From contig BOKM01000001.1 of assembly GCA_016860985.1 (NCBI GenBank), positions 984,040-1,048,039 of the forward strand: a DNA stretch of 64,000 nucleotides, written 5' to 3'. The notes under the pieces were generated by a model. It saw only the letters and a list, made by a program, of their open reading frames with translations. It was not told the origin of the DNA and did not search any database. A program made the translations under genes and the position numbers. Of this stretch, positions 1 to 64,000 are shown one piece after another. Source of the stretch: Patescibacteria group bacterium. GTDB taxonomy: Bacteria; Patescibacteriota; Dojkabacteria; GCA-002793355. The number at the start of each line of letters is the position of its first letter. The stretch's first letter is position 1.

Positions 1-168
1 AGTGTCTAATAACCCTAAATACGCGCCAATTATAGCAGAAATCACCAAAACGGCAAGCATATTTATTGCAATGTCTTTTAAACTTGGCCACTGAACTGCC
101 TTGAACGACATAAGAATATCACCAAGGAGTGGAATTTTAACTTTTGTTTTTAAAGACAGTTTTGCCAT
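1..168 (-). CDS. secE: Preprotein translocase subunit SecE. Only the N-terminal ~56 aa are in the window; the gene runs off the left edge.
   Basis: Reverse-strand ATG at 168. Translation MAKLSLKTKVKIPLLGDILMSFKAVQWPSLKDIAINMLAVLVISAIIGAYLGLLD carries the SecE hallmark K-x-V-x-WP-S-x-x-[DE] followed by a TM helix. It sits immediately downstream of tRNA-Trp on the same strand, the classic tRNA-Trp-secE-nusG arrangement. Confidence 0.6.
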   Translation of the reverse strand, partial: MAKLSLKTKVKIPLLGDILMSFKAVQWPSLKDIAINMLAVLVISAIIGAYLGLLDT

Positions 169-218
169 GTTTGTTTTTAATAAATATTTGTGTACGCATT
201 ATTACACATAAATTCCCA

Positions 219-289
219 CAGGGGTACTCCGACTCGAACGGAGAACAGTGGTTTTGGAGACCGCCATTTTGCCATTAAACTATACCCCC
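219..289 (-). tRNA. tRNA-Trp (anticodon CCA)
   Basis: The reverse complement folds as a cloverleaf: acceptor GGGGGTA/TACCCCT, D-stem GTTT/AAAT, anticodon loop CTCCAAA (CCA), T-arm CTCCG-TTCGAGT-CGGAG, discriminator G. It is very similar to Bacillus tRNA-Trp. One C-A mismatch in the anticodon stem. Confidence 0.85.
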
Positions 290-529
290 TCGACACTATT
301 TGATTTTTGTCTCGTTGTGGTCAGTATGTTTTTTGCATGTCTGGCAGAATTTGCTCAAAGCCAATTTCTCTGCACCGGCCTTCGTTCCACGTACGGTTGT
401 ATAGTTGATATGACCGCACACGCTGCATTTCATTCTGACGTATTGTGTTTTACCCTTTTTCATCGGTTCTTCACTGATATTAAACGTGCTTCTTTACTCT
501 TAAGCTCCGATATTATAGACTATGAAGGT

Positions 530-1204
530 ATGAAACTCAACCTCTCACCACGTCTTGGGATTATTGTCATGATTCTGGTGTGGGGCTTCTTAGTCTTTTA
601 TTATTACGCACCACTTACTTCGTTTGTGACTACTCACGTTTTGCAAAGTTTTCATTCTACAGCGTATCAAGGAAAGATTTATGAGTTAGAACTCGTTGAC
701 AAAACAAAGTTTCAAGCCCGCGAGGCAGCATTTGTAAGCAGTAGTTATACCTCTGAATTTGGTATCGGCTCCGATATAGCTACTCTTGATGGCAGGGCTG
801 CTGCGTTACGCAAATATTTAAGAGATCAAGGTTCACCCTTAACACCGTATGCGGAACTAATAGTAAAAGAGGCTGATACATACAAACTTGATTGGAGGTT
901 GGTTCCTGCTATTTCAGGTATTGAGTCAAGATTTTGCCGTATAACGCCAGTTGATACAAATAATTGTTGGGGATGGCGCGGCGGACCAGGTGGCACATGG
1001 CAAAAATTTGAAGATTATGGTGTTGGCATTAAGGTGCTTACTTCTCGTTTAGCTCTTGGTTATGGAACTAACTTGACTCCATACGACATTGAGCCAGCTT
1101 ACTGCCCTCCTTGTGCTGCGAGTGGTCACAATTGGGCGCGAGCTGTAACACAATATATGCAAGGAATGTCTTTGTACCTTGATAAAAGTCGGGTGACACA
1201 GTAA
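530..1204 (+). CDS. Membrane-anchored hypothetical protein with a lysozyme-like (transglycosylase/glucosaminidase-like) C-terminal region
   Basis: The long ORF 248-1204 overlaps tRNA-Trp, so the start was moved to ATG 530 (MKLNLSPRLGIIVMILVWGFLVF, a signal-anchor). The C-terminus has AISGIESRF...NCWGWRGGPGG, reminiscent of the catalytic E-S motif of SLT/GH73 peptidoglycan hydrolases. Weak. Confidence 0.4.
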   Translation: MKLNLSPRLGIIVMILVWGFLVFYYYAPLTSFVTTHVLQSFHSTAYQGKIYELELVDKTKFQAREAAFVSSSYTSEFGIGSDIATLDGRAAALRKYLRDQGSPLTPYAELIVKEADTYKLDWRLVPAISGIESRFCRITPVDTNNCWGWRGGPGGTWQKFEDYGVGIKVLTSRLALGYGTNLTPYDIEPAYCPPCAASGHNWARAVTQYMQGMSLYLDKSRVTQ

Positions 1205-1217
1205 AATATCACACAGA

Positions 1218-1289
1218 GCGGGCGTAGTTCAGCGGTAGAATGTCTGTTTTCCAAACAGAAGATCGCGAGTTCGAATCTCGTCGCCCGCT
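1218..1289 (+). tRNA. tRNA-Gly (anticodon UCC)
   Basis: GCGGGCG-TA-GTTC-AGCGGTA-GAAT-G-TCTGT-TTTCCAA-ACAGA-AGATC-GCGAG-TTCGAAT-CTCGT-CGCCCGC-T. The 7-bp acceptor stem is perfect and the T-loop is canonical. A T-run follows. Confidence 0.9.
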
Positions 1290-1480
1290 TTTTTTATATC
1301 GTGCACAATATATCGTCAACGAGCTATTTCCTTAAAAATATCACTAATTATCGAGACTTCTCCATTGGATTACTTGACAAACTTTTTACCCTGGTTTCTC
1401 TGTTGGAAGAAAATGAAAATTATACATGAACTATAAAAATAGCACTCGAAATTTGCTTATAGGTCTAGATTGCTCTTAAG

Positions 1481-1496
1481 TACTACCATGTAGTAG
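1481..1496. promoter_or_regulatory. Putative repressor operator (inverted repeat TACTAC-N3/4-GTAGTA) upstream of the first ATPase operon
   Basis: TACTACCATGTAGTAG sits between a -35-like TTGCTC (1470-1475) and the start codon at 1534, overlapping a -10-like TAGAAT. It is a variant of the operator found at sites 2-5. Confidence 0.45.
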
Positions 1497-1533
1497 AATA
1501 ACTAATGAACCATAATAGTTATAACCTACTCAA

Positions 1534-3426
1534 TTGATGTCAGAAATATTTAAAAACAAAAAATTACAATACCTTGCACTAGTAGCAATATTTGCTTTGA
1601 TTCTAGAAATCTTGGGAATCTTTCAACTTCACTTGCCAGCAATACTCGAAATACCTATTTATATTTTAGTAATACTAATTATTGGAAGAAAGGTGCTTTT
1701 GGGCGGTGTGCAGTCCTTGTTTAGATTCAAGTTCTCTAATATTAATTTACTTATGACTGTTGCTATTTTAGGAGCTATTTTAATAGGTGAAATCGAAGAA
1801 GCTGCGGTAATAGTTGCGTTGTTTGCCGTAAGTGAAACACTTGAAGACCTTGGTATTGAAAGTAGTCAATCAAAAATTGAAAGCCTTATTAATAAAACTC
1901 CTAAATATGTGACTTTGAAAACAGGCGAGAAAGTATCTATTGATAAAGTTTCTATTGGGGATATGTTCATTGTTAAGCCAGGAGAAACAATTGGATTAGA
2001 TGGTAAGGTTTTGTATGGGGTATCAAGCATTGATGAGTCATCTATAACTGGTGAACCTCTTCCCTCAGAAAAGGTAATTGGCTCAAATGTTTATGCCAGT
2101 ACGATAAATAAAGAAGGATACTTGGAGATTGAGGTAACGAAGTTAGCAGAAGGTAGTGTTGTTCAAAGAATAGTTGAATTAACTTCTATGGCTACTCTAA
2201 ATAAAGCAAGTTATCAAAAAGTGATTGAGAAATTCTCTAAATACTATACCCCTGCTGTTCTATTACTAGCAATTTTAATTGTACTAATTCCAACAGTATT
2301 ATTTAATCAAAGTTTTCTTGAATGGTTTGAGCGTGGTATTACATTGTTACTTATTGCTTGTCCATGTGCATTAGTTATCTCAACTCCTATATCTATTTTT
2401 TCGGCAGTAGGTAATGCATCAACAAAAGGAATAATAATCAAAGGTGGAAGATTTTTAGAGGAGTTGGGCTCGGTTAAAGCAGTTGCATTTGATAAAACAA
2501 GAACATTGACGTTGGGTAAACCTGAAATTAAAGAAGTAATAACTTTCCAAGGAGCATCTAAAGAAGAGGTTTTAGCATGTGCGGCTGGAATGGAAAATCA
2601 TTCGGAACATCCTTTGTCACAGGCTGTAATTCAATATGCAGAAAAAAACAGACTGACTTTACATAAAGTAAAAGATTTTAAGTCAATTACTGGGAAAGGA
2701 ATCTCAGCAGACTGTCTGATATGTAATGTAGGAACACATTTGTTAGGAAATCTTGAGCTGATTATAGAAAACAAAAATGATGTGACTGAAGAAATAAAAG
2801 ATACGCTTAACACTATCCAGTTGCGAGGAGATACGCCTATACTATTAGCTGATAATAACGGTGTAAAAGGAATTATTGTTATTACTGATCAGATAAGACC
2901 AGAAGCTAACAACCTAATTGATAACTTGAATAAACTTGAAGTAACTCCAATTATGTTATCGGGTGACAATACTAAGACTGTTTCCTCTGTTGCAAATTCA
3001 TTACATATAAATGACTACTATGGTGATTTACTACCTGAAAATAAAGTCGAAAAGTTGAAAGAATTACAATCAAAGTATAAGACAGTTGCTATGGTAGGTG
3101 ATGGAGTCAATGATGCTCCTGTACTAGCAACATCAAATATTGGCATAGCTATGGGGGCAGTTGGCTCTGATGTCGCTATTGAATCTGCAGACATAGCTTT
3201 GATGAATGACAATATAGAATTAATTCCCTTTCTTATTAAACTGGGGAAATATACAAAGAGCACGATTCAATTTAATATTGGTCTAGCATTAATTACAAAA
3301 TTGATAGCATTAGTGTTAGCTAGTCTTGGCATTATTGGGCTTAGTTTAGCAATTTTTGCTGACGTTGGAGTTACAATCATAGTAATCCTTTTGAGCTTAA
3401 ATATTTTCAATTTTAATCAAAATTAA
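1534..3426 (+). CDS. P1B-type heavy-metal-translocating P-type ATPase (CadA/ZntA-like, no N-terminal HMA domain)
   Basis: Motifs seen: TM6 IACPCALVISTP (the CPC metal site), DKTRTLT (phosphorylation site, a variant of DKTGT), GDGVNDAP (hinge), TGEP. Eight predicted TM helices. Confidence 0.9.
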   Translation: MMSEIFKNKKLQYLALVAIFALILEILGIFQLHLPAILEIPIYILVILIIGRKVLLGGVQSLFRFKFSNINLLMTVAILGAILIGEIEEAAVIVALFAVSETLEDLGIESSQSKIESLINKTPKYVTLKTGEKVSIDKVSIGDMFIVKPGETIGLDGKVLYGVSSIDESSITGEPLPSEKVIGSNVYASTINKEGYLEIEVTKLAEGSVVQRIVELTSMATLNKASYQKVIEKFSKYYTPAVLLLAILIVLIPTVLFNQSFLEWFERGITLLLIACPCALVISTPISIFSAVGNASTKGIIIKGGRFLEELGSVKAVAFDKTRTLTLGKPEIKEVITFQGASKEEVLACAAGMENHSEHPLSQAVIQYAEKNRLTLHKVKDFKSITGKGISADCLICNVGTHLLGNLELIIENKNDVTEEIKDTLNTIQLRGDTPILLADNNGVKGIIVITDQIRPEANNLIDNLNKLEVTPIMLSGDNTKTVSSVANSLHINDYYGDLLPENKVEKLKELQSKYKTVAMVGDGVNDAPVLATSNIGIAMGAVGSDVAIESADIALMNDNIELIPFLIKLGKYTKSTIQFNIGLALITKLIALVLASLGIIGLSLAIFADVGVTIIVILLSLNIFNFNQN

Positions 3427-3446
3427 TATTATTAATAATAAAAGAA

Positions 3447-3812
3447 ATGATAAGACTAACTGGTGAATTAGAACAATTAGTTTTAAAGATTTTAAAGGAA
3501 GAGAATAAGCCTTTGATACCTGCTGAGGTGCAGAGACTAATTCAGCCGAATAAGAGTCTTGCATATACTACAGTAATGACTGTATTAAAACGATTATATG
3601 AAAAGAAGCTTTTGAAAAGAGAAAAGCATAGTACTGCATTCGCCTATAGCTATGTAAAGTCAGATTCTGGCACATCAGATTTGAAAAATATTTTTGATGG
3701 ACTGTTAACATCTTATGGTGATATTGCCATCTCAAATTTTTTTGATTCAGTAAACACCAAGCCCGAACATAAAGAATTGTTAAAGGAATACTTGAAAAAT
3801 GCAAAGAAATAA
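3447..3812 (+). CDS. BlaI/MecI/CopY-family winged-helix transcriptional repressor (paralogue 1)
   Basis: 121 aa. The signature AYTTVMTVLKRLYEKKLL is the recognition helix of the penicillinase-repressor family. There is no C-terminal CxCx4CxC copper motif. The gene overlaps the downstream M56 peptidase by 14 nt. Confidence 0.85.
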   Translation: MIRLTGELEQLVLKILKEENKPLIPAEVQRLIQPNKSLAYTTVMTVLKRLYEKKLLKREKHSTAFAYSYVKSDSGTSDLKNIFDGLLTSYGDIAISNFFDSVNTKPEHKELLKEYLKNAKK

Positions 3813-4728
3813 TTATAAAAATCATAAAATAGCTTTCAACGTCCTTGTTTATATGTTGTGGAGCATCTATTTTATGACTCTACTATTGGCAACATTCAAG
3901 TTATTATCAGGGATTGCAATGTACAGCGTTCATACATTGGAAGCCATCTCTAATCAGTTACCACTTTATAACGTTATTACGCCATTAGAGTTAATTCTTT
4001 ATTTTATATTTTCCGTCATAGTTTTTAGTCTGTGGATCAAAATATTTAAAGCATCTACCAAATTAGTTAAAGTAATAAAAGAAACTAATCGATTTCTAAA
4101 GAATCATTCCGCGATCTACTCCAATGAGTTAAATGTATATGTAATTGACACTAAAAAATTACTTGCATTTACATCAGGTATACTGAAATTTAAGATATTC
4201 ATCTCAAAGGGTGCAATTAATTCATTAAAAGAAGAAGAGCTCGAAGCAGTTATTCTGCATGAGATGCATCATGTGAGAAGCTTTGATCCTTTAAAAAATA
4301 TTATTAACAATTTTGTAGAGCGGTCAACACTGTGGTTTCCATTAAAAGAACAGCTTTTTCAGAACTATAATACTATCTCAGAACTTTCAGCAGATAAATT
4401 TGCTAGCGACAGTATGAAATCCGAGGATTCTCTTTTAAAGGCCTTAAATAAGCTTCTAAATATTTCAAATCCAACAGCATTTAGCATTGCAACGTTTATC
4501 TCAAAATTAGAACGAATTCCGATATTAACAGGTAATACTATTTTTTCTTTTAAAAGCAATTACTTAGTACTCCTAGTAAGTATTGGGATCATCTCATATC
4601 TTGGAGTATCACTAAATAGTTTTAACCCCATTGATAAATGCGATGATTTCAATCAGTGTGTCAGTTCTCTGTTAACGAAGGATCAGATGTTAGAGTCTGA
4701 CACAGGAATGTCGTGTATTAGTAATTAG
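3799..4728 (+). CDS. BlaR1/MecR1-like M56 family zinc metallopeptidase (signal-transducer type) with a Cys-rich C-terminal tail
   Basis: N-terminal TM helices and a HExxH motif in ILHEMHHVRSF. It lacks a penicillin-binding sensor domain. The C-terminus ends in ...DKCDDFNQCVSSLL...GMSCISN. It is translationally coupled to the BlaI-like gene. Confidence 0.8.
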   Translation: MQRNNYKNHKIAFNVLVYMLWSIYFMTLLLATFKLLSGIAMYSVHTLEAISNQLPLYNVITPLELILYFIFSVIVFSLWIKIFKASTKLVKVIKETNRFLKNHSAIYSNELNVYVIDTKKLLAFTSGILKFKIFISKGAINSLKEEELEAVILHEMHHVRSFDPLKNIINNFVERSTLWFPLKEQLFQNYNTISELSADKFASDSMKSEDSLLKALNKLLNISNPTAFSIATFISKLERIPILTGNTIFSFKSNYLVLLVSIGIISYLGVSLNSFNPIDKCDDFNQCVSSLLTKDQMLESDTGMSCISN

Positions 4729-4789
4729 ATAGGCTTTTTAGGCTGTTCTTAAAATATTCTATTTTTAGGATTGACACATACAATTTAAT

Positions 4790-4806
4790 CTACTACACTG
4801 TAGTAG
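4790..4806. promoter_or_regulatory. Putative operator (CTACTAC-ACT-GTAGTAG, contains a cop-box-like TACAC-TGTA) overlapping the -10 region
   Basis: Perfect 7-nt inverted arms. TTGACA -35 at 4771-4776, 13 nt upstream. Start codon of the downstream operon at 4833. Confidence 0.6.
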
Positions 4807-4832
4807 TTTAAATTGTTAGTATATTCCTTAAG

Positions 4833-5720
4833 ATGAAGAAGAATGAGAAATTACCAATAGATTTTGAGAAAGTTGGTGAAGAGATTGTAAAAAAAGAGCG
4901 AGTAACTCATATTTCAATTAGTACTGAATTATTAATACCTATTTCAATATTTTTTGGCGCAATTATTATCTCGTTATCAATTTTCTTTAGCTTTAGAGGA
5001 TTGAACATATCATCCAACACTAATACAGCGAAAGCTCCTGATGCTACTACAGAGGTGCAACAGCAAGCACAAGCTCCAGATAATCCAACTGTTAGTATAG
5101 ATAAGGTTAAATCATTATTTAATGGCGGCGGAATAAGCTTTGGTAACGAAAATAGTAAGCTCTTATTTGTCGAGTTTTCAGATCCTAGTTGTCCATATTG
5201 TCATATTGCAGGAGGTAAAAATCCAGAACTAAATAAACAAGTTGGAAAACAGTTTGTCTTAAAGGCGGATGGCGGTACGTATGTTGCTCCTGTACCAGAA
5301 ATGAAAAAGTTAGTAGATGAAGGCAAGGCATCATTTGTATGGATCTATACAAATGGCCATGGAAATGGAGAATTGGCAACTGAGTCTCTTTACTGCGCAA
5401 AGGAAAAAGGAAAGTTTTGGGAAGCACATGACTTGTTGATGAGCAATTCAGGATATTCGCTTATTAATGACACAGTTAAAAATGATAGAAGTAAATCACC
5501 AGAACTAGCTAAATTCCTGAGCTCTGTGATAGACAGTTCCTTTATGCAGGGATGTTTAGAAGGTAAAAAGTATAATGCGAAAATTGCTGAAAACCAAAAT
5601 TTGGCTAGAAGCATGGGAGTAAGTGGTACACCAGGATTCTTTGTAAATGAAACTAATTTCGCAGGTGCATACAGTTTTAATGATATGCAAAGTGTTGTAT
5701 CGGAGGCATTGTCTAAATAA
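4833..5720 (+). CDS. Membrane-anchored thioredoxin-fold protein, DsbA-like thiol:disulfide oxidoreductase (CPYC)
   Basis: N-terminal TM anchor. Active-site context VEFSDPSCPYCH matches DsbA/thioredoxin CxxC. First gene after operator 2. Confidence 0.7.
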   Translation: MKKNEKLPIDFEKVGEEIVKKERVTHISISTELLIPISIFFGAIIISLSIFFSFRGLNISSNTNTAKAPDATTEVQQQAQAPDNPTVSIDKVKSLFNGGGISFGNENSKLLFVEFSDPSCPYCHIAGGKNPELNKQVGKQFVLKADGGTYVAPVPEMKKLVDEGKASFVWIYTNGHGNGELATESLYCAKEKGKFWEAHDLLMSNSGYSLINDTVKNDRSKSPELAKFLSSVIDSSFMQGCLEGKKYNAKIAENQNLARSMGVSGTPGFFVNETNFAGAYSFNDMQSVVSEALSK

Positions 5721-5724
5721 TAAA

Positions 5725-6384
5725 ATGGAAAATAATATGAAAGGTTTTGCAATTGGAGTTACTCTTATTTCATTCATTATGCTCTTCGGATTTGTTTATC
5801 TTCTTGGGAAATCTACACCTTCCCAAGAGGATAATGCTTCAATCCTGAGTATTGATAACGATGATTGGGTATATGGTAATAGAGATTCTAAGGTTGTTCT
5901 GGTTGAATATGCTGATTACGAATGTGAAGCATGTGCTGCAGCCTCGCCTATGGTTGAAACTATTAAAGCGGAATATAAGGACAAGATAGCTTTTGTTGTT
6001 AGGTATTTTCCTTTACCTGGTCACCGATATTCAAAACAATCGGCCTATGCAGTAGAATCAGCAGGCAAGCAGGGTAAATACTGGGAAATGAATAAATTAA
6101 TGTTTCAAAATCAAACTGATTGGTCTGGTAACCCTAAGAGTGATGAAATCTTTAGAGGTTATGCACAAGACTTAGGGTTAAATATTGAGCAATTCAATGC
6201 TGATACAAGTTCAGTACAAACAAAAGACAGAGTTGATCATGATTTAAAAAGCGGAAAAGATTTGAACATTCAAGGGACCCCAACTTTTTTCTTGAATGGT
6301 AGAAAAATACCTACACCACGTAATATTGAAGCTTTTAGAAATCTTTTGGATGAAGAAATTAACAAATCAAGCACGATAGAATAA
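5725..6384 (+). CDS. DsbA-like thiol:disulfide oxidoreductase (CEAC), membrane-anchored
   Basis: The start was moved to ATG 5725 (MENNMKGFAIGVTLISFIMLF), just after the upstream stop at 5720. Motif VEYADYECEACAA. 220 aa. Confidence 0.7.
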   Translation: MENNMKGFAIGVTLISFIMLFGFVYLLGKSTPSQEDNASILSIDNDDWVYGNRDSKVVLVEYADYECEACAAASPMVETIKAEYKDKIAFVVRYFPLPGHRYSKQSAYAVESAGKQGKYWEMNKLMFQNQTDWSGNPKSDEIFRGYAQDLGLNIEQFNADTSSVQTKDRVDHDLKSGKDLNIQGTPTFFLNGRKIPTPRNIEAFRNLLDEEINKSSTIE

Positions 6385-6386
6385 AT

Positions 6387-7607
6387 ATGAATATATTTGG
6401 TATAAATACAAACCAAGCTAAAACAATAGACAGTAATTTCGCGTATCTTGATCAGAATAAATATTTTTATTTCGATTCAGCATGTCAAACACTCAGACCG
6501 CAAGTAGTCATACAATCAGAACAAGATTACTATCAAGAATATAATGCTTGTGGACATAGAGTAAAGTATGAATGGGGCAAAACTGTTGATAGCCTTACTG
6601 ATGAGACGAGAGAGCTACTTCTTAAAGCCGTTAACAAAACTTCTAAAGAATATACTGTAGCCTTTTGCTTAAATACTACTCATGGAATCAATACGATTCT
6701 TCATCAATTAAATCCTAATTTATACGATAGGATTGTAACATCTGAAATTGAACATAACTCAGTCTTCTTAAATGCCTTAACATGGAGTAAAAGAAACAAT
6801 AAGAAAAGGATTGTATGTAGTAGGCATGAGGATGGCGGATTGGAATATAAGAAAGAAGATTTGAGTAAAGCAGTTGTACTTGTAAACGAAACTAGCAATA
6901 TCGATGGGAGAAGACTTACTAATATAAATGAATTAGCTAAAGATGTTCACAATGTAGGTGGGATTATCTTACTAGATGGTGCTCAAACATTTGGTCATGA
7001 CATTCATTTCCTAAAAGATATTGATTTCGATGCAATTTTGGGCTCTGGACATAAGATGTATGGACCAAGTATAGGATTTATTATTGTAAAAAAGTCATTA
7101 TTAAAAAATTTAGATAACTACCTGATTGGTGGCGGTACTGTTGAAAATGTAAGATATAATGATTTTGATCTTGTTTCAAATGATGATGAATTATATGCTC
7201 GAATAGAAGCAGGATTACAGAATTTTGCAGGAATAATAGGACTCGGTAGTGCAATAAAATGGAAAAGTGATTTTCGGTATGGAAGTCTTAATGCCACAGA
7301 ATATGAGCAAGAATTGAAAACATATTTACTGCAAGAACTTTTGAAAATAAAATCAATTAATCTACTGAGTTTAAATCCAAGCTCAGTTGTTTCCATATAC
7401 TCCAATAAAATTGATGCACATAAATTAGGTGCGCTGCTTTCTACAAAACAAATAATGTGCAGAACTGGATATTTTTGTTGTCACTATTATTTAAAGGAAC
7501 TCAAACAGTTACCACCACTACTTAGAATTAGTTTAGGGTTAAATAACACAAAAGAACAGATCGATTTTTTGGTTGAGAACTTAGATTTCATTATTAGTAA
7601 ATTTTAA
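6387..7607 (+). CDS. Class V aminotransferase-fold protein, divergent cysteine desulfurase-like (SufS/CsdA family)
   Basis: FDSACQTLRPQ (N-terminal motif), SGHKMYGP (PLP-lysine motif S-G-H-K), and MCRTGYFCC near the C-terminus (RxGxHC-like catalytic Cys loop). 406 aa. Confidence 0.65.
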   Translation: MNIFGINTNQAKTIDSNFAYLDQNKYFYFDSACQTLRPQVVIQSEQDYYQEYNACGHRVKYEWGKTVDSLTDETRELLLKAVNKTSKEYTVAFCLNTTHGINTILHQLNPNLYDRIVTSEIEHNSVFLNALTWSKRNNKKRIVCSRHEDGGLEYKKEDLSKAVVLVNETSNIDGRRLTNINELAKDVHNVGGIILLDGAQTFGHDIHFLKDIDFDAILGSGHKMYGPSIGFIIVKKSLLKNLDNYLIGGGTVENVRYNDFDLVSNDDELYARIEAGLQNFAGIIGLGSAIKWKSDFRYGSLNATEYEQELKTYLLQELLKIKSINLLSLNPSSVVSIYSNKIDAHKLGALLSTKQIMCRTGYFCCHYYLKELKQLPPLLRISLGLNNTKEQIDFLVENLDFIISKF

Positions 7608-7618
7608 AATCCAAAACT

Positions 7619-8659
7619 ATGCTTTGTATAATAATATTCGTACTCTTTCTGCTTTTTTTTCCAATAGGAATGTTTTCAAAAACGTACCGTAATCTTTTTA
7701 AAAAAGCATGGATATGCGCATTCAAAAAAATTACTCTAAAACCGTGTGATGAAGACTTTGGAAGCGAAATTAAAAATCTAATTGTAGGGAAATTGTTTTT
7801 CAGATTTCCCCGAATTGCAAAATTTCTTGATAAAACAATGACTTTCTGGGCTATACTTTTCGTCGTTCTATCTGTTTGGAGCTTGCTTTATACAGCTAAT
7901 GCTGGATTAAACTTGTGGGTCTATGATACATGTAATCCGACAAATGGTGAGTCTTGTTCACTTGGAGGAGAATCATGTGGATTAAATACTGAACAAGCAC
8001 CCAGCATAATTGAAACTCTTTCAAGAGTACCTGAGCGATTTAAAAACTGGCAAGCAAAGGAATACGTTTCAGAAAGTGCTACATACTACAATCCGTATGA
8101 TACCTCGAAATCTGATGCCGTAGAATTTATTGATCCAGGATGTCGATTTTGTAAAAAACTTTGGGGCAACATAAAAGAATCAGGTTTTGAAAACGAGCAT
8201 AATTTAACGTATGTTGTCTACCCTATACCTCAAAAGGATTCTAATTCGGGATACCACTTTCCTCATTCTTATTACATTTCCTCTGTTTTAGAATCAATTA
8301 AATTAAGTCCTCCGCCTGAGATAACTAATTCAAATATTCCAAACGATTGGAGACTATTAGATAAATTGTTTACTGCGCAAGATGATAAATATAAAACAGA
8401 CCTGCAAAACGCAATAAACACGCTTTACACAAGAGAGGAAGTCACATTAATTATTCATGGCTACTTACGAGAATTTGGCTATAGTGATTATCAGATTATT
8501 GAAATTGAAAAATTGGCTAAGTCGGATAAGGTACAGGATAGTTTGAGTAAACAAGCTACGATTGTAACTGATAAAGTTAAGACAGTGAAAATACCAACAA
8601 TTATATTTAATGGAAAGCGTTTTGACAGGGTTGTAGATAGAGAAACTTTATCAAAGTAA
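7619..8659 (+). CDS. Membrane-anchored Cys-rich protein with a DsbA-like CxxC motif
   Basis: N-terminal TMs. CNPTNGESCSLGGESCG. VEFIDPGCRFCKK resembles the DsbA active site VEFFSFFCPHCYQ. Otherwise unassigned. Confidence 0.5.
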   Translation: MLCIIIFVLFLLFFPIGMFSKTYRNLFKKAWICAFKKITLKPCDEDFGSEIKNLIVGKLFFRFPRIAKFLDKTMTFWAILFVVLSVWSLLYTANAGLNLWVYDTCNPTNGESCSLGGESCGLNTEQAPSIIETLSRVPERFKNWQAKEYVSESATYYNPYDTSKSDAVEFIDPGCRFCKKLWGNIKESGFENEHNLTYVVYPIPQKDSNSGYHFPHSYYISSVLESIKLSPPPEITNSNIPNDWRLLDKLFTAQDDKYKTDLQNAINTLYTREEVTLIIHGYLREFGYSDYQIIEIEKLAKSDKVQDSLSKQATIVTDKVKTVKIPTIIFNGKRFDRVVDRETLSK

Positions 8660-8694
8660 TTTTACTAGCCTCTTTGAAAATTTGCCAAAGCATG

Positions 8695-8709
8695 CTACAC
8701 TTGTAGTAG
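8695..8709. promoter_or_regulatory. Putative operator (CTACA-CT-TGTAGTAG, exact cop-box TACAnnTGTA) upstream of the second BlaI-like gene
   Basis: Inverted repeat 25 nt upstream of the start codon at 8734. -35-like TTGCCA at 8682-8687. Confidence 0.55.
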
Positions 8710-8733
8710 TTATTTTATAGTAATTTAATAAGT

Positions 8734-9099
8734 ATGAAATCTTTAGTCCTTGGTGACCTCGAACAAGAAATATTATCAATTATTTGGGCTTCAAAAGAGC
8801 CAATGAATGTTCGAGCTGTACTCGAACAACTTAAAGAAAAGTCGGCATATACAACTGTTATGACAGTGATGACAAGAATGGAGAAAAAAGGTATTCTTAA
8901 ACGAATACCTGATGGTAATTCGTATGTATATACTTATACGGAAGATAGAGAAGAATTTGCGGGTAAACACTTAGGTGAAATTTTTAACTCATTAGTAGAC
9001 ACATATGGAGAGTTGGCAATTTCACAATTTGTCGATTCTATGAAAAGTGATAGCAAAAATGTTAAACTTCTCAAAGACTTTATAAATAAAAATGAATAA
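8734..9099 (+). CDS. BlaI/MecI/CopY-family transcriptional repressor (paralogue 2)
   Basis: 121 aa. AYTTVMTVMTRMEKKGIL. Same length and layout as 3447-3812. Overlaps the next gene by 8 nt. Confidence 0.85.
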   Translation: MKSLVLGDLEQEILSIIWASKEPMNVRAVLEQLKEKSAYTTVMTVMTRMEKKGILKRIPDGNSYVYTYTEDREEFAGKHLGEIFNSLVDTYGELAISQFVDSMKSDSKNVKLLKDFINKNE

Positions 9100-10045
9100 T
9101 ATTTTTAAAAAACAAACAAATCGCCTTTTTATTATTTATTGTATTTCAGGTTTTGCCTATATAACTCTCCTATTGCTTTTATCTATAAGAGCTTTGCCAG
9201 GTTTTTTTATGCAAGTATTGTTTCTTGCTGATGCAATAATTAAAAGTCATTCAGAAATTAGCCCTATTATATTTAGTGATGCATTTATTAAAGCTTTCGT
9301 TTCAGGAGGAATCTCTATGGGTTTGATATTTATTGCAGTAAGAGGAATCTCTAGCTCAACAAAACAGCTAATAATAACCAGCAAATTTTTAAACTCCTTA
9401 AAGATTAAATCTAAAGTTAATATTGTTAATTTAGATGTTACAGATACTTCTGTATTCACTGCTGGAATGATTACACCTAAGGTCTATATTTCCTCAAAGC
9501 TAAAGGACTCATTAACTTCTGAACAGTTAAAGGCGGTTTTGCATCATGAGTTTTCGCATTGCAAAGATCATGACCCATTAAGAGGGTTTATCGTACAACT
9601 CATCAATAACATACTTCCGAAATTTCCTTTTAAGAACAAATTGAAAGATATTTATTTCACATCTGTTGAATTAAAAAGTGATGAACACTCCAAAAATATA
9701 TTAGGAAAGAAAAGACCAATTATAGAAGCCTTATACTCAATTCTGAGTAACGATTTTTCCATGTCAATGCAACCGAATTTAGCACATTTTAGTAATATGC
9801 CCGAAAGAATACCTGTATTAGTTGGAGCAAAAAAGTTTAACTTCAAATTAGTTACTGCTTTATCATCATTCTTTCTATTTGCCTTAGTCAGTTTACCTGT
9901 TTTGGCCTATACAGCAAAATTTTATAACTGTGAACATATTGAAGATTGTATTCAAATATTTGTTAATAATCTGCAAAGCAATTCTTCTGAAAATCTATGC
10001 TCTATGCATTCGATGGATACTCCAACTTCTTGTACATCAAATTAA
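9092..10045 (+). CDS. BlaR1-like M56 family peptidase (paralogue 2) with a Cys-rich C-terminal tail
   Basis: HExxH in VLHHEFSHCKDHDPL. N-terminal TM segments. The C-terminus is FYNCEHIEDCIQIF...LCSMHSMDTPTSCTSN. Confidence 0.8.
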   Translation: MNNIFKKQTNRLFIIYCISGFAYITLLLLLSIRALPGFFMQVLFLADAIIKSHSEISPIIFSDAFIKAFVSGGISMGLIFIAVRGISSSTKQLIITSKFLNSLKIKSKVNIVNLDVTDTSVFTAGMITPKVYISSKLKDSLTSEQLKAVLHHEFSHCKDHDPLRGFIVQLINNILPKFPFKNKLKDIYFTSVELKSDEHSKNILGKKRPIIEALYSILSNDFSMSMQPNLAHFSNMPERIPVLVGAKKFNFKLVTALSSFFLFALVSLPVLAYTAKFYNCEHIEDCIQIFVNNLQSNSSENLCSMHSMDTPTSCTSN

Positions 10046-10075
10046 TTCTAAAAGTTCTTGACAATTAATCATTAA

Positions 10076-10095
10076 GCTACTACACTTGTAGTAGC
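10076..10095. promoter_or_regulatory. Putative operator (GCTACTACA-CT-TGTAGTAGC, perfect 9-nt arms, cop-box TACAnnTGTA)
   Basis: TTGACA -35 at 10058-10063. The operator overlaps the -10 position. Start codon at 10117. Confidence 0.65.
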
Positions 10096-10116
10096 TTAAT
10101 TTGTTATGAACTATGA

Positions 10117-11706
10117 ATGAAAAGTAAATCGAAAAAATCAGAACCTCAATTACAAGAATGCAGTTACTCTGTAAAGGGAATGCATTGTGCAAGTTGTGAA
10201 GTCCTCATTGAAAAAAAACTTATAAAACAAACTAATATAGAAGGTGTAGATGCCTCTACTTCAGACAACAAAGTAATAATAGAATATAAAGGAGAGAAGC
10301 CTACTCTAGATCAATTGAATAAATTGTTTAAAGCTGAAGGCTATAGTTTTGATGAAAATGACAGTAAAGATGCAGTTCAAGATGATGTTGAAAAGTTGTT
10401 TCAAGTTGAAAATGGTAAGTTAACTTTTAGCACACGCAAACTCAACTCTATTCTCTTTATTATCGTGGGGGTTGCGGGTATTTTCTTAATCTATAAACTA
10501 TTTGAACGATTTGGATTAGCTTCTGCCGTCTCTGTAAACGCAACATCTGCATTACCTGCCTTTTTCTTTTTTGGTATTGTGGCTGGCTTTTCGAGCTGTG
10601 CAGCTCTTGTTGGTGGAATTGTTCTGTCAATGTCAAAGCAGTGGTATGAGCTTCACTCTACGAGCAATTCTTTTTCAGAAAAACTACAGCCACATCTATT
10701 GTTTAATATCGGGAGAATTGTTTCATTTGCAATACTTGGAGGTGTTTTAGGTGCGATTGGAAGTATTTTTACAATATCACCTTTATTTACAGCTATTGTC
10801 GCAATTCTTGTCTCTATAATGATGGTATTGTTAGGTTTGCAAATGCTCGGGATTAAGGCTTTTCAACGATTTCAGTTTAGAATGCCTAAAGTGTTTTCAA
10901 GGTACATTGCTGATGAATCCAATTTTGCAGGTAAATACATGCCTATGATTATGGGTGCACTTACATTCTTTCTTCCTTGTGGGTTCACCATTACGGCTCA
11001 AGGGTTAGCTATGGTATCAGGAGATCCTATTCGTGGAGCACTAATAATGTCGTTGTTTGCTTTAGGAACTTCTCCAATGCTTTTATTCATTGGAATGTCT
11101 AGTACAAAGATGTATGAAAAAGCTCATATTGCTGAAAATTTTATGAAGTTAGTTGGTATTCTCGTTATTTTTTTCGGACTTTCAACTGTCAATATGCAAT
11201 TAGTTGCCCTCGGACTTCCAAATTTAAATGACATTAGTTTCGGACAAAGTAGTATTAACCAGAGTAATAACATAGGCTCTTCAAATAGCACTCTTCCAGA
11301 AATTGTAAATGGAAAGCAAATCGTTAAGATGGAGGCAAGTGCTTCAGGTTATTCGCCTAATAATATTAAAGTAAGAGTTAATGTCCCTGTTCGATGGGAA
11401 ATCAATGACACTGGAACTTCTGGCTGTACTAACGCCATTATCTCTAAAGGTCTTTTTGATGGTCAGATAGATCTTGAAACAGGAAAAGTTGCAGTTAAAG
11501 AGTTTACTCCAACAAAAGTCGGGAAATATAGATTTAGCTGTTGGATGGGAATGGTAACAGGGGTTATTGAAGTTGTGGATGATACCGGTAAAACAGTAAG
11601 TGATTCGGGAACAACTAATAATCAGGTTGTTGTTGAGTCAGGTGCTAAAGGGTGCGGTTGTGGTGGAGGTGGTGGAAATTCATGCGGAGGTACAAAAAAC
11701 AACTAA
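10117..11706 (+). CDS. Three-part fusion protein: N-terminal HMA metal-binding domain, polytopic permease with conserved intramembrane Cys (CcdA/DsbD- or TauE-like), C-terminal cupredoxin-like domain
   Basis: GMHCASC (HMA MxCxxC). About 8 TM helices with FSSCAALVGG and FFLPCGF. The C-terminal soluble domain YSPNNIKVRVNVPVRWE...SGCTNAII...FSCWMGMVTG is paralogous to the standalone protein 13557-13994. A Gly/Cys-rich tail CGCGGGGGNSCGG follows. Confidence 0.7.
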   Translation: MKSKSKKSEPQLQECSYSVKGMHCASCEVLIEKKLIKQTNIEGVDASTSDNKVIIEYKGEKPTLDQLNKLFKAEGYSFDENDSKDAVQDDVEKLFQVENGKLTFSTRKLNSILFIIVGVAGIFLIYKLFERFGLASAVSVNATSALPAFFFFGIVAGFSSCAALVGGIVLSMSKQWYELHSTSNSFSEKLQPHLLFNIGRIVSFAILGGVLGAIGSIFTISPLFTAIVAILVSIMMVLLGLQMLGIKAFQRFQFRMPKVFSRYIADESNFAGKYMPMIMGALTFFLPCGFTITAQGLAMVSGDPIRGALIMSLFALGTSPMLLFIGMSSTKMYEKAHIAENFMKLVGILVIFFGLSTVNMQLVALGLPNLNDISFGQSSINQSNNIGSSNSTLPEIVNGKQIVKMEASASGYSPNNIKVRVNVPVRWEINDTGTSGCTNAIISKGLFDGQIDLETGKVAVKEFTPTKVGKYRFSCWMGMVTGVIEVVDDTGKTVSDSGTTNNQVVVESGAKGCGCGGGGGNSCGGTKNN

Positions 11707-11719
11707 TACAATTACATAA

Positions 11720-12697
11720 ATGATTCTAAGAATTAGTCCAACAAAACTTATTGTTCAAATATTTGTTACTCAATCATTAGTACTAGTATTTCTTGGAATA
11801 ACAAATATTATTGATCACCTAACGCTTTTTTATAATACCTTCACCCATTCTCAATTTATTTCTTTTGGTGTTTTAAGCTTAATTGTTAGTTTGGTAGTAC
11901 TTATTGTTTCTATTGCATACGGTCTCTCTTTGTGGCTCAATACTGTTTATGAGATAAGCAATGGAAAGCTCACGATAAAGAAGGGACTTTTAAACAGACA
12001 GGTATTAGAAATTAAATTAAGCAATATTGTACAAACTGAAAGTAATTTACCATTTTTAGGAAAGTTCTTTAATTATGGAGATATTTCATTTAAAACTGAA
12101 AATGGTGGGAAAACAATCAGGATTAAATCAATAACAGATGTACTAGATGTTCAAAAGTTTCTCCAAAACCAAAAAATGATTAATAGCAGTAGGCTTCCAA
12201 AAGTTACTAAAGAATCTATAGTTGAAATCATCAAAAACGGAGAGACAGATGAAATTGAATTCAAATCTAGTTTGAGATGGGATTTATCACTTCTAAAAGT
12301 AAATAAAGTATTAGAGAAATCAGTATTTAAGACAATAGTTGGATTTCTCAATGGCAATGGTGGATTGTTAATTGTTGGTGTTAGTGACACAGGGGAACTC
12401 TTAGGCTTAAATAATGACTATTTAAGCCTTCCAAAGAAAAATATTGATGGTTTCGAAAATCATATGACTCAACTCTTCGGCGAATGTATAGGGATTGAAC
12501 ATAGGCACTTAATAAAAATATTTCACTTCGTTATTGAGAATAAAGAAGTTGCGGTTGTGAGAATTAAGCCAAGTAAAAATCCAATTTATTTAAGGAATGG
12601 AGAAAATGAGGATTTTTTCTTGCGTACAGGAAATACTACCAGTTTACTTTCTGGGCATGAGATCTTTAATTATCTTAGATATCGTAACAAAATATGA
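11720..12697 (+). CDS. Membrane-anchored bPH_2 (DUF304/YdbT-like) domain protein fused to an AlbA_2/Schlafen-like putative DNA-binding domain
   Basis: Two N-terminal TMs. SNGKLTIKKGLLNRQVLEIKLSNIVQ...YGDISFKTENG matches bacterial PH domains. The C-terminus EIEFKSSLRWDL...KTIVGFLNGNGGLLIVGVSDTGELLG matches the AlbA_2 (PF04326) signature. Confidence 0.6.
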   Translation: MILRISPTKLIVQIFVTQSLVLVFLGITNIIDHLTLFYNTFTHSQFISFGVLSLIVSLVVLIVSIAYGLSLWLNTVYEISNGKLTIKKGLLNRQVLEIKLSNIVQTESNLPFLGKFFNYGDISFKTENGGKTIRIKSITDVLDVQKFLQNQKMINSSRLPKVTKESIVEIIKNGETDEIEFKSSLRWDLSLLKVNKVLEKSVFKTIVGFLNGNGGLLIVGVSDTGELLGLNNDYLSLPKKNIDGFENHMTQLFGECIGIEHRHLIKIFHFVIENKEVAVVRIKPSKNPIYLRNGENEDFFLRTGNTTSLLSGHEIFNYLRYRNKI

Positions 12698-13485
12698 AAA
12701 ATTTATTAACCAAATTACCCTTAGTTATTTCGTTGTTATTTATACTCGCTACATTGTTAGCTGTACTTGCTCCTGTATTTGCTTATTTAAAGCTAAACTT
12801 TTTATCTGACCCAATTTATTGGTTTTATCAGTGGTTTTGCCATCAAAGACCTTGGCGTTCATATCATATGTTTGATTATCAATATGCACTGGATGCGAGA
12901 ATGATTACTTTGTTTTTAGGTCTGGGTGTCGGTGGCTTATTAACATCAGTAAAAAAGTTAAAACCATTAAAATGGAAATATGTAATGATTGTTATCATAA
13001 TAATGATTGTTCCTATGGGAATTGATGGCATAACTCAATTAATTGCAGAGTTAAGTGTTATAAACAAAGTAACACAGTTGCCATTTTATGAGAGTACAAA
13101 TTTTATCAGAAGTATTACTGGTATTTTTGCAGGTGTTGGAATTTCAGTAGCATTATTTCCATATATTAATAATGGCGAATCTGTAGGTTTTAACAACGAT
13201 TATCTTAAAACAATACTTCTTGGAATGCTTATAACCTTTTTATTTATTCCTCTTTTTGTGTATCTATGGTTTGTATCCTCTACTAAATATACACCATCTT
13301 CAATGTTTATTGATTCATTACAGAGATTTCCAGGATACAATTATGAAGTAACAACTGGTGGCGGTCACTCAACCATCAATAGGATCATCAAAGAACCTAC
13401 AGATCTCTATAAGCAAAGAGAAAAGTATTATCAGAATAAGAATACTGGGCTATGCAGTGGTAGTACAAAAGAAAATTGTAATTAA
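12694..13485 (+). CDS. Polytopic membrane protein, DUF2085-like (CHQRP motif)
   Basis: Multiple TM helices. WFYQWFCHQRPWRSYHMF resembles the conserved CHQ-R-P-x-RSF motif of DUF2085. Low certainty. Confidence 0.45.
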   Translation: MKNLLTKLPLVISLLFILATLLAVLAPVFAYLKLNFLSDPIYWFYQWFCHQRPWRSYHMFDYQYALDARMITLFLGLGVGGLLTSVKKLKPLKWKYVMIVIIIMIVPMGIDGITQLIAELSVINKVTQLPFYESTNFIRSITGIFAGVGISVALFPYINNGESVGFNNDYLKTILLGMLITFLFIPLFVYLWFVSSTKYTPSSMFIDSLQRFPGYNYEVTTGGGHSTINRIIKEPTDLYKQREKYYQNKNTGLCSGSTKENCN

Positions 13486-13494
13486 TAATTGACA

Positions 13495-13516
13495 TACTAC
13501 TACATGTGTAGTAGTA
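13495..13516. promoter_or_regulatory. Putative operator (TACTACTACA-TG-TGTAGTAGTA, perfect 10-nt arms, cop-box TACAnnTGTA)
   Basis: TTGACA -35 at 13489-13494, immediately upstream. Start codon of the downstream operon at 13557. Confidence 0.65.
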
Positions 13517-13556
13517 TAACTAAGAATGCAGTAGATTAAATTTTAAATAACAAATA

Positions 13557-13994
13557 ATGTCTAAAAAGAATAAAAATATACAAGAAACTACCACAATTAA
13601 TGGAACAGGCGTATTGATTGGGATTGCTGTAATAGTTGTGATAGGTTTTGTCTTTCTTATTGGATCTGGAAATAATAATTCTGCAGATGTAAAAGGAGCA
13701 AGCTCAAGCGTTGTAAGTACTTCGGGAGATAAACAAGTTGTTGAAGTGACCGTTAGTGGCGGTTACTCACCTCGTACAATTAACGCCAAAGCAGGAGTTC
13801 CAACAATTATTCGCATGAAATCAGATGGTGCATATGGTTGTGAAAGAGCTTTTAGAATACCAAGTTTAGGAATATCAAAGACATTACCAGCAAGTGGTAA
13901 TACTGATATTGAAATTACTTCCCAAAATGCAGGTACCAGCTTAAGAGGTACGTGTAGTATGGGAATGTATAGTTTTGTAATTAATTTTAATTAA
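13557..13994 (+). CDS. Membrane-anchored cupredoxin-like metal-binding domain protein
   Basis: N-terminal TM. YSPRTINAKAGVPTIIRMKSDGAYGCERAF...GTCSMGMYSF is paralogous to the C-terminal domain of 10117-11706 (C...C-x-MGM). Confidence 0.55.
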   Translation: MSKKNKNIQETTTINGTGVLIGIAVIVVIGFVFLIGSGNNNSADVKGASSSVVSTSGDKQVVEVTVSGGYSPRTINAKAGVPTIIRMKSDGAYGCERAFRIPSLGISKTLPASGNTDIEITSQNAGTSLRGTCSMGMYSFVINFN

Positions 13995-14002
13995 TAATAT
14001 AT

Positions 14003-14227
14003 ATGAAATACCAAATAAATATTTCAGGCATGCACTGTTCAGGATGTAAGAACTTAATAACCATGTCTCTAGAAGACATTGGGCTAGAAGAAGTTGTTGT
14101 TGATCCTGAAAAGAATATTGCTACTTTCGTGACCGCTAATAAGGCTGAAGAGGTAGAAAAAGATCTTCAAGAAGTATTTAAAGAGTTAACAGACTATAAA
14201 TACTCTAATCTTAATATTATTGCTTAA
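14003..14227 (+). CDS. copZ: Heavy-metal-associated domain copper chaperone (CopZ-like)
   Basis: 74 aa. GMHCSGCKNLI (MxCxxC). Ferredoxin-like HMA length. Confidence 0.8.
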   Translation: MKYQINISGMHCSGCKNLITMSLEDIGLEEVVVDPEKNIATFVTANKAEEVEKDLQEVFKELTDYKYSNLNIIA

Positions 14228-14244
14228 TTTTTATTTAAATAACT

Positions 14245-14805
14245 ATGTCAAAATATATAACAATTTCACTCGTCATTATTTTCTTTGTACTTGGAACAGG
14301 TCTTGGCTATGTGGTATCACCACAATACTCAATGAACCAATATGAAAGTAAACAAATGGTAGATTTAGGTAAAGCTGATAAATATGTTGATTTACGGTAC
14401 ATAAATGCAATGATTGCACATCACAAGGGTGCGATGAAACTAGCAGAACAGGTTAAAAATGAATCTAGAAGACAAGATATTAAAGATTTAGCAAATATGA
14501 TTTTAACTGACGAACCCAAAGCAATTGCTGAACTATATCAATGGAAGAAGGATTGGTATAACGACACAACAGAAGTCGCTTCAATGGAAGTTCCAAATTT
14601 AGGTACATATGATGAAAAGTTGGATTGGAGATTTTTAAATGCTCTTATTACTCATCACGAATCTGGAATTGAAATGACAATGGAGATTCAAAAGAAATCA
14701 ACAAGAAATGAAATCTTGAACAATGCAAATGCTGTAGAAGACTTTTTACATAAAGGTAAGATCAAATTAAGTCAAATGAGAACTGATTGGTACGAAGTCA
14801 AATAA
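14245..14805 (+). CDS. DUF305 family protein (periplasmic, copper-resistance associated)
   Basis: N-terminal TM. Duplicated AHHKGAMKLAEQ and THHESGIEMTMEIQ, the H-H repeats typical of DUF305. Confidence 0.65.
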   Translation: MSKYITISLVIIFFVLGTGLGYVVSPQYSMNQYESKQMVDLGKADKYVDLRYINAMIAHHKGAMKLAEQVKNESRRQDIKDLANMILTDEPKAIAELYQWKKDWYNDTTEVASMEVPNLGTYDEKLDWRFLNALITHHESGIEMTMEIQKKSTRNEILNNANAVEDFLHKGKIKLSQMRTDWYEVK

Positions 14806-14829
14806 TTAACCTACTATCATATAAATAAC

Positions 14830-17142
14830 ATGGAAAAAATAACAATACCTATTAAGGGAATGCACTGTGCAAGTTGTGCATTAACAATTGAGAAAGCAAT
14901 TTCCAAAGTGAATGGAGTTGACTCAATTAAAGTAAATTATGGCACAGAAAAAGCAACTATTGAGTTTGATAAAACTGCAACATCTATAGACCAAATGAGC
15001 GAAAGAATAAAGCCATTTGGCTATGAATTGCAAAATGAAGTTGCAATGCCAATGAGTCACGGAAATATGTCTGCAAATGAACATGCAGAACACTTAGGAC
15101 TGGACAAAAGCAAGCAAGAAAAACTTAAGGAACTTGATGATCAAAAAGCTAAAGTCGAATTTGTATTGCCAATAGCAATAATGATCTTTGCTTTAATGAT
15201 GTGGGAAATTAGTGCAAAATCATTCCCAAATGTAGTTCCTGCATTTTTTCTTCCAATGCAACTATACTCCACAATGATGATGATTATTTCTTCTGTAGTA
15301 CTGTTTTGGATTGGACAACCTTTTTTAAAGGGCATTGTAAACTTCATTCAATATAAAGTTGCCAATATGGACACTTTAATTGGAATTGGTACTTTAACAG
15401 CGTATCTCTATAGCTCATTTGTTGTTTTATTCCCTAATATCGCACATTCGGCTGGACTTCCTGAAACAAATTACTTTGATGTTGCAATCGTTGTTATTGG
15501 ATTTATTGTCTTTGGTAAATATCTAGAAGCACGATCAAAGCTAAAAACAGGAGAAGCCATAGAAAAGTTAATGAATCTTCAAGCAAAGACTGCATTAGTA
15601 GAAAGAAATGGAGAAGAGGTTGAAATTGCAATTGATATGGTGCAACTTGATGATGTCGTCATCGTTAAACCAGGTGGAAAAATCCCTGTAGACGGCGTTA
15701 TTATCGAAGGCAAATCTTCAATTGATGAATCTATGGTAACTGGTGAGCCAATTCCAGTCGATAAAACAGTTGAAGACAAAGTTATCGGAGGAACAATAAA
15801 CAAACAAGGTACATTCAAATTTAAAGCTACAAAAGTTGGTTCAGATACTCTTTTGGCAAGCATTATTAAGATGGTTGAGGAAGCACAAGGTTCTCGAGCA
15901 CCAATCCAAAAATTGGCAGATCAAATTTCTGGTGTTTTTGTACCTGTAGTACTTATAATAGCTGTTCTGACCCTAATCATATGGTTGGCAGTTGGGAGTC
16001 AATTTATGCCCTTTAACGAAGCTCTTACCTATGGATTATTATGTTTCGTAGGTATCTTAGTAATTGCGTGTCCATGTGCTTTAGGTCTTGCTACTCCTAC
16101 AGCGATTATTGTAGGGGTTGGTAAAGGTGCTCAAAACGGTATTCTTATTAAAAATGCTGAAAGTCTAGAAAAGTTGCATAAAGTTAATACCATTGTTGTC
16201 GATAAAACAGGTACAATTACAAAGGGCAAGCCTGAAGTTACAGATATTCTTCCTTCTTATGCCGATGAATCTCTTGACGGAGTTGAAATACTAAAATTAA
16301 TCGCTTCATTAGAAAAGAACTCGGAGCATCCATTAGCTGAAGCAATCAAGGAAAAGGCAAAATCTATGGATGTACAACTAGCAAAAGTTAATGACTTCGA
16401 AATCATTGAAGGTAAAGGATTAAAAGGTACTATTGATGGGAAGATGTACTATGCTGGCAATTTAAAGCTTATGGATGACTTAAATCTTGATTACGATAAG
16501 GATTTAATTGATAAATTGTCAAAGCAAGGTAAAACCCCAGTACTCTTTACAGATGATAAAAAGGTGTTAGCAACAATTGCAATTTCAGATACTATTAAAG
16601 AATCAAGTGCAGATGCAGTTGCAAGACTACATAAGCTCGGTGTTAAAGTTGTAATGCTTACTGGTGATAATCGAAACACTGCAAAATACATTGCAGACTT
16701 AGTAGGAATCGATAAAGTCTTTGCAGAGGTATTACCAAGTGAAAAAGCGGATAAGGTTCGTGAACTACAAGCAGAGGGTTTGGTTGTCGCAATGGCAGGA
16801 GATGGTGTAAATGATGCACCTGCACTCGCACAATCTGATGTTGGAATAGCTATGGGTACAGGTACTGATGTTGCAATTGAATCAGCAGACATAACATTGC
16901 TTGCGGGGGATATCTCAAAGATCCCACAAGCGATCAAGTTGTCAAAGAAAACAATGGCAACTATTAAGCAAAATCTCTTTTGGGCATTTATCTACAATGT
17001 TGTTGGTATTCCATTAGCGGCTGGATTACTCTTTCCAATTTGGGGAATTCTATTAAATCCAGTATTCGCAGGCTTAGCAATGGCATTTAGTAGTGTTTCT
17101 GTTGTTACAAATTCACTGAGATTGAAGTTTGTTAAGATTTAA
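14830..17142 (+). CDS. copA: Copper-translocating P1B-type ATPase CopA
   Basis: N-terminal [14 protein letters not shown] in [31 protein letters not shown]. 770 aa. Confidence 0.9.
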
Positions 17143-17161
17143 TTTCTTAAATAATTAATGT

Positions 17162-17719
17162 ATGAAAAAAGAAGTATTAGGAGGTTTGATCATTGTAGCA
17201 ATTGTTGTTGGAGGTTTAGTTTTCTATTCATTGAATAATAAACAAAAATCAGACACTTTAACGAATCAACCTCAGCCGACCTCAAGTACAACGCCAACAA
17301 ATACAGTCGAAGAAACAGAGAAGTATGTGTTTACAGGAAATAAGGGTGAAACACTTCAATTGGTTGACGGAAAGGTATCTATTCCTACTAATGGATTCGA
17401 GGTTAATAAAGTAAAGTTCTTTAATGTAACTTTAGCTGATGGAACCACAGTCTATTTTATGGTCTTAAAAGATGCTGAAGGTAAATTTAGAGTTGCAGCT
17501 AATGGCAATAAACAGTGTGCAAAGTATGGGAAAGGTTATGTGCAAGAAGGAAACAAGCTTATTTGTACAGTTTGTGAAAAGAGTTATTCCGTTGAAGATT
17601 TTGCTATTGAAAAACCAGACTGCAACCCATACCCAATTAATGCAAATGAAAAGGTTAATGGAAGCAATGTTGTCATAGGTGTGAGCGAATTAGAAACTGT
17701 GACATCGCTATTTAAGTAG
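17162..17719 (+). CDS. Membrane-anchored Cys-rich hypothetical protein
   Basis: N-terminal TM. Thr/Pro-rich linker. The C-terminal CxxC-containing region is NGNKQCAKYG...ICTVCEKSY...PDCNPYP. Last gene of the co-directional block. Confidence 0.45.
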   Translation: MKKEVLGGLIIVAIVVGGLVFYSLNNKQKSDTLTNQPQPTSSTTPTNTVEETEKYVFTGNKGETLQLVDGKVSIPTNGFEVNKVKFFNVTLADGTTVYFMVLKDAEGKFRVAANGNKQCAKYGKGYVQEGNKLICTVCEKSYSVEDFAIEKPDCNPYPINANEKVNGSNVVIGVSELETVTSLFK

Positions 17720-17730
17720 CGTTAAAAGTA

Positions 17731-17776
17731 TAGTGGGTAGTAATAATACATACTACCCACTAGTTTGTGCCTTTTT
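17731..17776 (+). terminator. Rho-independent terminator-like hairpin
   Basis: Perfect 12-bp stem TAGTGGGTAGTA / TACTACCCACTA with an 8-nt loop, followed within a few nt by CCTTTTT. Located directly after the stop at 17719. Confidence 0.5.
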
Positions 17777-18158
17777 AGAACGATTTCTTTTTTAAGTGTA
17801 GGCAAATACCAAATAGTATTATTAAAAAATTAATTGGTAAAAAAGCAAAAGAGACCAACCAACTAATCCAGTTAAATGAAGATGATCTCATAATCATTCC
17901 ACTTTTCCCATGCGTAAATTTCATGTTTATATTATAATAAAAATTAGTTAAGAATAATAAAATTATCGATGAAAAGTGAGGCACCTGTACTAAGTGCGGT
18001 TCGGACTTCATCCAGTGCCCCGCTTGACTGGTTTTGTGCGCAGCGCAAAACAGACAAGCAGGTACGTGTCCGGACCCAATAGACAACTTCGTCTGAATAA
18101 TGAATTGGAGTTCGACCGGAACGTGTGCATGTCCTTTGTATATATGCAGATTCATGCA

Positions 18159-18175
18159 AATCTCGTCGCCCGCTT
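18159..18175 (+). repeat. Exact 17-nt direct repeat of the 3' end of tRNA-Gly (AATCTCGTCGCCCGCTT; first copy at 1274-1290). Putative att-type boundary.
   Basis: The 17-mer is identical, in the same orientation, and sits 16.9 kb downstream of the tRNA. The geometry matches an element inserted at a tRNA 3' end. Confidence 0.65.
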
Positions 18176-18278
18176 GTCTTGTCTTTTTCAATAATTACCG
18201 CAGATACAACTAATAGTGTCGCAGATTCTTTGTTTGTCCCTTCTGTTAAATTTCTCTGAGAACAAGTAAACTACACAC

Positions 18279-18629
18279 ATGCGCAAACCATTCAAAAAGA
18301 ATATTAACGAGGTGGAAATGGAAGAAGCTCACGGCGGAAGTGGAAAAAGACAAGTACTTCTTTCCCAAAAAGACGACATTTCAACATATATGGAAGCGAT
18401 GACAAACGGTTATATTCCACCCAAAGGCGCTTATGATTGGCATAGCCATGATGGTGTCGATGAGCTTTTCCTCGTATTACAAGGGAGAGGAACAATTGAA
18501 TTTGAAGATGGAATTAGTCTGGAGTACGCAAAAGATGACTTGGTTCATATTCCTGCGGACATTAAACACAGAATTGAAAACACAAGTGAAACAGAAAGCG
18601 AATTTCTTTTTATACGAATAAAACACTAA
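18279..18629 (+). CDS. Cupin domain protein
   Basis: WHSHDGVDELFLVLQGRGTIEFEDG...VHIPADIKHRIEN matches the cupin_2 two-motif pattern. Confidence 0.7.
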   Translation: MRKPFKKNINEVEMEEAHGGSGKRQVLLSQKDDISTYMEAMTNGYIPPKGAYDWHSHDGVDELFLVLQGRGTIEFEDGISLEYAKDDLVHIPADIKHRIENTSETESEFLFIRIKH

Positions 18630-18644
18630 TTAGAATTTGTTGCT

Positions 18645-19187
18645 ATGGAAGAAAAAATATTGGTACTTGCCTACCCAGGTTCAGGAAAGACATATCTGGC
18701 AGATCACTATGAAAATGTGAGCGATTTTGAGTTTCAACATTATCGCTATGATTATGGCGAGTTTAAGCATCTTCCTCTCGAGCAGCTAAAAGGGAGAACC
18801 GAAATTCGAACAAATAATCCTCATTGGCCAGGCAATTTTTTTAAAGCTCTGGAAGAAGAACTAGAAAAAGGGAGAATAGTTGTCGTTCCGTTCGCGACTT
18901 CGCTGCTTGAAATACTTGATTTTCTTGAAGCTTCGAGTGGGGTCAGAATAATCTTCGCAATTCAAGATAAAGACTCCTTTGAGCAATTAGCAGTAAGTTT
19001 CAAAAATAGAGGCAACAGTGCCGAGTTTATAGAACGAAGGCGGAATGATTTTCAGAAGTGCCATGAAATAATTGCTCATTCTAAATATGAAAAAGTCTAC
19101 ATAAATACGAACGAGTTTTTGAGTGATGCACTCTCGAAAATTGGTGTGGTTTTTAAGAAAGGAACGGGTGTTAAGAATTATTTCTAG
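18645..19187 (+). CDS. P-loop NTPase (small kinase/AAA-like), function unknown
   Basis: Walker A in LAYPGSGKTYLADHY. 180 aa. Confidence 0.5.
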   Translation: MEEKILVLAYPGSGKTYLADHYENVSDFEFQHYRYDYGEFKHLPLEQLKGRTEIRTNNPHWPGNFFKALEEELEKGRIVVVPFATSLLEILDFLEASSGVRIIFAIQDKDSFEQLAVSFKNRGNSAEFIERRRNDFQKCHEIIAHSKYEKVYINTNEFLSDALSKIGVVFKKGTGVKNYF

Positions 19188-19223
19188 CCGATATAAATAT
19201 TCTCACAAATTTTGTGTCTTGAC

Positions 19224-20339
19224 CTAGTTTTCTAGATAGTAGCTACGAAACGAATCAACCGTCTGAAAACGCTTTATATCGACGTTAAGCCTAACGTAAT
19301 TTGCTTCCCATCTGTCAAGTGCGATATCAAATTGAGATGCGTTGTTTTTGAGATTGTGTGCGTCATAGTTTGATAGCAATTCTATTGGGGGTACATCGTA
19401 TCCGGAAGCCATTTCGTCATAAAAAGTTTGGCAACTTGCCATTGTTTTAAATGACAAATAATAGTCGTTAGTTGAAACTGCAAAAAACATTTTGTTCCTC
19501 CAATTCGAGTAGATTTCTTCATAAGTTCCTTTTAGCTGTTCGGCCGAAATAGATTTCCTTGGGTTAATGTTTGTTGTTGTTGACTGCTTGTTGAGAGTTA
19601 ATACTGCCGAACTTATGTTCAGAAACTCAGCGAACTGATCGAGCATCACCTGCAACGTGGTCGTAAGCTTGGGTATGGAACCTTCTCTAAACAAGCTCGC
19701 GTACAGCTCAGTGAACCCTTCTGGTTTGGCACTCATCGCAGCTATCTCTTCTGGAATTCGCCGTACACCTCTTTTGATATATGTATTGTTAAAAAAATAC
19801 AAACAATACTCTATTTTCTCAGTTAGCCGGTGAAGCAACCTGAACATCTCTCCTCGTGTATTTACTGTTTGAATTTTTTGCATAAGCAAGAATCCGTCTC
19901 TGGCTGCGCTAATTGCTTTTTCCTTATTTTCATCAGTATTTCGTAATTTTCTTTCCGCATGTGTCCGTAAACCCAAATATTGCTGCCATACCTTTTCGTT
20001 TTTAATGTACATAGGAGTAAGTTCGAAAAGTTTTGCAATAAATGGGTCAGAATATTCACTCATTTGTACCAATCTATTCCAAGGAGTGATGTAAAAATCG
20101 TAACCGATATCCTTTAGGATAAAACAGGTTGCAAGTTTCTTTGCATGTGAGTCATCTGAAATAATGCATAGATCTAAATCAGATTTTTCATGAAAATCAC
20201 CAGTCTGATAAGAACCGACAATTCCAAGCAAATCAATAGAATGTGGTGACGTTCGAGCTTCTTTTTCTAAAACTATATCGATAAGTTCTTTATTACGTGT
20301 CACCAACAGATTTGAGTCGACCATTGTGTATGGTAGCAA
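19224..20339 (-). CDS. Nucleotidyltransferase (Pol-beta-like NTase fold) domain protein, 371 aa
   Basis: LLGIVGSYQTGDFHEKSDLDLCII matches GS-x(9-13)-D-x-D, followed by a roughly 250-aa helical region. It is monocistronic: convergent with the P-loop gene and divergent from 20382. Confidence 0.55.
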   Translation of the reverse strand: MLPYTMVDSNLLVTRNKELIDIVLEKEARTSPHSIDLLGIVGSYQTGDFHEKSDLDLCIISDDSHAKKLATCFILKDIGYDFYITPWNRLVQMSEYSDPFIAKLFELTPMYIKNEKVWQQYLGLRTHAERKLRNTDENKEKAISAARDGFLLMQKIQTVNTRGEMFRLLHRLTEKIEYCLYFFNNTYIKRGVRRIPEEIAAMSAKPEGFTELYASLFREGSIPKLTTTLQVMLDQFAEFLNISSAVLTLNKQSTTTNINPRKSISAEQLKGTYEEIYSNWRNKMFFAVSTNDYYLSFKTMASCQTFYDEMASGYDVPPIELLSNYDAHNLKNNASQFDIALDRWEANYVRLNVDIKRFQTVDSFRSYYLEN

Positions 20340-20381
20340 TTTTTTTTCTTTTTGTAATTCTACTCTTTTCCGCTACAATGC

Positions 20382-21530
20382 ATGATGTTTGATGGACGTG
20401 AGCCCACACGAAGCAATAAGAATGATAATTTACATCAACGTGTCCCAGTTACACAAGAATCACGAGAAACTACTGTTCAATCAGTTAAAAATCGTGCAGT
20501 AAAGAGGCTTATTCTTGCGGTCACTGCTGTTACTCTTGTTGCTTGTCAGACCATTGATCAAATGCAACCACAACTTCCTGCGGTAGTTGCCGAAACACAG
20601 CCCCCAACGTTCATCGTCCCCTCACCCACCCTTACCCCATTTCAGCCCTCTGAACCAACTGCTACTGTACTTGCGCCTCCGATTCTTGAACAGCCGGTAA
20701 TTGAAACACCTTTCCCCGTTATTGTTGAGGCTCAACCGACCTTAGCTGAGCAAGTTGATCAAGATCCTTCGTTTTTAGATAAAAACTCGTACATATATCG
20801 AAATCCTACTGAAGTCATGTTTACACCTGAACGTGCAACAACAGTAGCCAACGAGATGCTACAGCGACTTATTGCCTTGGGGCTTGTCCAGGATTCTGGT
20901 GAACCAGTAACTGTACGATTTGAACCTCGCAGAGAGGGTGTAAAATGCGAAACTTTTGCATATAAGAGAGAGATCGTTTGCCATGATTCGGATCTCTTAT
21001 TTCAGAAGCCTGATGCTAGTTTGGTTTTTCACGAATTAACACATCTTGTACAAAAAGGTGCCGAAGTCTCAAGAAATAAGGAGTTGAGAGCTGCTATGAA
21101 TGCATATATTCTATCTGGCAGAGATAATCGAATTTACGATCGTTATCTCTTTATTCTGAAGTACCCGGTAAATGGTCAGGAATATATATTTTCGGCATCA
21201 AATTTTGTACAGGCAATGGAGGCACAAGGAATTAATGAAGTACAGATGCTTTTGTACGGATTTGACAGCACAATCGGAGCAACCGAAATGAATGCAGCGA
21301 TGATTCGGTGGGTATCGACATTAAGCGATATGTCAGGTAATGCACCCTTCCTTATTGATAGTACTTATCTTGAGGGAATGAACTTCCAATATCAATTTCT
21401 TGATGGAATCTACGGAATAAACCCATACAATGGAGATCCAGCCTTAACACCTGAAACTCAGTTCGATATGTGTCGTTCCAATAACTATAACCCAGCGGAT
21501 ATAGGGCCTCATTGTGTACTCATTCGATAA
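20382..21530 (+). CDS. Putative lipoprotein with an HExxH zinc-metallopeptidase motif
   Basis: Lipobox-like LILAVTAVTLVAC. Pro-rich linker. VFHELTHLVQ. Confidence 0.5.
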   Translation: MMFDGREPTRSNKNDNLHQRVPVTQESRETTVQSVKNRAVKRLILAVTAVTLVACQTIDQMQPQLPAVVAETQPPTFIVPSPTLTPFQPSEPTATVLAPPILEQPVIETPFPVIVEAQPTLAEQVDQDPSFLDKNSYIYRNPTEVMFTPERATTVANEMLQRLIALGLVQDSGEPVTVRFEPRREGVKCETFAYKREIVCHDSDLLFQKPDASLVFHELTHLVQKGAEVSRNKELRAAMNAYILSGRDNRIYDRYLFILKYPVNGQEYIFSASNFVQAMEAQGINEVQMLLYGFDSTIGATEMNAAMIRWVSTLSDMSGNAPFLIDSTYLEGMNFQYQFLDGIYGINPYNGDPALTPETQFDMCRSNNYNPADIGPHCVLIR

Positions 21531-21550
21531 AACAAGGAGTATAATGCACC

Positions 21551-22738
21551 ATGCTCTCAAAAGTTACAAAGCAAAATGTGATTGCTTGTTACATAAGTGA
21601 TGCAATTTTAGGTACTTTTTTTCAGCTTCCGATTTGGATTGTGTACCAATCGCAGTTCCTTAGTTTTGAGCAAATTGCATTTTATGCCGGATTGGCGCTT
21701 TTGGTCGAGGTTTTAATGCAGTTGCCAACAGGAGCTTTTGCAGATTTATTCGGCCGAAGTCTTTCACTATCTCTTGGTAATCTTTTCATGGCAATTCCAA
21801 TGTTTCTTATCGCCTTTTTCCCTAGGCCAGAAATTATGTTTGCGTATGCCATCATTTGGGGAATTGGAAGAGCGTTTACGATGGGAACTAATAAGCCAAT
21901 GGTCTATGATTCGCTTATTGAAGATAACGAGGTTGAACAATTTGGCTCAATATCAAGCAAATCGTTAGTAATTTTCCAAGTTTCTGGAGCAATATCAATC
22001 GCACTCGGTGGTTATCTATATCTAATGCATCCAACGTTCCCATATATTGTATCTGGGGTGTTTTCTTTAATAGGAGTAATTACTTCGTTTCTATTTGTTG
22101 AACCAAAAATAAAGCGGGAACGTTTTCATTTGCAAAATTTTATCAAAAAGAATACTGCTGGATTCGTAGAAATTTTTAAGACTTCACAAATAGCTAGACT
22201 GACTATTCTCTTTTCTTTGCTTTTGGGCATTGCTAATGTAAACCAACAGTTCTTTGTGCAGCCCTACATGCTTGAGCTTGGCATGAGCGATTTAGAAAGG
22301 AGCTGGGTTGCAATGGGGATAAAAATCGGCATTGCATTGATTGGCGCGTACGTAATGTCATTAAAAAGAATTTCGAAGAGCAGGTATTTTTTGTTTGTGA
22401 TTCCACTAATAATGATTGCGAGCTTGCTTCCTGCGAGTGTCGTCACGTTACCTGTTGCGTACATGTTGTTTGTTGGTATTGCCTTTACTTCCGGAAATAC
22501 GAACCTTTTCTTTTCTCCGGAGTACAATCGTCACATTGACTCCAAAGTCCGTAGCACGGCAGTATCGGCTCAGAAAATGATTGCCTCGTTTGTTGGTGCA
22601 GTGGTTCAATGGATAAGTGCACCAATTGTTGCGGCACAGTCGGTTGGAGTGTTTTACTCATATCTCGGTATCTTTACGTTAGTCATTCTCATTCCGCTCA
22701 CGTGGAGTGTTTTTAGACAACAAACTCGTAGTTTATAA
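21551..22738 (+). CDS. MFS transporter
   Basis: About 12 TM helices in a 6+6 arrangement. G-x-x-x-D-x-x-G-R-like loop ADLFGRS. Confidence 0.7.
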   Translation: MLSKVTKQNVIACYISDAILGTFFQLPIWIVYQSQFLSFEQIAFYAGLALLVEVLMQLPTGAFADLFGRSLSLSLGNLFMAIPMFLIAFFPRPEIMFAYAIIWGIGRAFTMGTNKPMVYDSLIEDNEVEQFGSISSKSLVIFQVSGAISIALGGYLYLMHPTFPYIVSGVFSLIGVITSFLFVEPKIKRERFHLQNFIKKNTAGFVEIFKTSQIARLTILFSLLLGIANVNQQFFVQPYMLELGMSDLERSWVAMGIKIGIALIGAYVMSLKRISKSRYFLFVIPLIMIASLLPASVVTLPVAYMLFVGIAFTSGNTNLFFSPEYNRHIDSKVRSTAVSAQKMIASFVGAVVQWISAPIVAAQSVGVFYSYLGIFTLVILIPLTWSVFRQQTRSL

Positions 22739-22758
22739 AGTACATGCTAAAATAGATC

Positions 22759-23223
22759 ATGGATTCACTTAAACAACAAATCTTCGAATATCTCGGCACG
22801 CAGCGCTTAATGTCAGTTGCAACATATAACGAAAAGCCGTGGATCGCGAATGTGTATTATGTTCATGACAATAATTTGAATTTGTATTTCTTAAGTAAAC
22901 GCACACGAGAACATTGTGTGGCTATCGAAGCTAATTCTTCAGTTGCTGTCGCAATTGCAGACTCTCACCAGCCGTTAAAACCTCCACAACTTGGGATACA
23001 GCTCTATGGAACAGCAGAAAGGGTTCAATTGTTAGAACAATTGCAATGGATGTTCAAAATGTGGAACAAACTAATTGCGCCTGATGTCACAGAGTATCTG
23101 GATAACCCAAAACAGTTTTTGGACTCAGGGTTGTCGTCGGTTTACAAAATTACTCCAAAACGAATCAAGTTTTTTAATACGGGGCTTTGGCCAAAAGACC
23201 AGTGCAAAGTACTAGATTTTTAG
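22759..23223 (+). CDS. Pyridoxamine 5'-phosphate oxidase-like FMN-binding family protein
   Basis: LMSVATYNEKPWIANVYYVHDNNLNLYFLS... is typical of the PNPOx-like split-barrel family. Confidence 0.55.
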   Translation: MDSLKQQIFEYLGTQRLMSVATYNEKPWIANVYYVHDNNLNLYFLSKRTREHCVAIEANSSVAVAIADSHQPLKPPQLGIQLYGTAERVQLLEQLQWMFKMWNKLIAPDVTEYLDNPKQFLDSGLSSVYKITPKRIKFFNTGLWPKDQCKVLDF

Positions 23224-23227
23224 GTAA

Positions 23228-23800
23228 ATGATCTTAATCCACATGGACAGAGAAGTGAAAAACAACAGCGTTCGAGTTGTAGAAAACGCTGTTGCTCCAA
23301 CTGCTTCATCTCTTTTTGCTATGATTAGGCAAATTGGAGCAGAAGGAAGTGTCGTTCTGGAAAATGGATTTAAATACGATGAAAATGTTTCTCCTTTGAT
23401 TAGAACAGTAATCGATTTTTGGAGAGTGGTTGAGGCGAATAGTGACTCGAATCCCGAGAAATTCCAGCACGGTTTCAAGTCGTTCAACGCATGGGAAGAA
23501 GCTATAGAAGGATTCGGAATGGCATCTCCGGGACTCCTATTTGCCTATATTGTTGATAAGTATACACTTGCCAAGCTAATAGATAAACAAGATCAAAGTG
23601 GGAAACTCTCAACAACAACGCGAGCAGCAATCCAATTTTCACGGTTCATGCTTTATTTCTCTTTAAGTCAGTTTTCGTATCATGAAATTTCCACAAAAAT
23701 TGGCCCTAAATTACACGAGATACTCAATGTAGGGGATGTCCCCTTTTCATTAGAAACCGTTTTGAAATTGTTCGAAAATCTTAGAGATTTTATTTTCTAA
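23228..23800 (+). CDS. Hypothetical protein
   Basis: 190-aa ORF, tightly packed after the previous gene. No recognisable motif. Confidence 0.4.
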   Translation: MILIHMDREVKNNSVRVVENAVAPTASSLFAMIRQIGAEGSVVLENGFKYDENVSPLIRTVIDFWRVVEANSDSNPEKFQHGFKSFNAWEEAIEGFGMASPGLLFAYIVDKYTLAKLIDKQDQSGKLSTTTRAAIQFSRFMLYFSLSQFSYHEISTKIGPKLHEILNVGDVPFSLETVLKLFENLRDFIF

Positions 23801-23821
23801 CCCAAACTGAAAAGGATTGAG

Positions 23822-24877
23822 CTATTTTTTCTTCTCTACTGGGCTGTTTGATCCATTGTAAAGAACATAATCGGCAACTTCTGGTACAGATTTGTTGAGC
23901 AACACAAGTCTAGTTGATTGTTGGAATACTTGTTGATCGCTTGAGGCAGTACCTGAATATACTCCTGCATTAATCATAGCCATTTGGAATATGGGGAGCT
24001 CATGCTGAGCATTTACTGTCGGGTCAGCGGTAACGCTAACATCAACATACGGAACGATTGCGGGATCTGTCGCCTTAAGTAAGGGTTTGACACGGTAAGA
24101 GGAGATGCCGGAGCCAACGGTTTCTACTCCGAAGCAATAGTCACCTAATTTTGTTGCTTTTCCTGGAACAGTATCGTTAAGGTTTGCATCGACGATTACT
24201 TCCCTACAATCGGTCTTCTTAGTAATCTTCATAGTCGCGGGTAAGCAGTTTGAAGTCGCTGGTGCTGCATTTACGTCAATCAAACACTCACCAAGTACCT
24301 GTAAGCCAGAAGCACTTCGAATAAATCCTTTGACGAGTAGCTTTGAATCAGTAACGTTATAAGAAGGATTGGCTTTCAAATGAATAATTGCTTTTGAATT
24401 TGCTGCGGATGCTGGTGTCGTTGATCCTGTTCCGGTCGGTGGTGCCATAAATACTTCTAGGTTCTCGCTATCAAACAACTTAAACTGCACAATCATTTTA
24501 TAATAGCCGACTTGTGCAATACTGTTTGCATCACACTGATTCTCAATATCCGTTGCTTCTGGGTCACATAGACCAAGTGTGGTCATTCCTGTTTGATCTT
24601 TTGAGCTGATAGAAAAAAGTGCTGTTGGGCTTGAGGGGTTTGGTGATAATTGACCGTTTTGAAGTTGGAGTGTGATATTTTCTACTGCTGCTTCTGAAAA
24701 TGTTTCGGCTCTTGTTGATGCACGCTCTTCACCTTGCTGTCTAATATCTTGCACTACCCTATTTGTGATGGAAAATGCAACGATAACAGATACGACAACG
24801 ATGATTAAAACGAGTGCTAATGCTTGCCCTTTTGCGCGGAGTTGTTTCATAGAAATACTGTATTGATTTTTACGCAT
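23822..24877 (-). CDS. Secreted or membrane-anchored hypothetical protein with a pilin-like hydrophobic N-terminus
   Basis: KGQALALVLIIVVVSVIVAFSIT is a signal-anchor. The rest is Thr/Ser-rich with no assignable domain. Confidence 0.45.
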   Translation of the reverse strand: MRKNQYSISMKQLRAKGQALALVLIIVVVSVIVAFSITNRVVQDIRQQGEERASTRAETFSEAAVENITLQLQNGQLSPNPSSPTALFSISSKDQTGMTTLGLCDPEATDIENQCDANSIAQVGYYKMIVQFKLFDSENLEVFMAPPTGTGSTTPASAANSKAIIHLKANPSYNVTDSKLLVKGFIRSASGLQVLGECLIDVNAAPATSNCLPATMKITKKTDCREVIVDANLNDTVPGKATKLGDYCFGVETVGSGISSYRVKPLLKATDPAIVPYVDVSVTADPTVNAQHELPIFQMAMINAGVYSGTASSDQQVFQQSTRLVLLNKSVPEVADYVLYNGSNSPVEKKK

Positions 24878-24962
24878 ATTGTCAATTGTCAGTGTGATAT
24901 TTTTGCACTTGCGAACGCTGAAATGTTAGGTATACTATGCGCATACATAATATCAGTCTGCA

Positions 24963-26417
24963 TTGTGGCTCTGCGCGAGCATGAAAATTTGTATTATTGA
25001 CGATGCTGACCCTTCAAGTCAGCAATTCCCTTATGTCCCCGAAAAATATTTGGAGGGTCATACTTGGGAGAAGCATTTGGTAACAAAGGGCAATGCAGTA
25101 CTCACCATAAAGCAACTTGCAACAAAGGGTTTTGATGTCTTTCTTAATCTTTGTTGTGGCGCCTTCGACGAAGATAGCCCCGGAATAGAAGTGGTACAGG
25201 CCTTGGAGCGATTTGACTGTGCCTTTACAGGTGCAGATCAACTCTTTTACGAACCTACGCGTGAGTCAATGAAGATGGTTTGCGAAGCAAATGGGTTGGC
25301 CTTTCCTAAAGGTGTGCAGATACGAACCAAAGAGGAGGTATTTGAAGCAGTAAAAGGGTTAAAGTTTCCACTCTTGGTTAAACACTCAAATAGTTACGCG
25401 AGTGTAGGCCTTACTCCTCAATCAAAAGTTGAGAATGAACAAGAGCTACTTGTGCAAGTTAATCGAATGCTCGAACTGTTCGGTACCTGCCTTGTTGAAG
25501 AGTTCATCGACGGTAAGGAATATTCTGTTCTAATTGCAGAGAATCCAGACAATTATGATGATCCAGTGGTGTTCACTCCTATTGAGGTTGTATTCGCGGG
25601 CGGTGAAACGTTTAAGCATGAATCACTAAAATGGGTGGATTATAATAAAATCTCCACGAAGCCGGTTTTCGAACCAGAATTAAAAACGAAACTCGAATAC
25701 ATGGGGAAGATTGTCTTTACTCAACTTCATGGAACTGGATATGGACGATGTGATATAAGATGCGACCAAAATGGTGTCCCTCACCTTTTGGAAATCAATC
25801 CAAACGGTGCAGTTTTTTATCCAAAAGAAGATCCTGGAACTGCAGATCATATTCTTCAGCTTGAGCCAGATGGTCACAATCGATTTATGGATTTGTTGTT
25901 GAGGTCTGCCCTTTCTCAGCGTGAAAAACGAAGGAGAGGATTTGAAGTGAGATATAGGCCTACTTCGGGGTTTGGTCTGTACGCAACTAAAAATTACGAG
26001 GTGGGAGCAGCAGTTATATCTTTGGAACAACTTCCGCACCAACTTATTTCACGTGCAGTACTTGCTTCAAAAACAGAGGAAAAGCAAGAGCGAGTGTTTG
26101 CAACGTCATTCCCACTCTCGGATACTTTGTTCTATACGCCTGCCTATAATCCTGAGGAATGGCATCCAATAAATCACTCCTGTGATCCTTCACTGTGGTT
26201 TGAACCAGGAACACTCATGCTTATTGCTCGACGAGCGATTACTGCAGGTGAGGAATTATCCTTGGATTACGGCATGTTATTTACAGAAGAACTTCCAAGT
26301 TTTGACTGCCCTTGTGGAACTGAAAACTGCCGTAAGGTAATTCGCGGTAGCGATTATAAACTTCCTGAATGTATAAACTACGGAAATCACCGTTCGCCAT
26401 ACATACTGAGTCTCTAG
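24963..26417 (+). CDS. ATP-grasp (D-Ala-D-Ala ligase-like) domain fused to a C-terminal SET domain (protein lysine methyltransferase-like)
   Basis: N-terminal half: FPLLVKHSNSYASVGL, EEFIDGKEYSVLI, LLEINPNGAVF (Ddl-like ATP-grasp). C-terminal: RYRPTSGFGLYATKNYEVGA...NHSCDPS...GEELSLDYG followed by the post-SET pattern CPCGTENC. Confidence 0.7.
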   Translation: MWLCASMKICIIDDADPSSQQFPYVPEKYLEGHTWEKHLVTKGNAVLTIKQLATKGFDVFLNLCCGAFDEDSPGIEVVQALERFDCAFTGADQLFYEPTRESMKMVCEANGLAFPKGVQIRTKEEVFEAVKGLKFPLLVKHSNSYASVGLTPQSKVENEQELLVQVNRMLELFGTCLVEEFIDGKEYSVLIAENPDNYDDPVVFTPIEVVFAGGETFKHESLKWVDYNKISTKPVFEPELKTKLEYMGKIVFTQLHGTGYGRCDIRCDQNGVPHLLEINPNGAVFYPKEDPGTADHILQLEPDGHNRFMDLLLRSALSQREKRRRGFEVRYRPTSGFGLYATKNYEVGAAVISLEQLPHQLISRAVLASKTEEKQERVFATSFPLSDTLFYTPAYNPEEWHPINHSCDPSLWFEPGTLMLIARRAITAGEELSLDYGMLFTEELPSFDCPCGTENCRKVIRGSDYKLPECINYGNHRSPYILSL

Positions 26418-26465
26418 TTCGTATTTGCTGTTTGTCAGTTCTTGACGACAGGACTAGAATAGAAA

Positions 26466-27941
26466 ATGGCCATAAAGAAAATTGTTATTCTTCATTCTAA
26501 CGATATTCATGGTGATTTTCTCGCAGAGACGCAAGAAGGACTCAGCGAAGCTCAGGTTGGAGGACTTTCCTTGCTATCCGGCTACGTAAATCATGTAAGA
26601 AAAGAGGAGCAAAATGTTCTTTTTGTCATCTCAGGGGATATGTTGCAAGGTTCGATGATAGATACTGAGTACAAAGGAATCTCAACAATGGAGATTATGA
26701 ATTACCTCTCTCCAGATGTTGTAACACTCGGAAATCATGAGTTTGATTATGGACTACCACACCTGCTGTTTTTAGAAAAGCTTGCTAATTTTCCAATTGT
26801 AAATGCAAATCTTTATATCAAAGGATTTGGTAAAAGATTAATGAAGCCCTACCATATAGTTAACATAGACGGAATGGAGATTTTGTTTACAGGGATCATA
26901 ACCGAGAGCGTTATTGATTCCTTAAAGCAAGATAATCTTGTGGGAAGTTTTGTAACGCTTGAAGATGCAGCAAAAGAAATCGAAGACATTGCGCGCGCCT
27001 ATAAGCATACAGATATTGACCTCACGGTGGTTCTCTCTCATATTGGATTTGAATCAGATAAAGAATTGGCCGAATTACTTTCGCCTAAAGCGGGTGTAGA
27101 TTTGGTTATTGGAGGACATTCGCACACGAAGCTGACTCAGGCGGTGAGTATAAATAATATTTTGATAGCGCAAGCAGGCCACGGAACCAATAACATTGGT
27201 CGATTTGAGCTTTGGGTTGATGACGAAACAAACAGTGTGGTGAGCCACAAGTGGGAGTTGGTTGAACTTTCAAGCGCGACTGTGGTTCCTGACGAGAAAC
27301 TTGCTACCTTTATAAATACTTTTAAAGAGAACGTTGATAAGAAATACAATGCAGTACTCAGTACTTTTACGTCGATTGCAACGCACCCAAACCGTACTTT
27401 TGAATCAAGTCTCGGAAATATATATGCAGATGCTTTCGCCGAAATTGCCGGAGTTGATATGTGTTTTGTAGGAAGTGGCTCGATTCGAGTTCAAGAGCTA
27501 GGACCAACTGTTACACTTTACAATTTTCTGGATTCGTTTCCATATGATGATTCGCTGCAGCGCTTTACGTTGACAGGTGCTAATGTTCTGAAAATCTTTG
27601 CTAGATTCATGAGAAATGAGAATCGAAGTGGCGAAGGGGAATGCTATCAAGTAAGTAAGGGTATTGACGCTCAGTATGATACGCATAGTAATAAGCTCGA
27701 CCGAGTGACATTTAAAGGAAAAAGTATCGACCCAGACGCCCAATATTCTGTAGCTTTTCAAGGATATCATGTATCGTCGTGCGAAAAATTTTTAGGATTA
27801 ACATTTGAAGAACTTACGCAATTTGCACCTGTTAAGGTTATTACAGCTTCTGCGCAAGAGCTTTTGAAGGAGTACCTGAGGGTTCATCAAAGATTGTGTC
27901 CATCGGTAGAAGGAAGATTACGGTACCTTCCTGAAACTTAA
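26466..27941 (+). CDS. Bifunctional metallophosphatase/5'-nucleotidase family protein
   Basis: ILHSNDIHGDF, GNHEFDYG, GGHSH are calcineurin-like phosphoesterase motifs. The C-terminal region is a 5'-nucleotidase substrate-binding domain. Confidence 0.8.
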   Translation: MAIKKIVILHSNDIHGDFLAETQEGLSEAQVGGLSLLSGYVNHVRKEEQNVLFVISGDMLQGSMIDTEYKGISTMEIMNYLSPDVVTLGNHEFDYGLPHLLFLEKLANFPIVNANLYIKGFGKRLMKPYHIVNIDGMEILFTGIITESVIDSLKQDNLVGSFVTLEDAAKEIEDIARAYKHTDIDLTVVLSHIGFESDKELAELLSPKAGVDLVIGGHSHTKLTQAVSINNILIAQAGHGTNNIGRFELWVDDETNSVVSHKWELVELSSATVVPDEKLATFINTFKENVDKKYNAVLSTFTSIATHPNRTFESSLGNIYADAFAEIAGVDMCFVGSGSIRVQELGPTVTLYNFLDSFPYDDSLQRFTLTGANVLKIFARFMRNENRSGEGECYQVSKGIDAQYDTHSNKLDRVTFKGKSIDPDAQYSVAFQGYHVSSCEKFLGLTFEELTQFAPVKVITASAQELLKEYLRVHQRLCPSVEGRLRYLPET

Positions 27942-27989
27942 AATTGTAGGTTTGTAATCGGATTGCGAAAATGATATAATCCGCAAGTT

Positions 27990-29879
27990 ATGACTGACCA
28001 AGCCCATATTCGCAATGTAGCAATTATCGCGCACGTCGATCACGGTAAAACGTCTCTCGTCGATGCACTTATGAAGCAATCACACTTGTTTCGCGATAAC
28101 CAAAAAGAAATGAACGAGAATCTTATTCTCGATTTTAACGAGCTTGAGCGTGAGAAAGGTATCACTATTCAAGCAAAAAACATCTCAATTCCCTACCAAG
28201 ATTACAAAATCAATATTATTGATACCCCAGGGCACGCAGACTTTGGTGGCGAAGTTGAGCGAACCCTTACAATGGCAGACGGAGTTATACTATTAATCGA
28301 TGCACAAGAAGGACCAATGCCTCAGACTCGTTTCGTTTTGAAACGTGCACTTGAATTGCAATTAAAACCAATTCTTATCATTAACAAAATCGACAAGTCA
28401 CATGCAGATCCAAAACGCGCACTCGATAAGGCAAATGACCTGTTTTTGATGCTTGCAAAGCGTGATGAAGATCTAGAATTTCCTACTTTGTATGCAATTG
28501 GACGTGAAGGAAAAGTCTGGAAGCAAATTCCAGAAGGAGATCCTTCAACATGGGCAAAATTGCCTGGCGATATTACGCCAATTTTAGAAACAATCGTTGA
28601 GCACATTCCCGCACCAAAGGGCGATAAAACCGAGCCGTTTATGATGCAAGTCGCCTCAATGGATTACGACACTCATGTTGGTCGCTCACTTATTGGTCGT
28701 ATTCGACGCGGAGAAGCAAAAAGAGGAGATCCAATTGTTCTTCTCTTACCAAACCAAAAAGGCGAAGTTGAAAAATTCAAAGGTAAAATAGAAAAGTTAC
28801 AAACACGTATTGGACTTGAATTTAAAGATGTTGACCTTGCAACAACGGGTGACATTATTTCGATTTCAGGCATTGATGTTAGTGCAATCGGAGGAACAGT
28901 TTGTTCACCAGAAAAAGAAGAGGTTCTTCCATCTATCAAAATTTCAAACCCTTCAGTACAAATTACGTTTGAAGCAAATACGTCTCCATATGCTGGAAAA
29001 GAAGGCAAATTCGTGACAATGAAGCTTTTGCAGCAACGATTAGATTATGAAAAAGAGATAAACGTTGGTTTGACTATTAAGAAAATCGATGAGGGGCGCT
29101 GCTCAGTAGCAGGTCGAGGGGAACTTCAACTTGCAATTCTTATTGAAACACTCCGAAGAGAAGGTTATGAATTCCAAGTTCGACGACCTGAAGTCGTTTT
29201 GCAAGAGATTGACAAAGTTACTTGTGAACCAGTCGAAGAGCTCTTCATTGATGTTCCAGACGAATACGCCGGTGAAATCACCCAAATAGTGAGCAAGCGA
29301 AAAGGAGAACTTATCAGTATGGACTCAGAAAATGGTCAAACAAAGTTCATGTATAAGATTCTGACCAGAAACCTACTTGGAATTAGAACGGTAATGCTTA
29401 CCTCTACAAAGGGAAACGTTATCATGGCAAACTATCTTTCTGCTTATGTGCCATATACAAAACAGGCTGACCTTTTCAGAAAAGGTGTATTGATTGCGAC
29501 CGAAACAGGCGACGCAACCAGTTATGCTCTCAACATGTGTCAGGAACGAGGCGAATTGTTTGTACAACCTGCAGACAAAATTTACGAGGGCATGATTGTA
29601 GGAGTCAACAAATTCCAAGAAGATATCGAGGTCAATGCTGTAAGAGCAAAACATGCTACAAACATTCGTTCAGCTACCGCAGATGCTGGAATCAAGCTAA
29701 AACCTCCAGTACAGCTTTCAATCGAGTTTGCGCTCGCATTCTTGGCAAAAGACGAGATGCTTGAAGTTACTCCTCAAAATCTACGATTGAGAAAGATTCA
29801 CCTTTCTAAAACCGCCCGTGATGTGCAAAAGCGCAAGGACAGAAACCTTGATGCTGATGCATCTCGACAAACGGGCTAG
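27990..29879 (+). CDS. typA: Translational GTPase TypA/BipA
   Basis: [34 protein letters not shown]-like domain order. 629 aa. Confidence 0.9.
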
Positions 29880-29912
29880 TTGCCTCAGCTCTTCTATCTG
29901 CTATACTTTCAG

Positions 29913-30602
29913 ATGGATTTACTTGCCCCACTATTTTCACCAGACAGAGAGTCTGACATTCCGTTGATATACAAAGGAAAGATTTTTACACGACGTGCTG
30001 GATACCCTTTGTGGGTTTCTATAATTGGACCATCTGGTGCAGGCAAAGATACAATCAAAGATTTGTTGCTCCATACTGGTCAATTTTATTACATCAGGAC
30101 TGCTACAAATCGTTCTCCAAGAAAGGATGAAGATCCTCGTGCATACATCTGGATGAGAGCTCCTTACGAAAACGAACCTCAGCGCTCTTATTTGCGAAGT
30201 CTTATAAAGCAGTACGACCTTTTTGAATATAACTACCACTATGGCAACATGTATGGTACGCCTTTGGAATCAATTAAAATCGCAGGTAAATCGGGTAGAA
30301 TACCATTGTACTGTTCTGAGAATCAAGGAGCATTGTTTATGGAAAATCACCTCTCTGATCTATTTGATGTGCTTACCCTTTCTGTTATACCTGATTCGCT
30401 AGATGATATGGAGCGACGTATTCTTCGAGGTGGCAGAGACAATCAAGTTCAAAGGCTCGCAGAATCGCGTGAGCGAGTTCGAACTGCTCCAGAGGTCGCT
30501 CACTATATTGTTAAGAATCCGAGTTCTCCGGTAGAGAACGGAAAGAGTGGACTTGAAAGTGCTGTAGGTGCTATTAGAAAGCTACTCTATTCGATGTCCT
30601 AA
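29913..30602 (+). CDS. Guanylate kinase-like P-loop kinase
   Basis: The start was moved to ATG 29913. IIGPSGAGKDT is a Walker A motif. TATNRSPRKDEDPRAYIWM resembles the guanylate kinase TTRxPRxGExxGxxYxF segment. Confidence 0.55.
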   Translation: MDLLAPLFSPDRESDIPLIYKGKIFTRRAGYPLWVSIIGPSGAGKDTIKDLLLHTGQFYYIRTATNRSPRKDEDPRAYIWMRAPYENEPQRSYLRSLIKQYDLFEYNYHYGNMYGTPLESIKIAGKSGRIPLYCSENQGALFMENHLSDLFDVLTLSVIPDSLDDMERRILRGGRDNQVQRLAESRERVRTAPEVAHYIVKNPSSPVENGKSGLESAVGAIRKLLYSMS

Positions 30603-30653
30603 CAATCACAGAATCCCAGCTAACCAATTAATTCGTTGTTTGTGCAGAGAATA

Positions 30654-32180
30654 TTATTGATTATTCTCAAGGTATTCTCGTCTTCTTCTATACAGATAGT
30701 AGATGACTGCCGCGATGAATACAATCAAAAGTAGCCACCACCATGACCAGCTCCAAGAAGCTGCTGCAAGTAGTGCTATGTAGGTTGTAGTTTCAACTGG
30801 ATCGCTGAGCACATTTACTTTGTGTACTGCTGCACTATCGGTAATTCCTTTTGGTAAAGAACCTTGGTTTACTGTGATATTGTATTCACCAGGGCAGAGA
30901 TCCATCTCCCACTTGCCGTTATTGTCACTAATAAAGTGGTCAACAAAGTATTCTTTTTCTGCAACATTGTAAGTTACCTTTCCAGTAATATTCGAGAATA
31001 CCTTTTCGCCAAAGTCATAATTGCCGTTTTTGTTTGAGTCTACATACATGACGCCAATTAGCTTTACAACGTTGGTACAAGTCCTTTCACCTAATACTGC
31101 AGGTGTAGGCGTAGCAGTTGGGGTTGGTGTCGTAACAGCTGCAAGGACGGTTGGTGTGGTGACTGGTGGGATGTTTGTGTCGTTATCGTCTTCGGTTGGA
31201 TCGTCAACTTCTTCACCTGTGCCTGTTCCATCTGTTGGAGTTGTTGTTGGAGGGACTGTTGGCTCTTCTGTAGGTGTAGTTGTTGGTGTTTCTGTAGGGG
31301 TTGGTGAAACTGTATCAGTTGCAGTAGGAGTTGGAGTATCGGTTGGTTCAACAGTATCTGTTGGTGTCGGAGTTACTGTGGGTTCGACCGTGTCGGTTGG
31401 AGTTGGTGTTACCGTTGGTTCTACAGTATCTGTTGGGGTAGGAGTAACCGTTGGTTCTACGGTATCGGTTGGGGTAGGAGTTGGCGTTGGTGTAGTTACT
31501 TGTTCTTCACACCATTCTTCTCCATCGTTTGTTGGCTTATTATCATCTCCGAATGGACCTTCGTAAAGAAAATCGTTTGAGTGGTCTCCATGCCCATTCC
31601 ATCCTTCTTTTGCAACGTGCAAAACTTGCCAAGGGTTACTTTCACTTCCTGTTTCATGACAAATATAAACTTTTTTCTCGTCTTCCTCTGTTGGGGTTGG
31701 TGTAGGAGTTTCCGTTGGTTCTACAGTATCGGTGGGTGTTGGCGTTGCAGTAACGGTTGGCGTGGCCGTTGGAGTGGGTGTGCTAGTAATTGTAGGTGTT
31801 GGGGTTGGTAATGGGTTGCAGCCGTTTCTCCAAACTGATTCACCACTCGGCCAATTCTTGCCGGCGTAATATATGTGTTGACCATGTTTTTTGTAAGTAA
31901 GTGGTGGAATAATATCGTTGTCGTGTTTTTTATGCCCATTAAATACTCCGTCCAAGCTGATGAATTCTGTAATGTATGATCCGCCATGTGCTGGTACATA
32001 ATGACAAATTCGGAGGGTAAAATCGTGCCAGTTGTATCCATCTGATAAATCGGGAATATTGTTGCTGTTCGCTGATGCTGGTTGTAGTAACGAGAGTGAG
32101 AGGACAGGAGTTACTATATATACTGAAACAAACAAGAGCACTGAGAGGACTTTCGTTGCAATTTTTGTGAGATTTGTCAT
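30654..32180 (-). CDS. Cell-surface protein: signal peptide, two His-rich repeat modules, Thr-Pro tandem-repeat linker, Cna-B/SdrD-B-like domain, C-terminal TM anchor
   Basis: Signal peptide. Duplicated ICH-x-NGH-x-H-x-ND modules. [12 protein letters not shown] x4. [12 protein letters not shown]...[15 protein letters not shown] (prealbumin-like B domain). [26 protein letters not shown] anchor. Confidence 0.7.
31320..31500. repeat. 36-bp tandem DNA repeats (about 4-5 copies) encoding [12 protein letters not shown]
   Basis: Near-identical 36-nt units are visible on the + strand as GGTTCnACnGTnTCnGTTGGnGTnGGnGTnACnGT. The antisense ORF 31021-31566 is an artefact of this repeat. Confidence 0.6.
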
Positions 32181-32241
32181 GTTGTAATGGCTTATAGAAA
32201 ATATAATTATCCTCTATATTTTACTATGGTTTAGAAGGATG

Positions 32242-33204
32242 TCAAGGTATGGAAATTCGGGCAGATTCCTGGACTTGGTAATACTCTCGAAGTACAGGCT
32301 CAATATAGTTGTTCCACCAATCTTTAATACTAAGATCATTTTCTCTTCTGTTATTAGCTATTCGAAGTATATATGCCAATTCGCTATTCATATCACTTAT
32401 TCTGGCGTAATAATTTCTATCGCTTTCCTCCTTAATTCTTTTTACTTGAAAGCTTGGTTGCTCTCGTGGAATTGTTGCGAATGTATAGTCTCCTTCTATT
32501 AAGAGAAAAATGTCTCCTATTGAGTATGAGAGTTCGTGCAAGTCTTCCCAAATTGCTGCTCTATGTTCAGGATTCGCGAAGGAAAGTGGCGCGTACCATC
32601 GATTTAGAAATGTGCCTCCTGTTTCACTTTTAACCATTGGGGATTCATTAAGAGGTGTTGCTGATTCGAAGTCACTTAAGACTATAAACGAATGATCTAT
32701 GTCGCTTGCAGGTTTACGAATAAGAAAATTATTTGGTGAAATATCGTGATGTATCAGGCTTACTGTTGGCTCATCAAAGCCGACGTAATCTTTAGGAATT
32801 TGAATATTATGTAATGTGTGAACTGCCCTGCACATTTGGGCAAACATTGAATATCGCTGCTCTGGAGTAAGAGATTTGAGTAGTTCGAAGTTCTCAAAAA
32901 GTGATTTCCCTGGGAACTCTTCGTACATCACTACGTGATCGATGCGCGTTTCAAGCTGCTTCCATTTTGGACTATTTCTCTGTACTACCTCATTGTCGAG
33001 TACTTTCTGAATTCTGCGTGCATACGGCGATAAACCTATGTCGTCTACGAGTGTATCAATCTCGACTGCTCCCCTAAAACGGTGTACGTTGGGGCATTGG
33101 TCGGCAGCAAGATCAAGTAGTAAAAAATTGCGCTCTAAATTTTTGGCGAGTATTGAGTGGGCTTCAACCTCTTTAGAAGAATCTGCAGCGTCAACGGCAA
33201 CCAT
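32242..33204 (-). CDS. Eukaryotic-like protein kinase fold protein (putative Ser/Thr kinase or kinase-like)
   Basis: IHHDISPNNFLIRK resembles the catalytic loop HRDLKPxN. LSDFESA is DFG-like. WYAPLSF is APE-like. The start was trimmed to the Met at 33204 because the longer ORF overlaps tRNA-Val. Confidence 0.55.
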   Translation of the reverse strand: MVAVDAADSSKEVEAHSILAKNLERNFLLLDLAADQCPNVHRFRGAVEIDTLVDDIGLSPYARRIQKVLDNEVVQRNSPKWKQLETRIDHVVMYEEFPGKSLFENFELLKSLTPEQRYSMFAQMCRAVHTLHNIQIPKDYVGFDEPTVSLIHHDISPNNFLIRKPASDIDHSFIVLSDFESATPLNESPMVKSETGGTFLNRWYAPLSFANPEHRAAIWEDLHELSYSIGDIFLLIEGDYTFATIPREQPSFQVKRIKEESDRNYYARISDMNSELAYILRIANNRRENDLSIKDWWNNYIEPVLREYYQVQESARISIP

Positions 33205-33257
33205 TCTTGCTCTAATCGGGGTTTCTCTGTTGGGAATTGCGGTAAGTGACATATGTA

Positions 33258-33334
33258 TGGTGGGCAGCACAAGATTCGAACTTGTGACCTCTTCAATGTC
33301 AATGAAGTGCTCTAACCAGCTGAGCTAGCTGCCC
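33258..33334 (-). tRNA. tRNA-Val (anticodon GAC), CCA encoded
   Basis: The reverse complement is GGGCAGC-TA-GCTC-AGCTGGTTA-GAGC-A-CTTCA-TTGACAT-TGAAG-AGGTC-ACAAG-TTCGAAT-CTTGT-GCTGCCC-A-CCA, a perfect cloverleaf. Confidence 0.9.
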
Positions 33335-33353
33335 GTGAGATCTTACAAAGGAA

Positions 33354-34334
33354 TTATAACATGAGATCGATAATCAGCAAACAGTGATCCGATGCTTGCG
33401 GTAGGCACTTTTTTGCAATGTCACTCTGCTGCAAAGATTTTGAAGTAAAGGCATAATCAATGTGAAGAAAAGGAAAATTCGCGGGATATGTGTTTTTATT
33501 CGAAAAAATTGGTGTAGATAGGTATGAGAACGCACCTTGCGGCGAAATTTTAGTTATATCTCTTTGAATCTTTCCATTTTGTAGGGTGTTAAAATCGCCA
33601 ACGATAAGATGCGGGACATCAGTTTTTCGCGCTAGAAACGTAAGAAGCTCTTTCTTTTGGCTTTCTCGAGCCTCTTTTGCAGGAATTACTACAACCTTTC
33701 CGTTCGTATCAAGCGTTGGCATATCGGTAATAGGGTTCCAAAGATGTATAGATGTTAAAGTAAGATTTTTGTTTTGAAGTGTGACAGAAAAATGCCCCTT
33801 GCTGTTGCTACGATTCACTTCGACGACGCTACCTTTCGGGGCGAGAACGAGGAATTCACCTTGCGAGTAAAAATCCATTGTGGGAAAGTACTCGTTACGA
33901 ATCGAGGCGATTTCGTTTGTCATTAATTCTGATTTCCATACTTCTTGCAATAAAATGACATCACAATTTTGTCCTTTTAATGTACTAAGTCCAACATCTC
34001 TTCCCCACTTAAAGAAATACGCAGAATTCCAAGAACAAACCCGTATCAAGTTATCTGAGGGCAGTACTTTATTGGAAAAAATGATGGTACGTCCCATAAA
34101 AACGAATAGATTGAGAAGCAGCAAAGCTGTAAATGCCAAAGGAACAACAGGTATTCTCCTTTTATACATTTGGAAAATACAATAGAAAATAGGAGGTAAT
34201 ATAAACAAAACCGGTGGTGTATGGTGCAGATAGAATAACCAACCGCTCTCCCCGAAACCGCCTAAATATGCGATGTATATGATGTACCACACCAATACAA
34301 GCAATAAGTCACTGTTGGTTAAGCGGAATTTCAT
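33354..34334 (-). CDS. Membrane-anchored endonuclease/exonuclease/phosphatase (EEP) family protein
   Basis: N-terminal TM helices. VILLQEVW, GDFNT, SDHCLLIIDL are EEP catalytic motifs. Confidence 0.65.
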   Translation of the reverse strand: MKFRLTNSDLLLVLVWYIIYIAYLGGFGESGWLFYLHHTPPVLFILPPIFYCIFQMYKRRIPVVPLAFTALLLLNLFVFMGRTIIFSNKVLPSDNLIRVCSWNSAYFFKWGRDVGLSTLKGQNCDVILLQEVWKSELMTNEIASIRNEYFPTMDFYSQGEFLVLAPKGSVVEVNRSNSKGHFSVTLQNKNLTLTSIHLWNPITDMPTLDTNGKVVVIPAKEARESQKKELLTFLARKTDVPHLIVGDFNTLQNGKIQRDITKISPQGAFSYLSTPIFSNKNTYPANFPFLHIDYAFTSKSLQQSDIAKKCLPQASDHCLLIIDLML

Positions 34335-35032
34335 ACGATTCTTTCTAGAATTACAGTACCATCTTCGAATGTTAGGGTTATTGATTGTTTCTTAAAGTCA
34401 ATCACTATTTCCTGAGAAAGCTCTGTGTGTTCAATTATACCTACTTCATCTTTGCTCACAATCTCAAGAAAGAAGTTACCGGGAAGTTGAATTTGTTGGA
34501 TTTCGATGAAATCGTGCATAACGGGACTAGACCCATCAATGCGTAAGTCTCGTAGTGAAAAATGATGCCAGCTGCTAAAGATCTGGTTAAGCAATGCTAC
34601 ACTTTTTTCAATAATTTCGTTACTTGTTCCGCTCGATGGAAGCGTAAGGGTTATCTGTGTAATCTTATTTGATTTGTCCTTAGTTTCTACTATTTTCGCA
34701 AAAGCAGAAAAGTCTTCTTGTTTAGCTACAGCTTGTGTGAGTACTACTTTCATAATTCGTTGTGTCTGCTGAATCTCAGATGTAAAAATAAGGGTGTTGC
34801 CAACAAATGCAATTGAAGATTCAAGTGGGGCGGTGAGGTACGAGACCGTTTTTGCAGCATTTTCCATTCCATTATGAACTTCAAGTACGTAGTTGTTCTG
34901 TTTTATGTAGCATTTAGAAAAGAATACATTGTGAACAGCATCAACAGTGGTTGCGGATGCATCTTTTCGTTCGAGCACAACGACAATCGGTCGGTTTGTA
35001 AATGGTTGAAGAATTACCTGTGGGTCAATCAT
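34331..35032 (-). CDS. Hypothetical protein
   Basis: 233-aa ORF overlapping the downstream EEP gene by 4 nt (operon-like). No motif recognised. Confidence 0.45.
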   Translation of the reverse strand: MIDPQVILQPFTNRPIVVVLERKDASATTVDAVHNVFFSKCYIKQNNYVLEVHNGMENAAKTVSYLTAPLESSIAFVGNTLIFTSEIQQTQRIMKVVLTQAVAKQEDFSAFAKIVETKDKSNKITQITLTLPSSGTSNEIIEKSVALLNQIFSSWHHFSLRDLRIDGSSPVMHDFIEIQQIQLPGNFFLEIVSKDEVGIIEHTELSQEIVIDFKKQSITLTFEDGTVILERIV

Positions 35033-35074
35033 CGAGTCATTCTAGCATTTCTCTCGTGTAAGGTATAATAAAAT

Positions 35075-35935
35075 ATGAAAAAGAAGACGAGTGTTATGTT
35101 CATTTCGCTGATTCTTGTGATTGGAGCAATCTATTTGATTTCGTTACGCGCGAGTTCTATTAATGCTCAGCCCGTTCCGACACCAACTCCTATTCAAGTC
35201 GAAGTCACTTCTCTTCCAACTGAAACTACAACGCCGTTGCCACCAACTCCTGTGATGCTAAACGAAACACCAGCTAAGGGCTATGTTCATTATTTTGAAA
35301 AACTTCCGACGGTAAATGGACAACAAGGATACGTGGCATTTCCCTTAATATATAACCCAGATAATTTACCGCCAATTGTTATGTATTACCATGGCTCAGG
35401 GCAACGCATCACTTCAAATTTTTCGGATCAAGTAATGAAGAATATGCGAGCATACGGTGCGTACTTTACCTCAAAAGGTTACGCCTTTCTTGCCTCAAAT
35501 CAGCATGGTGATAATCAAGGTAACAAGGTTGCAGTCGAAGACTCAGAAGCTTTGATAAAATGGGTAAAAGAGCGATATGATACTGCGGACAGCTTATTCG
35601 TAATTGGATTTAGCATGGGAGGAAAGCCTGCAATGCGTCATGTGTTGTTACACCCTACAAAGGTAGAGAGACTTGCTCTTCTTGCGCCTGCACAGCAGAT
35701 AGAAACCTATACTGCAGAGCAAATTAAGCTATTCAAGAATACCGAAACAAAAGTTTGGCACGGCACAGCCGATGTGAACGTGCCCTATTGGGTTACAGAG
35801 GAATTACAGGCATATTTTAAGAAATACAGCGTTCCTTTACAAATAGTAACTCTGAAAGGGAAAACACACTGGGACGTCGATACAGAATATATGAAGGATA
35901 TTGAGGTGTGGTTTTCAGAAGAAGTGAGGCTTTAA
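35075..35935 (+). CDS. Secreted alpha/beta-hydrolase (esterase/lipase-like)
   Basis: Signal-anchor. Pro/Thr linker. GFSMGG nucleophile elbow (GxSxG). Confidence 0.65.
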   Translation: MKKKTSVMFISLILVIGAIYLISLRASSINAQPVPTPTPIQVEVTSLPTETTTPLPPTPVMLNETPAKGYVHYFEKLPTVNGQQGYVAFPLIYNPDNLPPIVMYYHGSGQRITSNFSDQVMKNMRAYGAYFTSKGYAFLASNQHGDNQGNKVAVEDSEALIKWVKERYDTADSLFVIGFSMGGKPAMRHVLLHPTKVERLALLAPAQQIETYTAEQIKLFKNTETKVWHGTADVNVPYWVTEELQAYFKKYSVPLQIVTLKGKTHWDVDTEYMKDIEVWFSEEVRL

Positions 35936-37128
35936 GGGGTGGTTGGGGGTGGGAAATAATTTCTGCCTTTTATTTCAGAAGGGAAACACTCTTGCTCGGA
36001 TTTCTTGTTCGTTAAATCGTGGTCGTATTCATACCCTTTTCCATAACCAATCTCTTTCATGAATTTTGTTGGTGCATTTCTGAAATGAAGCGGAACAGCA
36101 AGATTCCCATATTTTTTTACGTCTTCAGCTGCTTTTTGATAGGCGACGTATGAGTTGTTACTCTTTGGTGATTTAGCAAGATATTCTGCAAGCTGCACGA
36201 GAGCGACACCACACTCTGGCATTCCTAGGTTTTTGCAGGTGTCAAAAACCACATTTGCAAGTAAGAGTGCATTAGGTTGTGCATTCCCAATATCCTCTGA
36301 GGCAAAGCGTACAAGTCTTCTGGCAATATACAACGGGTCTTCACCTGCTTCGAGCATTCTAACTATCCAGTACACAGCAGCCGAAGCATTGGAAGATCTC
36401 AAGCTTTTGTGAACAGCAGAAATGATATTGTAGTGCTCTTCTCCATTTTTGTCGTACCTGAGAAACTTTTGCATTGCGGCTTCGACATCTTTTTTTGTAA
36501 TCTCTTTTGTTTCGGCAATATTGCAGGCTAGCTCAAATGAAGTCAGTGCAAACCGCATATCTCCGTTTGCAAGTTCTGATAGGTAAGTTTTTACCTCGTC
36601 AGAGAGAGAAACTTCAAGTAAACTCGCAGCTTGAGTAAGCCTTTGTTGAATATTTTGTTGCGAATGCTCAGAAAAAATGAAGACTCTACTTCTTGAAAGT
36701 AAGGGAGAGATAACGGTAAAACTTGGATTTTCTGTTGTTGCACCAATGAGAGTGATAACACCTGATTCGACATACGGCAAAAGTGCGTCTTGCTGGGCTT
36801 TATTCCATCGATGAATTTCGTCTATGAAAAGGATTGATTTCTTTTGACTGATTTCTTGATTTTTAACCGCACTTGCAAGTATCTTTTTGAGCGCATCTTT
36901 CCCTTCCGTTACAGCTGAAAGTCGATGAAAATCGGCGTCCACTGTTATTGCAATAATCTCTGCGAGTGTCGTTTTGCCAGTTCCTGGAGGACCCCAAAAA
37001 ATCATGCTCGGAATATTGCCTGACTCAATAAATTTTCTGAGAGGTCCTGAATCACCGACGATATCTTGTTGTCCAACAAACTCTTCTAAGGATTTCGGGC
37101 GCATACGAAACGCAAGTGGTTGTTGCAT
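35932..37128 (-). CDS. rarA: Replication-associated recombination protein A (RarA/MgsA AAA+ ATPase)
   Basis: MIFWGPPGTGKTTLAEIIA Walker A, ILFIDEIHR Walker B/sensor, and C-terminal MgsA helical domains. Confidence 0.9.
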   Translation of the reverse strand: MQQPLAFRMRPKSLEEFVGQQDIVGDSGPLRKFIESGNIPSMIFWGPPGTGKTTLAEIIAITVDADFHRLSAVTEGKDALKKILASAVKNQEISQKKSILFIDEIHRWNKAQQDALLPYVESGVITLIGATTENPSFTVISPLLSRSRVFIFSEHSQQNIQQRLTQAASLLEVSLSDEVKTYLSELANGDMRFALTSFELACNIAETKEITKKDVEAAMQKFLRYDKNGEEHYNIISAVHKSLRSSNASAAVYWIVRMLEAGEDPLYIARRLVRFASEDIGNAQPNALLLANVVFDTCKNLGMPECGVALVQLAEYLAKSPKSNNSYVAYQKAAEDVKKYGNLAVPLHFRNAPTKFMKEIGYGKGYEYDHDLTNKKSEQECFPSEIKGRNYFPPPTTP

Positions 37129-37153
37129 ACGCTATTATACCCCTTGCGTTTAG

Positions 37154-38641
37154 CTATATCGCATTCTCGTTGTGGTATACGGCTGAATTGTCGATTCGAT
37201 GGGCTTGTATACCGTGCTTATTGTAGAACTTGATTGCTTCTTCGAGTTCAGGGTGATCCTTTGCATAATCTTCTAGTGATACTTGGCTCTTCCAGGCCTC
37301 GTATGCCTGAACAACTGCGGTTGCTCCTGCTTTTGTTCCTTGTGGATGTGAGTGCACACCTCCGCCCATTGTGGTAATAAAGTCAATGGTACCAATCGTA
37401 TCAAGGAATTTTGGTAAGAGTACTGGGTTTAATCCTCCAGAAATGATTGGTGCAGTTTTGCTGATGACACGCCAAGACATTTTTCTTTCGAGTGTCGTAT
37501 CGATACCTTTGGCTCTCGACATCGCAATTCCATGTGCTCCTGAGTTCCAGAGTTCTTCCTCTTTTTTAATTTCTGCAACTACATCCGAATCTGTTTCTGG
37601 AATTTCGCTCCAAACTTGATCGAAGTAGTGCCCATGTGACTTCAATTTGAGAATACCGTGTGCGGCTGTAATATCGTCGGTTGCGTCTCCAGCCATTTTG
37701 CCAATTCCCGCTGTCCCCGTATGAATACCCGATGCACCAGCAAGTCGTGCGAATTTAGAGAGCACCAAGACTGAGTAGCCAATTGGATTTTCGGCTCGTG
37801 TAAATGCTCCGTGACCTGCTCGATGATAGTGCAAGAATACATGTGGGAAGTGTCTTCTAATTGTTTGAACTGCTGTCCAGCCTGACGTAATACCGTCTAC
37901 AAGAAAAGCGTAGCTTCCGGGTTTCATAACATTAGAGATATACTCCGCTCTGCGAATCATTGTGTCAAAGTCTGCGGCAGATACGTTAAAAGAGTGAACT
38001 TTGGTGTGTCCGGTTGCATCTTCTGCTCTGTCCATTGCTTCTCGGACTGATACAACCATCTTTTCAAATGGAGAAAAAGTTTGGTCGGCTTGTGGTTCAT
38101 CATTCTTAACAAAATCTCCGCCACCAGCCCAGAAATCGTAACATACCTCGGCGTATTCTGTGGAGGTTAAGCCAATCTTTGGTTTTATAATTGTTCCAAG
38201 AACGGGGCGATCGTAATTCTTTAGGTAATCGCGCATATCGTCGAGGGTGACTGACGGACCATCGTATTGATCAAGCATTTGAGAGGGGAACCATACATCG
38301 AGCAGCTTACACTCCTTAAGTTCGGCCATTCCAAACACATTCCCTGCGATAAACGTAAGAATGTTTTGAACATTTCCACCTCTATCGAAGATAAGCCATG
38401 GGTAAGCAATATAAACGAGATTGTTATCGTGATCAACTTTATAGACACGTGCATCACATGTTTTTGAGTAGGACGTTAGTGTTCCGACTTTTAGGTTTGA
38501 ACCAGAGGAGGATTCAGCAGCAATCTCTGTCGCGACATCTTCGAGTGTGATATCGCCGTACGGAACGACTTTGAACACTGCGAGCATGTACTGTCCATTA
38601 AATACTTCTTCGTTTCCAAGATACAAATATTGTTCTTGCAT
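37154..38641 (-). CDS. rbcL: Ribulose-1,5-bisphosphate carboxylase/oxygenase large subunit, form II/III (archaeal-type)
   Basis: AVFKVVPYGDITLEDVATEIAAESSSG, IAYPWLIF...IAGNVFGM, KPKIG, GGGDFVKNDEP (KDDE Mg/carbamate site), HYHRAGHGAFTR, GTAGIGKMAG, GGGVHSHPQG. All align with form III RuBisCO. A roughly 45-aa insertion before the C-terminal GGL motif is as reported for CPR II/III enzymes. The start was set at MQEQYLYLG (ATG 38641). Confidence 0.9.
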   Translation of the reverse strand: MQEQYLYLGNEEVFNGQYMLAVFKVVPYGDITLEDVATEIAAESSSGSNLKVGTLTSYSKTCDARVYKVDHDNNLVYIAYPWLIFDRGGNVQNILTFIAGNVFGMAELKECKLLDVWFPSQMLDQYDGPSVTLDDMRDYLKNYDRPVLGTIIKPKIGLTSTEYAEVCYDFWAGGGDFVKNDEPQADQTFSPFEKMVVSVREAMDRAEDATGHTKVHSFNVSAADFDTMIRRAEYISNVMKPGSYAFLVDGITSGWTAVQTIRRHFPHVFLHYHRAGHGAFTRAENPIGYSVLVLSKFARLAGASGIHTGTAGIGKMAGDATDDITAAHGILKLKSHGHYFDQVWSEIPETDSDVVAEIKKEEELWNSGAHGIAMSRAKGIDTTLERKMSWRVISKTAPIISGGLNPVLLPKFLDTIGTIDFITTMGGGVHSHPQGTKAGATAVVQAYEAWKSQVSLEDYAKDHPELEEAIKFYNKHGIQAHRIDNSAVYHNENAI

Positions 38642-38822
38642 AGCGTGGGCAGTCAACTTATTCTCTCCATTGTAAGTGCAGAATGTGATTGAGTCAACTA
38701 AAATGCTATAACACACCCTACTATGGCACTAAACTTCACTAGATCAACACAAGCACACGAGAACCTGTTGTACTCAAAATACCTTATAACGAAGTAGCCG
38801 CCTTTATGACCAGGTAATGGAA

Positions 38823-40502
38823 TTAGCGATTTATTGACGATATTAGTTCATAATCTCCCTTGTCCATTTCCCATCCAACTGATTGCGTATTTTCACGTAC
38901 ATGGGTTCCGTTTGTGGATTTAATAAGTGCCAAGGTGCGGGGAAAATGTGTGACCCAGTTAATTGCAACTTGGGTCGGTGTCTTCTGATATTTTTTTGCG
39001 AGAATTTGTAGGACGCTCTCTTTATCAGAATTGAAGAAGGAATCAACCATCATCCCCCCTTTTCGTATGGTGAAATATGAAATTGTAGTCATATTTTTTT
39101 CTCGCATAAATTCGAGTGTTCCATCCTGCTCGTAATCTCGAATAAAAACTCCATATGGAATTTCATTAGAGTGTAGTGGATATTTAGTGAACTTTTGTGC
39201 TTCTATAAGATCTAACTTGGTATAATTGCTTACTCCGATATGCTTTATTTTTCCAGTTTTTACCAATCGCTCCATTTCTTGAAATACGTCGTGTGCTCTT
39301 AACTTTCCAAGTGTTTTTTTGCTGTGAATTTGAAATTGATCGATGTAATCAGTTTTCAAAATTGAAAGGTAACGATTGCATTGTTCTTCGATTTCAGAGA
39401 GTGAATGGAGCGGTTGATTATTGTTTGGCCGGGTGAGTTTTGCGTTGATGAACAAATCGGTTCTTGGAATGTTCGTTATGGCCTTAGATACAAGTTCAAC
39501 CGTATGACCACTTCCGTACATAAGGCACGTATCGATATAGTTACTTCCTGTTGAAAGTGAATGACGGAGTTGGTCGATGTCACTAATATCATCCATAAAG
39601 GAGTGTGGGCCATGCCAATGTCCACCAATCTCAGACGTTCCGATTCCAAGTAAAGGAAGTTCTACACCTGCGTTTGTAGTGAAAGTTGGGAGTGGACTTG
39701 TTTTGTATGAAATCACGCTTCGCTCGAAAATAAAATCAAAAAGTGATTTAAGAAAGTTCGCAACAATGTGATTTTTGATTGTTATGACGAGCATGTCATC
39801 TGGGTTCCCTTTTCTCTCAGTAAAAATAGCATAGTCATCAAATACAGAGAAGCTGACATCAGGCAGGATTTCTTGAGGGAATATCCGCGCTTCTTTCAGT
39901 TGTTCGGGGTCGGAGGTGTTGTAGTTTCGTTGCTTTGGGCCGAGTGCTGCAGTTGTCAGAAGCTTTGTGTGAACTTCTCTATCGACCAGGTCTTTGGTGA
40001 GTTGCTTCTGAAAATTCGCGTAGGAACCTCCTTCTGGATATTGTTCGTAGGCATAGATGCTGGCGTCGCTACTGACCTTTAAACGGAGGATTTTATCTTG
40101 ACAGGATCTCATTAAGCTCATTTTTCTATAATGGGCATGTATACCCTTCTCGAGCGTAATAGATGAGTCTGTTGGCTTATTCTGCGCTGTTTGTAAAAGC
40201 TCATGGACTACTCTTTCAAGTTGATATCCTTTTTCTTGGTATGAAACAAGTCTCGAGCGGTAAAGCTCTTTAAGCGCGTCCGGGTGGACTGCTTCGAAAT
40301 ACATTCTTGTCTTGACTTGCTTCTTTAGTACTAGGTGTAATTCCGTTAATTCTTCGAGAACTCGATACAGGGTAGCTCTGTTTATATTTAGTCTACGGTA
40401 CAATTGCCCTGCAGTGCCAGTACGTTCCAACAGTGAGGTATATACACGGATTTGGAAATCACTCAAATTGAGCGTGTCATTTAGAATTTGTTCTACGTTC
40501 AT
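38823..40502 (-). CDS. Fusion of an N-terminal TrmB-like winged-HTH and a C-terminal aldo/keto reductase
   Basis: N-terminus QIRVYTSLLERTGTAGQLYRRLNINRATLYRVLEELTELHLV (HTH). The C-terminal roughly 280 aa with IDTCLMYGSGHTVELV and HIGVSNY are AKR signatures. Confidence 0.65.
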   Translation of the reverse strand: MNVEQILNDTLNLSDFQIRVYTSLLERTGTAGQLYRRLNINRATLYRVLEELTELHLVLKKQVKTRMYFEAVHPDALKELYRSRLVSYQEKGYQLERVVHELLQTAQNKPTDSSITLEKGIHAHYRKMSLMRSCQDKILRLKVSSDASIYAYEQYPEGGSYANFQKQLTKDLVDREVHTKLLTTAALGPKQRNYNTSDPEQLKEARIFPQEILPDVSFSVFDDYAIFTERKGNPDDMLVITIKNHIVANFLKSLFDFIFERSVISYKTSPLPTFTTNAGVELPLLGIGTSEIGGHWHGPHSFMDDISDIDQLRHSLSTGSNYIDTCLMYGSGHTVELVSKAITNIPRTDLFINAKLTRPNNNQPLHSLSEIEEQCNRYLSILKTDYIDQFQIHSKKTLGKLRAHDVFQEMERLVKTGKIKHIGVSNYTKLDLIEAQKFTKYPLHSNEIPYGVFIRDYEQDGTLEFMREKNMTTISYFTIRKGGMMVDSFFNSDKESVLQILAKKYQKTPTQVAINWVTHFPRTLALIKSTNGTHVRENTQSVGWEMDKGDYELISSINR

Positions 40503-40569
40503 GATACATTGTATCCTAATGCAACGAACATTCCAATATAATTTGTCGTCTTACGGTAGGAAGACAATA

Positions 40570-41244
40570 CTAGCACGAGCAGGTGATTTTTGCCTTTTCG
40601 CCGTTGTCAAACATGACAATACTTCCAAACAATCGTTCTCGCCCGTCTTGAAGTAATATTCCTGCTCCATCGGAAAGTGCATATAAAACTTTGTTGTTTT
40701 GATAAGTATATTGACGTAATTCTTCATCTACAGCTGTTGAGTTGTCGTAATGAGGAAAGATTTCATATTTCACAAGTCCTAGTGCTTGCAAGTCGCGTAA
40801 ATCAACATCATTGATGTCTGGATCGGTAGAAGGGTAACCTGCGAGCTCTATTGATGGTGTTGTAAGCATTGCACCTGCACTGAAGCCAATAAGTAAACCT
40901 CCACGAGTTACAAAATCTTGAAGAAGTTTGATTCCACCGTTCACTTTTAAAGCATGAAGAAAGCGGTACGTGTTCCCTCCGGTTATAAAGAGAACCGAAG
41001 ATTCTTTGCATATTTTAATGTCTTGAGCACTTATGGGTTCATCTATAATTATTGGACTAAAAGGAATAGCGGTATAAGCATTACAGTAGTTCTCAATCCA
41101 ATCTTGTGCGTATGCAATTTTTGCTTTTGGAACAGTCAGGAAAGGAATAATCTTGGGGTTGCGCTCACGAATCATCGTAAAAACAGCTTGATTCATCATG
41201 TGATTTTGCTCGGGAGTGCCACCGCTATAGAGCGCGAGATTCAT
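40570..41244 (-). CDS. Peptidase S51 family (dipeptidase E/cyanophycinase-like)
   Basis: FITGGNTYRFLHAL and LLIGFSAGAM (Ser nucleophile context) are typical of S51. Confidence 0.65.
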   Translation of the reverse strand: MNLALYSGGTPEQNHMMNQAVFTMIRERNPKIIPFLTVPKAKIAYAQDWIENYCNAYTAIPFSPIIIDEPISAQDIKICKESSVLFITGGNTYRFLHALKVNGGIKLLQDFVTRGGLLIGFSAGAMLTTPSIELAGYPSTDPDINDVDLRDLQALGLVKYEIFPHYDNSTAVDEELRQYTYQNNKVLYALSDGAGILLQDGRERLFGSIVMFDNGEKAKITCSC

Positions 41245-41346
41245 ATTTAATTATAGCAAATAAAAGGTCTTTTAATCCCCCTCTTGCAATCACCCCAAAA
41301 CTTGCTCTATACTGTGACAGGTAATAATTTAATAAAAACCTGTCCC

Positions 41347-41808
41347 ATGCAAAAAAAGGCGACACTTAAGGGTTTTACCCTTATCGAAATTTTAGTCGTC
41401 GTCGGTTTGATTGCCATCCTCGCTGCAATCACAATCGTCGCGATCAACCCAGCAAAGAACTTTGCTGACACCCGAAACACGCAGCGAAGTGCTGATGTTC
41501 AACAGATCTTGAACGCAGTATGGCAATATGCATCAGAACAGGGCAATGCCTTAGCTGACTTTGGTACTATTCCTCTATGTACTGCAACTCCAGCACCAAT
41601 TAGTGCTGTAACCACTGGAACTCCTCCAGCAGGAACCATTAACCTTTACACTCTTTTGGTTGATACCTACATCGCAGATATTCCAAAAGATCCAAATGGT
41701 GGAACTGACGCAGATACAGGTTATACAATCTGCCAGACCTCAGGTGGACGTGTTCAAGTTGCTGCACCAGATGCAGAGAACGGCAAGTCAATCGTAGTTA
41801 AGAAATAG
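41347..41808 (+). CDS. Type IV pilin (major pilin candidate)
   Basis: Class III signal MQKKATLKGFTLIEILVVVGLIAILAAI (KGFTLIE cleavage/methylation motif). The start was set at ATG 41347. A strong terminator follows. Confidence 0.8.
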   Translation: MQKKATLKGFTLIEILVVVGLIAILAAITIVAINPAKNFADTRNTQRSADVQQILNAVWQYASEQGNALADFGTIPLCTATPAPISAVTTGTPPAGTINLYTLLVDTYIADIPKDPNGGTDADTGYTICQTSGGRVQVAAPDAENGKSIVVKK

Positions 41809-41833
41809 TCTTAACTGACAGGTTTGCGTAAAG

Positions 41834-41857
41834 GGGAGCTTGGGCTCCCCTTTTTTA
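41834..41857 (+). terminator. Rho-independent terminator
   Basis: GGGGAGC-TTG-GGCTCCCC hairpin followed by TTTTTT. Confidence 0.7.
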
Positions 41858-41928
41858 TGACGTTGTTAATGCGATTAAAATTACAGTAATCCTTCTTGAT
41901 GTGTGAGATTTGGTTTTAATTACTTACC

Positions 41929-43173
41929 CTACTCTCTAAAAGGAATATGCTTTGGAGTAATTCTATGCACGATCATCCCGAGAATTGCTGCTGAAATGCC
42001 AATGTAGGTAAAGAGTATTGGGGAGTTTAGGAGTGAAAGAAGAGTTCCTCCAATGATCGGTCCAATAATATAACCAAAATTTGTAGCCATGTCCCTCGTT
42101 CCGATGATTTCGTTATCATACGATTTCGATTCGTTCAGATAATCTGCATACGCACCACCGAGCGCCGCATATGCAATTGATATAAAGAATGCACTTATAA
42201 ACGAAACTATTATGTAGATTGGTACGGAAGTAACAAATCCTAAGACTGCGAGCACAAGGCTTCCTAGAATAAAGGCAAAGGTGCCAACTCTTTTCTTTCC
42301 GAACATGCGAGTTAATTTTGTGGTCATACCATAAGCAATAAACGAAGGAAGAAAGTTTACTGCAAGAATAACTCCACCAAGTTCTGACAATTGTGGAAGA
42401 ATAGTTTCAATAATTGGCGTGACCGTCCAAATTACGGCATCGATAGTTGATGCTGTAACTCCAAGTAATAAAAGTGGTGAAATCTTTTTTGCAACAAAAA
42501 TCAACTTAGCCATTGCACTAAGTTTTTCTAGATTAGAAGGTTTTTGCGTTGTACTCTCTCTCCTTTTGGCGCGTATTGCTGGCACGAGCATAATAAGGGC
42601 AAATCCTACAATACCAAGCAGTAAGTATCCAAGTTGAGAGTATGTCAGATGCCCGAATAATCTTTCCGCTGAGAGTGTTCCTACAATATAGCCGACATCA
42701 TGAAAAAACATCAAAATTGATACACTCGCAACATGAAAGATAACTTTGGACTCTCGTGCGGTAAAGTCTGCACTTGCAAACGCCCAAAGATTGTAATAAA
42801 GCCCCCATAATACCATACCAACAATGAAAGGAAGCACACCAGGTGCAAAGAACATACAAATAGGAAAGGCAGCAGCTACGAGGATGGTTGCAACAAAAAG
42901 TTTTTTATAATGAGTTGTACTCAGAAACCTTGTGAGTACAAAGTCAAATATAAGTCCGAATAAAGAGGAGGAGGCATATAGTAAACCCATGTTAAATTCC
43001 GACAGACCATATTCCGTCATGACAATAGGAACAAGGTACGACATTATCGAATCAAAAACTGATAACAAAAGTATCGCCAGTGCAACGTAAAAAACTAAGT
43101 GTATCCCAATATGATAGCCAGCTCTCAAAGAATCAAGTTTGTTTTTGAAGAAATTCATTTCATAAAATAGCAT
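41929..43173 (-). CDS. MFS transporter
   Basis: 12 predicted TM helices in two halves. Confidence 0.65.
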   Translation of the reverse strand: MLFYEMNFFKNKLDSLRAGYHIGIHLVFYVALAILLLSVFDSIMSYLVPIVMTEYGLSEFNMGLLYASSSLFGLIFDFVLTRFLSTTHYKKLFVATILVAAAFPICMFFAPGVLPFIVGMVLWGLYYNLWAFASADFTARESKVIFHVASVSILMFFHDVGYIVGTLSAERLFGHLTYSQLGYLLLGIVGFALIMLVPAIRAKRRESTTQKPSNLEKLSAMAKLIFVAKKISPLLLLGVTASTIDAVIWTVTPIIETILPQLSELGGVILAVNFLPSFIAYGMTTKLTRMFGKKRVGTFAFILGSLVLAVLGFVTSVPIYIIVSFISAFFISIAYAALGGAYADYLNESKSYDNEIIGTRDMATNFGYIIGPIIGGTLLSLLNSPILFTYIGISAAILGMIVHRITPKHIPFRE

Positions 43174-43234
43174 GTGTCCCGCACACTTTCCACCCTACTG
43201 CAAATTTCGGCTTCTCTTGCTATAATGAAAAAGA

Positions 43235-44530
43235 ATGAAACTGTCCCTTGATGCTAAAGCTCCGCCCGAAACTCCCAAAAAACCGGTGCAAACCGAAAAT
43301 GTAACGACTTCTGATGTTGGAAGTACCCCTTCATTATCAACACTTGATACTTCTGATATTGGCAAGTTGTTAGAAATCCTGATTGTAAAAGCATTCGAAG
43401 CAAAATCTTCTGATATTCATATTGAACCGACTGAAAAACGACTTGTCGTTCGTTATCGTGTAGACGGCATGCTCCGCGAGGCGTATTTCTTTGATAAGCT
43501 TATCGAAGAAGCTCTACTTTTCAAGATCAAAGTCGAAGCACAAATTAGAACGGACGAGCATTTTGCCCCACAAGACGGTAAAATTCGTTTTAATATTCAA
43601 GGTACGCCGGTGGACGCTCGTATTTCAATCGTTCCTACGACAAAAGGTGAAAAGGTGGTTATCCGTTTGCTTGCTCAGCAAGGTAAAGGACTTACACTGG
43701 AAGAGCTAGGTATTGTTGGGAGTGATTTAGAGAAGGTAAACAAGAGTTATACCAAACCATACGGAATGATTTTGGCTGTTGGCCCAACCGGGTCGGGAAA
43801 AACTACGACTCTTTATACCATTCTAAAGATCTTAAACCTTAGAGAGCGAAATATAACGACGATCGAAGATCCGGTTGAATATGATATTGACGGTGTTAAT
43901 CACATTCAGGTTAATGTAAAAGCAAACATGACCTTCGCGAGTGGTCTGCGTGCTATTTTGCGACAAGATCCAGATATTGTTATGGTTGGTGAAATTCGTG
44001 ATACAGAAACTGCGCGTATTGCAATCAATGCAGCAATGACTGGTCACCTTGTATTGTCTACTTTGCACACGAACGATTCAGTAACAACTATTCCACGTCT
44101 CGTTGATATGGGAATTGAGCAATACCTTGTTGCATCAACTGTCAATGTAATAATCGCTCAACGATTAACTCGACGTCTTTGCGAAAAATGTAAGCAACGG
44201 TATAAACTCTCCGCTGAGGAGCTTTCCCATGTAAAAAAAATCCGACCTGATATCGCAGGAGCCTTTAAGCCCGGAATGACACTTTATAAGAAGAATGGCT
44301 GCGACGTTTGTAGCGGAACTGGGTATAAAGGCCGAGTCGGTTTGTACGAAGTGCTCGAGCTCACAGAAAAATTACGACGAAATATTGCTGAAAAGGCAAC
44401 AGTAGATGAGATTTTCTCTTTGGCAAGAAAGCTCGGACTTACGTTGATTGTAGAAAGTGGTATTGAAAAGATTAAAACTGGATTAATCGACTTCGACGAA
44501 CTTATGCGAGTTACTACTATGCGCGAATAG
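43235..44530 (+). CDS. pilB: Type IV pilus assembly ATPase PilB/GspE family
   Basis: Walker A GPTGSGKTTTL, Asp box, His box, and tetracysteine CEKC...CDVC. Confidence 0.9.
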   Translation: MKLSLDAKAPPETPKKPVQTENVTTSDVGSTPSLSTLDTSDIGKLLEILIVKAFEAKSSDIHIEPTEKRLVVRYRVDGMLREAYFFDKLIEEALLFKIKVEAQIRTDEHFAPQDGKIRFNIQGTPVDARISIVPTTKGEKVVIRLLAQQGKGLTLEELGIVGSDLEKVNKSYTKPYGMILAVGPTGSGKTTTLYTILKILNLRERNITTIEDPVEYDIDGVNHIQVNVKANMTFASGLRAILRQDPDIVMVGEIRDTETARIAINAAMTGHLVLSTLHTNDSVTTIPRLVDMGIEQYLVASTVNVIIAQRLTRRLCEKCKQRYKLSAEELSHVKKIRPDIAGAFKPGMTLYKKNGCDVCSGTGYKGRVGLYEVLELTEKLRRNIAEKATVDEIFSLARKLGLTLIVESGIEKIKTGLIDFDELMRVTTMRE

Positions 44531-44574
44531 TCATTCACTTCCATTTTTGTGTGAGTTCAGGTACTATGTAGCGT

Positions 44575-45699
44575 ATGGCTGCCCCAAAGAAAAAAATAGC
44601 CAAAGTTGTGCACGAAGAAAACCCAATTTCTCGTCCTGAAGACTTCAAGTTAGGTCTTTTTGATAGGGTACCTGAGCTTAATATAGCGATGGCGATTCGC
44701 CATATGTCTGTAATGCTTCGGTCTGGAATCAGCTTGGCTAACACCGTCAATATCATGTCCGAGCAATCTGAGAACGCATTGTTGCGTAAGATTTTTGCTT
44801 CAATTTATAAAACCATTCAAAAGGGTGTTTCTCTTGCCGAATCCATGAAGCGTTATCCAAAGGTCTTTTCTTCTATTATTGTTTCCATTATTGAGGTCGG
44901 TGAACAAGGTGGTGGTTTAGATCAGAACTTACTGTTTTTGTCTGACTATCTAAAAAAGAAGCACGATTTGCAGAAAAAAATTAACGGTGCTCTTTTGTAC
45001 CCAATGATTGTGCTCTTTTTAACAGCAGTCGAAATGTCTGGAGTAATTTTCTTTGTATTGCCAAAGCTTGAAACTCTCTTTCTTACCTTTAAAAACATAC
45101 CAAAGTATACGGTTGTAATTATGCAGGCTACACGTTTTATTCGTCTTAATTGGTATTATTTGCTCGCTGGCGGGCTTGTGATTGCGTTACTACTCTACTT
45201 CTACTTTAAAACGCCCAAAGGGAAGGTTACCTTGAGTAAGATTTCGCTCTCTTTCCCAATATTAAACCAAGTGGTAAAGCTCCAAATTTTAACCTCTGTC
45301 GCAAGAACTATTGGTGTATTGATGTCAAACGGTATTCCTTTAGTAAGGGCAATTCGAATTACTGCAGAAACAACGTCAAACTCAGTATACAACAATATTT
45401 TGTCACAAGTCGCAACACAAGTGGAAAATGGTGTCTCGTTGGCAGCTGCGTTGGCTCTTCATAAAAAGTATTTTCCAGAAACCTTTATTAAGCTTATTGA
45501 ATTAGGAGAATCAAGCGGAACACTTGAAGAAAACCTACGGTATTTATATGGCTTCTACTCAGAAGATTTGCAAGAACTAACAAACAATATGGCCTCACTG
45601 ATTGAACCACTATTACTAATTCTTATTGGTGCGATGATTGGAATGCTTGCAATTATTATTGTTGGGCCAATTTACTCACTAACCTCTGCTATTAACTAA
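44575..45699 (+). CDS. pilC: Type IV pilus platform protein PilC/GspF family
   Basis: Duplicated GspF domains with TM segments. Adjacent to pilB. Confidence 0.85.
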   Translation: MAAPKKKIAKVVHEENPISRPEDFKLGLFDRVPELNIAMAIRHMSVMLRSGISLANTVNIMSEQSENALLRKIFASIYKTIQKGVSLAESMKRYPKVFSSIIVSIIEVGEQGGGLDQNLLFLSDYLKKKHDLQKKINGALLYPMIVLFLTAVEMSGVIFFVLPKLETLFLTFKNIPKYTVVIMQATRFIRLNWYYLLAGGLVIALLLYFYFKTPKGKVTLSKISLSFPILNQVVKLQILTSVARTIGVLMSNGIPLVRAIRITAETTSNSVYNNILSQVATQVENGVSLAAALALHKKYFPETFIKLIELGESSGTLEENLRYLYGFYSEDLQELTNNMASLIEPLLLILIGAMIGMLAIIIVGPIYSLTSAIN

Positions 45700-46142
45700 T
45701 GAAAGCAGCCAGTTTGCTCGAAGTTCTAATCGTAATTGCAATTTTCTCGATGCTTGTCGTGCTGACGTTTCCTTTCTCTCTTCGACTAGTAAATCAATCA
45801 AAGGCAGATGCTGAATCAAAGACTCTTGCCTATGCATTGTTTAGACAGCAGCAGGATGCTTATGCTGGGTTGGAAGGTAAAGCGTATGGTGTTGCTCTCT
45901 ATAACGATCGTTTTGTTGTTTATACCGGAACGAGTCTCGCAACCGCTGAGTCAAACGAAACATACTATTTTGCTTCGCCAATTCATTTGCAGGGTCTTTC
46001 ACTTTCAAGCGGAAACGAGGTCACATTTTCTAGTAATTCTTTTCGTCCAAATGCGTTTGGTCATTTTTTAATTTCAGATTCAAATAAAAGTTACCGTATC
46101 GATATAAACTCTGAGGGATTGATTTCCTACTACGGGCAATGA
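45699..46142 (+). CDS. Minor pilin/pseudopilin
   Basis: N-terminus MKAASLLEVLIVIAIFSMLVV is a prepilin-like hydrophobic segment with Glu at +5. Confidence 0.55.
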   Translation: MKAASLLEVLIVIAIFSMLVVLTFPFSLRLVNQSKADAESKTLAYALFRQQQDAYAGLEGKAYGVALYNDRFVVYTGTSLATAESNETYYFASPIHLQGLSLSSGNEVTFSSNSFRPNAFGHFLISDSNKSYRIDINSEGLISYYGQ

Positions 46143-48061
46143 AGCATATTCGACTTCCCGCATTCAGCCTCGCAGAGCTTTTACTGGGCATGGGATTGTT
46201 TGCCCTTTTGGTAACCTCTGTTGCCTCCTTTTCAATTGATTCTGTTAGAGCAACTCGTAATGCTGGAATGAAAGTAATTGCTGCACAAAAAATGCAAGAG
46301 ATGTCGAATGCCTTACTGCTAAACAAAGACAATGTATGGTCAAGTATCGTTTCTAATACAAATAATGGAGATCTTTCGCTTGTATTGCAAAATGGAAGTT
46401 ACGTGATTCAACAAGGAACCTCTTCTACTGATGGAATTTTGTTTCGTTTTACAATTGTTCCTGCAATGCGTGATAGTGAAGGAAACCTCGTTCAGAGCGG
46501 AGGTACAGAAGATTTGCATACACGCGCGATTCAGGTAATTTCTTCATGGACAGATTTTCTTGGCATTCCAAACCAAGCCACAGCTACTTTTTATATCAGT
46601 GATTGGAATGTGATTAAATTGCGTCAGTCTACACAAGCAGATTTTAATTCAGGAACTCGTGATAATACGGTTGTCACAAATGTAAGTGGAGGTGAAGTAA
46701 CAATGGAAACAGTTGTGTACGCTGATTGGTGCAAGCCCTCGCTCACTCAAAATATGTACGATTTGCCCGGCCAAGGCATTGCCAAAACGATTAGTGCGAG
46801 ACCCGGAAATGTGTACATGGGAACTGGTTCAAACTCTTCTGGAGTATCTTTTGCAAGAATGTCGTTTATTCCTTCAGAACCTCCGGTTGTTTCGACGTTG
46901 GGGATTTTTGATGGGTATAAAACGAATGCAGTTTACGGAGAAGGAAATTATGCCTACCTCGCGACACAAACGAATAGCAAAGAAATTGTTATATTGAATG
47001 TAGCAACAACTCCATATACTGAAATTGGATACTTTAATCCCTCGGTAAACTCTGAAGGGAAAGGGGTATTTGTTAATGGTAACGTGGGTATTATGGCAAC
47101 TACGACTCGATTATACACTTTTAATTTAAGTGCAAAAACAGGTGCCAGACCGGTCATCAGTTACAGAACTCTACGAGGCACAGTAACTGACCTTTTTGTT
47201 CGAGGGAATTACGCATATGTTACGCTCTCAAATTCTGATACCGAAATGGAGATTCTTGATATTACAAACCCTTCGTCCATCCAGAGTGTTGGTTGGTTTG
47301 ATTTAAACAATGCCGCTGCTACTTCGGTTTTTGTGAACGAGGCCAATACCCGCGCGTATGTTGGAACAAACGCTGTTTCAACCCAGCGAGAGTTTTTTAT
47401 CGTTGATATTGTTAATAAGGTAGGGAATCATACGTCAATTGGCTCTGTTGAAACGAATGGTATGTCAATTAAGGATATTGTTGTGCCGGAAAACTCTAAT
47501 AGGGCAATTGTTGTTGGAATAAATGGAACCGAACAATACCAAGTTGCCACGCTCGATAACGAAACGAACCCGCAATATTGTGGCGGACTTGCAGTTACCG
47601 GTGGAGTCAATGCGATTGCTGCTGTTACAGAATCTAATGGAAATGTATATTCACACGTAGTGACGACTAATGCGTCGAGTGAGTTGAGAACAATTAAGGG
47701 TGGGCCGGGTGGGGGTTCCTCATCTGGATATGGTTATTTACCTGCAGCTGAATTTACTTCTAGTGTACTCGATACTGGCTCGGCAACCACGCAGTATTAC
47801 ACGATTGATCCGGGAGTATCACTTCAGACTAATGCGACAATAAAGTTTCAAGTACGTTCCAGCGACGTTGCAACGATGACAGGCAGTAGTTGGATGGGGC
47901 CAGATGGAACCGCTGTAAGCTACTTTACCTCTCAAGATGCTGCGGTGCTGCCTTCTCTGCTTAATAGTAAGCGGTATTTACAGTACAAAGTTTTCTTCAC
48001 CTCAGAAGATGGAATACACACCTCGACTCTAAATGATATAGAATTTACCTATCAAAAATGA
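46139..48061 (+). CDS. Large pilin-like protein (640 aa) with a prepilin-type N-terminus
   Basis: PAFSLAELLLGMGLFALLVT N-terminus. Long Thr/Ser/Asn-rich beta-rich body. Operon-internal. Confidence 0.5.
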   Translation: MKHIRLPAFSLAELLLGMGLFALLVTSVASFSIDSVRATRNAGMKVIAAQKMQEMSNALLLNKDNVWSSIVSNTNNGDLSLVLQNGSYVIQQGTSSTDGILFRFTIVPAMRDSEGNLVQSGGTEDLHTRAIQVISSWTDFLGIPNQATATFYISDWNVIKLRQSTQADFNSGTRDNTVVTNVSGGEVTMETVVYADWCKPSLTQNMYDLPGQGIAKTISARPGNVYMGTGSNSSGVSFARMSFIPSEPPVVSTLGIFDGYKTNAVYGEGNYAYLATQTNSKEIVILNVATTPYTEIGYFNPSVNSEGKGVFVNGNVGIMATTTRLYTFNLSAKTGARPVISYRTLRGTVTDLFVRGNYAYVTLSNSDTEMEILDITNPSSIQSVGWFDLNNAAATSVFVNEANTRAYVGTNAVSTQREFFIVDIVNKVGNHTSIGSVETNGMSIKDIVVPENSNRAIVVGINGTEQYQVATLDNETNPQYCGGLAVTGGVNAIAAVTESNGNVYSHVVTTNASSELRTIKGGPGGGSSSGYGYLPAAEFTSSVLDTGSATTQYYTIDPGVSLQTNATIKFQVRSSDVATMTGSSWMGPDGTAVSYFTSQDAAVLPSLLNSKRYLQYKVFFTSEDGIHTSTLNDIEFTYQK

Positions 48062-48537
48062 AAACCGCTGCCTTTACACTTATCGAAACAATTCTCTATC
48101 TCGCACTCTTTAATGTTATCTTTTTTGTAGTTATTACTTGGGCAATTTCTTTAGCACAAAATAATCGCACGGCTGAGTATAAAAATGCTTTAGAGAAAAA
48201 TGCAATTTTTGTGACTTCTCATCTTAAAGACTCGTTTCAAGAAGCAAATTCTCTTGACTCTGCAAATTCGACCTACAACAGCGACAATGGCAAAGTTCGA
48301 GTATCAAAACTCGCTAGTTACAAGGAATACTATCTTCAGAATCAAGTATTGAAAGTAACGGATGGCGTAAACACTCACGATTTAACCGACCAGTTTGTAC
48401 ACGTGACAAAATTTAATGTTGTACCCATACAAAATGCATTGGGCACGGTAACAGGCGCTAACATTACAGTGCAATTCACGGCGGAAAAATTCCCACAATT
48501 AACTAAAGAGATAGAGAGTTATTATGCATTTCGGTAG
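48058..48537 (+). CDS. Minor pilin/pseudopilin
   Basis: AAFTLIETILYLALFNVIFF N-terminus (prepilin-like, Glu+5). Confidence 0.55.
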   Translation: MKTAAFTLIETILYLALFNVIFFVVITWAISLAQNNRTAEYKNALEKNAIFVTSHLKDSFQEANSLDSANSTYNSDNGKVRVSKLASYKEYYLQNQVLKVTDGVNTHDLTDQFVHVTKFNVVPIQNALGTVTGANITVQFTAEKFPQLTKEIESYYAFR

Positions 48538-48916
48538 AAAAAGAGTAGATGGCAACGTTTCATTAACTACCGTTATTGTTGTCGGTGCTTTGCTCATTGT
48601 CTCTGGAATGGGGCTACTTGCGAATGCCATCGATGTCGCCATGAGTACAAAATCGTACTTCAATCAATCGCTTGCCGGTTTACGAGTAACGAGCTGTGTT
48701 GAAGAAGGTATGTACAAGATAACGAAAGATGTTGCATTTACAGGCACCGTAACGGTTAATTATAGCGATGGGAATTGTCTGGTTGTTATTTCGAATGTTG
48801 GCGGTAATACAAGTAAAAAACGACTACTGGTTACTGCAGTTGTAGGAGATTACACTGTTACTCGAGAAAAATTTGCAGATACAACAACGTCTCCAATGAT
48901 TTTACTTAACGAATAA
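48524..48916 (+). CDS. Pilus-associated small protein (PilX/ComGG-like membrane anchor)
   Basis: Hydrophobic N-terminal anchor VSLTTVIVVGALLIVSGMG. Last gene of the pil block. Confidence 0.4.
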   Translation: MHFGRKRVDGNVSLTTVIVVGALLIVSGMGLLANAIDVAMSTKSYFNQSLAGLRVTSCVEEGMYKITKDVAFTGTVTVNYSDGNCLVVISNVGGNTSKKRLLVTAVVGDYTVTREKFADTTTSPMILLNE

Positions 48917-48920
48917 TAAA

Positions 48921-49421
48921 ATGAAAGCAAGTGTAAAGCAGACAATAATCAGAAATATCATATTTGGAGTGCAGGATAGTTTTGGCTCAACCGTCGGATT
49001 TCTTTCAGGTATTGCTGTAAGTGGGGTAACCAAAGAGACACTCCTTACCTCGGGCATAATTCTTGTGATTGTCGAAGCCTTTTCGATGGGGATTGGGAGC
49101 ATTATTTCAGACCACACTGTAGAAGAAGTCAAAACTAAGCGCTCTCTTCCATTAAAAGGATCTGCTTTTGGTGGAGTGTACATGTTTTTTGCCTATGTTA
49201 TCGCGGGAATGGTACCACTACTTCCCTATTACTTTATGTGGGGACCATACGCGATCCTCTGGTCTATTGGAATGACAACGTTCTTTGTTGGTTTACTTGG
49301 GTATATTAGCGGAAGAATGCTCGGTCTCTCGCCAATGCATCATACCAAAGAGATGCTTTTTGTTGGCCTAGTAGCAATTATTGCCGGCGTAACTGTTGGA
49401 AAATTACTACCCTCAGCCTAA
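48921..49421 (+). CDS. VIT1/CCC1 family membrane protein
   Basis: FGVQDSFGSTVGFLSGIAV matches the VIT-family G-x-N/Q-D-G-x-x-S motif. About 5 TMs. Confidence 0.55.
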   Translation: MKASVKQTIIRNIIFGVQDSFGSTVGFLSGIAVSGVTKETLLTSGIILVIVEAFSMGIGSIISDHTVEEVKTKRSLPLKGSAFGGVYMFFAYVIAGMVPLLPYYFMWGPYAILWSIGMTTFFVGLLGYISGRMLGLSPMHHTKEMLFVGLVAIIAGVTVGKLLPSA

Positions 49422-50072
49422 TAAGGTTATAAGTTCTTCAAGTTTCTCAATTTTTTGATCAAAGCCTTCTTGGTTGTAACTTTCGTCTATGAATTCAGCA
49501 GAAGCAACAGTATAAATACCGGCCGATTTTGCTGCTCTAATTCCCCTATTCGAATCTTCTACTGCGATTACCTGTTCAGGTGCTAACCCCATTAGTTTTA
49601 CGAGATAATTATATCCATCTGGAGCTGGTTTTGGATGTAAATTTGGCATATCAGCAACAGAGAGAGTGTGTTCGAAATACTTTTGCTGCGGTAGTCGCTT
49701 TAGCAACAACTCAATCCACGGGGAAATTGAAGAGGTAACAATCGCAAGTCGTAAGCCTTTTTGTTGAAGTTTCGTAAGCACCTGTGAAAGATTTTGTGCT
49801 AATGCAGCTTTTGAATAGACTCTCTCTGCGTATGTGTCATATTGCGCTACATATTCTTCTAATGTCATGTGCAGTAAACCTGCATCAGTTAGGATTTTGT
49901 GCTCTTCTGACATCGATATCCCGTAGATTGTTCCCATGAGCTTGTCTGGAAGTTTGGTAATACCACAATCCGCCCAAAAATCGTCAGAATATGTTCTCCA
50001 AATTCTTTCTGAATCGAGCAAAACGCCATCCATGTCAAAAAGAACGGCTTTAATTTGTGACGGAAAAGTCAT
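49413..50072 (-). CDS. HAD-superfamily hydrolase (beta-phosphoglucomutase-like subfamily IA)
   Basis: AVLFDMDGVLLDSE (motif I DxDG). Motifs II-IV are present. Confidence 0.8.
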   Translation of the reverse strand: MTFPSQIKAVLFDMDGVLLDSERIWRTYSDDFWADCGITKLPDKLMGTIYGISMSEEHKILTDAGLLHMTLEEYVAQYDTYAERVYSKAALAQNLSQVLTKLQQKGLRLAIVTSSISPWIELLLKRLPQQKYFEHTLSVADMPNLHPKPAPDGYNYLVKLMGLAPEQVIAVEDSNRGIRAAKSAGIYTVASAEFIDESYNQEGFDQKIEKLEELITLLG

Positions 50073-50116
50073 GAGGTATAGTAGTTGAGACTGTGTAATA
50101 ATGTCAAGAAAAAAGG

Positions 50117-50135
50117 AAAATCGGGGCGGCGGGAC
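50117..50135 (+). repeat. 19-nt direct repeat of the 3' end of tRNA-Pro (AAAATCGGGGCGGCGGGAC; tRNA copy at 53552-53570), then CGAAC after a 6-nt indel. Putative att-type boundary.
   Basis: Exact 19-mer, same orientation. It lies on the 3' side of the minus-strand tRNA-Pro, 3.4 kb away. The intervening DNA is more AT-rich. Confidence 0.6.
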
Positions 50136-50321
50136 GCGTTACGAACTTTTTTCCAAAGTATTGCAGTTTGTTTCCGAGCTACAAAATCGTTGGAAATTCC
50201 TTGCTTATTACTCAAATGTTAATTTAAACTTGTAATTATTATGATGTATAAAAGAGGAAAAGGAAAGAGTGTTTATTCAATTATAGACTGCAATTAAAAC
50301 TATTATGATAAGAAAGTTTCG

Positions 50322-52037
50322 TTAATCATCAGATTTAATTCCAATATATTTTTTAACAGTTGCAATTATATTATCGAATATTGAAGTTAGTTTTGTTTTT
50401 GCTTGGTCTGTTAATCGAGAGGTGTGCATAACGGAATTTCTTAGTGGTTTGTATGATTTGTCTTCATCTTTGAGTATTTTATCATTAATTATTTTAGCAA
50501 GATCTATATAATCTAAGTACATTAAAATATTATCCTCTTCACTTCTTACCTGTATAGATGTGCCAGCTTCAAATTTTTGTTTTTGTAAGCTATTTTTTCC
50601 TCTCGTACCTTTACAGAATTCACACAATGAGATGTTTCCATTTGCAGGATCATATCTATCTTCGCATGTTTTCCCTTTTGGGTCAGTTTTGCAACACGAC
50701 TCAGGAGAAAGGCTGTTTTTCTCAATATGCTTTCGCAATAAATTCTCGGAAATAAAACATTCCGCATAGGATGTAAAATTATACTGTGCATCATCACCTA
50801 ACTCATTAATCCAATTATCAATTTGATTCTTGTTGGCTGAATCTTGTTCAGGAGTATAATCCCTTGATACTGCATTAAAGAGTTCTCTAGACTTCCTCTC
50901 TTTTTTCGGAATGTCCTCATTCTCAGGATCTCCATCTTCACGATTCTCTTGCCTCCATTTATCCCAATATTCGATAACCTTTACTAGAACATTGCTCTTT
51001 AAATGTTCTAAAAACTCCTTATATTTGGGATCATCAGCTACGATACCTTCTCTACTACTTGTAAATCTATCAATATTGTCTGCATCTAACTCATCATAAT
51101 GAATTTGTCCATAAAGATAGCTCTCAGCAATTCTTGCAGAGGGCATATGTTTTAAAATGTCTTTTTCTCTTAGTCTCCCATTTACGAAAAGATCTACGCT
51201 AACGCGTTCATCTGTATTAATTACCTTCAAGTCTCTCGGTTTTTCAACAGAAGCGATAAACCCCTTATAACTACCATCCTGCAATGATAAAGTAGTACTG
51301 TTTTTTATCTTTGTCAGTTTTTCCTTATATGGATCATCTTGAGTATTTATTTCCCACAGAAATTCAGTTTTAGTTGCTAATTCATTTAGATGTTCTTGAG
51401 TAATCTTTTCATCGTTTAGAAATATATTAAAAGAACTGTCTAAAAGGGAAAACCGAAAATAAAGTGCAATCATCTTTTTTAAGTAGTCAAGTGTGTTTCT
51501 TACTCCGTCATTAAAATCTTCAAAATGAATAATAGTTCCATGTTCATGATTCTCGATATATTTAGAGAAACTTTCTTTGCTAAATGTTTCGAGTTTATAT
51601 TCCTCTGGAGTTAAGTCATTTGTGATAGCCTTATCAAGACCAGAATTATCAATTACACCTCCTATATATTCTGCGTCCTTGGTCTTGGACAGAATACTAA
51701 TTTTCTTTGCACACGATAATAATGCAAGCTTTCCTATTCCTTTACGTCCTATATAAGGACGATTTTTAGAAGACTCGTTATCTCCATTTTTTCTTTTTGA
51801 ATATCCAATTTTTAAAAATTTGTTCTGAAAGTCATCACTTGTCATTCCTATGCCATCATCTTTAATAACAAAGCTATTATTGTCTTTATCAATATAAATC
51901 CATACATTCTCTGCATCAGCATCCCATGAGTTTGAAATAGCCTCTCCAAGAACAGTTACAAAACTACGATATAGATTTCTACCAAGATGGTTCAAAACAC
52001 TTAATGAAATATTGAAAGTAAAATTATTTTTTTCCAT
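50322..52037 (-). CDS. GHKL-superfamily ATPase (HATPase_c_3, MORC/HSP90/MutL-like) protein with a C-terminal Cys-cluster, coupled to a DNA methyltransferase
   Basis: Bergerat fold motifs: N-box EAISNSWDA, G1 DDGIGMT, G2 GRKGIGKLA. C-terminal CCKTDPKGKTCEDRYDPANGNISLCEFC. The ATG at 52037 overlaps the stop of the upstream Dcm gene by 14 nt. Confidence 0.7.
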   Translation of the reverse strand: MEKNNFTFNISLSVLNHLGRNLYRSFVTVLGEAISNSWDADAENVWIYIDKDNNSFVIKDDGIGMTSDDFQNKFLKIGYSKRKNGDNESSKNRPYIGRKGIGKLALLSCAKKISILSKTKDAEYIGGVIDNSGLDKAITNDLTPEEYKLETFSKESFSKYIENHEHGTIIHFEDFNDGVRNTLDYLKKMIALYFRFSLLDSSFNIFLNDEKITQEHLNELATKTEFLWEINTQDDPYKEKLTKIKNSTTLSLQDGSYKGFIASVEKPRDLKVINTDERVSVDLFVNGRLREKDILKHMPSARIAESYLYGQIHYDELDADNIDRFTSSREGIVADDPKYKEFLEHLKSNVLVKVIEYWDKWRQENREDGDPENEDIPKKERKSRELFNAVSRDYTPEQDSANKNQIDNWINELGDDAQYNFTSYAECFISENLLRKHIEKNSLSPESCCKTDPKGKTCEDRYDPANGNISLCEFCKGTRGKNSLQKQKFEAGTSIQVRSEEDNILMYLDYIDLAKIINDKILKDEDKSYKPLRNSVMHTSRLTDQAKTKLTSIFDNIIATVKKYIGIKSDD

Positions 52038-53073
52038 TTTGTTTCTCAACATGACTAATTATTGCTTCTCCTATAACTGCTCCTAGTTTTGGGGGAACAG
52101 CATTTCCGATGTGTCTACCAATCTTTGAGAAAGATATGTTTTCTCCAAAATCATAATCTTCTGGGAAAGTTTGTAATAATGCGCCCTCACGCAAAGATAA
52201 CCCTCTGTTTTGTTCTGGATGTCCAAACCGTCCCGAACCATAATTAAAAAACTGAGTCGTTATTGTAGGCGATATGCTATCCCAAGACATTCGTCCGTAA
52301 ACAGAAGTATATGTTTGACCACTATCTTTCCGATAGCAATTAGGAAGTAATTTGGGGTCCCAGTCTCGCCAAGTTCCGTTAGGGATCGACTGCTTTATCC
52401 GTTCTTTATTTAAATCTGATAAGTTTTTAGATCTATGAACAGGGTCTTTTTCAAATACTTCTCCTGCTTCTATAGCAGGTAGTTTGCGAATAACTTCTGA
52501 AACAGAAACATACTCTCCTCTTTTATGTGTTGTCTGAGGAATATTGATTAAACCGATTTTGGATCCAATTAAAACTAATCTACTTCTATTCTGAGGAATA
52601 CCATAATTGGGGGCGTAGACTACTTTAAAATCAATTTCATAGCCTAAACCTTTAACATCACTTAGAAATTCTTTGAAAACATCAGTCTTAGTTATTCCTC
52701 TGACATTTTCCATCGAAATTATCTGAGGATCTAGTTCTTTTATTGCTCTGACAAAATGTTTTATTAAATCCCATCTCAAATCACGTGTTTTCTTTTTGAC
52801 TTTATATGTATGAGATGAAAAAGGTTGACAGGGAGCGCATCCAACAAGAACTTTTATACTATCTTTACTGTATAATGATTTCATTTTGGAAAAATCATAA
52901 TTAGCAACATCTGCTGATACAAAAGTACACGAATTGTTTGTTTCATATGCATACTGACAAGATTCATCATTATCAAGCCCTGCTAGTACATTTATTCCTG
53001 CCTGTCTAAGACCATAGGTTAAACCTCCTATTCCACAAAATAAATCAATTGCCTCAATTTTATGTTTGTCCAT
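52024..53073 (-). CDS. DNA (cytosine-5)-methyltransferase
   Basis: Motif I DLFCGIGG, motif IV GCAPCQPFS, motif VI ENVRG, motif X GNAVPP. Confidence 0.9.
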   Translation of the reverse strand: MDKHKIEAIDLFCGIGGLTYGLRQAGINVLAGLDNDESCQYAYETNNSCTFVSADVANYDFSKMKSLYSKDSIKVLVGCAPCQPFSSHTYKVKKKTRDLRWDLIKHFVRAIKELDPQIISMENVRGITKTDVFKEFLSDVKGLGYEIDFKVVYAPNYGIPQNRSRLVLIGSKIGLINIPQTTHKRGEYVSVSEVIRKLPAIEAGEVFEKDPVHRSKNLSDLNKERIKQSIPNGTWRDWDPKLLPNCYRKDSGQTYTSVYGRMSWDSISPTITTQFFNYGSGRFGHPEQNRGLSLREGALLQTFPEDYDFGENISFSKIGRHIGNAVPPKLGAVIGEAIISHVEKQNGKK

Positions 53074-53116
53074 ACTAACTATATTATCCCAAAATAAAAC
53101 AATATGCCATATTTTT

Positions 53117-53344
53117 TTATTTTCCTATTATTTCCTCTTTTCTATCAATAAGTTGTTTGTCAACCAGGCAATTTGCTGTCTTCATCTGCATATTAATAAA
53201 CGTCCTTGCCATTTTTGCTATCTGTTCAAGCTCCTTATTTGAATACTTCTTCAAATTCTTTAACTTTCCTTGTTTAATCTTTTCCTTAATCCAAAGATAA
53301 ACATCATCTTCATGTACATTATCATCAAATACTTTTTTGCTCAT
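53117..53344 (-). CDS. Small hypothetical protein upstream of the methyltransferase
   Basis: 75-aa Lys-rich ORF, 43 nt upstream of the Dcm gene and co-directional. No HTH recognised. Confidence 0.3.
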   Translation of the reverse strand: MSKKVFDDNVHEDDVYLWIKEKIKQGKLKNLKKYSNKELEQIAKMARTFINMQMKTANCLVDKQLIDRKEEIIGK

Positions 53345-53555
53345 ATAAATGAACTAATAATTTAATGAGCAAATGATACATCTTGATGAACATTTTGTAG
53401 GAGCGACAGGACTTGAACTTTTACGAACTGAAAATATTTAGCTATTGATAAGGCTTTTAACTAGTTCGTAAAAAACAGGATATAAATCGTTCTACTTTAA
53501 TGCACATCATGATAACGCTGAGTTATCAGTACTTTCTGGAGTTTTACTTTCAAAA

Positions 53556-53629
53556 ATCGGGGCGGCGGGACTCGAACTCGCGACCTCACGGTCCCAAACC
53601 GTGCGTTCTAGCCAACTGAACTACGCCCC
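53556..53629 (-). tRNA. tRNA-Pro (anticodon UGG)
   Basis: The reverse complement is CGGGGCG-TA-GTTC-AGTTGGCTA-GAAC-G-CACGG-TTTGGGA-CCGTG-AGGTC-GCGAG-TTCGAGT-CCCGC-CGCCCCG-A. There is one A-C mismatch in the T-stem. Confidence 0.8.
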
Positions 53630-53646
53630 GATTGCGGAGAAAATAT

Positions 53647-53729
53647 TGCCGGGAAGAGGAGTCGAACCTCCACACCATTACTGGCACTACCACCTCAAGG
53701 TAGCGTGTCTGCCATTCCACCACCCCGGC
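53647..53729 (-). tRNA. tRNA-Leu (anticodon GAG), class II with a long variable arm
   Basis: The reverse complement is GCCGGGG-TG-GTG-GAATGGCAGA-CAC-G-CTACC-TTGAGGT-GGTAG-long variable arm-GGAGG-TTCGACT-CCTCT-TCCCGGC-A. Confidence 0.85.
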
Positions 53730-53773
53730 AATGTTACGTAATTATACAAAAAGGAGTGCCCGATAGCAAGCAA

Positions 53774-55666
53774 CTACGTTCTCATAAACTGTCTGTCGAC
53801 TTCTTCCTTGCTTAATCGCCACACAACTCTTCTGCCGTGGGGGCAGGCATATGGAATATGACAAGAGAGTAAGTCTTTCATTATTGATCGTGCTTCGAGT
53901 GTAGATATTCTTTCATTCATTCGTACTGAGTTGTGGCACGCCATTGTTGCGATTATGTGAGATATGCTCTTTTCAGAGGTAAAGTCTCCAATAACAGGAG
54001 AAAGGAATAAGTCATCATGCTCTACTAGCTCGCGTACAGTGTCCCCCAGTAGCCCTTCAATGTTTGCCTTTTGTAAATAGGTTGGAACACCAGATACAAC
54101 AAGTTGCGAATCTACAATCGATATATTGAAGCCAAGCCGTTGAAATATATCTATGTGCTTTTTACATACGACCAATTCTTCCTGAGTTAACGGTATTGCT
54201 AATGGTACTAATAAGTTTTGCTGCTCAAGGGTCCCCTCTCCGAGGTAAACAGCTTTGAATCGTTCGTAGCGAATACGTTCTGCCGCAGCGTGTTGGTCAA
54301 CTACCCATACTTCATCCAAGAATCCCACAACAATATAACGACCTAGTATTGGTTGGATATCAGCATCAGAAAGTGAAAGTGTTGCCTGCGACAATACATA
54401 CTCTGGTATCTTTTCAGAAGAGGTCACTTCTTCTGGTGAGTAAGTTGAGTCACTAGATTCGTTCTGAACCGTGGAGTTGTCGTAAAAGAACTGTGGTTGT
54501 GATCCACGCAAACGAGAATAGGCGGAGGCTTCTTTCTTTTCCCACATTGGAAGTGAGTTTTGAGTATATGTTGGAGCAGCCGAATGTGAGGTTGGTTGAG
54601 CCACCTGACGGTCAGTTGCGGCTACTTGGGCTTGTAGTGCACCAGATACAGCATGAGTGACTGCTGCATACACTCTGAACGGATTAATCATTTTTATCTC
54701 GGTCTTACGTGGATGTACATTTACATCAATTTGATCTTGTGGCAGTTGAATCGAAAGGATATAAGATGGCTTGTAAAAATCTGGTACAAATCCAGATAAC
54801 CCTTGAGAAACCGACTTAAAAACGCCTTTATCCTCAATTGAACGAGCGTTAACATAAAGTTGAGAGAACTTAGAAGTTCCAGACATAGCTTTAGGATGGA
54901 GAATATAACCAGTGATTTTATGTCCGTATTCTTCGTGACTAACGTGAACTAAATCAGTGCTTTGAAGTGTGTATATCTTCTGAACTCTGTCTTTCGGCAG
55001 TAAAAGTTCTGCACTCTGAGGAAAATTGTAAATTTCTTTGCCGTTGTTATGTAGTACAAAATGAATGCCACCGTTCAATAATGAAAAAGAAGTAAAAATC
55101 TTTAGGAGGTACTTGTACTCTGTGTCGGGTGATTTCATAAATTTTTGCCGTGCAGGAACGTTCGAAAACAAGTCCTCAACTGTCACCGTAGTTCCAGCTC
55201 CTCTTGCTGCTGGAGTCATGTGCGAAAGTGTTCCAAAGGTAGAGGTTAACTGCCAGATTTCATCATCTCGTTTTGAGGTAATAGTTACTTTGCTTACGGC
55301 TGCAATAGCTGCAAGAGCTTCTCCTCTAAATCCATAGGTCGCGATTGACTCCAATTCTTCTGTAGAGGTCAATTTACTAGTTGCATAGCGCTCGAAAGCA
55401 GCGGGCAAATTTTCTTTGCTTATCCCTTTTCCGTTATCCCGAACTTCAATTTTTGAAAGTCCCCCTTCTTCAATAAACACTTCAATATGAGTTGCCCCAG
55501 AATCGATTGCGTTTTCGAGTATTTCCTTTAATGCAGATGCTGGTCTTTCAACTACTTCACCAGCTGCAATCTGATTGATAACCTTTTGGTCAAGTTTCTT
55601 AATTTCTATCATCACTCTAATTCTACCATGGTAAAATGCGCCATGAGACCTTATTTCCAACAACAA
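53774..55666 (-). CDS. mutL: DNA mismatch repair protein MutL
   Basis: N-terminal GHKL motifs (ENAIDSGAT, IEVRDNGKGI, GFRGEAL) and a C-terminal dimerisation domain. Confidence 0.9.
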   Translation of the reverse strand: MLLEIRSHGAFYHGRIRVMIEIKKLDQKVINQIAAGEVVERPASALKEILENAIDSGATHIEVFIEEGGLSKIEVRDNGKGISKENLPAAFERYATSKLTSTEELESIATYGFRGEALAAIAAVSKVTITSKRDDEIWQLTSTFGTLSHMTPAARGAGTTVTVEDLFSNVPARQKFMKSPDTEYKYLLKIFTSFSLLNGGIHFVLHNNGKEIYNFPQSAELLLPKDRVQKIYTLQSTDLVHVSHEEYGHKITGYILHPKAMSGTSKFSQLYVNARSIEDKGVFKSVSQGLSGFVPDFYKPSYILSIQLPQDQIDVNVHPRKTEIKMINPFRVYAAVTHAVSGALQAQVAATDRQVAQPTSHSAAPTYTQNSLPMWEKKEASAYSRLRGSQPQFFYDNSTVQNESSDSTYSPEEVTSSEKIPEYVLSQATLSLSDADIQPILGRYIVVGFLDEVWVVDQHAAAERIRYERFKAVYLGEGTLEQQNLLVPLAIPLTQEELVVCKKHIDIFQRLGFNISIVDSQLVVSGVPTYLQKANIEGLLGDTVRELVEHDDLFLSPVIGDFTSEKSISHIIATMACHNSVRMNERISTLEARSIMKDLLSCHIPYACPHGRRVVWRLSKEEVDRQFMRT

Positions 55667-56728
55667 TTGTCCTTAACGACCTATTTTGGAAGAAAAAAGC
55701 AGGTATGGCCCTCCACTTGTTCAAGAGAATATTATATTTCTTTTGAAGATGCGTTGTGGGATTTGTTACCACGTTACGGGGTACAGAAGGGTTCAACGCT
55801 ACTGCTTCCCGATTTTTACTGTAACGATGTACTCGATAATATTAGAGCACACGGTTACAACGTTGTACTGTACCGTTTAGATAAACAACTGTTACCCGAT
55901 ATGCAGAGCTTTACGACTCTTATTGCAGAATGCAAACCAAGTGTTGTCATAGATTTCTTTGTTGCAGGCATGCCCTCTGAACGATCTAAAGAACTACAAA
56001 AACAGCTCAATCCTGACACATTATATATTTATGACTTCGTGCATGTTCTCGTTTCGCCTGTTGTTACAGAACTTCTCACACGTCCGAATACATTAATACT
56101 TACGAGTACACGCAAAGTATCACCCTACTTTGGCTCTTTGGTAATCTACAAAGACCATATTCTTGCGAGCGCAAATAAAGTACCTGTAGGTTATACAACG
56201 GTGGCAATATTAAAGTGGCTTGTGTATCTCTTGCTCTTGCGCATTTCAGTTGTTACCTCGATAACTTATTTCGCATTTCTCGCAGATTCGGTGCTCGATT
56301 CTCATGATAATCTGATTGGCGACGCGGTGAATGCTGCACCACTGCCAAAGTTCTTTCTCAATATACATGACCATCTTAACCCCGAAAAGGTGAAAGGAAT
56401 AAGATTGGCTCAATATGAAAGTTATTGGAAAGAACTTCAGAATTGCCCACAAGTTTTGATGCTAGATAGGTCAAAGGAATTTGCACCAGAATTAAGGGGA
56501 TTTCCAATTCTTATTGATAACAAATATCGAGAAAAATTTCTTAATGAATGCAAAAAACTCGGCTATTTTGCCTGGACGATGTTTGAGGACTCCACATGGA
56601 AAAATGATAAAAATTTGGTATTACTCCCGATGGGTGGAGATTTTACCTTAAAAGACATACAGAATATCTCACGAATTGTGCTGAAAGCGTTGACCACGGC
56701 CGTACAATATGATACTATTACCGCATGA
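55643..56728 (+). CDS. Hypothetical protein with a DegT/DnrJ/EryC1-like aminotransferase fold (divergent)
   Basis: TLLLPDFYCNDVLDNIRAHGYNVVLY and LTSTRKVSPYFGSLVIY are loosely similar to DegT family segments. The start is uncertain: the longer ORF overlaps the mutL 5' end. Confidence 0.4.
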   Translation: MRPYFQQQLSLTTYFGRKKQVWPSTCSREYYISFEDALWDLLPRYGVQKGSTLLLPDFYCNDVLDNIRAHGYNVVLYRLDKQLLPDMQSFTTLIAECKPSVVIDFFVAGMPSERSKELQKQLNPDTLYIYDFVHVLVSPVVTELLTRPNTLILTSTRKVSPYFGSLVIYKDHILASANKVPVGYTTVAILKWLVYLLLLRISVVTSITYFAFLADSVLDSHDNLIGDAVNAAPLPKFFLNIHDHLNPEKVKGIRLAQYESYWKELQNCPQVLMLDRSKEFAPELRGFPILIDNKYREKFLNECKKLGYFAWTMFEDSTWKNDKNLVLLPMGGDFTLKDIQNISRIVLKALTTAVQYDTITA

Positions 56729-57219
56729 ATACTGAAGTGATGAAAAAAGTCGCAACACAATTTGCTAAGGAATTTCCAGATATGGATGTACGTACCTCAG
56801 TAAGAATCGGTGATACCGTTGTTGCTCATACAAAAATTATTGTTATTAAGAAAGTCCAAAAAACTCTTACAACTGCAGAAAAGCAGGCGATGAAGAAGGC
56901 TCAAGACGCAGGGAAAGTGTTCAACGAAATGGAAAACCTTAAGTCTCAGCCCTTCCGCGGTGTTGTTGTAGCTATGAAAGGTTATGGCAATAATAAAAAG
57001 TTTGTTGTAAGAAAGATTGGTGCAGATAATGTTGGTGTCGAAAAAATCATTCCATTGTTCTCACCTGTACTTGAAAAAATAGAGATCCTTGCAAAAGGTA
57101 GCCCACGACGAGCAAAGTTGTACTACTTGCGAAATCGTGTTGGAAAGAGTGCCTTAAAGGTTAAAGAGAAAAAGACTGTTGCAGTTCCAAAAGATGCATC
57201 AGTTAACCCCGCTGCATAA
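56725..57219 (+). CDS. rplS: 50S ribosomal protein L19 (extended form)
   Basis: RIGDTVVAHTKI...FRGVVVAMKGYGNNKKFVVRKIGADNVGVEKIIPLFSPVLEKIEIL...RRAKLYYLRNRVGKSA aligns with bL19. An insertion of about 35 aa and a C-terminal extension are present. Confidence 0.75.
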   Translation: MNTEVMKKVATQFAKEFPDMDVRTSVRIGDTVVAHTKIIVIKKVQKTLTTAEKQAMKKAQDAGKVFNEMENLKSQPFRGVVVAMKGYGNNKKFVVRKIGADNVGVEKIIPLFSPVLEKIEILAKGSPRRAKLYYLRNRVGKSALKVKEKKTVAVPKDASVNPAA

Positions 57220-57819
57220 ATGCAGTATCCAGACTTCTCATTAGAATATGAACTTTTAAAGAGATACTCGATTGTTGCAGGTATTGATGAAGTTGGCAGA
57301 GGTTGTTTGGCAGGCCCCGTTGTTGCTGCAATTAGTGTTGTTACCTCAGAAAATGATTATTATTACCAAAGTGTAAGGGACTCAAAAACGTTATCTGAAA
57401 AACAACGAAACTCACTCTCACAGATATTAAAAGGGAAACTAACAGATTACGCTATTGGCACCGCAAGCGCAAAGGAAATTGACCAAATCGGTATCAGAAA
57501 GGCAACTCATAGAGCCATGCTCCGTGCCTATTGGAAACTTTCTGTTGTTCCTCAGGTAATTTTGATGGATGGCGAAAGTGCAACAATTCCAATATTTTCA
57601 AAAACATATCAATATAATTACGGCGATTTGCGTCACTACTCTATTGCTGCAGCGTCAATAATTGCAAAAGTATATAGAGATTCACTTATGCAATCACTAG
57701 AGTTACAGCAGCCTGGATATGGCTTCGATCGGCATAAAGGATATGGCACTAAATATCACTACGAAGCGCTCAAGAAATTAGGCTTAAGCAATTTGCATAG
57801 GCGTACCTTTATACATTAG
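57220..57819 (+). CDS. rnhB: Ribonuclease HII
   Basis: GIDEVGRGCLAGPVVAA (DEVGRG catalytic motif). Confidence 0.9.
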   Translation: MQYPDFSLEYELLKRYSIVAGIDEVGRGCLAGPVVAAISVVTSENDYYYQSVRDSKTLSEKQRNSLSQILKGKLTDYAIGTASAKEIDQIGIRKATHRAMLRAYWKLSVVPQVILMDGESATIPIFSKTYQYNYGDLRHYSIAAASIIAKVYRDSLMQSLELQQPGYGFDRHKGYGTKYHYEALKKLGLSNLHRRTFIH

Positions 57820-57847
57820 TCATTTTCTTGCATTTAAACTTAGTACA

Positions 57848-58186
57848 GTGAAATGTACTGTTTCAGAGACTGGGAAACTTGGTCAAAGAGTGGTTGAATC
57901 ACTTCTTTTAAAAAACGGGTATTGTTGTATTCAGCCAAACGTGAGAAAAGGTAAGTATGAATTCGATATAATCGCAAATAAGGGAGGTACACGGGCCATT
58001 TTCGAAGTACGAACGACCACCAAATCGCGATTACCCTTTGAAATATTCCCCCCTCTTAAGATTCTTACAGTCTTAGCCGGAGCACATCAATACTATCCAA
58101 GTGCAGTAGTTATTTTTGTACACGTTCTATATCAACTACAGAACGTCACAAAAATATCATGGTACTCAAGTCAAGATTTACTTTGA
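57848..58186 (+). CDS. yraN: UPF0102/YraN-family predicted endonuclease
   Basis: GELGQRVVESLLLKNGYCCIQPNVR...GEFDIIA...AIFEVRTT follows the YraN pattern. Conserved rnhB-yraN adjacency. Confidence 0.6.
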   Translation: MKCTVSETGKLGQRVVESLLLKNGYCCIQPNVRKGKYEFDIIANKGGTRAIFEVRTTTKSRLPFEIFPPLKILTVLAGAHQYYPSAVVIFVHVLYQLQNVTKISWYSSQDLL

Positions 58187-58193
58187 TGCGAGA

Positions 58194-60500
58194 CTACTGC
58201 GCCTGTGTTGGTGTCGGGGTTACCGTCACTGTTGGCGTTACAGTCTTTGTTGCTGCTGGTGGTTTCGTTTGAGTTGAGGATTGCTTCAATTTGTTAACTT
58301 CCTCAATTCTCTTATCAGCCAAAGAGGTAATTTGTTTCTTTTCGTCTGTGGTCATACTTTGAGAATCTGCAGCTTCTTTTTTGATTGCCTCAAACGCTTT
58401 AATCGCACCATCGTAATTTTGTTCTCGCGCAAGCATAATGCCGTCGATAAACTGTATTTGGAATGGTGTTCCAACTAACTGTTTGAGTATTGCAAGCTTT
58501 GACTTAATCTCGTTGTTAATTTGAGCGTCGTTGCCGAGTCGCAAGAGTACATCAACATAGAGATAGTTTGCGTCAATTGAATACTGATTAACTGCAAGCG
58601 CATTTCGAACACTTTGCACAGCAAGAGTATAAAGGCTAGTCGATTTCTCGTCGTCTGCAATGCCTCGGTAAGCTTGCGATACTGTGAGCCAGTAGTCGTA
58701 ACGAACAGAGTTTTTACTAAGTAGATCTGTTACAGATTGGAGCATCATGTTGCGAACTTGTCGGAGTTCCTGCGAAGTATTCCTTTGCTCTTCGGTAAGT
58801 CCGTTGTAAAGGTCACTTGTTCCAAGAAGCGTACTTAATGAGAGGTAGGATAATTGTGCGCAATCTTTACAGTATCTTCTGTATGCAGATGATAGTGAGT
58901 ATGCGTCACTATATGTTTGTAGGGCAGCTGTATCTTTTTTGGTGACTTGCTGACGTGCAACTGCATAACGCTGAATTGCTTTTGCATAGCCGACCATTGT
59001 CATTGATGGAGTTACTAAAGTTGTAAACATCACAACAGCGTAAAGTACAGCAGCTCCGAAGAGGATATTACCTGCCATTGAGCTTGATTTGTTTGTATAG
59101 GTAGATTCTTTAATATCTACTGCCCTAACTGAAGGAAGAAGCTCTGGCAAAGCTTCCACTTTGTCGAAGAATGCTGCAATTGCAACAAATAGAATTACCA
59201 ATACTGCTAGTGAAGATGGGCCGACAAGTAGCGCGCCAATAGAGATAAGAATTACAGATACTTCTGGTAGTAGTGAGCTTTTTGAAGAAGCATTCTTAAA
59301 TGCCATGATAAGAGTAACAACCAAGGCTGCGAACACAAGTACACCAAGTGCGCCATGCTCTAGGAATAACTCTGAAACGAATGTGTTTGGCTTGAAGAAG
59401 AAGGTATCGTTGCCATACTGCTGTGCGCTTGCGATTGGTCGGTATTGCATATAAAGATAAGGGAATGTACCTACACCAAAACCAACTAATTGACGCCACA
59501 TTGGAGTGCTGGAATTCAAGAAGCTTTGCTGGATAATGCTGTTCGATGATTCGGCAGAAATCGCAATAGATTTTGCATCTCCTATAATACCTGCTTTCCA
59601 CCAAATACCACCAAGTAGTGTTGCGAAAGCCATCACAATCGCAAGTACAGTTCCAAACATTTTGATTTGCGACGATTTTTGAGTCATAACGAGGGAAGCA
59701 ATAATTGCGGCAACTACAACAAATACTACAATGGTGAGTAAGATTGGGGTAAAGGTTAAGAAGAAGACGTAGGAAGTAGTGATGGCAAGGAATAAGCCGA
59801 CAATACCTCTTCTGTAAATTTCTACAGTTAATTCTGCACCCTTTTTATAGACCATTGAAAATTGCCATGCTGCAATAACTAGAGCAATGATATGGATGAT
59901 TGTTGCTTGCTGTGCGCCACCTAACAATCCGGCTGGTGAGGCAGTTAAGAATGTGAAGTATTGTGAATATGATCCGAGTAATTTGTCATATACTGAAGTT
60001 GGAAGTAGATAACTCGCAAGTGATAGAAAATCAATAACAACAAGTGCAACAGGCAGAACAGAAAGTATACGCGAAACAGCCAATTCAAGCGATAGACCTG
60101 CGAGCTTCAAGACGAAATACATTACAACAACTGAAAATAGTACAAGAAAGCTTGAGCTAAAGGATAAATCATAGCCAAAGAGTGAATCTATTGGGGAAGC
60201 CGAAAGTATATACGAGAGTACAAAAACTCCTCCTAGCGCGGCAATCAGTGTGTTTGCTGTTGTTGCCGAGTAAAACACCATTCTCTTTTCTGCGAAAATG
60301 CGATAGGCAACATAAACAGCGAATAAGGCTACCCATACGACCAGAAAGAGGCTTCGTGCAAAGGTATATGTTGCAGAAGATGGAAGTTGCACAGCAGGGA
60401 TAAGTACTCCGAACCAGAGCAAAAGTGAAAAGACATCAAAAGAGTCTAATCGAGGAATTTGAATGCTAAGTGGCTTCTTTTTGGCGTTTGTGTTTGCCAT
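58194..60500 (-). CDS. Polytopic membrane protein, O-antigen ligase/Wzy_C-like, with a C-terminal TPR-like region
   Basis: About 12 TM helices plus a large loop. The C-terminal 300 aa are helical repeats. Thr-Pro tail. Confidence 0.5.
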   Translation of the reverse strand: MANTNAKKKPLSIQIPRLDSFDVFSLLLWFGVLIPAVQLPSSATYTFARSLFLVVWVALFAVYVAYRIFAEKRMVFYSATTANTLIAALGGVFVLSYILSASPIDSLFGYDLSFSSSFLVLFSVVVMYFVLKLAGLSLELAVSRILSVLPVALVVIDFLSLASYLLPTSVYDKLLGSYSQYFTFLTASPAGLLGGAQQATIIHIIALVIAAWQFSMVYKKGAELTVEIYRRGIVGLFLAITTSYVFFLTFTPILLTIVVFVVVAAIIASLVMTQKSSQIKMFGTVLAIVMAFATLLGGIWWKAGIIGDAKSIAISAESSNSIIQQSFLNSSTPMWRQLVGFGVGTFPYLYMQYRPIASAQQYGNDTFFFKPNTFVSELFLEHGALGVLVFAALVVTLIMAFKNASSKSSLLPEVSVILISIGALLVGPSSLAVLVILFVAIAAFFDKVEALPELLPSVRAVDIKESTYTNKSSSMAGNILFGAAVLYAVVMFTTLVTPSMTMVGYAKAIQRYAVARQQVTKKDTAALQTYSDAYSLSSAYRRYCKDCAQLSYLSLSTLLGTSDLYNGLTEEQRNTSQELRQVRNMMLQSVTDLLSKNSVRYDYWLTVSQAYRGIADDEKSTSLYTLAVQSVRNALAVNQYSIDANYLYVDVLLRLGNDAQINNEIKSKLAILKQLVGTPFQIQFIDGIMLAREQNYDGAIKAFEAIKKEAADSQSMTTDEKKQITSLADKRIEEVNKLKQSSTQTKPPAATKTVTPTVTVTPTPTQAQ

Positions 60501-61353
60501 GCGGGCGAGAATTAAACTTATTGTTTCTTAATCGTGACAGTATAGCAGAAATAATAATAACCATACCAATACAAGCAAAGGCGAATCCCCAACCAATAAC
60601 AATATACGACGTATCTTGCTTGTGAGAATAGATTGAAAGATCATCACCCAAAAGCGAAAAGGTTGAGGTTAACGTTGCGTTTGTCATAAAGCTCGATTCT
60701 ACAGTTTCAGGGATTTGATAATTTACTGAAAGTGACTCGCCTGGAAGAAGCAAAAGGTTCGATTTTTTAGCATCTTGGTACAGCGTCAAATAGGGAGGGA
60801 TTTTTTCAGTTAGCTGCAAAAGCAAATTCGCCTTTACAGGAACTTGCGCCGTGTTTGTTAGTGTTGTTGCGCATTGAACGGTGGTATTAGAATTAAACGA
60901 AAACGAAGGAGTACATTGCAAGGGAGATAGCTGCAATGAGTTGCTCAATGTTCCGAGTACTGCAGAGTCAGAACTATTTCGAAGTTCACCCAGGTTTGTG
61001 TAATCGAAAAGAGGGATAAAAAACTGTTGCTTGGTACTTACGTTTATCTCGTTTCCCTGCGGAATAATTAATTTAATCGCTAAAAATGAACTCTTTTCTT
61101 TAAGACAAGCAAAGGACTCTGGTGAATAATCAATCGTTATTTTGTACGATTCAGCATCAACTCGATTGATATGGAGAGCGTTAATAAAAAGATCACTCGG
61201 GCACTCCTTTTCTGTTAATGACTCACCTTTTTTTGTAATAGCAACTATAGAGAAATTCTGTGTAGTAAGGGTTACGCCTTTCGCATTATTAATTGTAATT
61301 TGTTGTGCCTGCGATTTGTCTGTAAATCTAATAAACGATGGGGAAAGTTTCAT
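60466..61353 (-). CDS. Hypothetical protein with a C-terminal TM anchor
   Basis: 295-aa ORF. C-terminus IVIGWGFAFACIGMVIIISAILSRLRNNK. Overlaps the downstream gene by 35 nt. Confidence 0.45.
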   Translation of the reverse strand: MKLSPSFIRFTDKSQAQQITINNAKGVTLTTQNFSIVAITKKGESLTEKECPSDLFINALHINRVDAESYKITIDYSPESFACLKEKSSFLAIKLIIPQGNEINVSTKQQFFIPLFDYTNLGELRNSSDSAVLGTLSNSLQLSPLQCTPSFSFNSNTTVQCATTLTNTAQVPVKANLLLQLTEKIPPYLTLYQDAKKSNLLLLPGESLSVNYQIPETVESSFMTNATLTSTFSLLGDDLSIYSHKQDTSYIVIGWGFAFACIGMVIIISAILSRLRNNKFNSRPHGKHKRQKEAT

Positions 61354-61356
61354 AAA

Positions 61357-62583
61357 CTACCAGCCTCCTACTGCTGAAAATGATAACTGGTCAGTATAAT
61401 CGGAAACTGAAGGTGCAGTAAGTGCTGCTCGTGCCCCAAGTGTATAAAGAATTCTTCCATTATCTATCCATGTAGGAGTATCTACGGTACAAATTCCTGA
61501 AGACGAAACTAAAGAACATGCTGCGAGTGTGTGTGATAAGGAGGATACGGCACCCACACTACTTCCTGCAACATCATAGGTACTACCAGAAATCATATAA
61601 CCTTGTGAGCTACCGGATTGTGAAGCGTTCGTTTTTTGCAAACCGAAACCATCTTGGCTTGCCGGATTACTTAAGTCTTCACTTGAGCTTTGGAGCGTGT
61701 AATTTGTTGAGGTACTCCGTAGACCGCTGAATTGATCTCTGACATATAAAGCTACTCCTGCTTGCGCATTGGTTGATACCTCTAGTTTAATCCGCTGCGT
61801 TGTTAAAAACTTAGGGGTTTCCGGATTTAATGCTCCAAAATCCACCGTATAAGGAGCATTACTGTTAGCGTTTAAGTCTGCACCGATATCTATATCAAAT
61901 GAGAGTGTTGGTAAAGTGGTAGTCGCTGTTTTTGAGGGGCCTGGTAGAGTTTCTGTAAAATCGCCGTGTAATGCGGTCGCTCTTATTTTGTATTCGGTAT
62001 TGGGACTCAGGTTCATAAGGTTAGCACTGTTCCATGGTGTACTCTCCCACTGAGATTTTGTACGGTAGTCGCCAATAACTTTACTCGAATACGCTTTTAG
62101 TTGATGTGTCGTACCATCAACAACATAGATGGTCGACCAGTTATCTTTTGAAACTTGAATCGAATAAAGTGTATCGGCTGGGTTTCCTTGTGTATCGATT
62201 TGGAACATTGCTCTATCGTAGCAACCTCCCAAACCGCATTCTCCAACCATACCGTTGCCAGCGGGTAGTCCAACGCAGGTTGTTGTTCCTGAGTCTGTAG
62301 TTGTTTCGAAGCAGGTAAGCTTGGGCACATTGGCCATAAAAGTATATCCTTGTCCCGAACCGATTTTGTAAAGTGTTGAAGAAATTTGCCCGAACTCTAG
62401 CCCATTGCCACCCTGGACGAGTGACTTGTAATTTGTCGAACTCGCACTCCCCGCTACTGAGGATAGTTCTGGATCGATAAGTGTGTAATTGGTCGAATTA
62501 AGGTTCTCAGAAGCAACAGGATAAGACAAAAGGAGAGCGGCAACCACAAGTCCTGTAAGAAATAAACGTAGCTTCATATACAA
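61357..62583 (-). CDS. Secreted hypothetical protein (signal peptide)
   Basis: MKLRLFLTGLVVAALLLSYPVAS signal. Ser/Thr-rich. First gene of a three-gene minus-strand operon ending with the Wzy-like protein. Confidence 0.5.
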   Translation of the reverse strand: MYMKLRLFLTGLVVAALLLSYPVASENLNSTNYTLIDPELSSVAGSASSTNYKSLVQGGNGLEFGQISSTLYKIGSGQGYTFMANVPKLTCFETTTDSGTTTCVGLPAGNGMVGECGLGGCYDRAMFQIDTQGNPADTLYSIQVSKDNWSTIYVVDGTTHQLKAYSSKVIGDYRTKSQWESTPWNSANLMNLSPNTEYKIRATALHGDFTETLPGPSKTATTTLPTLSFDIDIGADLNANSNAPYTVDFGALNPETPKFLTTQRIKLEVSTNAQAGVALYVRDQFSGLRSTSTNYTLQSSSEDLSNPASQDGFGLQKTNASQSGSSQGYMISGSTYDVAGSSVGAVSSLSHTLAACSLVSSSGICTVDTPTWIDNGRILYTLGARAALTAPSVSDYTDQLSFSAVGGW

Positions 62584-62604
62584 ATTATCCTACCATATTG
62601 GAGC

Positions 62605-63048
62605 GTGATATTATACAAAGTAATGAATCAACAATTTACTAAACTACGAATAAATACAGATGGCGGATCACGTAATAACCCAGGGCATGCAGCAATAGGT
62701 TTTGTGATTGCAACACTTGAGGGTGAAACTCTCGCAGCAGAAAAAAAGTATATCGGTATTGCGACAAATAACGAAGCTGAATATCAAGCAATGCTGTCTG
62801 GATTAACTCATGTACGAAACTTCTTTCCTCAGTGCCAAGAGATAGAGATTTATGCAGATAGTGAACTAATGATTAAACAGCTTATCGGTGAATACAAAAT
62901 TAGAGAAGAGCATTTAAAGCGTTTTGCCGAAGCAATTAAAGTCCTCCTTCGTGAATTTAGTGTCGCGAACTTACACCATGTACTCAGAACAAACAATAAA
63001 GCTGCAGACAAATTGGTGAATACCGCCCTGGATGAAAGGCAGTTGTAG
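62605..63048 (+). CDS. Ribonuclease H (type 1) family protein
   Basis: NTDGGSRNNPGHAAIGFVI, NNEAEYQAM, IYADSELMIKQL (DEDD catalytic residues). Confidence 0.7.
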   Translation: MILYKVMNQQFTKLRINTDGGSRNNPGHAAIGFVIATLEGETLAAEKKYIGIATNNEAEYQAMLSGLTHVRNFFPQCQEIEIYADSELMIKQLIGEYKIREEHLKRFAEAIKVLLREFSVANLHHVLRTNNKAADKLVNTALDERQL

Positions 63049-63085
63049 CAATTGCCTCTGAGCAGAAACCAGAGTAAAATGGGGA

Positions 63086-63919
63086 ATGCAGCGCAAAAGG
63101 CTATTGAATATCACGACTTTGGTTACGGATTTATTTCTCAACGTAACTTCTTCAAAAGAAAAAGCACTAGTAGGCAGAAATATCTCAGACTTGATACTTT
63201 TAAAACCAGTTGGTTTTAGAAAACGCCTTCTTGCAATGAAAACAGGTAAGATTATTCAAGATGAACTGATCTTTATCATTGATGATACTCCCAAACGTTA
63301 TTCAATGGTTGTTCGCAAAGGGAATGCAAAATTCATTTTTGTTCTTATAGAACTTGAACGAGTATACGCATTAATGGAAAATGTGGCGTTATATAGAAAA
63401 TACGCATTCACCGACAATCTAACAGGTGCGCTTACTCGACACGGATACTGGAACGAGTTATTTGAACTACTCCATTACGCGGAAAAGGCAGGTCACAACA
63501 TTGGAATCATCTTCGCAGATATCGATAATCTCAAAAAGATGAATTCAGATTATGGCTACAAAGGAGGAGACGCCCAAATCGCAGAGGTGAGCAAAACACT
63601 ACGCCAAGCACTTCGTAAACAAGACTTGCTTGTGAGGCTTGGGGGCGATGAGTTTCTCGCACTCATGCCAATGAGAGCAAATGACCCACTCCAATTAGAA
63701 AAAATCGCTAACAGAATGCTTGTTGCAACTCGAAGAAACAAAGAACTTAAAACAACAATTTCGATTGGTCTTCAATTTATTACTACGGAGGCAATAACCA
63801 AAATCCTAAACAGTAAAGATGTTAAAAAATCCTGGGATTCGTATCTAGATATTGTTGACGAAAAAATCAGAATTGCCAAAAAGTCTGGAAAAAACGAGTT
63901 TATTTCCTCGCTCGCTTAA
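63086..63919 (+). CDS. GGDEF domain protein (putative diguanylate cyclase)
   Basis: RLGGDEFLALM GGDEF motif and RHGYWNE. The N-terminal region is an uncharacterised sensor. Confidence 0.8.
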   Translation: MQRKRLLNITTLVTDLFLNVTSSKEKALVGRNISDLILLKPVGFRKRLLAMKTGKIIQDELIFIIDDTPKRYSMVVRKGNAKFIFVLIELERVYALMENVALYRKYAFTDNLTGALTRHGYWNELFELLHYAEKAGHNIGIIFADIDNLKKMNSDYGYKGGDAQIAEVSKTLRQALRKQDLLVRLGGDEFLALMPMRANDPLQLEKIANRMLVATRRNKELKTTISIGLQFITTEAITKILNSKDVKKSWDSYLDIVDEKIRIAKKSGKNEFISSLA

Positions 63920-64000
63920 ATAAAACAGTAAAAATATTTAAGCCATCTTGACTGGTTACAGAGATTCTTCCTCCTAAATCATCAACAATTTTTTTGACTA

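Follow-up and report, generated by a model that had tools for sequence, protein, structure and literature searches.

Classical genomic islands and prophages with P4-type integrases use the 3' part of a tRNA gene as their target, and the tRNA is reconstituted on integration while a partial copy of its 3' end is found at the far end of the element. Williams reportedly distinguished, in 2002, a T-loop and a 3'-end sublocation of integration in tRNA genes. Tyrosine integrases acting at tRNA genes usually leave identity blocks longer than 4–7 nt. Other elements borrow a host recombinase: the IMEX elements at dif and the pdif modules of Acinetobacter plasmids rely on XerC/XerD, which act on dif-like sites of 28 bp, and carry variable cargo, including metal and drug resistance genes. 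In Streptococcus thermophilus, CIMEs and tandem accretion at attachment sites were reported among the ICESt1/ICESt3-related elements (PMC5704250). CIMEs have no integration or transfer genes and are flanked by attachment-site repeats; those of streptococci demonstrably derive from known ICEs, and the ICE integrase mobilises them (PMC5704250). It is also reported that the ssrA islands of Dehalococcoides are low in GC, arranged in tandem and located directly downstream of a small structured-RNA gene, with insertion in or near the T-loop, a ~20-bp direct repeat of the gene's 3' end and adaptive cargo (PMC3146451). In most of these islands, a module with the serine recombinase DsiB lies beside attL; several have no such module for integration and were put forward as cis-mobilizable (PMC3146451).

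In this study, we analysed a 64-kb stretch of DNA (hereafter the window) from the ~1-Mb genome of a member of the CPR (Patescibacteria), bacteria with tiny genomes in which adaptive gene acquisition is poorly documented. Our results suggest that the 3' end of its tRNA-Gly(UCC) gene is probably a recombination hotspot with two unrelated non-autonomous inserts in tandem, the larger being a CIME-like island moved in trans. Related loci are designated by L numbers. The features are as follows.

1217..1290, + strand: tRNA-Gly(UCC) without encoded CCA, the integration target (ARAGORN; Rfam tRNA match of 71.9 bits)
1274..1290, + strand: first copy of the 17-mer, AATCTCGTCGCCCGCTT (exact-match search)
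1291..18024, + strand: island proper, 16.7 kb, 33% GC, from the tRNA end to the end of homology
1291..1390, + strand: conserved left end of the family, ~94 nt (aligns with the L009 cassette)
~1477–8661, + strand: thiol/disulfide module, with its genes at 1534..8659 (Pfam; same module in L032 and L033)
~8692–17720, + strand: copper module, with its genes at 8734..17719 (Pfam; collinear copies elsewhere)
17775..17927, − strand: small membrane-protein gene, ~50 aa, accompanying the island right end
17988..18024, + strand: conserved right end of the family, ACTAAGTGCGGTTCGGACTTCATCCAGTGCCCCGCTT, ~37 nt (also in L009, L010 and L011; unique in the window)
18025..18175, + strand: mini-element of 151 nt, with 134 nt that are structured and GC-rich, followed by the second 17-mer (homology to the L018 insertion)
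18159..18175, + strand: second copy of the 17-mer, the right-hand repeat of the mini-element
18176..23821, no strand assigned: further non-conserved genes with a host-like GC of 0.39

Two insertions behind tRNA-Gly(UCC)

The first copy of the 17-mer begins with the final 3 nt of the T-loop, continues along the 3' strands of the T-stem and of the acceptor stem, and ends one nucleotide past the discriminator. It has two exact matches in the window, both on the + strand, and still just two with up to 2 mismatches; its recurrence expected by chance is ~0.01 (100 shuffles). The preliminary description had pointed to this duplication of the tRNA-Gly 3' end in the same orientation, and it was borne out by the sequence search and by the ARAGORN and Rfam calls. 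The tRNA upstream of the island is intact, and its sequence is identical in the relatives L002, L006, L016, L017 and L018.

The block between the two copies is foreign and horizontally acquired. Its GC content is 33.1% versus 40.0% in the rest of the window, and its tetranucleotide correlation is 0.84–0.88 versus 0.93–0.96; both comparisons had been proposed in the preliminary description, and the shift is present. A genome-wide GC of ~33% is found in the donor-like L010, L012, L014 and L032, and of 40–41% in the hosts of the window and of L009. All 18 genes had been placed on the + strand; there are actually 17 genes on that strand plus the small gene on the − strand.

The two 17-mers had also been taken as the ends of this block, which our comparison does not support. 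The first base of the island, 1291, directly follows the tRNA, and its homology to the three other island copies (L009, L010 and L011) ceases at 18024, the last 151 nt being separate. The exact 17-nt repeat belongs to the mini-element and is not the attachment-site duplication of the island itself. The 170 nt before the downstream repeat are indeed GC-rich (17975–18175, 50% versus 33% in the block); they comprise partly the island right end (to 18024) and partly the mini-element. The earlier reading thus stands in that an acquired island without an integrase, fixed or mobilised in trans, lies at the 3' end of tRNA-Gly, and its anatomy had to be redrawn. For annotation, this is a caution that an exact pair of tRNA-end repeats may enclose more than one element.

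The mini-element is, by its distribution among related sequences, independent of the island. Over its 3' 71 nt, it has 80% identity with an insertion of 152 nt at the same tRNA in L018. This insertion has a 16-nt repeat and is absent, between identical flanks, from L017; L018 and L017 are populations of one related species. Related mini-elements were found in L002, L006, L009 and L026, and those of L018, L002, L006 and L026 stand alone, without an island, with two tandem copies in L026. None is present in L010, L016 and L017 or at the tRNA variant-B loci L004 and L005. The sequences fall into at least three unrelated types, and their sole common part is the tRNA-3' copy, which is degenerate in L006 and L026.

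These observations bear on the simplest alternative, a single decayed integrative island (1291–18158) in which the 17-mer is the attachment-site duplication and the GC-rich segment is an arm. The exact repeat is improbable by chance and a foreign block lies between its copies, as this alternative would have it. Composites formed by accretion can, in addition, move as one unit (PMC5704250), so the 17-mer pair could serve as the functional ends of the composite. We nevertheless consider a single island very unlikely and largely refuted, as the homology ends at 18024 and not at 18158, L010 has the island right end without a mini-element or a long repeat, and L009 has a different type of mini-element behind the same island end. 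The island-free mini-elements with the same repeat, and the polymorphism between L017 and L018, also argue against it.

Sites without the island were found in relatives. In L017, the backbone comes directly after tRNA-Gly. An empty site in which tRNA-Gly is followed by the cupin gene had been predicted, and this arrangement is present in L029, L030 and L026, where the cupin gene lies 215–433 nt after the tRNA; in L029, the cupin and 180-aa genes come directly after it. Taken together, empty or otherwise occupied sites were observed in L016, L017, L026, L029 and L030. Within the species of the window itself, no empty site and no excised circle were seen, and the three contigs with the exact cupin protein of the window all apparently have the island. 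The variable region runs past 18175 through genes for the cupin, a 180-aa protein, a nucleotidyltransferase, a 382-aa protein, an MFS protein, a PNPOx-like protein and a 190-aa protein, and the backbone common to the relatives restarts at ~23,845.

The window also harbors a second island without an integrase, which is 3.4 kb long, carries a DNA methylase gene, flanks tRNA-Pro and has a 17-nt direct copy of the 3' end of that tRNA without mismatches.

Island ends and cargo

The left end of the island holds a 24-bp imperfect palindrome, TCGTGCACAATATATCGTCAACGA (1299–1322), and a TTGACA box. It aligns over 94 nt with the corresponding end of the L009 cassette at a z of 11, which none of 300 shuffles equalled. 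The resemblance to L010 is limited to a 24-nt motif at the same offset (z = 2.4–3.1), a motif that matches on both strands. The right end terminates in CCCGCTT, the 7 nt in common with the tRNA end, so the junction repeat of the island is 7 nt in the window; it is 4 nt (CGCT) in L010. Such lengths are at the low end for tyrosine integrases. Past CCCGCT, the similarity between the right end and the tRNA is not significant (score of 19 versus 14.5 ± 3.1 for shuffles).

The same right end (85–93% identity over ~300 nt) occurs, together with the left-end motif, after tRNA-Gly(GCC) in L010. Insertion has taken place beside two different tRNA-Gly genes. In L009, the right end occurs twice, so that an 875-nt cassette has a copy of the 37-nt sequence on either side, and this locus has an island, the cassette and a mini-element in tandem, compared with an island and a mini-element in the window. 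The sizes range from 16.7 kb in the window through 7.7 kb for the copy beside tRNA-Gly(GCC) in a second genome down to 875 nt for the single-gene cassette of a third. Both ends are kept across copies whose cargo differs, and the island has no integrase, relaxase or transfer genes. The island is a member of a family with conserved ends and variable cargo.

The thiol/disulfide module, according to Pfam, encodes a P1B-type ATPase, a BlaI/CopY-like repressor, an M56/M48 sensor protease, two DsbA-like proteins, and a NifS-like cysteine desulfurase. The one ORF that is otherwise unannotated (7619–8659, 346 aa) is a CxxC thioredoxin-like membrane protein, and its homologue family has members annotated as PF13098 or thiol-disulfide isomerase. 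The copper module encodes BlaI/CopY-like, M56/M48, DsbD-HMA-cupredoxin, Schlafen AlbA_2/bPH and DUF2085 proteins, followed in our list by a cupredoxin, a CopZ-like HMA protein, DUF305, a CopA-type ATPase and an FtrD-like protein; it is collinear in L010, L012 and L014/L015 at a nucleotide identity of 75–84%. A bidirectional terminator-like hairpin is located at 17731–17762, and the N-terminal ~45 aa of the small membrane protein are kept in the island copies of L009 and L010. The cargo would confer copper export (CopA, CopZ, cupredoxins and DUF305) on the host and would add CopY/BlaI-type regulation and periplasmic thiol-disulfide maintenance. The modules of L014/L015 and L032 are found in different surroundings, with neither a tRNA nor these ends, so some of the spread may have taken other routes.

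Mobilisation and alternative explanations

The preliminary description had recognised no integrase, excisionase or transposase, and profile searches of the block (Pfam, NCBIfam and PHROGs) agree with it. No recombinase was found in any window ORF of at least 130 aa (64 kb of the ~1-Mb genome) or in the related copies, and the recombinase is absent from all the copies seen. A search for an autonomous relative gave unrelated or chance matches in viral contigs and no match in phage and plasmid collections. As no family member with a recombinase was found, we infer that the enzyme must have been supplied in trans, having looked for it in 64 kb of the ~1-Mb genome; it may come from elsewhere in the genome, from a phage or from another element. 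A recombinase supplied in trans would make the island CIME-like.

Three points are inferred from these comparisons: the succession of insertions, the kind of recombinase, and whether the island can still move. The older 151-nt mini-element would first have adjoined the tRNA. Its components are a hairpin, a structured spacer rich in GC and a 16–20-nt copy of the tRNA 3' end, and it would most simply represent two attachment-site arms, left by a tRNA-targeting integrative element or movable as one. Later, the 16.7-kb island from a CPR lineage of ~33% GC would have entered between these two by site-specific recombination at ...CCCGCT, where the tRNA ends, with a family right end of ~37 nt ending in CCCCGCT and a left end of ~94 nt bearing the 24-bp palindrome.

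A bolder possibility, which we put forward as a doubtful conjecture, is that CPR of the Dojkabacteria type host a distinct recombinase-less family, from 0.9-kb cassettes with a single gene to 17-kb metal-resistance islands, defined only by the ~94-nt palindromic left and ~37-nt right ends. Its members would insert in one orientation after the ...CGCT of tRNA-Gly or after their own right end and build integron-like arrays with a host or phage enzyme, the GC-rich mini-elements, whose folds are conserved, being a second, miniature class. If true, this would be a gene-capture platform in organisms thought to be poor in mobile elements.

The ends could also be read as those of an element moving as single-strand DNA, in which an IS200/IS605-type (HUH/Y1) transposase or an integron-like integrase reads folded sites and inserts in one orientation 3' of ...CGCT without a real target duplication. 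Non-autonomous IS200/IS605 derivatives and integron cassettes encode no recombinase in cis, as is the case here. The ends are asymmetric and each has a palindrome or hairpin (1299–1322; GAGGCAC...GTGCCCC), insertion is always in one orientation directly behind CGCT, the junction sequence in common is just 4–7 nt, and the cargo is variable with a cassette-like layout in L009. However, neither the window nor any related locus yielded a Y1/HUH transposase, TnpB or IntI. The right-end hairpin is present in the window, L010 and the first L009 copy, but the second L009 copy has other sequence in place of its 5' arm, so the fold is seemingly not required. Each of the three insertions lies either at a site of the tRNA-Gly type or at a copy of the element end, which suggests the recognition of more than 4 nt. 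IS200/IS605 derivatives are usually far smaller than 16.7 kb. We therefore find movement of this kind improbable and retain site-specific recombination at the tRNA end.

Finally, the GC-rich segment and its tRNA-3' copy might be a functional structured RNA, tRNA-like or regulatory, transcribed with or after tRNA-Gly or serving as a cupin leader, the repeat then reflecting function and not integration history. The segment folds better than shuffles in the window, L018 and L006 (z = −2.9, −2.5 and −5.3, respectively). Between the window and L018, all 36 pairs are paired in both, with 8 double changes versus 0–1 when the partners are slid, a count from two sequences that also yielded the structure. 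All types have, upstream of the tRNA-3' copy, a complementary stretch with which it pairs, and the GC-rich segment persists across lineages whose flank proteins are just 72–84% identical. On the other hand, the L009 and L002 mini-elements fold no better than shuffles (z ~ −0.9), no Rfam family, tRNA included, was matched at E ≤ 10, and ARAGORN at the 80% threshold found no tRNA, even with the 44-nt T-loop insert removed. The 5' part resembles tRNA-Gly no more than shuffles do, and an attachment-site arm mimicking the tRNA T-arm would equally pair with an upstream T-stem-like strand. With unrelated types that have nothing but a partly degenerate tRNA-3' copy in common, a tandem pair in L026, and no segment at all in L016, L017, L004 and L005, a functional RNA is highly improbable.

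Comparison with known systems

The locus records how an entire copper and thiol-stress module passed between CPR lineages differing in GC, a clear and datable transfer with tRNA-Gly genes as the landing sites. Such a site gathers an island, a cassette and mini-elements, none with its own recombinase. If the acting enzyme is found, the short conserved ends would offer a handle for site-specific gene delivery in genetically intractable organisms.

Like classical tRNA islands, the insert lies at the 3' end of a tRNA gene that is intact and has a foreign composition, and the 17-mer begins inside the T-loop as with T-loop-type integrases; unlike them, it has no tyrosine integrase gene beside the tRNA, in the window or in any related copy examined, which is the defining feature of that class. 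The IMEX elements and pdif modules are similar in their short conserved end sites, variable cargo and lack of their own recombinase, but no dif-like sequence was found here. The Dehalococcoides islands are likewise low-GC tandem inserts directly 3' of a structured-RNA gene. They differ in the recombinase module that most of them carry, a tmRNA instead of a tRNA-Gly target, and uniform repeats, whereas two kinds of junction were observed here, 17 nt for the mini-element and 4–7 nt for the island.

The tandem of island and mini-element in the window, and the three-element tandem in L009, resemble the CIMEs and their accretion. In contrast to the streptococcal CIMEs, we found no autonomous parent or integrase and no conjugation genes, the host is a CPR bacterium and the junction repeat is 4–7 nt. 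The island is otherwise an ordinary genomic island, its sole notable point being that no copy encodes its own recombinase. The locus is best read as a further case of a known kind, a genomic island at a tRNA gene with CIME-like features.

Occupancy and composition of the tRNA-Gly locus

The features on which the following account depends are listed below.

Features of the tRNA-Gly locus (positions in the window)
1217-1290: tRNA-Gly(UCC), placed by both ARAGORN and Rfam
1274-1290: first copy of the 17-mer AATCTCGTCGCCCGCTT, from the last three T-loop bases to 1 base beyond the discriminator; same strand as the second copy
1291, directly after the tRNA end: island left end, starting TTTTTTATATCGTGCAC...
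17775-17927, - strand: gene for a small hydrophobic protein (~50 aa, MKFTHGKSGMIMRSSSFNWISWLVSFAFLPINF...), beside the island right end in the window and in the related loci L009 and L010
Up to 18024: island right end, last 37 nt ACTAAGTGCGGTTCGGACTTCATCCAGTGCCCCGCTT, terminating ...CCAGTGCCCCGCT
18025: start of the mini-element, GACTGGTTTT...
18159-18175: second copy of the 17-mer AATCTCGTCGCCCGCTT, same strand as the first
18176: start of the flank after the second 17-mer, GTCTTGTC...

The preliminary description had noted an exact 17-nt repeat of the tRNA-Gly 3' end, and two same-strand copies were indeed found; the number of matches in the 64-kb window remained two when up to two mismatches were allowed, against a shuffle expectation of 0.01. 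The repeat is genuine and not a chance match. A 12-mer near-repeat of a tRNA-Val, 160 nt downstream, was dropped, as it lies in coding sequence and its frequency is about the chance level.

The tRNA-Gly loci of many relatives were recovered by anchoring on the conserved gene to the left of the tRNA (L numbers denote loci of related genomes). In L017, the conserved backbone, consisting of a 369-aa gene on the - strand, Ddl/SET, 5'-nucleotidase and BipA, follows the tRNA directly, and in the window it starts only at about 23,845. The empty site that had been predicted, with tRNA-Gly followed by the cupin gene, exists in L029, L030 and L026, where the cupin gene lies within 215-433 nt after the tRNA; in L029 the 180-aa gene follows too. 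The site in L016 holds a different 2-kb insert. These empty sites and the alternative insert show that the tRNA-Gly site is a hotspot and that the 16.7-kb block is an insertion.

The preliminary description had proposed GC content and tetranucleotide usage as a check on a foreign block, and both were found to be shifted. The GC content is 33.1% for 1291-18158 versus 40.0% for the remaining window, and in tetranucleotide usage the block correlates with the background at 0.84-0.88, versus 0.93-0.96 in the other 5-kb segments. Collinear copies of the copper module are present in L010, L012, L014 and L032, in genomes of ~33% GC throughout, whereas the hosts of the window and L009 copies have 40-41% GC, which points to transfer from a CPR lineage of lower GC. 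In L032 (1440-1943, ~33% GC genome), the thiol/disulfide half of the island adjoins genes for an ArdA anti-restriction protein and for an HTH protein of 1100 aa, a hint that another, larger mobile element also carries the thiol/disulfide module.

Two very different tRNA-Gly(UCC) genes (GCGGGCGTAGTTCAG... versus GCGGGAATAGCTCAA...) occur at one locus among the relatives (L002-L006, L016-L018, L026-L031). The distribution of these variants, A and B, is at odds with the identity of the neighbouring protein, variant B being present in L003 and L030 (80-82%) and variant A in L006 and L026 (71-72%). It suggests that the tRNA gene itself has been replaced, perhaps by elements integrating at the locus. 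The sequence after the tRNA in L003 was rejected as an element left end, and comparison with L030 identified it as the native trailer hairpin of variant B.

Gene content, right boundary and the mini-element

Between the 17-mer copies, Pfam identified two P1B-type ATPases, two DsbA-like proteins, a NifS-like desulfurase, two BlaI/CopY-like repressors, each accompanied by an M56/M48 sensor protease, a DsbD-HMA-cupredoxin fusion, a Schlafen/bPH protein, DUF2085, a cupredoxin, a CopZ-like HMA protein, DUF305 and an FtrD-like protein. All 18 genes between the copies had been described as lying on the + strand, which is wrong, as the small gene at 17775-17927 is on the - strand and its protein is kept in two other island copies. 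This ~50-aa protein has a variable C-terminus and no family match, and it may act as a small membrane toxin or as a stabilisation gene carried with the element. 'Cop box' sequences of the TACAnnTGTA type (gctacacttgtagta) are located upstream of BlaI/CopY-like repressor genes (window 8690-8710 and 1480-1497; L010 about 3355-3375), and these positions fit with CopY-type control of the island modules by copper.

Nucleotide homology to three other island copies covers the FtrD-like gene as well as the small - strand gene and ends at 18024, the identity up to this point being 92% with L009 and 84-85% with L010 and L011. The exact overlap of the right end with the tRNA end is CCCGCTT only. Whether the right end could be the 3' half of a tRNA, diverged in sequence, was also considered; the two did not align with a significant score, and only the terminal CCCGCT(T) was kept as common.

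The loci L017 and L018 represent two populations with an identical flank protein. In L018, a 152-nt insertion lies immediately 3' of the tRNA and terminates in a second AATCTCGTCGCCCGCT, after which the flank continues as in L017; its 3' 71 nt match window 18105-18175 at 80% identity. In L002, L006, L009 and L026 (twice in tandem in the last), the tRNA is followed by similar mini-elements, which fall into at least three sequence types. Every one has a hairpin at its start and a tRNA-3' copy at its end, and L030 carries an analogue built on a different tRNA-Gly sequence. In L010, the island right end is present and the mini-element is absent. The homology stop at 18024 and the mini-elements of the other loci show that the order in the window is tRNA, island, mini-element and flank. 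The 17-mer pair does not delimit one element, and the 151 nt at 18025-18175 are a distinct entity. The earlier identification of an integrase-less, horizontally acquired island at tRNA-Gly holds as to its kind; its anatomy has to be revised, since it is the neighbouring mini-element that owns the 17-nt repeat.

Within the mini-element (window 18105-18158; L018 3701-3754), tRNA-like GAGTTCGA and AATCTCGTCGCCCGCT are split by a 44-nt hairpin insert located exactly at the would-be T-loop position. In the region of this insert, the window and L018 differ by compensatory changes in three stem pairs (GCATG/CATGC vs GTTAC/GTAGC). For the GC-rich stretch, Rfam matched no structured RNA of a known family at gathering thresholds (window) and nothing credible at E <= 10 (17700-18400), and on this null result a tmRNA, SRP, 6S, RNase P or riboswitch identity was rejected. 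A decayed whole tRNA-Gly with a T-loop insertion is unsupported, as the 5' part resembles tRNA no better than shuffles; an ARAGORN cloverleaf appears only at the 50% threshold. A GC-rich fold with a 17-nt tRNA match behind it raised a guide-RNA-like reading (scaffold plus 17-nt guide; TnpB or CAST homing). This was dropped because no TnpB, IscB, Cas12k or Tns genes were found in any compared locus and the sequence types are mutually unrelated.

Conserved ends and the missing recombinase

L010 carries the copper module in a 7.7-kb version, placed immediately 3' of tRNA-Gly(GCC) and with the same right end as the island of the window. Both copies have a 24-nt motif in common (TCGT..AC.ATATATCGT..ACGA), which is found 7 nt past the junction in L010 and forms an imperfect palindrome at 1299-1322 in the window. 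In L009, an 875-nt cassette with a single 202-aa ORF comes next after the island right end. The left 94 nt of this cassette are homologous to the left end in the window (z = 11), and it terminates in a second 37-nt right-end copy, after which come a mini-element, a tRNA 3'-end copy and a gene homologous to the 180-aa gene of the window. The left end is preceded by ...CGCT in every case, and the duplication is merely 4-7 nt. Ends that are identical while the cargo is unrelated, inserted beside two different tRNA-Gly genes, look like the pattern of a site-specific mobile element family. No internal copies of the end motifs, which would have been a sign of more nesting, were found inside the island.

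The lack of an integrase in the block, noted before, was confirmed and extended, as no recombinase was detected in the block or its related copies, nor among the ORFs of 130 aa or more across the window. The only sizeable unannotated ORF of the block (346 aa, 7619-8659) is no recombinase in disguise; with two transmembrane helices and a CxxC motif, it is a member of a thioredoxin-like family that is widespread in CPR. The ends of the element family are present even on the 875-nt cassette, so that the integrating enzyme would have to act in trans. Pattern scans of viral contigs for an autonomous relative either came back empty or hit GC-rich phages that are unrelated and coding sequences that match by chance, and BLAST against phages and plasmids gave no match.

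A second tRNA gene of the window has a similar repeat.

50119-50135 and 53555-53571: tRNA-Pro 3'-end 17-mer AATCGGGGCGGCGGGAC, exact, tRNA-Pro on the - strand; chance expectation 0.00

The pair (50119-53571) encloses 3.4 kb of 32% GC. This segment encodes a GHKL-ATPase protein of 576 aa and a 349-aa C5 cytosine DNA methylase, and it also has a 75-aa ORF; no recombinase was found in it. The segment is a second integrase-less island, probably a restriction-modification or defence cassette. Elsewhere, the backbone encodes a form II/III-like homologue of the RuBisCO large subunit (520 aa; 37154-38716, - strand); RuBisCO has been reported for some CPR bacteria. A stand-alone RNase H/RVT_3 domain protein (147 aa; 62605-63048) is followed by a GGDEF protein weakly similar to the Cas10 palm domain.

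Probable accretion at the tRNA site and known systems

The best-supported reading is that non-autonomous elements accreted in tandem at the tRNA attachment site. The mini-element would have been in place first, and conservative site-specific recombination at the tRNA end would then have brought in the island, with a crossover within or beside CCCGCT and a recombinase that came from elsewhere. A single-strand, hairpin-dependent movement, IS200/IS605-like or integron-like, is also suggested, since the junction repeat is short, the ends are palindromic and the array resembles one of cassettes, but there is no matching enzyme and the 5' arm of the hairpin is not conserved in one copy. That the mini-element is a functional structured RNA is suggested by the pairing conserved between the window and L018, in which two sequences give 36 pairs with 8 double changes versus 0-1 with slid partners; it is contradicted in part by sequence types that are unrelated, by copies that are degenerate and by the polymorphism in presence and absence. 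A single element bounded by the 17-mer pair is largely refuted by the boundary data.

Taken together, the locus is a horizontally acquired, integrase-less island at tRNA-Gly and a further case of an already known kind; the recombinase-less CPR element family with conserved ends and the folded mini-elements are worth pursuing. The tandem of island and mini-element under the accretion reading agrees with CIMEs and accretion as described in the literature (PMC5704250). It also resembles Dehalococcoides, in which tandem islands lie downstream of ssrA and several of them are without an integration module (PMC3146451).

What the first reader, a model, noticed from the sequence alone, without database searches (positions are those of the whole stretch)
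1481..13516. Five conserved inverted-repeat operators (cop-box type TACAnnTGTA inside TACTACA...TGTAGTA) precede every operon start of the co-directional block
The sites are 1481-1496, 4790-4806, 8695-8709, 10076-10095 and 13495-13516. Each lies between a TTGACA-like -35 and the start codon and overlaps the -10 region. Arms reach 9-10 perfect nt (GCTACTACA-CT-TGTAGTAGC and TACTACTACA-TG-TGTAGTAGTA). The core matches the cop box bound by CopY and the TACA/TGTA half-sites of BlaI/MecI. This defines a regulon. It covers a Cd/Zn-type ATPase with the first regulator pair, a DsbA-like/cysteine desulfurase-like operon, the second regulator pair, the HMA-permease-cupredoxin fusion with the bPH-AlbA_2 and DUF2085 proteins, and cupredoxin-CopZ-DUF305-CopA. 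Two repressor paralogues may discriminate between site variants.
Basis: seen in the sequence. Interest (0 to 1): 0.75.

Follow-up and report, generated by a model that had tools for sequence, protein, structure and literature searches.

The report
Spacing-coded operators of two BlaI-type repressors
Five conserved DNA palindromes sit on the promoters of a metal-resistance island in a tiny-genome (Patescibacteria) bacterium; they are most likely the binding sites of two related repressors that tell their targets apart by a one-base difference in spacing and are switched off by partner membrane proteases rather than by binding metal themselves.

Summary
The five palindromes are real, at the stated coordinates, and non-random: CTAC-N3/4-GTAG gives 6 hits against 0.76 expected. 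They occupy every intergenic gap of about 70 nt or more in the block and the region upstream of its first gene.

They are promoter-overlapping operators for the two Penicillinase_R repressors encoded in the block. Three corrections apply:
- Only 3 of 5 match the cop box. The conserved half-site is ACTAC/GTAGT. Sites 1-2 have a 3-nt spacer and sites 3-5 a 4-nt spacer.
- In 27 related loci the spacing tracks the cassette. Cassettes carrying repressor 1 (R1) always have N3 sites; cassettes carrying repressor 2 (R2) always have N4.
- The repressors have no cysteines and fail the CopY model. Each overlaps a BlaR1-like HEXXH membrane protease gene. That protease lacks a penicillin-binding domain and ends in a conserved Cys-rich tail.

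The system is therefore BlaI/BlaR-type, not CopY-type, and probably senses metal or thiol stress.

Further findings:
- The same half-site, at 4-6 nt spacings, recurs across phyla in front of Dsb and copper genes.
- The outer arms of site 4 covary like a stem.
- The whole regulon lies on a 16.9-kb island at tRNA-Gly.

Binding, cleavage and the signal are inferred, not shown.

The parts
1481..1496 (.). Operator site 1, N3 class: TACTAC-CAT-GTAGTA. It lies upstream of the ATPase-R1-A1 operon and overlaps a TAGAAT -10-like hexamer at 1494-1499.
   Evidence: Orthologues in L089-L096 keep ACTAC-N3-GTAGT while the centre varies (CAT, TTT, TCT).
4790..4806 (.). Operator site 2, N3 class: CTACTAC-ACT-GTAGTAG. 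It lies upstream of the Trx/DsbA/SufS-like operon. The -10 hexamer TACACT (4794-4799) lies inside it and the -35 TTGACA is at 4771-4776.
   Evidence: The core is invariant in 6 distinct orthologues. The RNA fold is -16.1 kcal/mol.
8694..8709 (.). Operator site 3, N4 class with an imperfect left arm: GCTAC-ACTT-GTAGTAG. It lies upstream of R2-A2 and is the autoregulatory site. The -10 hexamer TACACT is at 8696-8701.
   Evidence: The G in the left arm is conserved in all orthologues.
10071..10100 (.). Operator site 4, N4 class: core ACTAC-ACTT-GTAGT inside a palindrome with 13-nt arms. The -35 TTGACA is at 10058-10063 and the -10 TACACT at 10081-10086. It is possibly also the terminator hairpin of the R2-A2 operon.
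   Evidence: -17 kcal/mol, z -6.2; 6 of 7 outer pairs show compensatory changes.
13495..13516 (.). Operator site 5, N4 class: TACTACTAC-ATGT-GTAGTAGTA. It fills the spacer between the -35 TTGACA (13489-13494) and the -10 TAGTAT (13512-13517), upstream of cupredoxin-CopZ-DUF305-CopA-FtrD.
   Evidence: Orthologues in L005, L090 and L179 have centres AAGT, ACGT and ACAT.
1537..3426 (+). P1B-2 (Zn/Cd/Pb-type) P-type ATPase without an N-terminal HMA domain. First gene of operon 1.
   Evidence: NCBIfam TIGR01512 scores 462.7 against a cut-off of 313.5, while the Cu model TIGR01511 scores 357.6, below its cut-off of 397. CPC and ADVG motifs are visible in the translation.
3447..3812 (+). Repressor R1: 121 aa, BlaI/Penicillinase_R family, no cysteine, recognition helix AYTTVMTV.
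3799..4728 (+). A1: membrane HEXXH (HEMHH) metalloprotease of the M48/M56 type. Its gene overlaps R1. The C-terminal tail carries C-x5-C and a third Cys.
4833..8659 (+). Operon 2: Thioredoxin_4 protein (4833-5720), DsbA-like protein (5647-6384 as listed), SufS-like class-V aminotransferase (6387-7607), and a 346-aa protein with a faint thioredoxin-like C-terminus (7619-8659).
   Evidence: The same module follows R1-A1 in L089-L097.
8734..9099 (+). Repressor R2: 121 aa, BlaI/Penicillinase_R family, no cysteine, 34% identical to R1.
9092..10045 (+). A2: membrane HEXXH (HEFSH) metalloprotease whose gene overlaps R2. A 45-aa tail follows the last TM helix: NCEHIEDC...CSMHSM...SCTSN.
   Evidence: The AF2 model has mean pLDDT 81. 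The best PDB fold matches are S. aureus BlaR1 8exq, 8exr and 8exp.
10117..13485 (+). Operon 4: HMA-DsbD_2-cupredoxin fusion (10117-11706), bPH_2-AlbA_2 protein (11720-12697), DUF2085 membrane protein (12694-13485).
   Evidence: The presence of the last two genes varies among relatives.
13557..17719 (+). Operon 5: cupredoxin (13557-13994), CopZ-like HMA (14003-14227), DUF305 (14245-14805), CopA P1B-1 ATPase (14830-17142), FtrD-like protein (17162-17719).
   Evidence: TIGR01511 scores 609.9 against a cut-off of 397. YN and MAFSS motifs are visible in the translation.
1217..1290 (+). tRNA-Gly(UCC), the left border of the island. Its 3' 16 nt (1274-1289) is one copy of the flanking direct repeat.
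18159..18174 (+). Second copy of AATCTCGTCGCCCGCT, the right border of the ~16.9-kb low-GC island.

Best explanation
The five palindromes are operators of two paralogous BlaI-family winged-helix repressors, R1 (3447-3812) and R2 (8734-9099).

Specificity. Both repressors carry the same recognition helix (AYTTVMTV) and read the same half-site, ACTAC/GTAGT. R1 dimers are proposed to bind half-sites 3 nt apart (sites 1 and 2). R2 dimers are proposed to bind half-sites 4 nt apart (sites 3, 4 and 5). A one-base spacing difference would then keep the two circuits separate.

Repression. Each operator overlaps core promoter elements. At sites 2, 3 and 4 the -10 hexamer TACACT is built from the left half-site plus the spacer. 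At sites 1 and 5 the operator fills the -35/-10 spacer. A bound repressor would therefore exclude RNA polymerase.

Induction. Neither repressor can sense metal directly, because neither has any cysteine. Each is co-transcribed with a BlaR1-like membrane zinc protease, A1 or A2. In these proteases a short Cys/His/Met-rich tail, predicted to be extracytoplasmic, replaces the penicillin-binding domain. The tail is proposed to sense thiophilic metal or thiol stress: copper for A2, and Zn/Cd-type metal or disulfide stress for A1. Sensing would activate the cytoplasmic protease, which would cut the repressor at the conserved LAIS[Q/N]-F bond. That bond aligns with the Asn101-Phe102 bond of BlaI. Cleavage would release the repressor from DNA.

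Output.
- R1 regulon: a P1B-2 ATPase, DsbA/thioredoxin-like proteins and a SufS-like protein.
- R2 regulon: the HMA-DsbD_2-cupredoxin fusion, a cupredoxin, CopZ, DUF305, CopA and an FtrD-like protein.
- Both regulator pairs are autoregulated.

Shown versus inferred. Shown: the existence of the sites, their conservation, their promoter geometry, the co-segregation of spacing with cassette, the protein family assignments, the absence of the CopY motif, and the conserved Cys tail. Inferred: binding, discrimination by spacing, cleavage, and the identity of the signal.
For: 1. Non-random sites at every operon start.
2. Orthologous loci whose flanks have diverged keep the core. Ten distinct N3 sites occur only in R1 cassettes (L089-L097, repressors 50-94% identical). 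At least 21 distinct N4 sites occur only in R2 cassettes (L001-L008, L090, L179-L187).
3. Across 1.82 Mb of distant loci chosen only for encoding a relative of the repressor, exact ACTAC-Nx-GTAGT occurs 42 times at N5, 13 at N6, 11 at N4, 1 at N2 and 0 at N3. About 1.7 are expected per spacing. On a repressor tree the spacing is clade-consistent.
4. Of 95 distinct sites, 36 have a TTGACA-like hexamer exactly 15 nt upstream. In 35 of those the spacer starts A[CA]T, which gives TTGACA-17-TACA[CA]T.
5. In locus L009 a second pair of paralogues again uses two spacings. N4 sites precede a Cys-rich repressor and CopA. N5 sites precede the repressor-protease pair and the HMA-DsbD_2-cupredoxin fusion.
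6. R1 and R2 hit Penicillinase_R at 58.5 and 86.8 bits. Their best solved relative is M. tuberculosis BlaI. They have no cysteine.
7. A1 and A2 carry HEXXH and hit M48 above the cut-off. The best fold match of the A2 model is BlaR1. The C-x5-C in the tail is nearly invariant.
8. Q98-F99 of R2 and N-F of R1 align with BlaI N101-F102 (cleavage site from PMC9834060), and this stretch is among the most conserved in the family.
9. In distant lineages the genes downstream of such sites are repeatedly HMA-DsbD_2-cupredoxin, DsbD, DsbA/thioredoxin, AhpC-like redoxin or SufS-like.
Against: - No binding, cleavage or expression data exist for any of these proteins.
- The link between spacing and repressor is correlative. 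Each cassette moves as a unit, so the two could co-segregate by linkage alone.
- Only 64 kb of the ~1.05-Mb genome could be scanned, so the full regulon is unknown.
- The PF05569 (M56) scores of A1 and A2 (28.8 and 29.9) fall just below the cut-off of 31, and TM-scores to BlaR1 are only 0.4-0.5.
- The Cys tail could instead be structural (disulfides) or could bind a protein partner.
- One A2 relative, P0153, lacks the last two cysteines.
- The outer arms of site 4 covary like an RNA or DNA stem. Protein binding does not explain this, so the element may have a second role.
Confidence: 0.6

Rival explanations
1. The sites are operators of the BlaI-type repressors, but spacing does not discriminate. 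R1 and R2 both bind all five sites, or only one of them is the functional regulator, so the block is a single cross-regulated regulon.
For: The recognition helices are identical and so are the half-sites. Winged-helix dimers with flexible linkers can tolerate small changes in spacing. The co-segregation of spacing and repressor could reflect physical linkage within mobile cassettes.
Against: Spacing is strictly cassette-specific in all 27 related loci, including R1 lineages only 50% identical. It is clade-consistent across the wider family. A second genome, L009, also pairs two paralogues with two spacings. N3 is absent from 1.82 Mb of loci that lack an R1-type repressor.
Confidence: 0.2
2. 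The palindromes act mainly as nucleic-acid hairpins between co-directional operons (intrinsic terminators, RNA stability or processing elements), or they are kept symmetric by quasipalindrome template-switch mutation. Protein binding would be secondary or absent.
For: Sites 2, 4 and 5 fold at -16.1, -17.0 and -12.0 kcal/mol, with z-scores of -4.6, -6.2 and -3.2. The terminator scan flags sites 2 and 4. At site 4, 6 of 7 outer pairs show compensatory double changes, 95.7% of cells are paired, and 0 of 500 shuffles reach the observed values. A U-rich tract, TTTGTTAT, follows site 4.
Against: - The inner TACTAC/GTAGTA is conserved in sequence, not merely in pairing, from 36% to 77% GC genomes.
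- It lies at a fixed 15 nt from TTGACA in 36 sites.
- Sites 1 and 3 do not fold better than shuffled sequence, and they precede the first gene of a cassette, where there is nothing to terminate.
- With the -10 at the centre of the palindrome, the regulated transcript would contain only the right arm.
- Covariation at site 2 is inconclusive.

A dual role for sites 2 and 4 remains likely.
Confidence: 0.08
3. This is a CopY-type system. The repressors bind cop boxes and sense Cu(I)/Zn(II) directly, and the adjacent proteases are irrelevant.
For: Three sites match TACANNTGTA. The R2 regulon is a classical copper set of CopA and CopZ. CopY_TcrY is the best-scoring NCBIfam model for both repressors.
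Against: - R1 and R2 have no cysteine at all. The CXCX4CXC motif is what distinguishes CopY from BlaI/MecI (PMC11672702, section 3.2.5).
- Their scores of 24.6 and 46.0 bits are far below the cut-off of 121.95.
- Sites 1 and 2 are not cop boxes, and none of the sites fits positions 1 and 16 of RNYKACANNTGTMRNY (PMC7253601).
- The repressor and protease genes overlap and are conserved as a pair in every relative.
Confidence: 0.05
4. The palindromes are recombination or integration sites that mobilise the gene cassettes.
For: Homology among R2 cassettes in four different genomic contexts begins right at site 3. Cassette content varies between sites 4 and 5. The whole block is an island flanked by direct repeats. 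Relatives lie next to relaxase or recombinase genes.
Against: - The island borders are the tRNA-Gly repeats, not the palindromes.
- No recombinase is encoded in the block.
- Each new context supplies its own -35-like hexamer at 16-18 nt from TACACT (read), as expected for a promoter.
- The motif is tied to the repressor family across phyla.
Confidence: 0.03

Closest known systems
BlaI/BlaR1 and MecI/MecR1 of Staphylococcus aureus and Bacillus licheniformis
   Same: - A Penicillinase_R winged-helix repressor gene sits next to, and is co-transcribed with, a membrane HEXXH zinc protease gene.
- The palindromic operators overlap the promoters and the system is autoregulated.
- The scissile N-F bond of BlaI (PMC9834060) aligns with Q-F in R2 and N-F in R1.
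- The best fold match of the A2 model is BlaR1.
   Different: - There is no penicillin-binding sensor domain. A ~45-aa Cys-rich tail takes its place.
- The proteases are about 310 aa, against 585 aa for BlaR1.
- The targets are metal-efflux and thiol-disulfide genes, not a beta-lactamase or PBP2a.
- The half-site is ACTAC, with N3 or N4 spacing.
- The order here is repressor then protease, as in most BlaIR-like pairs (PMC13492132). From memory, the S. aureus bla operon has blaR1 before blaI.
CopY/CopR repressors and the cop box (Enterococcus hirae, Lactococcus lactis, Streptococcus pneumoniae)
   Same: They share the protein superfamily. They control CopA and CopZ. Three of the five sites contain TACANNTGTA.
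   Different: - There is no C-terminal CXC/CXCX4CXC motif, and indeed no cysteine at all.
- The repressors fail TIGR02698.
- The sites fail positions 1 and 16 of RNYKACANNTGTMRNY (PMC7253601).
- A partner protease is present.
- Validated CopY proteins are confined to Lactococcus, Streptococcus and Enterococcus species (Firmicutes) (PMC11672702); this organism is a Patescibacterium.
Mycobacterium tuberculosis BlaI (Rv1846c, PDB 2g9w) with its sensor-less BlaR (Rv1845c)
   Same: It is the closest solved relative (E = 8e-11) and has the same AYTTVM recognition helix. From memory, its partner protease has no penicillin-binding domain. Actinobacterial relatives fetched here carry ACTAC-GNNNC-GTAGT sites next to the gene.
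   Different: The actinobacterial sites have N5 spacing. Per the literature, its regulon comprises beta-lactamase, ATP synthase and cell-division genes (PMC12565901), not metal genes. The published operator (Sala et al. 2009) could not be read here.
CenIR of Clostridioides difficile and the 'orphan' majority of BlaIR-like systems (Kurtz et al. 2026, PMC13492132)
   Same: [quoted passage not shown] The repressor gene lies upstream of the protease gene.
   Different: CenR's signal is unknown and its tail is predicted to be disordered and was judged unpredictable. Here the regulon content (metal efflux and Dsb genes) and a conserved C-x5-C tail point to a specific class of signal.
Paralogous BlaI regulators of Clostridium thermocellum (PMC8457756)
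   Same: Two BlaI paralogues in one genome have small, separate, autoregulated regulons defined by inverted repeats.
   Different: There the paralogues differ in half-site sequence (GTCTAT versus GACTAT) and use paired dyads. Here the half-site is identical and the spacing differs.

Membership tests
CopY/CopR cop-box system | Operator contains the cop box (T/G)ACANNTGTA at each regulated promoter | tested here: not met
   Only sites 3, 4 and 5 match. Site 2 is TACA-C-TGTA and site 1 is TACC-A-TGTA.
CopY/CopR cop-box system | Extended 16-base consensus RNYKACANNTGTMRNY (PMC7253601) | tested here: not met
   The N4 sites read TAC-TACANNTGTA-GTA. Position 1 is T, not a purine, and position 16 is A, not a pyrimidine (sequences).
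CopY/CopR cop-box system | C-terminal CXCX4CXC (or CXC) metal-binding motif in the repressor (PMC11672702) | tested here: not met
   R1 and R2 contain no cysteine. None of the 25 aligned relatives has a C-terminal CXC motif.
CopY/CopR cop-box system | Score at or above the cut-off of the NCBIfam equivalog TIGR02698 CopY_TcrY (121.95 bits) | tested here: not met
   R1 scores 24.6 bits and R2 46.0 bits.
BlaI/BlaR1 (BlaIR) proteolytic signalling pair | Penicillinase_R (PF03965) winged-helix repressor | tested here: met
   R1 scores 58.5 and R2 86.8 bits against a cut-off of 22.6. PDB sequence hits are 2g9w, 1p6r, 1sd4 and 1okr.
BlaI/BlaR1 (BlaIR) proteolytic signalling pair | Adjacent membrane zinc metalloprotease of the M56 type with an HEXXH motif | tested here: inconclusive
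   HEMHH and HEFSH are present. PF01435 (M48, same clan) is above its cut-off, but PF05569 (M56) scores 28.8 and 29.9 against a cut-off of 31. The collection's precomputed Pfam hits (E at most 1e-3) list PF05569 for the A2 homologues, marked weak in the locus tables. The top fold hits are BlaR1 8exq, 8exr and 8exp, with probability 1.0 but TM-scores of only 0.4-0.5.
BlaI/BlaR1 (BlaIR) proteolytic signalling pair | Extracellular penicillin-binding (transpeptidase) sensor domain | tested here: not met
   No PF00905 hit. The proteins end about 45 aa after the last TM helix. blaR1_generic scores 22 bits against a cut-off of 400.
BlaI/BlaR1 (BlaIR) proteolytic signalling pair | Conserved scissile bond (BlaI Asn101-Phe102) in the dimerisation domain | tested here: met
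   The alignment places R2 Q98-F99 opposite BlaI N-F. R1 has N-F. F99 is invariant and LAIS.F is nearly invariant in 25 relatives. The cleavage site is taken from PMC9834060. Actual cleavage was not tested.
BlaI/BlaR1 (BlaIR) proteolytic signalling pair | Signal-induced cleavage of the repressor and derepression | not testable with these tools
   This needs biochemistry or expression data.
Intrinsic (rho-independent) terminator, as a second role for sites 2 and 4 | Stable GC-containing hairpin followed by a U tract at the end of a transcription unit | tested here: inconclusive
   The hairpins fold at -16 and -17 kcal/mol and the scan flags both. Covariation is strong at site 4 but not at site 2. 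The U tract is interrupted (TTTGTTAT) and the stems are AT-rich.
tRNA-integrated genomic island | Insertion next to a tRNA gene, flanked by a direct repeat of the tRNA 3' end, with deviant composition | tested here: met
   The 16-nt repeat lies at 1274-1289 and 18159-18174, with 0 expected by chance. GC is 0.31-0.35 inside against about 0.40 outside.
tRNA-integrated genomic island | Integrase or recombinase encoded within the island | tested here: not met
   No recombinase domain is found in any ORF between 1290 and 18174.

The most novel reading that the evidence does not exclude
A large and mostly uncharacterised branch of the BlaI/BlaR family, defined by the AYTTVM recognition helix, is an envelope metal/thiol-stress sensing system. 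The short Cys-rich extracytoplasmic tail of the protease is the sensor. All members read the same ACTAC half-site. The half-site spacing (3, 4, 5 or 6 nt) works as an evolvable 'address' that lets paralogous sensor-repressor pairs coexist in one cell without cross-talk. If so, this would give the first predicted ligand class for the orphan BlaIR-like majority. It would also be a clean natural example of regulatory insulation by a one-base change in operator spacing.
Probability: 0.35. Interest if true: 0.72.

Novelty: new variant of a known kind. Interest (0 to 1): 0.55.

Why it matters
About 94% of BlaR-like proteases have no beta-lactam-binding domain. Their signals are unknown and were recently judged unpredictable (PMC13492132). 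In this system the regulon (a Cu and a Zn/Cd-type ATPase, CopZ, cupredoxins, and DsbA/DsbD-like proteins) and a conserved Cys-rich sensor tail point to a testable signal.

It also shows copper-efflux genes under a BlaI-type proteolytic switch rather than a CopY, CsoR or CueR metal sensor. This occurs in Patescibacteria, whose regulation is almost unstudied.

The strict N3/N4 partition between two paralogues with identical recognition helices is a simple hypothesis for how duplicated repressors become orthogonal. It can be tested with EMSA.

The compact design could also guide promoter and regulon prediction in candidate-phyla genomes. The -10 hexamer is built into the operator, and the operator may double as the upstream terminator.

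Tried and rejected
They returned only relatives of 50% identity or less. This was useful for the family-wide half-site but gave no close orthologues. Close orthologues came from exact-protein look-ups instead.
- The viral-contig scans for CTACTACANNTGTAGTAG and CTACTACNNNGTAGTAG returned 88 and at least 120 loci. None of the 208 fetched loci encodes an AYTTVM-type repressor. The multi-copy cases are unrelated long phage palindromes. The 14-base N3 pattern is at roughly chance level for a collection of that size, by my estimate. This line was dropped.
- Sala et al. 2009, which describes the M. tuberculosis BlaI operator, is not held, so the comparison with that motif rests on the actinobacterial loci fetched here.
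- A sequence search of A2 against the PDB found nothing. Only the fold search linked it to BlaR1.
- Literature searches for a BlaR-type copper or metal sensor, or for BlaI together with copper in Patescibacteria, found nothing relevant. This is absence in the held library, not proof of novelty.
- Allowing one mismatch in ACTAC-N3/4-GTAGT adds only chance-level, non-palindromic hits.
- The hit at 35655 (CTACAAAGGTAG) lies inside a gene and was rejected as chance.
- Covariation at site 2 was tested and is inconclusive.

Full report
**Observation**

- Site 1 (1481-1496): TACTAC-CAT-GTAGTA.
- Site 2 (4790-4806): CTACTAC-ACT-GTAGTAG.
- Site 3 (8694-8709): GCTAC-ACTT-GTAGTAG.
- Site 4: GCTACTAC-ACTT-GTAGTAGC, inside a palindrome with 13-nt arms (10071-10100).
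- Site 5 (13495-13516): TACTACTAC-ATGT-GTAGTAGTA.

The relaxed core CTAC-N3/4-GTAG occurs 6 times in the 64-kb window against 0.76 expected, and 0 of 100 shuffles reach 6. The sixth hit (35655) is intragenic and is treated as chance. The five sites occupy the region upstream of the first gene and all four intergenic gaps of about 70 nt or more in the co-directional block.

The promoter scan finds these promoters:
- Site 2: TTGACA-17-TACACT.
- Site 4: TTGACA-17-TACACT.
- Site 5: TTGACA-17-TAGTAT.
- Site 3: TTGAAA-16-TACACT.
- Site 1 has only a weak -35, with a TAGAAT hexamer overlapping its right arm (read by eye).

One correction matters. Only sites 3-5 match the cop box TACANNTGTA. Sites 1 and 2 are one base shorter between the arms.

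**Genes**

Pfam and NCBIfam give five operons.
1. A P1B-2 (Cd/Zn-type) ATPase without an HMA domain, then repressor R1, then protease A1.
2. Two thioredoxin/DsbA-like proteins, a SufS-like aminotransferase and a 346-aa protein.
3. Repressor R2 and protease A2.
4. An HMA-DsbD_2-cupredoxin fusion, a bPH_2-AlbA_2 protein and DUF2085.
5. A cupredoxin, CopZ, DUF305, CopA (P1B-1) and an FtrD-like protein.

R1 and R2 are 121-aa Penicillinase_R proteins that are 34% identical. Neither contains a cysteine. They score 24.6 and 46.0 bits on the CopY_TcrY equivalog, whose cut-off is 121.95. Their closest solved relative is M. tuberculosis BlaI, 2g9w, which has the same AYTTVM recognition helix. They are therefore not CopY-type metal sensors. 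The C-terminal Cys motif is what separates CopY from BlaI/MecI (PMC11672702).

**The partner proteases**

Each repressor gene overlaps the gene of a ~310-aa membrane protein carrying HEXXH.
- Pfam M48 is above its cut-off. M56 is just below.
- An AlphaFold model of A2 has mean pLDDT 81.
- Its best PDB fold matches are the S. aureus BlaR1 structures, followed by Ste24-type M48 proteases. TM-scores are modest.
- There is no penicillin-binding domain.
- After the last TM helix comes a ~45-aa tail. In A2 it reads NCEHIEDC...CSMHSM...SC. In A1 it is C-x5-C plus one further Cys.
- The C-x5-C is nearly invariant among relatives, and C-x5/6-C motifs also occur in the tails of more distant Patescibacteria homologues.
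- By analogy with the topology of BlaR1, where the active site is cytosolic and the C-terminus is outside (PMC9834060), the tail is predicted to be extracytoplasmic. This is an inference.
- The BlaI scissile bond Asn101-Phe102 (PMC9834060) aligns with Q98-F99 of R2 and N-F of R1. It lies in the conserved LAIS[Q/N]F stretch of the C-terminal half.

**Comparative evidence for operators**

The source is a 1.05-Mb contig of a Patescibacteria group bacterium. Exact-protein look-ups retrieved 27 related loci.

The R2 cassette (R2-A2, the HMA-DsbD_2-cupredoxin gene, and so on through CopA) sits in at least six different genomic contexts. The R1 cassette (ATPase, R1, A1, Trx, DsbA, SufS-like, and the unknown protein) sits in at least three. 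Some of these lie beside relaxase or recombinase genes. L090 carries both cassettes, joined as in the window.

In every R1 cassette the two sites are ACTAC-N3-GTAGT. This holds for repressors 50-94% identical. The centre is CAT, TTT or TCT at site 1 and ACT at site 2. In every R2 cassette the sites are ACTAC-N4-GTAGT. The flanks diverge while the core and the -35 stay fixed.

Upstream of site 3, homology between contexts stops at the palindrome. Even so, each context supplies a -35-like hexamer 16-18 nt from TACACT (read).

The imperfect left arm of site 3 (GCTAC) is conserved in all lineages. This suggests a deliberately weaker autoregulatory operator, which is an inference.

Where DUF2085 is absent (L001, L181, L186), site 5 is absent too and operons 4 and 5 are fused.

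**Family-wide pattern**

I scanned 1.82 Mb of distant loci chosen only because they encode a relative (50% identity or less) with the AYTT[VI]MTV or GELAISQF peptide patterns. Exact ACTAC-Nx-GTAGT occurs:
- 42 times at N5;
- 13 times at N6;
- 11 times at N4;
- once at N2;
- never at N3.

About 1.7 are expected per spacing.

Spacing is clade-consistent on a repressor tree. The R1 clade is N3 and the R2 clade N4. WWE3 and Actinobacteria are N5. A clade that includes a Caldilineaceae (Chloroflexota) MAG is N6.

Of 95 distinct sites, 36 have a TTGACA-like hexamer exactly 15 nt upstream. In 35 of those the spacer begins A[CA]T. This is a conserved promoter-operator design, TTGACA-17-TACA[CA]T, in which the -10 hexamer is made of the left half-site plus the spacer. 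It explains why the spacer is conserved (ACT or ACTT) at sites 2-4 but free at sites 1 and 5, where the -10 lies elsewhere.

Genes directly downstream of such sites in distant lineages are repeatedly of these kinds:
- HMA-DsbD_2-cupredoxin fusions;
- DsbD;
- DsbA or thioredoxins;
- an AhpC-like redoxin;
- a SufS-like enzyme.

In locus L009 two paralogues again use two spacings. N4 sites precede a repressor with an N-terminal CNCHCSSKC cluster and also precede CopA. N5 sites precede the repressor-protease pair and the HMA-DsbD_2-cupredoxin gene.

**Mechanism proposed**

R1 and R2 dimers read the same half-site through identical recognition helices, but at 3-nt and 4-nt spacing respectively. They occlude the core promoters.

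A1 and A2 sense a thiophilic metal or thiol stress through their Cys-rich outer tails. A2 probably senses copper and A1 probably Zn/Cd-type metal or disulfide stress, judged from their regulons. They then cleave the repressors at [Q/N]-F, as BlaR1 cleaves BlaI.

The sites, their conservation, the promoter geometry, the spacing-cassette link and the protein features are shown. Binding, discrimination by spacing, cleavage and the signal are inferred.

**A second layer at site 4**

In nine distinct orthologues the inner six pairs (TACTAC/GTAGTA) never vary. Six of the seven outer pairs show compensatory double changes. 95.7% of cells are paired, and 0 of 500 shuffles reach the observed values. 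A U-G intermediate occurs in L186.

The hairpin folds at -17 kcal/mol with z = -6.2. It follows the stop codon of A2 and precedes TTTGTTAT.

Protein recognition does not explain symmetric changes at positions whose identity is free. The outer arms probably form a stem that terminates or stabilises the R2-A2 transcript. Alternatively, quasipalindrome template-switch mutation may keep them symmetric. Site 2 is similar in shape (-16.1 kcal/mol), but its covariation is inconclusive. Sites 1 and 3 do not fold better than shuffled sequence.

**Rivals considered**

- Operators without spacing discrimination remain possible, because the spacing-repressor link could be physical linkage.
- A purely structural (hairpin) role is unlikely. 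The core is conserved in sequence from 36% to 77% GC, and it lies at a fixed distance from the -35.
- CopY-type direct sensing is contradicted by the absence of cysteines and the failed equivalog test.
- Recombination sites are unlikely, because the island borders are the tRNA repeats.

**Context**

The whole block lies between tRNA-Gly(UCC) (1217-1290) and an exact 16-nt repeat of its 3' end at 18159-18174. Its GC content is 0.31-0.35 against about 0.40 outside. It is a 16.9-kb genomic island without a detectable integrase.

**Comparison with what is known**

The system works like BlaI/BlaR1. It belongs to the non-canonical, sensor-domain-less majority of BlaIR-like pairs, whose signals are unknown (PMC13492132). 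It controls the kind of genes that CopY controls in Firmicutes, but it is not a CopY.

I found no description of a BlaR-type metal sensor, or of spacing-coded operator classes for BlaI paralogues, in the held literature. That is absence in this library only.

**Verdict**

This is a new variant of a known kind. Interest is moderate to good, at 0.55.

Noticed in passing
window 1217-1290 and 18159-18174: The 3' 16 nt of tRNA-Gly(UCC), AATCTCGTCGCCCGCT, is repeated exactly 16.9 kb downstream. The repeats bracket the low-GC metal block. This is a tRNA-integrated genomic island with no integrase gene inside.
   Followed up: partly
L009:4663-5019 (also L009 sites 4644, 9761, 13060 versus 9986, 11307): A BlaI-family repressor with an N-terminal Cys cluster (MSCNCHCSSKC) and no adjacent protease is preceded by an N4 site, and another N4 site precedes CopA. 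A second repressor-protease pair in the same locus uses N5 sites. This may be a direct-sensing variant with the Cys motif at the opposite end from CopY.
   Followed up: partly
window 11720-12697 and 12694-13485; compare L001, L005, L179, L181, L186: The bPH_2-AlbA_2 and DUF2085 genes, together with operator site 5, are variably present inside the copper cassette among close relatives. bPH_2-AlbA_2 is absent in L005 and L090. Both genes and site 5 are absent in L001, L181 and L186. They look like insertions that brought, or required, a new promoter-operator.
   Followed up: partly
window 17731-17762: A 12-bp-stem hairpin, TAGTGGGTAGTA...TACTACCCACTA, lies between the FtrD-like gene and a convergent ORF. 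It is terminator-like and contains an ACTAC word, but it is not an operator-type palindrome.
   Followed up: no
window 50322-53073 (next to tRNA-Pro and tRNA-Leu at 53556-53730): A second low-GC patch (0.33-0.36) encodes a C-5 cytosine DNA methylase and a GHKL-ATPase (HATPase_c_3) protein. It may be a restriction-modification or defence module.
   Followed up: partly
L216, L230, L208 (high-GC viral contigs); L334, L347, L292, L304 (low-GC viral contigs): Multi-copy long palindromes with the same CTACTAC...GTAGTAG core occur in phage contigs that encode no AYTTVM-type repressor. Examples are CTACTACACGTGTAGTAG (4 copies) and TAAGTAACTCTATGTACTACTACTAAGTAGTAGTACTAGAGTTAC (3 copies). Their function is unknown.
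   Followed up: partly
window 9092-10045, A2 residues 223-234: A low-confidence loop before the last TM helix contains a nearly invariant Phe-Ser (LAHFSNM). Its position is reminiscent of the Ser283-Phe284 autocleavage loop of BlaR1.
   Followed up: no
L042, L044, L046, L060, L073, L078, L079 (Nonomuraea, Acrocarpospora, Streptosporangium): The actinobacterial BlaR-like partners end in a conserved (A/T)H(H/C)CH motif right after the last TM helix. This is another short Cys/His tail that could be a sensor.
   Followed up: no

Follow-up and report, generated by a model that had tools for sequence, protein, structure and literature searches.

The window, a 64,000-nucleotide stretch of a Patescibacteria group bacterium contig, carries a 16.9 kb island of low GC content (0.31–0.35, against ~0.40 outside) integrated at tRNA-Gly in a small, CPR-like genome. 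Two copies of a 17-nt direct repeat are its proposed boundaries, and between them lie two repressor–protease gene pairs together with the genes that they may control:

1274..1290, + strand: left copy of the 17-nt direct repeat (AATCTCGTCGCCCGCTT), which forms the 3′ terminus of tRNA-Gly(tcc) 1217-1290 and is the proposed left island boundary
1534..3426, + strand: P1B-2-like (Zn/Cd/Pb-type) ATPase lacking an N-terminal HMA domain; it opens the operon bearing pair 1
3447..3812, + strand: repressor 1 (rep1), BlaI family, 121 aa, no Cys; putative scissile bond N97|F98 (nt 3735-3740)
3799..4728, + strand: protease 1 (prot1), 309 aa; HEMHH 154-158, E195, D199, R239; last TM helix 252-274
4833..8659, + strand: circuit A cargo, comprising the next four genes
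4833-5720, + strand: exported DsbA-like thioredoxin-fold protein
5725/5737-6384 (start uncertain), + strand: second exported DsbA-like thioredoxin-fold protein
6387-7607, + strand: SufS-like cysteine desulfurase
7619-8659, + strand: 346-aa membrane protein with a CxxC motif
8734..9099, + strand: repressor 2 (rep2), BlaI family, 121 aa, no Cys; Q98|F99 (nt 9025-9030) aligned with the BlaI cleavage site N101|F102
9092..10045, + strand: protease 2 (prot2), 317 aa; HEFSH 152-156, E193, D197, R239; last TM helix 251-274
10117-11706, + strand: HMA-DsbD_2-cupredoxin fusion, first of three genes (10117..13485)
11720-12697, + strand: bPH_2/AlbA_2 gene, absent from other copies of the module
12694-13485, + strand: DUF2085 membrane protein, third of the three genes
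13557..17719, + strand: copper cargo, comprising the next five genes
13557-13994, + strand: cupredoxin-like protein
14003-14227, + strand: CopZ-like HMA protein
14245-14805, + strand: DUF305 protein
14830-17142, + strand: CopA-type P1B-1 ATPase
17162-17719, + strand: FtrD-like protein
18159..18175, + strand: right copy of the direct repeat; proposed right island boundary

The gene content agrees with an earlier, sequence-only reading in which the regulon was one of metal homeostasis, and we propose that the segment is a mobile copper and zinc/cadmium resistance island controlled by two BlaI/BlaR1-type pairs. The ATPase at 1534..3426 scored 462.7 against TIGR01512 (Cd family; cut-off 313.5) and 357.6 against TIGR01511 (Cu; cut-off 397), and has a CPC motif, a Lys in TM5 and ADVG in TM6. 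Both cargo modules are syntenic elsewhere: the gene order of circuit A is repeated in loci L004-L007, L091 and L092, and that of the copper cargo in L001-L003, L014 and L020. C-terminal tails containing Cys are also present on several further membrane proteins that the island encodes.

A search for TACTAC-N2-6-GTAGTA returned four exact matches, compared with none in 100 shuffles, and a fifth site with one mismatch. These account for the five operator sites of the earlier reading:

1481..1495, no strand: operator A1, TACTAC-CAT-GTAGTA (N3), in the spacer between the hexamers of a promoter-like site (TTGCTC-18-TAGAAT) that precedes the Zn/Cd-type ATPase
4791..4805, no strand: operator A2, TACTAC-ACT-GTAGTA (N3); it overlaps the promoter-like site TTGACA-17-TACACT at its -10 region
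8693..8708, no strand: operator B1, (G)CTAC-ACTT-GTAGTA (N4, one mismatch), which overlaps the TTGAAA-16-TACACT site in front of rep2
10078..10093, no strand: operator B2, TACTAC-ACTT-GTAGTA (N4), overlapping TTGACA-17-TACACT
13498..13513, no strand: operator B3, TACTAC-ATGT-GTAGTA (N4), between TTGACA and TAGTAT hexamers

All five palindromes fall in promoter-like sites of the sigma-70 consensus and together they cover the whole island; no exact copy was found outside it. The position of B1 implies autoregulation of rep2. An N3 site of the A1 type occupies the same place in L004, L006, L090 and L092. The difference in spacing, N3 or N4, may insulate the two circuits from each other. The recognition-helix sequence AYTTVMTV and the half-site are nevertheless common to rep1 and rep2, and cross-talk between the circuits is therefore possible.

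Both repressors match Pfam Penicillinase_R above its cut-off (rep1 1e-15, rep2 1.7e-24), and their best solved relatives are Rv1846c, BlaI and MecI, Rv1846c being the top solved match to rep2 (E 8e-11). The two are 34% identical (E 3e-21), and the proteases 29% identical over 231 aa with the tail included (E 1e-22). The open reading frames, the profile matches and these identities thus agree with the earlier description of two paralogous pairs. Within each pair the genes overlap, by 14 nt in pair 1 (prot1 ATG at 3799, rep1 stop at 3810-3812) and by 8 nt in pair 2 (ATGAATAA). The overlaps bear out part of the claim that the pairs are translationally coupled; the coupling itself is probable from this arrangement. 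As had been noted, neither 121-residue repressor contains the CxCx4CxC site. Both sequences have zero Cys, and the repressors therefore cannot bind metal in the CopY manner.

The closest solved structure to the proteases is BlaR1, and the profile match extends over BlaR1 residues 104-323 (TM3, protease domain and TM4; E 2e-7). No transpeptidase or penicillin-binding domain was matched in either protease in profile searches, in line with the original observation that a beta-lactam-sensing domain is missing. The assignment to M56 fared less well. Pfam Peptidase_M56 scored 28.8 and 29.9 bits, slightly below the 31-bit cut-off, and Peptidase_M48 scored 45.3 and 32.0, above its cut-off of 20.3; the M56 label accordingly rests on BlaR1 profile and fold matches and on gene context, and not on the Pfam threshold. 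Models predict three-helix membrane gluzincins with a cytoplasmic catalytic domain. The catalytic H, E, H, E, D and R do not vary across 92-105 homologues, and HExxH and ExxxD are present in 150/150 family representatives; the counterparts in BlaR1 are H201/E202/H205/E242/D246/R294 (PMC9834060). In both proteases F233, in an autocleavage-like loop modelled at low confidence, aligns with the BlaR1 autocleavage residue F284.

The last membrane helix is followed by a tail of 35-40 residues, acidic, with C-x5-C and one or two distal Cys. In prot1 it spans residues 275-309 (nt 4621-4725; ...KCDDFNQC...MSCISN) and contains C281, C287 and C306 and no His. In prot2 it spans residues 278-317 (nt 9923-10042; ...NCEHIEDC...LCSMH...SCTSN) and contains C280-x-H282-x3-C286, C303-S-M-H306 and C314. 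Both sequences read as first quoted. Because the tail follows a helix homologous to BlaR1 TM4, it lies outside the cell, where BlaR1 carries its sensor domain. Cysteines at such a site could become oxidised, and DsbA-like oxidases are among the products of the island, which counts against metal binding by the tail.

Conservation was assessed over the 148 family representatives in which a last membrane helix was detectable. A tail was present in 128, with at least two Cys in 114, at least three in 99 and C-x5-C in 72; it was absent in 20, and 14 more had a single Cys. The commonest Cys count was three. Tails are net acidic (385 K+R against 573 D+E), and Cys makes up 6.6% of their residues compared with 0.9% of the remaining protein. 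Conservation of the tail matches that of the protease domain, and C281 and C287, at least 90% conserved, are the only near-invariant extracytoplasmic positions. The Cys-rich tail is thus conserved across a large family, as the earlier reading required, although P0008, a close relative of prot2, lacks both distal Cys; the last 15-17 tail residues have low confidence in the models. A BlaI-like gene adjoins the protease gene in 74/80 genome loci, and 72 of 79 adjacent repressors retain the Phe that stands at P1′ in the BlaI cleavage site. A P1B ATPase lies within 10 kb in 14 of 43 long loci. Proteases of the pair 1 type (His-less tail, N3 operators) always have Zn/Cd-type ATPase and thiol-oxidoreductase genes alongside, a context retained with N3 spacing at protease identities as low as 35%. 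Those of the pair 2 type (C-x-H-x3-C tail) are accompanied by CopA, CopZ, DUF305 and cupredoxin genes; here N4 operators, or in the wider module B context N4 or N5 spacing, are found.

We consider it fairly likely that two paralogous switches run the island by regulated proteolysis, in the manner of BlaI/BlaR1 (PetR/PetP), and that the tail is their sensor. Winged-helix repressor dimers would occupy the palindromes and block the overlapping promoter-like sites, circuit A comprising the Zn/Cd-type ATPase operon with pair 1 and the DsbA/SufS operon, and circuit B comprising pair 2 itself and the HMA-DsbD-cupredoxin and cupredoxin-CopZ-DUF305-CopA operons. Tail thiolates would bind metal or undergo metal-driven oxidation, and the signal, passed through the last TM helix, would dislodge the autoinhibitory loop (x|F233) from the active site of the protease. 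Cleavage of the repressor at (N/Q)|F, within the dimerisation helix, would then derepress the operons. Pair 2 is likely to respond to copper, and pair 1 to Zn/Cd/Pb or thiol stress.

The tail might instead be a purely thiol–disulfide sensor without a metal site, its C-x5-C disulfide being opened or closed by copper or another oxidant, or according to how the DsbA/DsbD-like machinery stands, and thereby gating the protease. Its place in an oxidising compartment would suit this, as would the thiol-redox genes under both circuits (two DsbA-like proteins and the CxxC membrane protein in A, the HMA-DsbD_2 fusion in B) and the DsbA-like, DsbD-like or VKOR genes that recur beside relatives; the second C-x5-C cysteine is modelled at a helix start, a geometry common to redox motifs. 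We regard this as unlikely, however: the commonest number of Cys is odd, the copper-linked tails pair Cys with His and Met (C-x-H-x3-C, CSMH), and metal pumps and chaperones dominate the regulon. Redox and metal sensing by the tail are not mutually exclusive. It is also rather improbable that the tail Cys are structural or form a docking site, with the signal arriving through the short outer loop, the membrane helices or an island partner (cupredoxin-like, DUF2085 or HMA-DsbD). Loop Met ligands have been proposed for PetP, in which no C-terminal sensing domain is described, some family members lack the tail, and Cys-bearing tails occur on other island proteins; but the outer loop (residues ~52-61) has neither a conserved residue nor Met in either protease, and the constraint on the tail, with its near-invariant cysteines, equals that on the catalytic domain.

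Direct, CopY-style sensing by the repressors, with the protease merely clearing released or damaged repressor, seems very improbable. The circuit B operators resemble cop boxes (TACA-NN-TGTA), and both repressors match TIGR02698 CopY_TcrY weakly; yet the scores, 24.6 and 46, are far from the cut-off of 122, the proteins have only 1-2 His besides their lack of Cys, most family repressors adjoining protease genes are likewise Cys-free, and the protease gene is linked to the repressor gene in nearly all loci. CopY and TcrY of Firmicutes share the winged-helix family, the operator type and copA/copZ-type targets with the present system, but CopY itself senses Cu(I) through its C-terminal CxCx4CxC, without a protease.

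With BlaI/BlaR1 and MecI/MecR1 of Staphylococcus aureus and Bacillus licheniformis the pairs share the catalytic HExxH, ExxxD and Arg, a Phe-bearing autocleavage-type loop, the repressor Phe at the N101|F102 cut position, TACA/TGTA dyad operators and adjacent autoregulated genes. They differ in having the Cys-rich tail in place of a transpeptidase-fold sensor, three predicted TM helices rather than four, and metal homeostasis rather than beta-lactamase or PBP2a as the regulon.

Metal-responsive proteolytic derepression by an M56-type peptidase had been thought uncharacterised, but PetR/PetP of Synechocystis sp. PCC 6803 (Garcia-Canas et al. 2021) is such a switch: PetR, of the BlaI/CopY family, is degraded by the M48/M56 BlaR-like protease PetP only with copper (10.1101/2020.07.31.226407). 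PetR, like rep1 and rep2, lacks the CopY Cys motif, and the overlapping downstream gene encodes a membrane protease of similar layout, whose HExxH domain is cytoplasmic and flanked by TM helices and which has no penicillin-binding domain. Copper derepresses the cupredoxin gene petE, and circuit B also covers cupredoxin-like genes. By its published description, however, PetP has four TM helices, the last at 256-278, and no sensing tail, with conserved outer-loop Met53/Met58 as proposed ligands. Since PetP, as described, stops close to its last TM helix and still responds to copper, copper sensing in this family can do without a Cys tail. The PetR site is GAC-N5-GTC, unlike TACTAC-N3/4-GTAGTA, and the target is a four-gene electron-carrier regulon, the plastocyanin/cytochrome c6 switch (PMC10141476), rather than resistance pumps.

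A copper-dependent BlaI/BlaR-type proteolytic switch is thus already known, as is the prevalence of sensor-less BlaR proteins: only ~6% of BlaR homologues have a transpeptidase domain, and sensor-less, atypical BlaIR is the commonest family architecture (PMC13492132). The apparently new elements are the Cys tail as a candidate sensor, the control of metal-resistance genes and the separation of circuits by operator spacing. Atypical BlaIR systems (M. tuberculosis Rv1846c/Rv1845c, M. abscessus BlaIR, P. aeruginosa PvmSR, C. difficile CenIR) likewise combine a BlaI-like repressor with an M56-type protease that has no penicillin-binding domain, but they have no known signal, and the genes under their control belong to metabolism, virulence or the cell envelope. 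In the pairs described here, by contrast, tail chemistry and regulon point to a specific class of ligand, and predict a ligand for a large family of sensor-less BlaI/BlaR-type switches.

The two gene pairs consist of four open reading frames, arranged as the sequence-only reading had described them:

3447 to 3812, rep1, BlaI-family repressor of 121 aa
3799 to 4728, prot1, BlaR1-like membrane protease of 309 aa
8734 to 9099, rep2, BlaI-family repressor of 121 aa
9092 to 10045, prot2, BlaR1-like membrane protease of 317 aa

The genes overlap by 14 nt in pair 1 and by 8 nt in pair 2. The pairs are paralogous, as proposed: the repressors are 34% identical and the proteases 29% identical over 231 residues. 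The alignment of prot1 with prot2 extends through the tails, the Cys-rich stretches that follow the last transmembrane helix, and the cysteines of both proteins are in register. A repressor gene lies next to the protease gene at 74 of 80 related genome loci (one genome per species).

Both repressors match Pfam PF03965 (Penicillinase_R) over profile positions 1-115, with scores of 58.5 bits (1e-15) for rep1 and 86.8 bits (1.7e-24) for rep2 against a cut-off of 22.6, and their relatives in the PDB are Rv1846c, BlaI and MecI. Neither contains any Cys, in agreement with the earlier statement that they lack a CxCx4CxC site. Membership of the CopY/TcrY family (TIGR02698, cut-off 121.95 bits) was ruled out, as the two repressors score only 24.6 and 46.0 bits and the C-terminal CxCx4CxC motif is missing. 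The repressors encoded beside related proteases are also Cys-free in the majority of cases. Since most repressors of the family have no Cys and the CopY_TcrY scores are far under the cut-off, direct metal sensing by the repressors in the manner of CopY is unlikely. The repressors do look cleavable. BlaR1 cuts S. aureus BlaI between N101 and F102 (PMC9834060), and these residues align with N97 and F98 of rep1 and with Q98 and F99 of rep2, the predicted cleavage sites. The P1′ Phe, located in the C-terminal helix, is kept in 72 of 79 repressors encoded beside related proteases, where it is preceded mostly by His, Gln, Ser, Ala or Asn.

The assignment of the proteases to Peptidase_M56 held in part. 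Their scores with Pfam PF05569 (28.8 and 29.9 bits) are just short of the gathering score of 31, but both the match to a BlaR1 profile and a BlaR1-like predicted fold support it; the Peptidase_M48 cut-off of 20.3 bits, in contrast, is exceeded by both (45.3 and 32.0). Precomputed Pfam annotation places homologues in both the M48 and the M56 families, and PGAP labels distant plasmid relatives 'M56 family metallopeptidase'. In a profile search the best solved relative was S. aureus BlaR1, residues 104-323 (TM3, metalloprotease domain and TM4; E 2e-7), which was also the top structural match of the predicted protease models. The HExxH motif starts at residue 154 in prot1 and 152 in prot2, and is followed by ExxxD in 150 of 150 family representatives. 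Residues H152/E153/H156/E193/D197/R239 (prot2 numbering) are invariant across the family alignments and correspond to the catalytic set H201/E202/H205/E242/D246/R294 of BlaR1 (PMC9834060), in a core that sits between transmembrane helices. A loop at 225-238, modelled with low confidence, holds a nearly invariant F233, which aligns with F284 of BlaR1, the P1′ residue of its autocleavage site.

The absence of a beta-lactam sensor was borne out. The proteases stop 35-40 residues past the last transmembrane helix, profile searches of prot1 and prot2 detected no penicillin-binding domain (PF00905), and the blaR1_generic profile gave no match over a sensor. Canonical BlaR1/MecR1 membership was thus ruled out, the C-terminal extracellular transpeptidase-fold sensor being missing. 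The predicted models consist of two long N-terminal helices, a cytoplasmic domain, a single last transmembrane helix at approximately 251-274, and the tail. Lys and Arg are abundant at the N-terminus and where the catalytic domain begins, and the tails are net acidic. From homology and hydropathy, we infer that the tail lies outside the cell, at the place occupied by the sensor in BlaR1, because one helix, homologous to BlaR1 TM4, separates it from a domain that needs access to a DNA-binding protein.

Word-indexed protein searches returned 10 and 7 relatives, and the family became visible only when 1.84 billion cluster representatives were searched exhaustively with a profile: 209 clusters fell below 1e-30 and 4171 below 1e-10. 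Tail statistics were taken from the best 150 representatives. The last membrane helix was detectable in 148, and 128 of these 148 have a tail of at least 15 residues. At least two Cys are present in 114 tails and at least three in 99; the first two are spaced by five residues in 70 of the 114. The motif C-x5-C occurs in 72 tails and C-x-H-x3-C in 44. Cys makes up 6.6% of tail residues, compared with 0.9% elsewhere in the protein. The tail is not universal, as 20 of the 148 members are tail-less and a further 14 have a single Cys.

Non-conserved Cys positions among homologues had been named beforehand as grounds for rejecting a sensory role; the positions are in fact kept. Among the few relatives from the word-indexed searches, tails of the prot1 group already read K-C-x-D-F-x-Q-C...S-C-I down to 43% identity, and those of the prot2 group C-x-H-[IL]-x-x-C...L-C-x-M-H...S-C down to 46-48% identity, with the exception of one prot2-group member that lacks the two distal Cys. 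Within orthologue groups, conservation of the tail equals that of the catalytic domain (0.86 versus 0.84, and 0.60 versus 0.61), and the N-terminal membrane region is less conserved than the tail. C281 and C287 are nearly invariant in an alignment of 92 sequences, and no conserved residue was found in the short outer loop of the family alignment. The earlier interpretation of pair architecture, topology and conservation is largely sound.

The operator palindrome TACTAC-N2-6-GTAGTA has four exact matches in the window and none in 100 shuffles, and a fifth copy has one mismatch, which accounts for the five operator sites counted previously. All five are predicted binding sites of the palindromic TACA/TGTA type expected for the BlaI/MecI/CopY family. 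Each precedes a gene and overlaps a promoter-like site (sigma-70 consensus), and together they define two circuits. With N3 or N4 denoting the number of bases between the half-sites, they are:

1481, circuit A (rep1 and prot1), N3, before a Zn/Cd-type ATPase gene and then rep1 and prot1
4791, circuit A, N3, before two DsbA-like genes, a SufS-like gene and a gene for a 346-aa membrane protein
8693, circuit B (rep2 and prot2), N4, before rep2 and prot2
10078, circuit B, N4, before an HMA-DsbD_2-cupredoxin fusion gene
13498, circuit B, N4, before genes for cupredoxin, CopZ, DUF305 and CopA and an FtrD-like gene

A perfect TTGACA box is present in three of these promoter-like sites (4771, 10058 and 13489); further promoter-like sites are at 8674 and, as TTGCTC-18-TAGAAT, at 1468. 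No exact operator copy was found in the window outside the low-GC metal-resistance island that carries both circuits, the sole other match being at 59259, with one mismatch and N2 spacing. Unlike the extended palindrome, the plain cop-box (TACANNTGTA) is not significant by itself: it gave 3 matches against 1.35 expected, and 17 of 100 shuffles did as well. Related palindromes occur beside repressor-protease pairs in many phyla.

With P1B ATPases, CopZ and cupredoxins under these operators, the proposed metal-homeostasis regulon is supported. The circuit A ATPase has no HMA domain, passes the Cd-family model and falls under the Cu-family cut-off; it carries a TM5 Lys and a TM6 ADVG, which we take to be P1B-2 features, as in ZntA. 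The recognition-helix sequence AYTTVMTV and the half-site are common to rep1 and rep2, so any insulation of the circuits must come from the one-base difference in operator spacing. Such insulation may exist, and cross-talk is possible.

The SufS-like cysteine desulfurase (6387-7607, +) is co-operonic with exported DsbA-like proteins (4833-6384) and a CxxC membrane protein (7619-8659), an uncommon combination under a metal-type operator; that it might serve sulfide or persulfide chemistry for metal detoxification is speculation. The HMA-DsbD-cupredoxin fusion (10117-11706) and the DUF2085 membrane protein (12694-13485) also end in Cys-bearing tails (...GCGCGGGGGNSCGGTKNN and ...GLCSGSTKENCN, respectively), so that Cys tails at the C-terminus may serve metal handling more generally on the island.

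The island is bracketed, at approximately 1291-18175, by a 17-nt direct repeat of the tRNA-Gly(tcc) 3′ end (1274-1290 and 18159-18175). Its GC content is 0.31-0.35, compared with about 0.40 outside, and it looks like an integrated genomic island; no integrase was seen among the ORFs examined inside it. A second GC dip (0.33-0.36) with reversed GC skew, at 50001-53100 (-) beside tRNA-Pro and tRNA-Leu (53556-53730), holds genes for a 576-aa HATPase_c_3 protein and for a neighbour of 349 aa; this stretch, too, may have been acquired. Elsewhere in the window are a RuBisCO large-subunit homologue (37154-38716, -; Pfam 3.9e-96), which fits a Patescibacteria (CPR) host, and an ORF (24963-26417, +) with an uncommon fusion of a D-Ala-D-Ala ligase C-terminal (ATP-grasp) domain to a SET domain. 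The window's own proteins are present in public collections without names.

Each circuit also occurs separately, as a module. Module B (rep2, prot2, HMA-DsbD-cupredoxin, DUF2085, cupredoxin, CopZ, DUF305 and CopA) is found alone in a Candidatus Dojkabacteria MAG and in a MAG labelled Saccharibacteria, with three and two N4 operators, respectively, at positions shared with the window. CopA and DUF305 are 98-99% identical between the window (8734-17719) and these two MAGs (loci L014 and L020), and the protease of the module is 79-81% identical. This suggests recent horizontal transfer of module B, with the sensor gene changing faster or being replaced. The window copy also has a bPH_2 and Schlafen/AlbA_2 gene (11720-12697, +) that separates the HMA-DsbD fusion gene from the DUF2085 gene. 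It is missing from otherwise collinear copies of module B (L001-L003 and L020) and is therefore probably a later insertion.

Module A (the HMA-less ATPase, rep1, prot1, two DsbA-like genes, a SufS-like gene and a protein of approximately 340 aa) was found in four further lineages, with protease identities of 62%, 44%, 36% and 35%. All four have a His-less tail, N3 operators at the same two positions, and an ATPase 65-84% identical to the Zn/Cd-type pump of the window. In two of them (62% and 44%) the module adjoins Replic_Relax, ArdA or sortase genes, which suggests that it is part of a mobile element. Two lineages with C-x-H-x3-C tails and 33% identity to prot2 have N4 or N5 operators, and downstream genes for HMA-DsbD-cupredoxin, cupredoxin, CopZ and CopA, or for DsbA, HMA-DsbD and VKOR. 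Among 43 related loci of at least 15 kb, a P1B ATPase gene lies within 10 kb in 14, an HMA-DsbD-like gene in 11 and a cupredoxin-like gene in 11. The plasmid collection contained no relatives of the tails, and yielded only distant Firmicutes 'M56 family metallopeptidase' genes with 25-28% identity. Some related MAGs carry the label 'uncultured Gammaproteobacteria', which looks unreliable.

Further circuits are seen in other genomes. Locus L029 (contig CAYSZW010000044.1) contains a third paralogous repressor-protease pair with a different tail Cys pattern (...MMCIGNQSCEIRC...), and N5 operators upstream of the repressor and downstream of the protease. Locus L028 of the same MAG has 98-100% protein identity to window positions 4833-9099 and 91% over the part of prot2 that it holds; a genome closely related to that of the window may thus run three circuits, with N3, N4 and N5 operators. 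A related copper locus, L095 (JACPHO010000002.1, GCA_016188545.1; features at 6408-6764 and 11195), has an extra orphan BlaI-like repressor, and its operators differ in spacing, with N5 flanking the pair and N4 in front of CopA, which hints at layered control.

The feature is real: a BlaIR/PetRP-type switch with a conserved Cys-rich candidate micro-sensor on mobile metal-resistance modules, whose paralogous circuits are distinguished by the chemistry of their tails and the spacing of their operators. If the system works like BlaR1 (PMC9834060) and PetP, repressor dimers would block the promoters until the last transmembrane helix relays a change in the external tail; the autoinhibitory loop would then leave the active site, and the protease would cut the repressor between Asn or Gln and Phe, allowing expression of the operons. 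The most likely trigger is metal coordination by the tail thiolates, perhaps assisted by His and Met in the copper-linked tails and by carboxylates in the His-less tails. The main rival is a metal-driven or Dsb-dependent thiol-disulfide change, which may also combine with metal coordination. Purely structural disulfides are disfavoured, since the modal number of tail Cys is three, an odd number. Copper is well supported as the signal of circuit B by its cargo genes; for circuit A, Zn/Cd/Pb or thiol stress is a less certain assignment.

A fuller proposal, which we hold tentatively and consider somewhat more apt to fail than to stand, is that the tails are direct extracytoplasmic metal receptors of a large, mostly CPR-borne group of single-polypeptide 'metal-gated proteases'. 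In this proposal tail chemistry would set selectivity, with C-x-H-x3-C and CSMH-type ligands directed to copper and the acidic His-less C-x-D-x3-C to Zn/Cd/Pb, and nothing but the spacing of identical half-sites (N3, N4, N5) would insulate paralogous circuits within a cell. If true, no earlier BlaIR-type system would have had a defined ligand site for anything but an antibiotic, and none would have controlled metal resistance.

Two, possibly three, paralogous circuits in one genome are apparently separated by operator spacing. The modules move from one CPR lineage to another on a tRNA-integrated island, a mobility of interest for metal resistance among uncultured bacteria and for compact biosensor parts.

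BlaI/BlaR-type regulated proteolysis is now regarded as a widespread signalling scheme. Sensor-less BlaR proteins are well known from M. tuberculosis, M. abscessus, P. aeruginosa (PvmSR) and C. difficile (CenIR). A transpeptidase domain is present in only about 6% of M56 proteins, approximately 94% of sensors having no penicillin-binding domain, and a 2026 survey called the ligands of this remainder unpredictable (PMC13492132). Here the ligand class is predictable, as two independent lines point to metals: a conserved tail of Cys with His or Met in the place of the sensor, and a complete regulon, delimited by the operators, that consists of metal pumps, chaperones and thiol oxidoreductases. 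The system gives a tractable starting point, with predictive value, for the study of a large family of orphan sensors. In the one library searched, we found no literature on Cys-rich tails or BlaIR control of metal-resistance genes, and nothing relevant on a Cys-rich M56/BlaI metal sensor or on BlaI systems with copper in Patescibacteria.

The earlier claim that metal-responsive derepression by an M56-type protease had not been characterised is refuted by PetR/PetP of Synechocystis, a BlaI/CopY-family factor and an M48/M56 BlaR-like protease encoded by overlapping genes (10.1101/2020.07.31.226407; commentary PMC7896320). PetR is degraded only when both PetP and copper are present (10.1101/2020.07.31.226407). 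The means by which copper activates PetP-type proteases had not been settled in 2021, and the Cys tail is a concrete candidate site. PetP was compared by its description rather than by sequence. No sensing tail is described for it, whereas prot1 and prot2 have Cys tails. In PetP the conserved methionines M53 and M58, in the outer loop that precedes the last of the N-terminal transmembrane helices, are proposed as ligands; the corresponding loops at approximately 52-61, NQLPLYNVIT in prot1 and SHSEISPIIF in prot2, contain no Met and are unconserved in the family. The PetR site is GAC-N5-GTC, whereas the island operators are TACTAC-N3/4-GTAGTA. PetRP is not tied to copper homeostasis genes, according to a 2023 review (PMC10141476). 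Its regulon is petE/petJ, the plastocyanin/cytochrome c6 switch, whereas the targets on the island are resistance genes, although circuit B shares with the petE target of PetRP the presence of cupredoxin-like genes.
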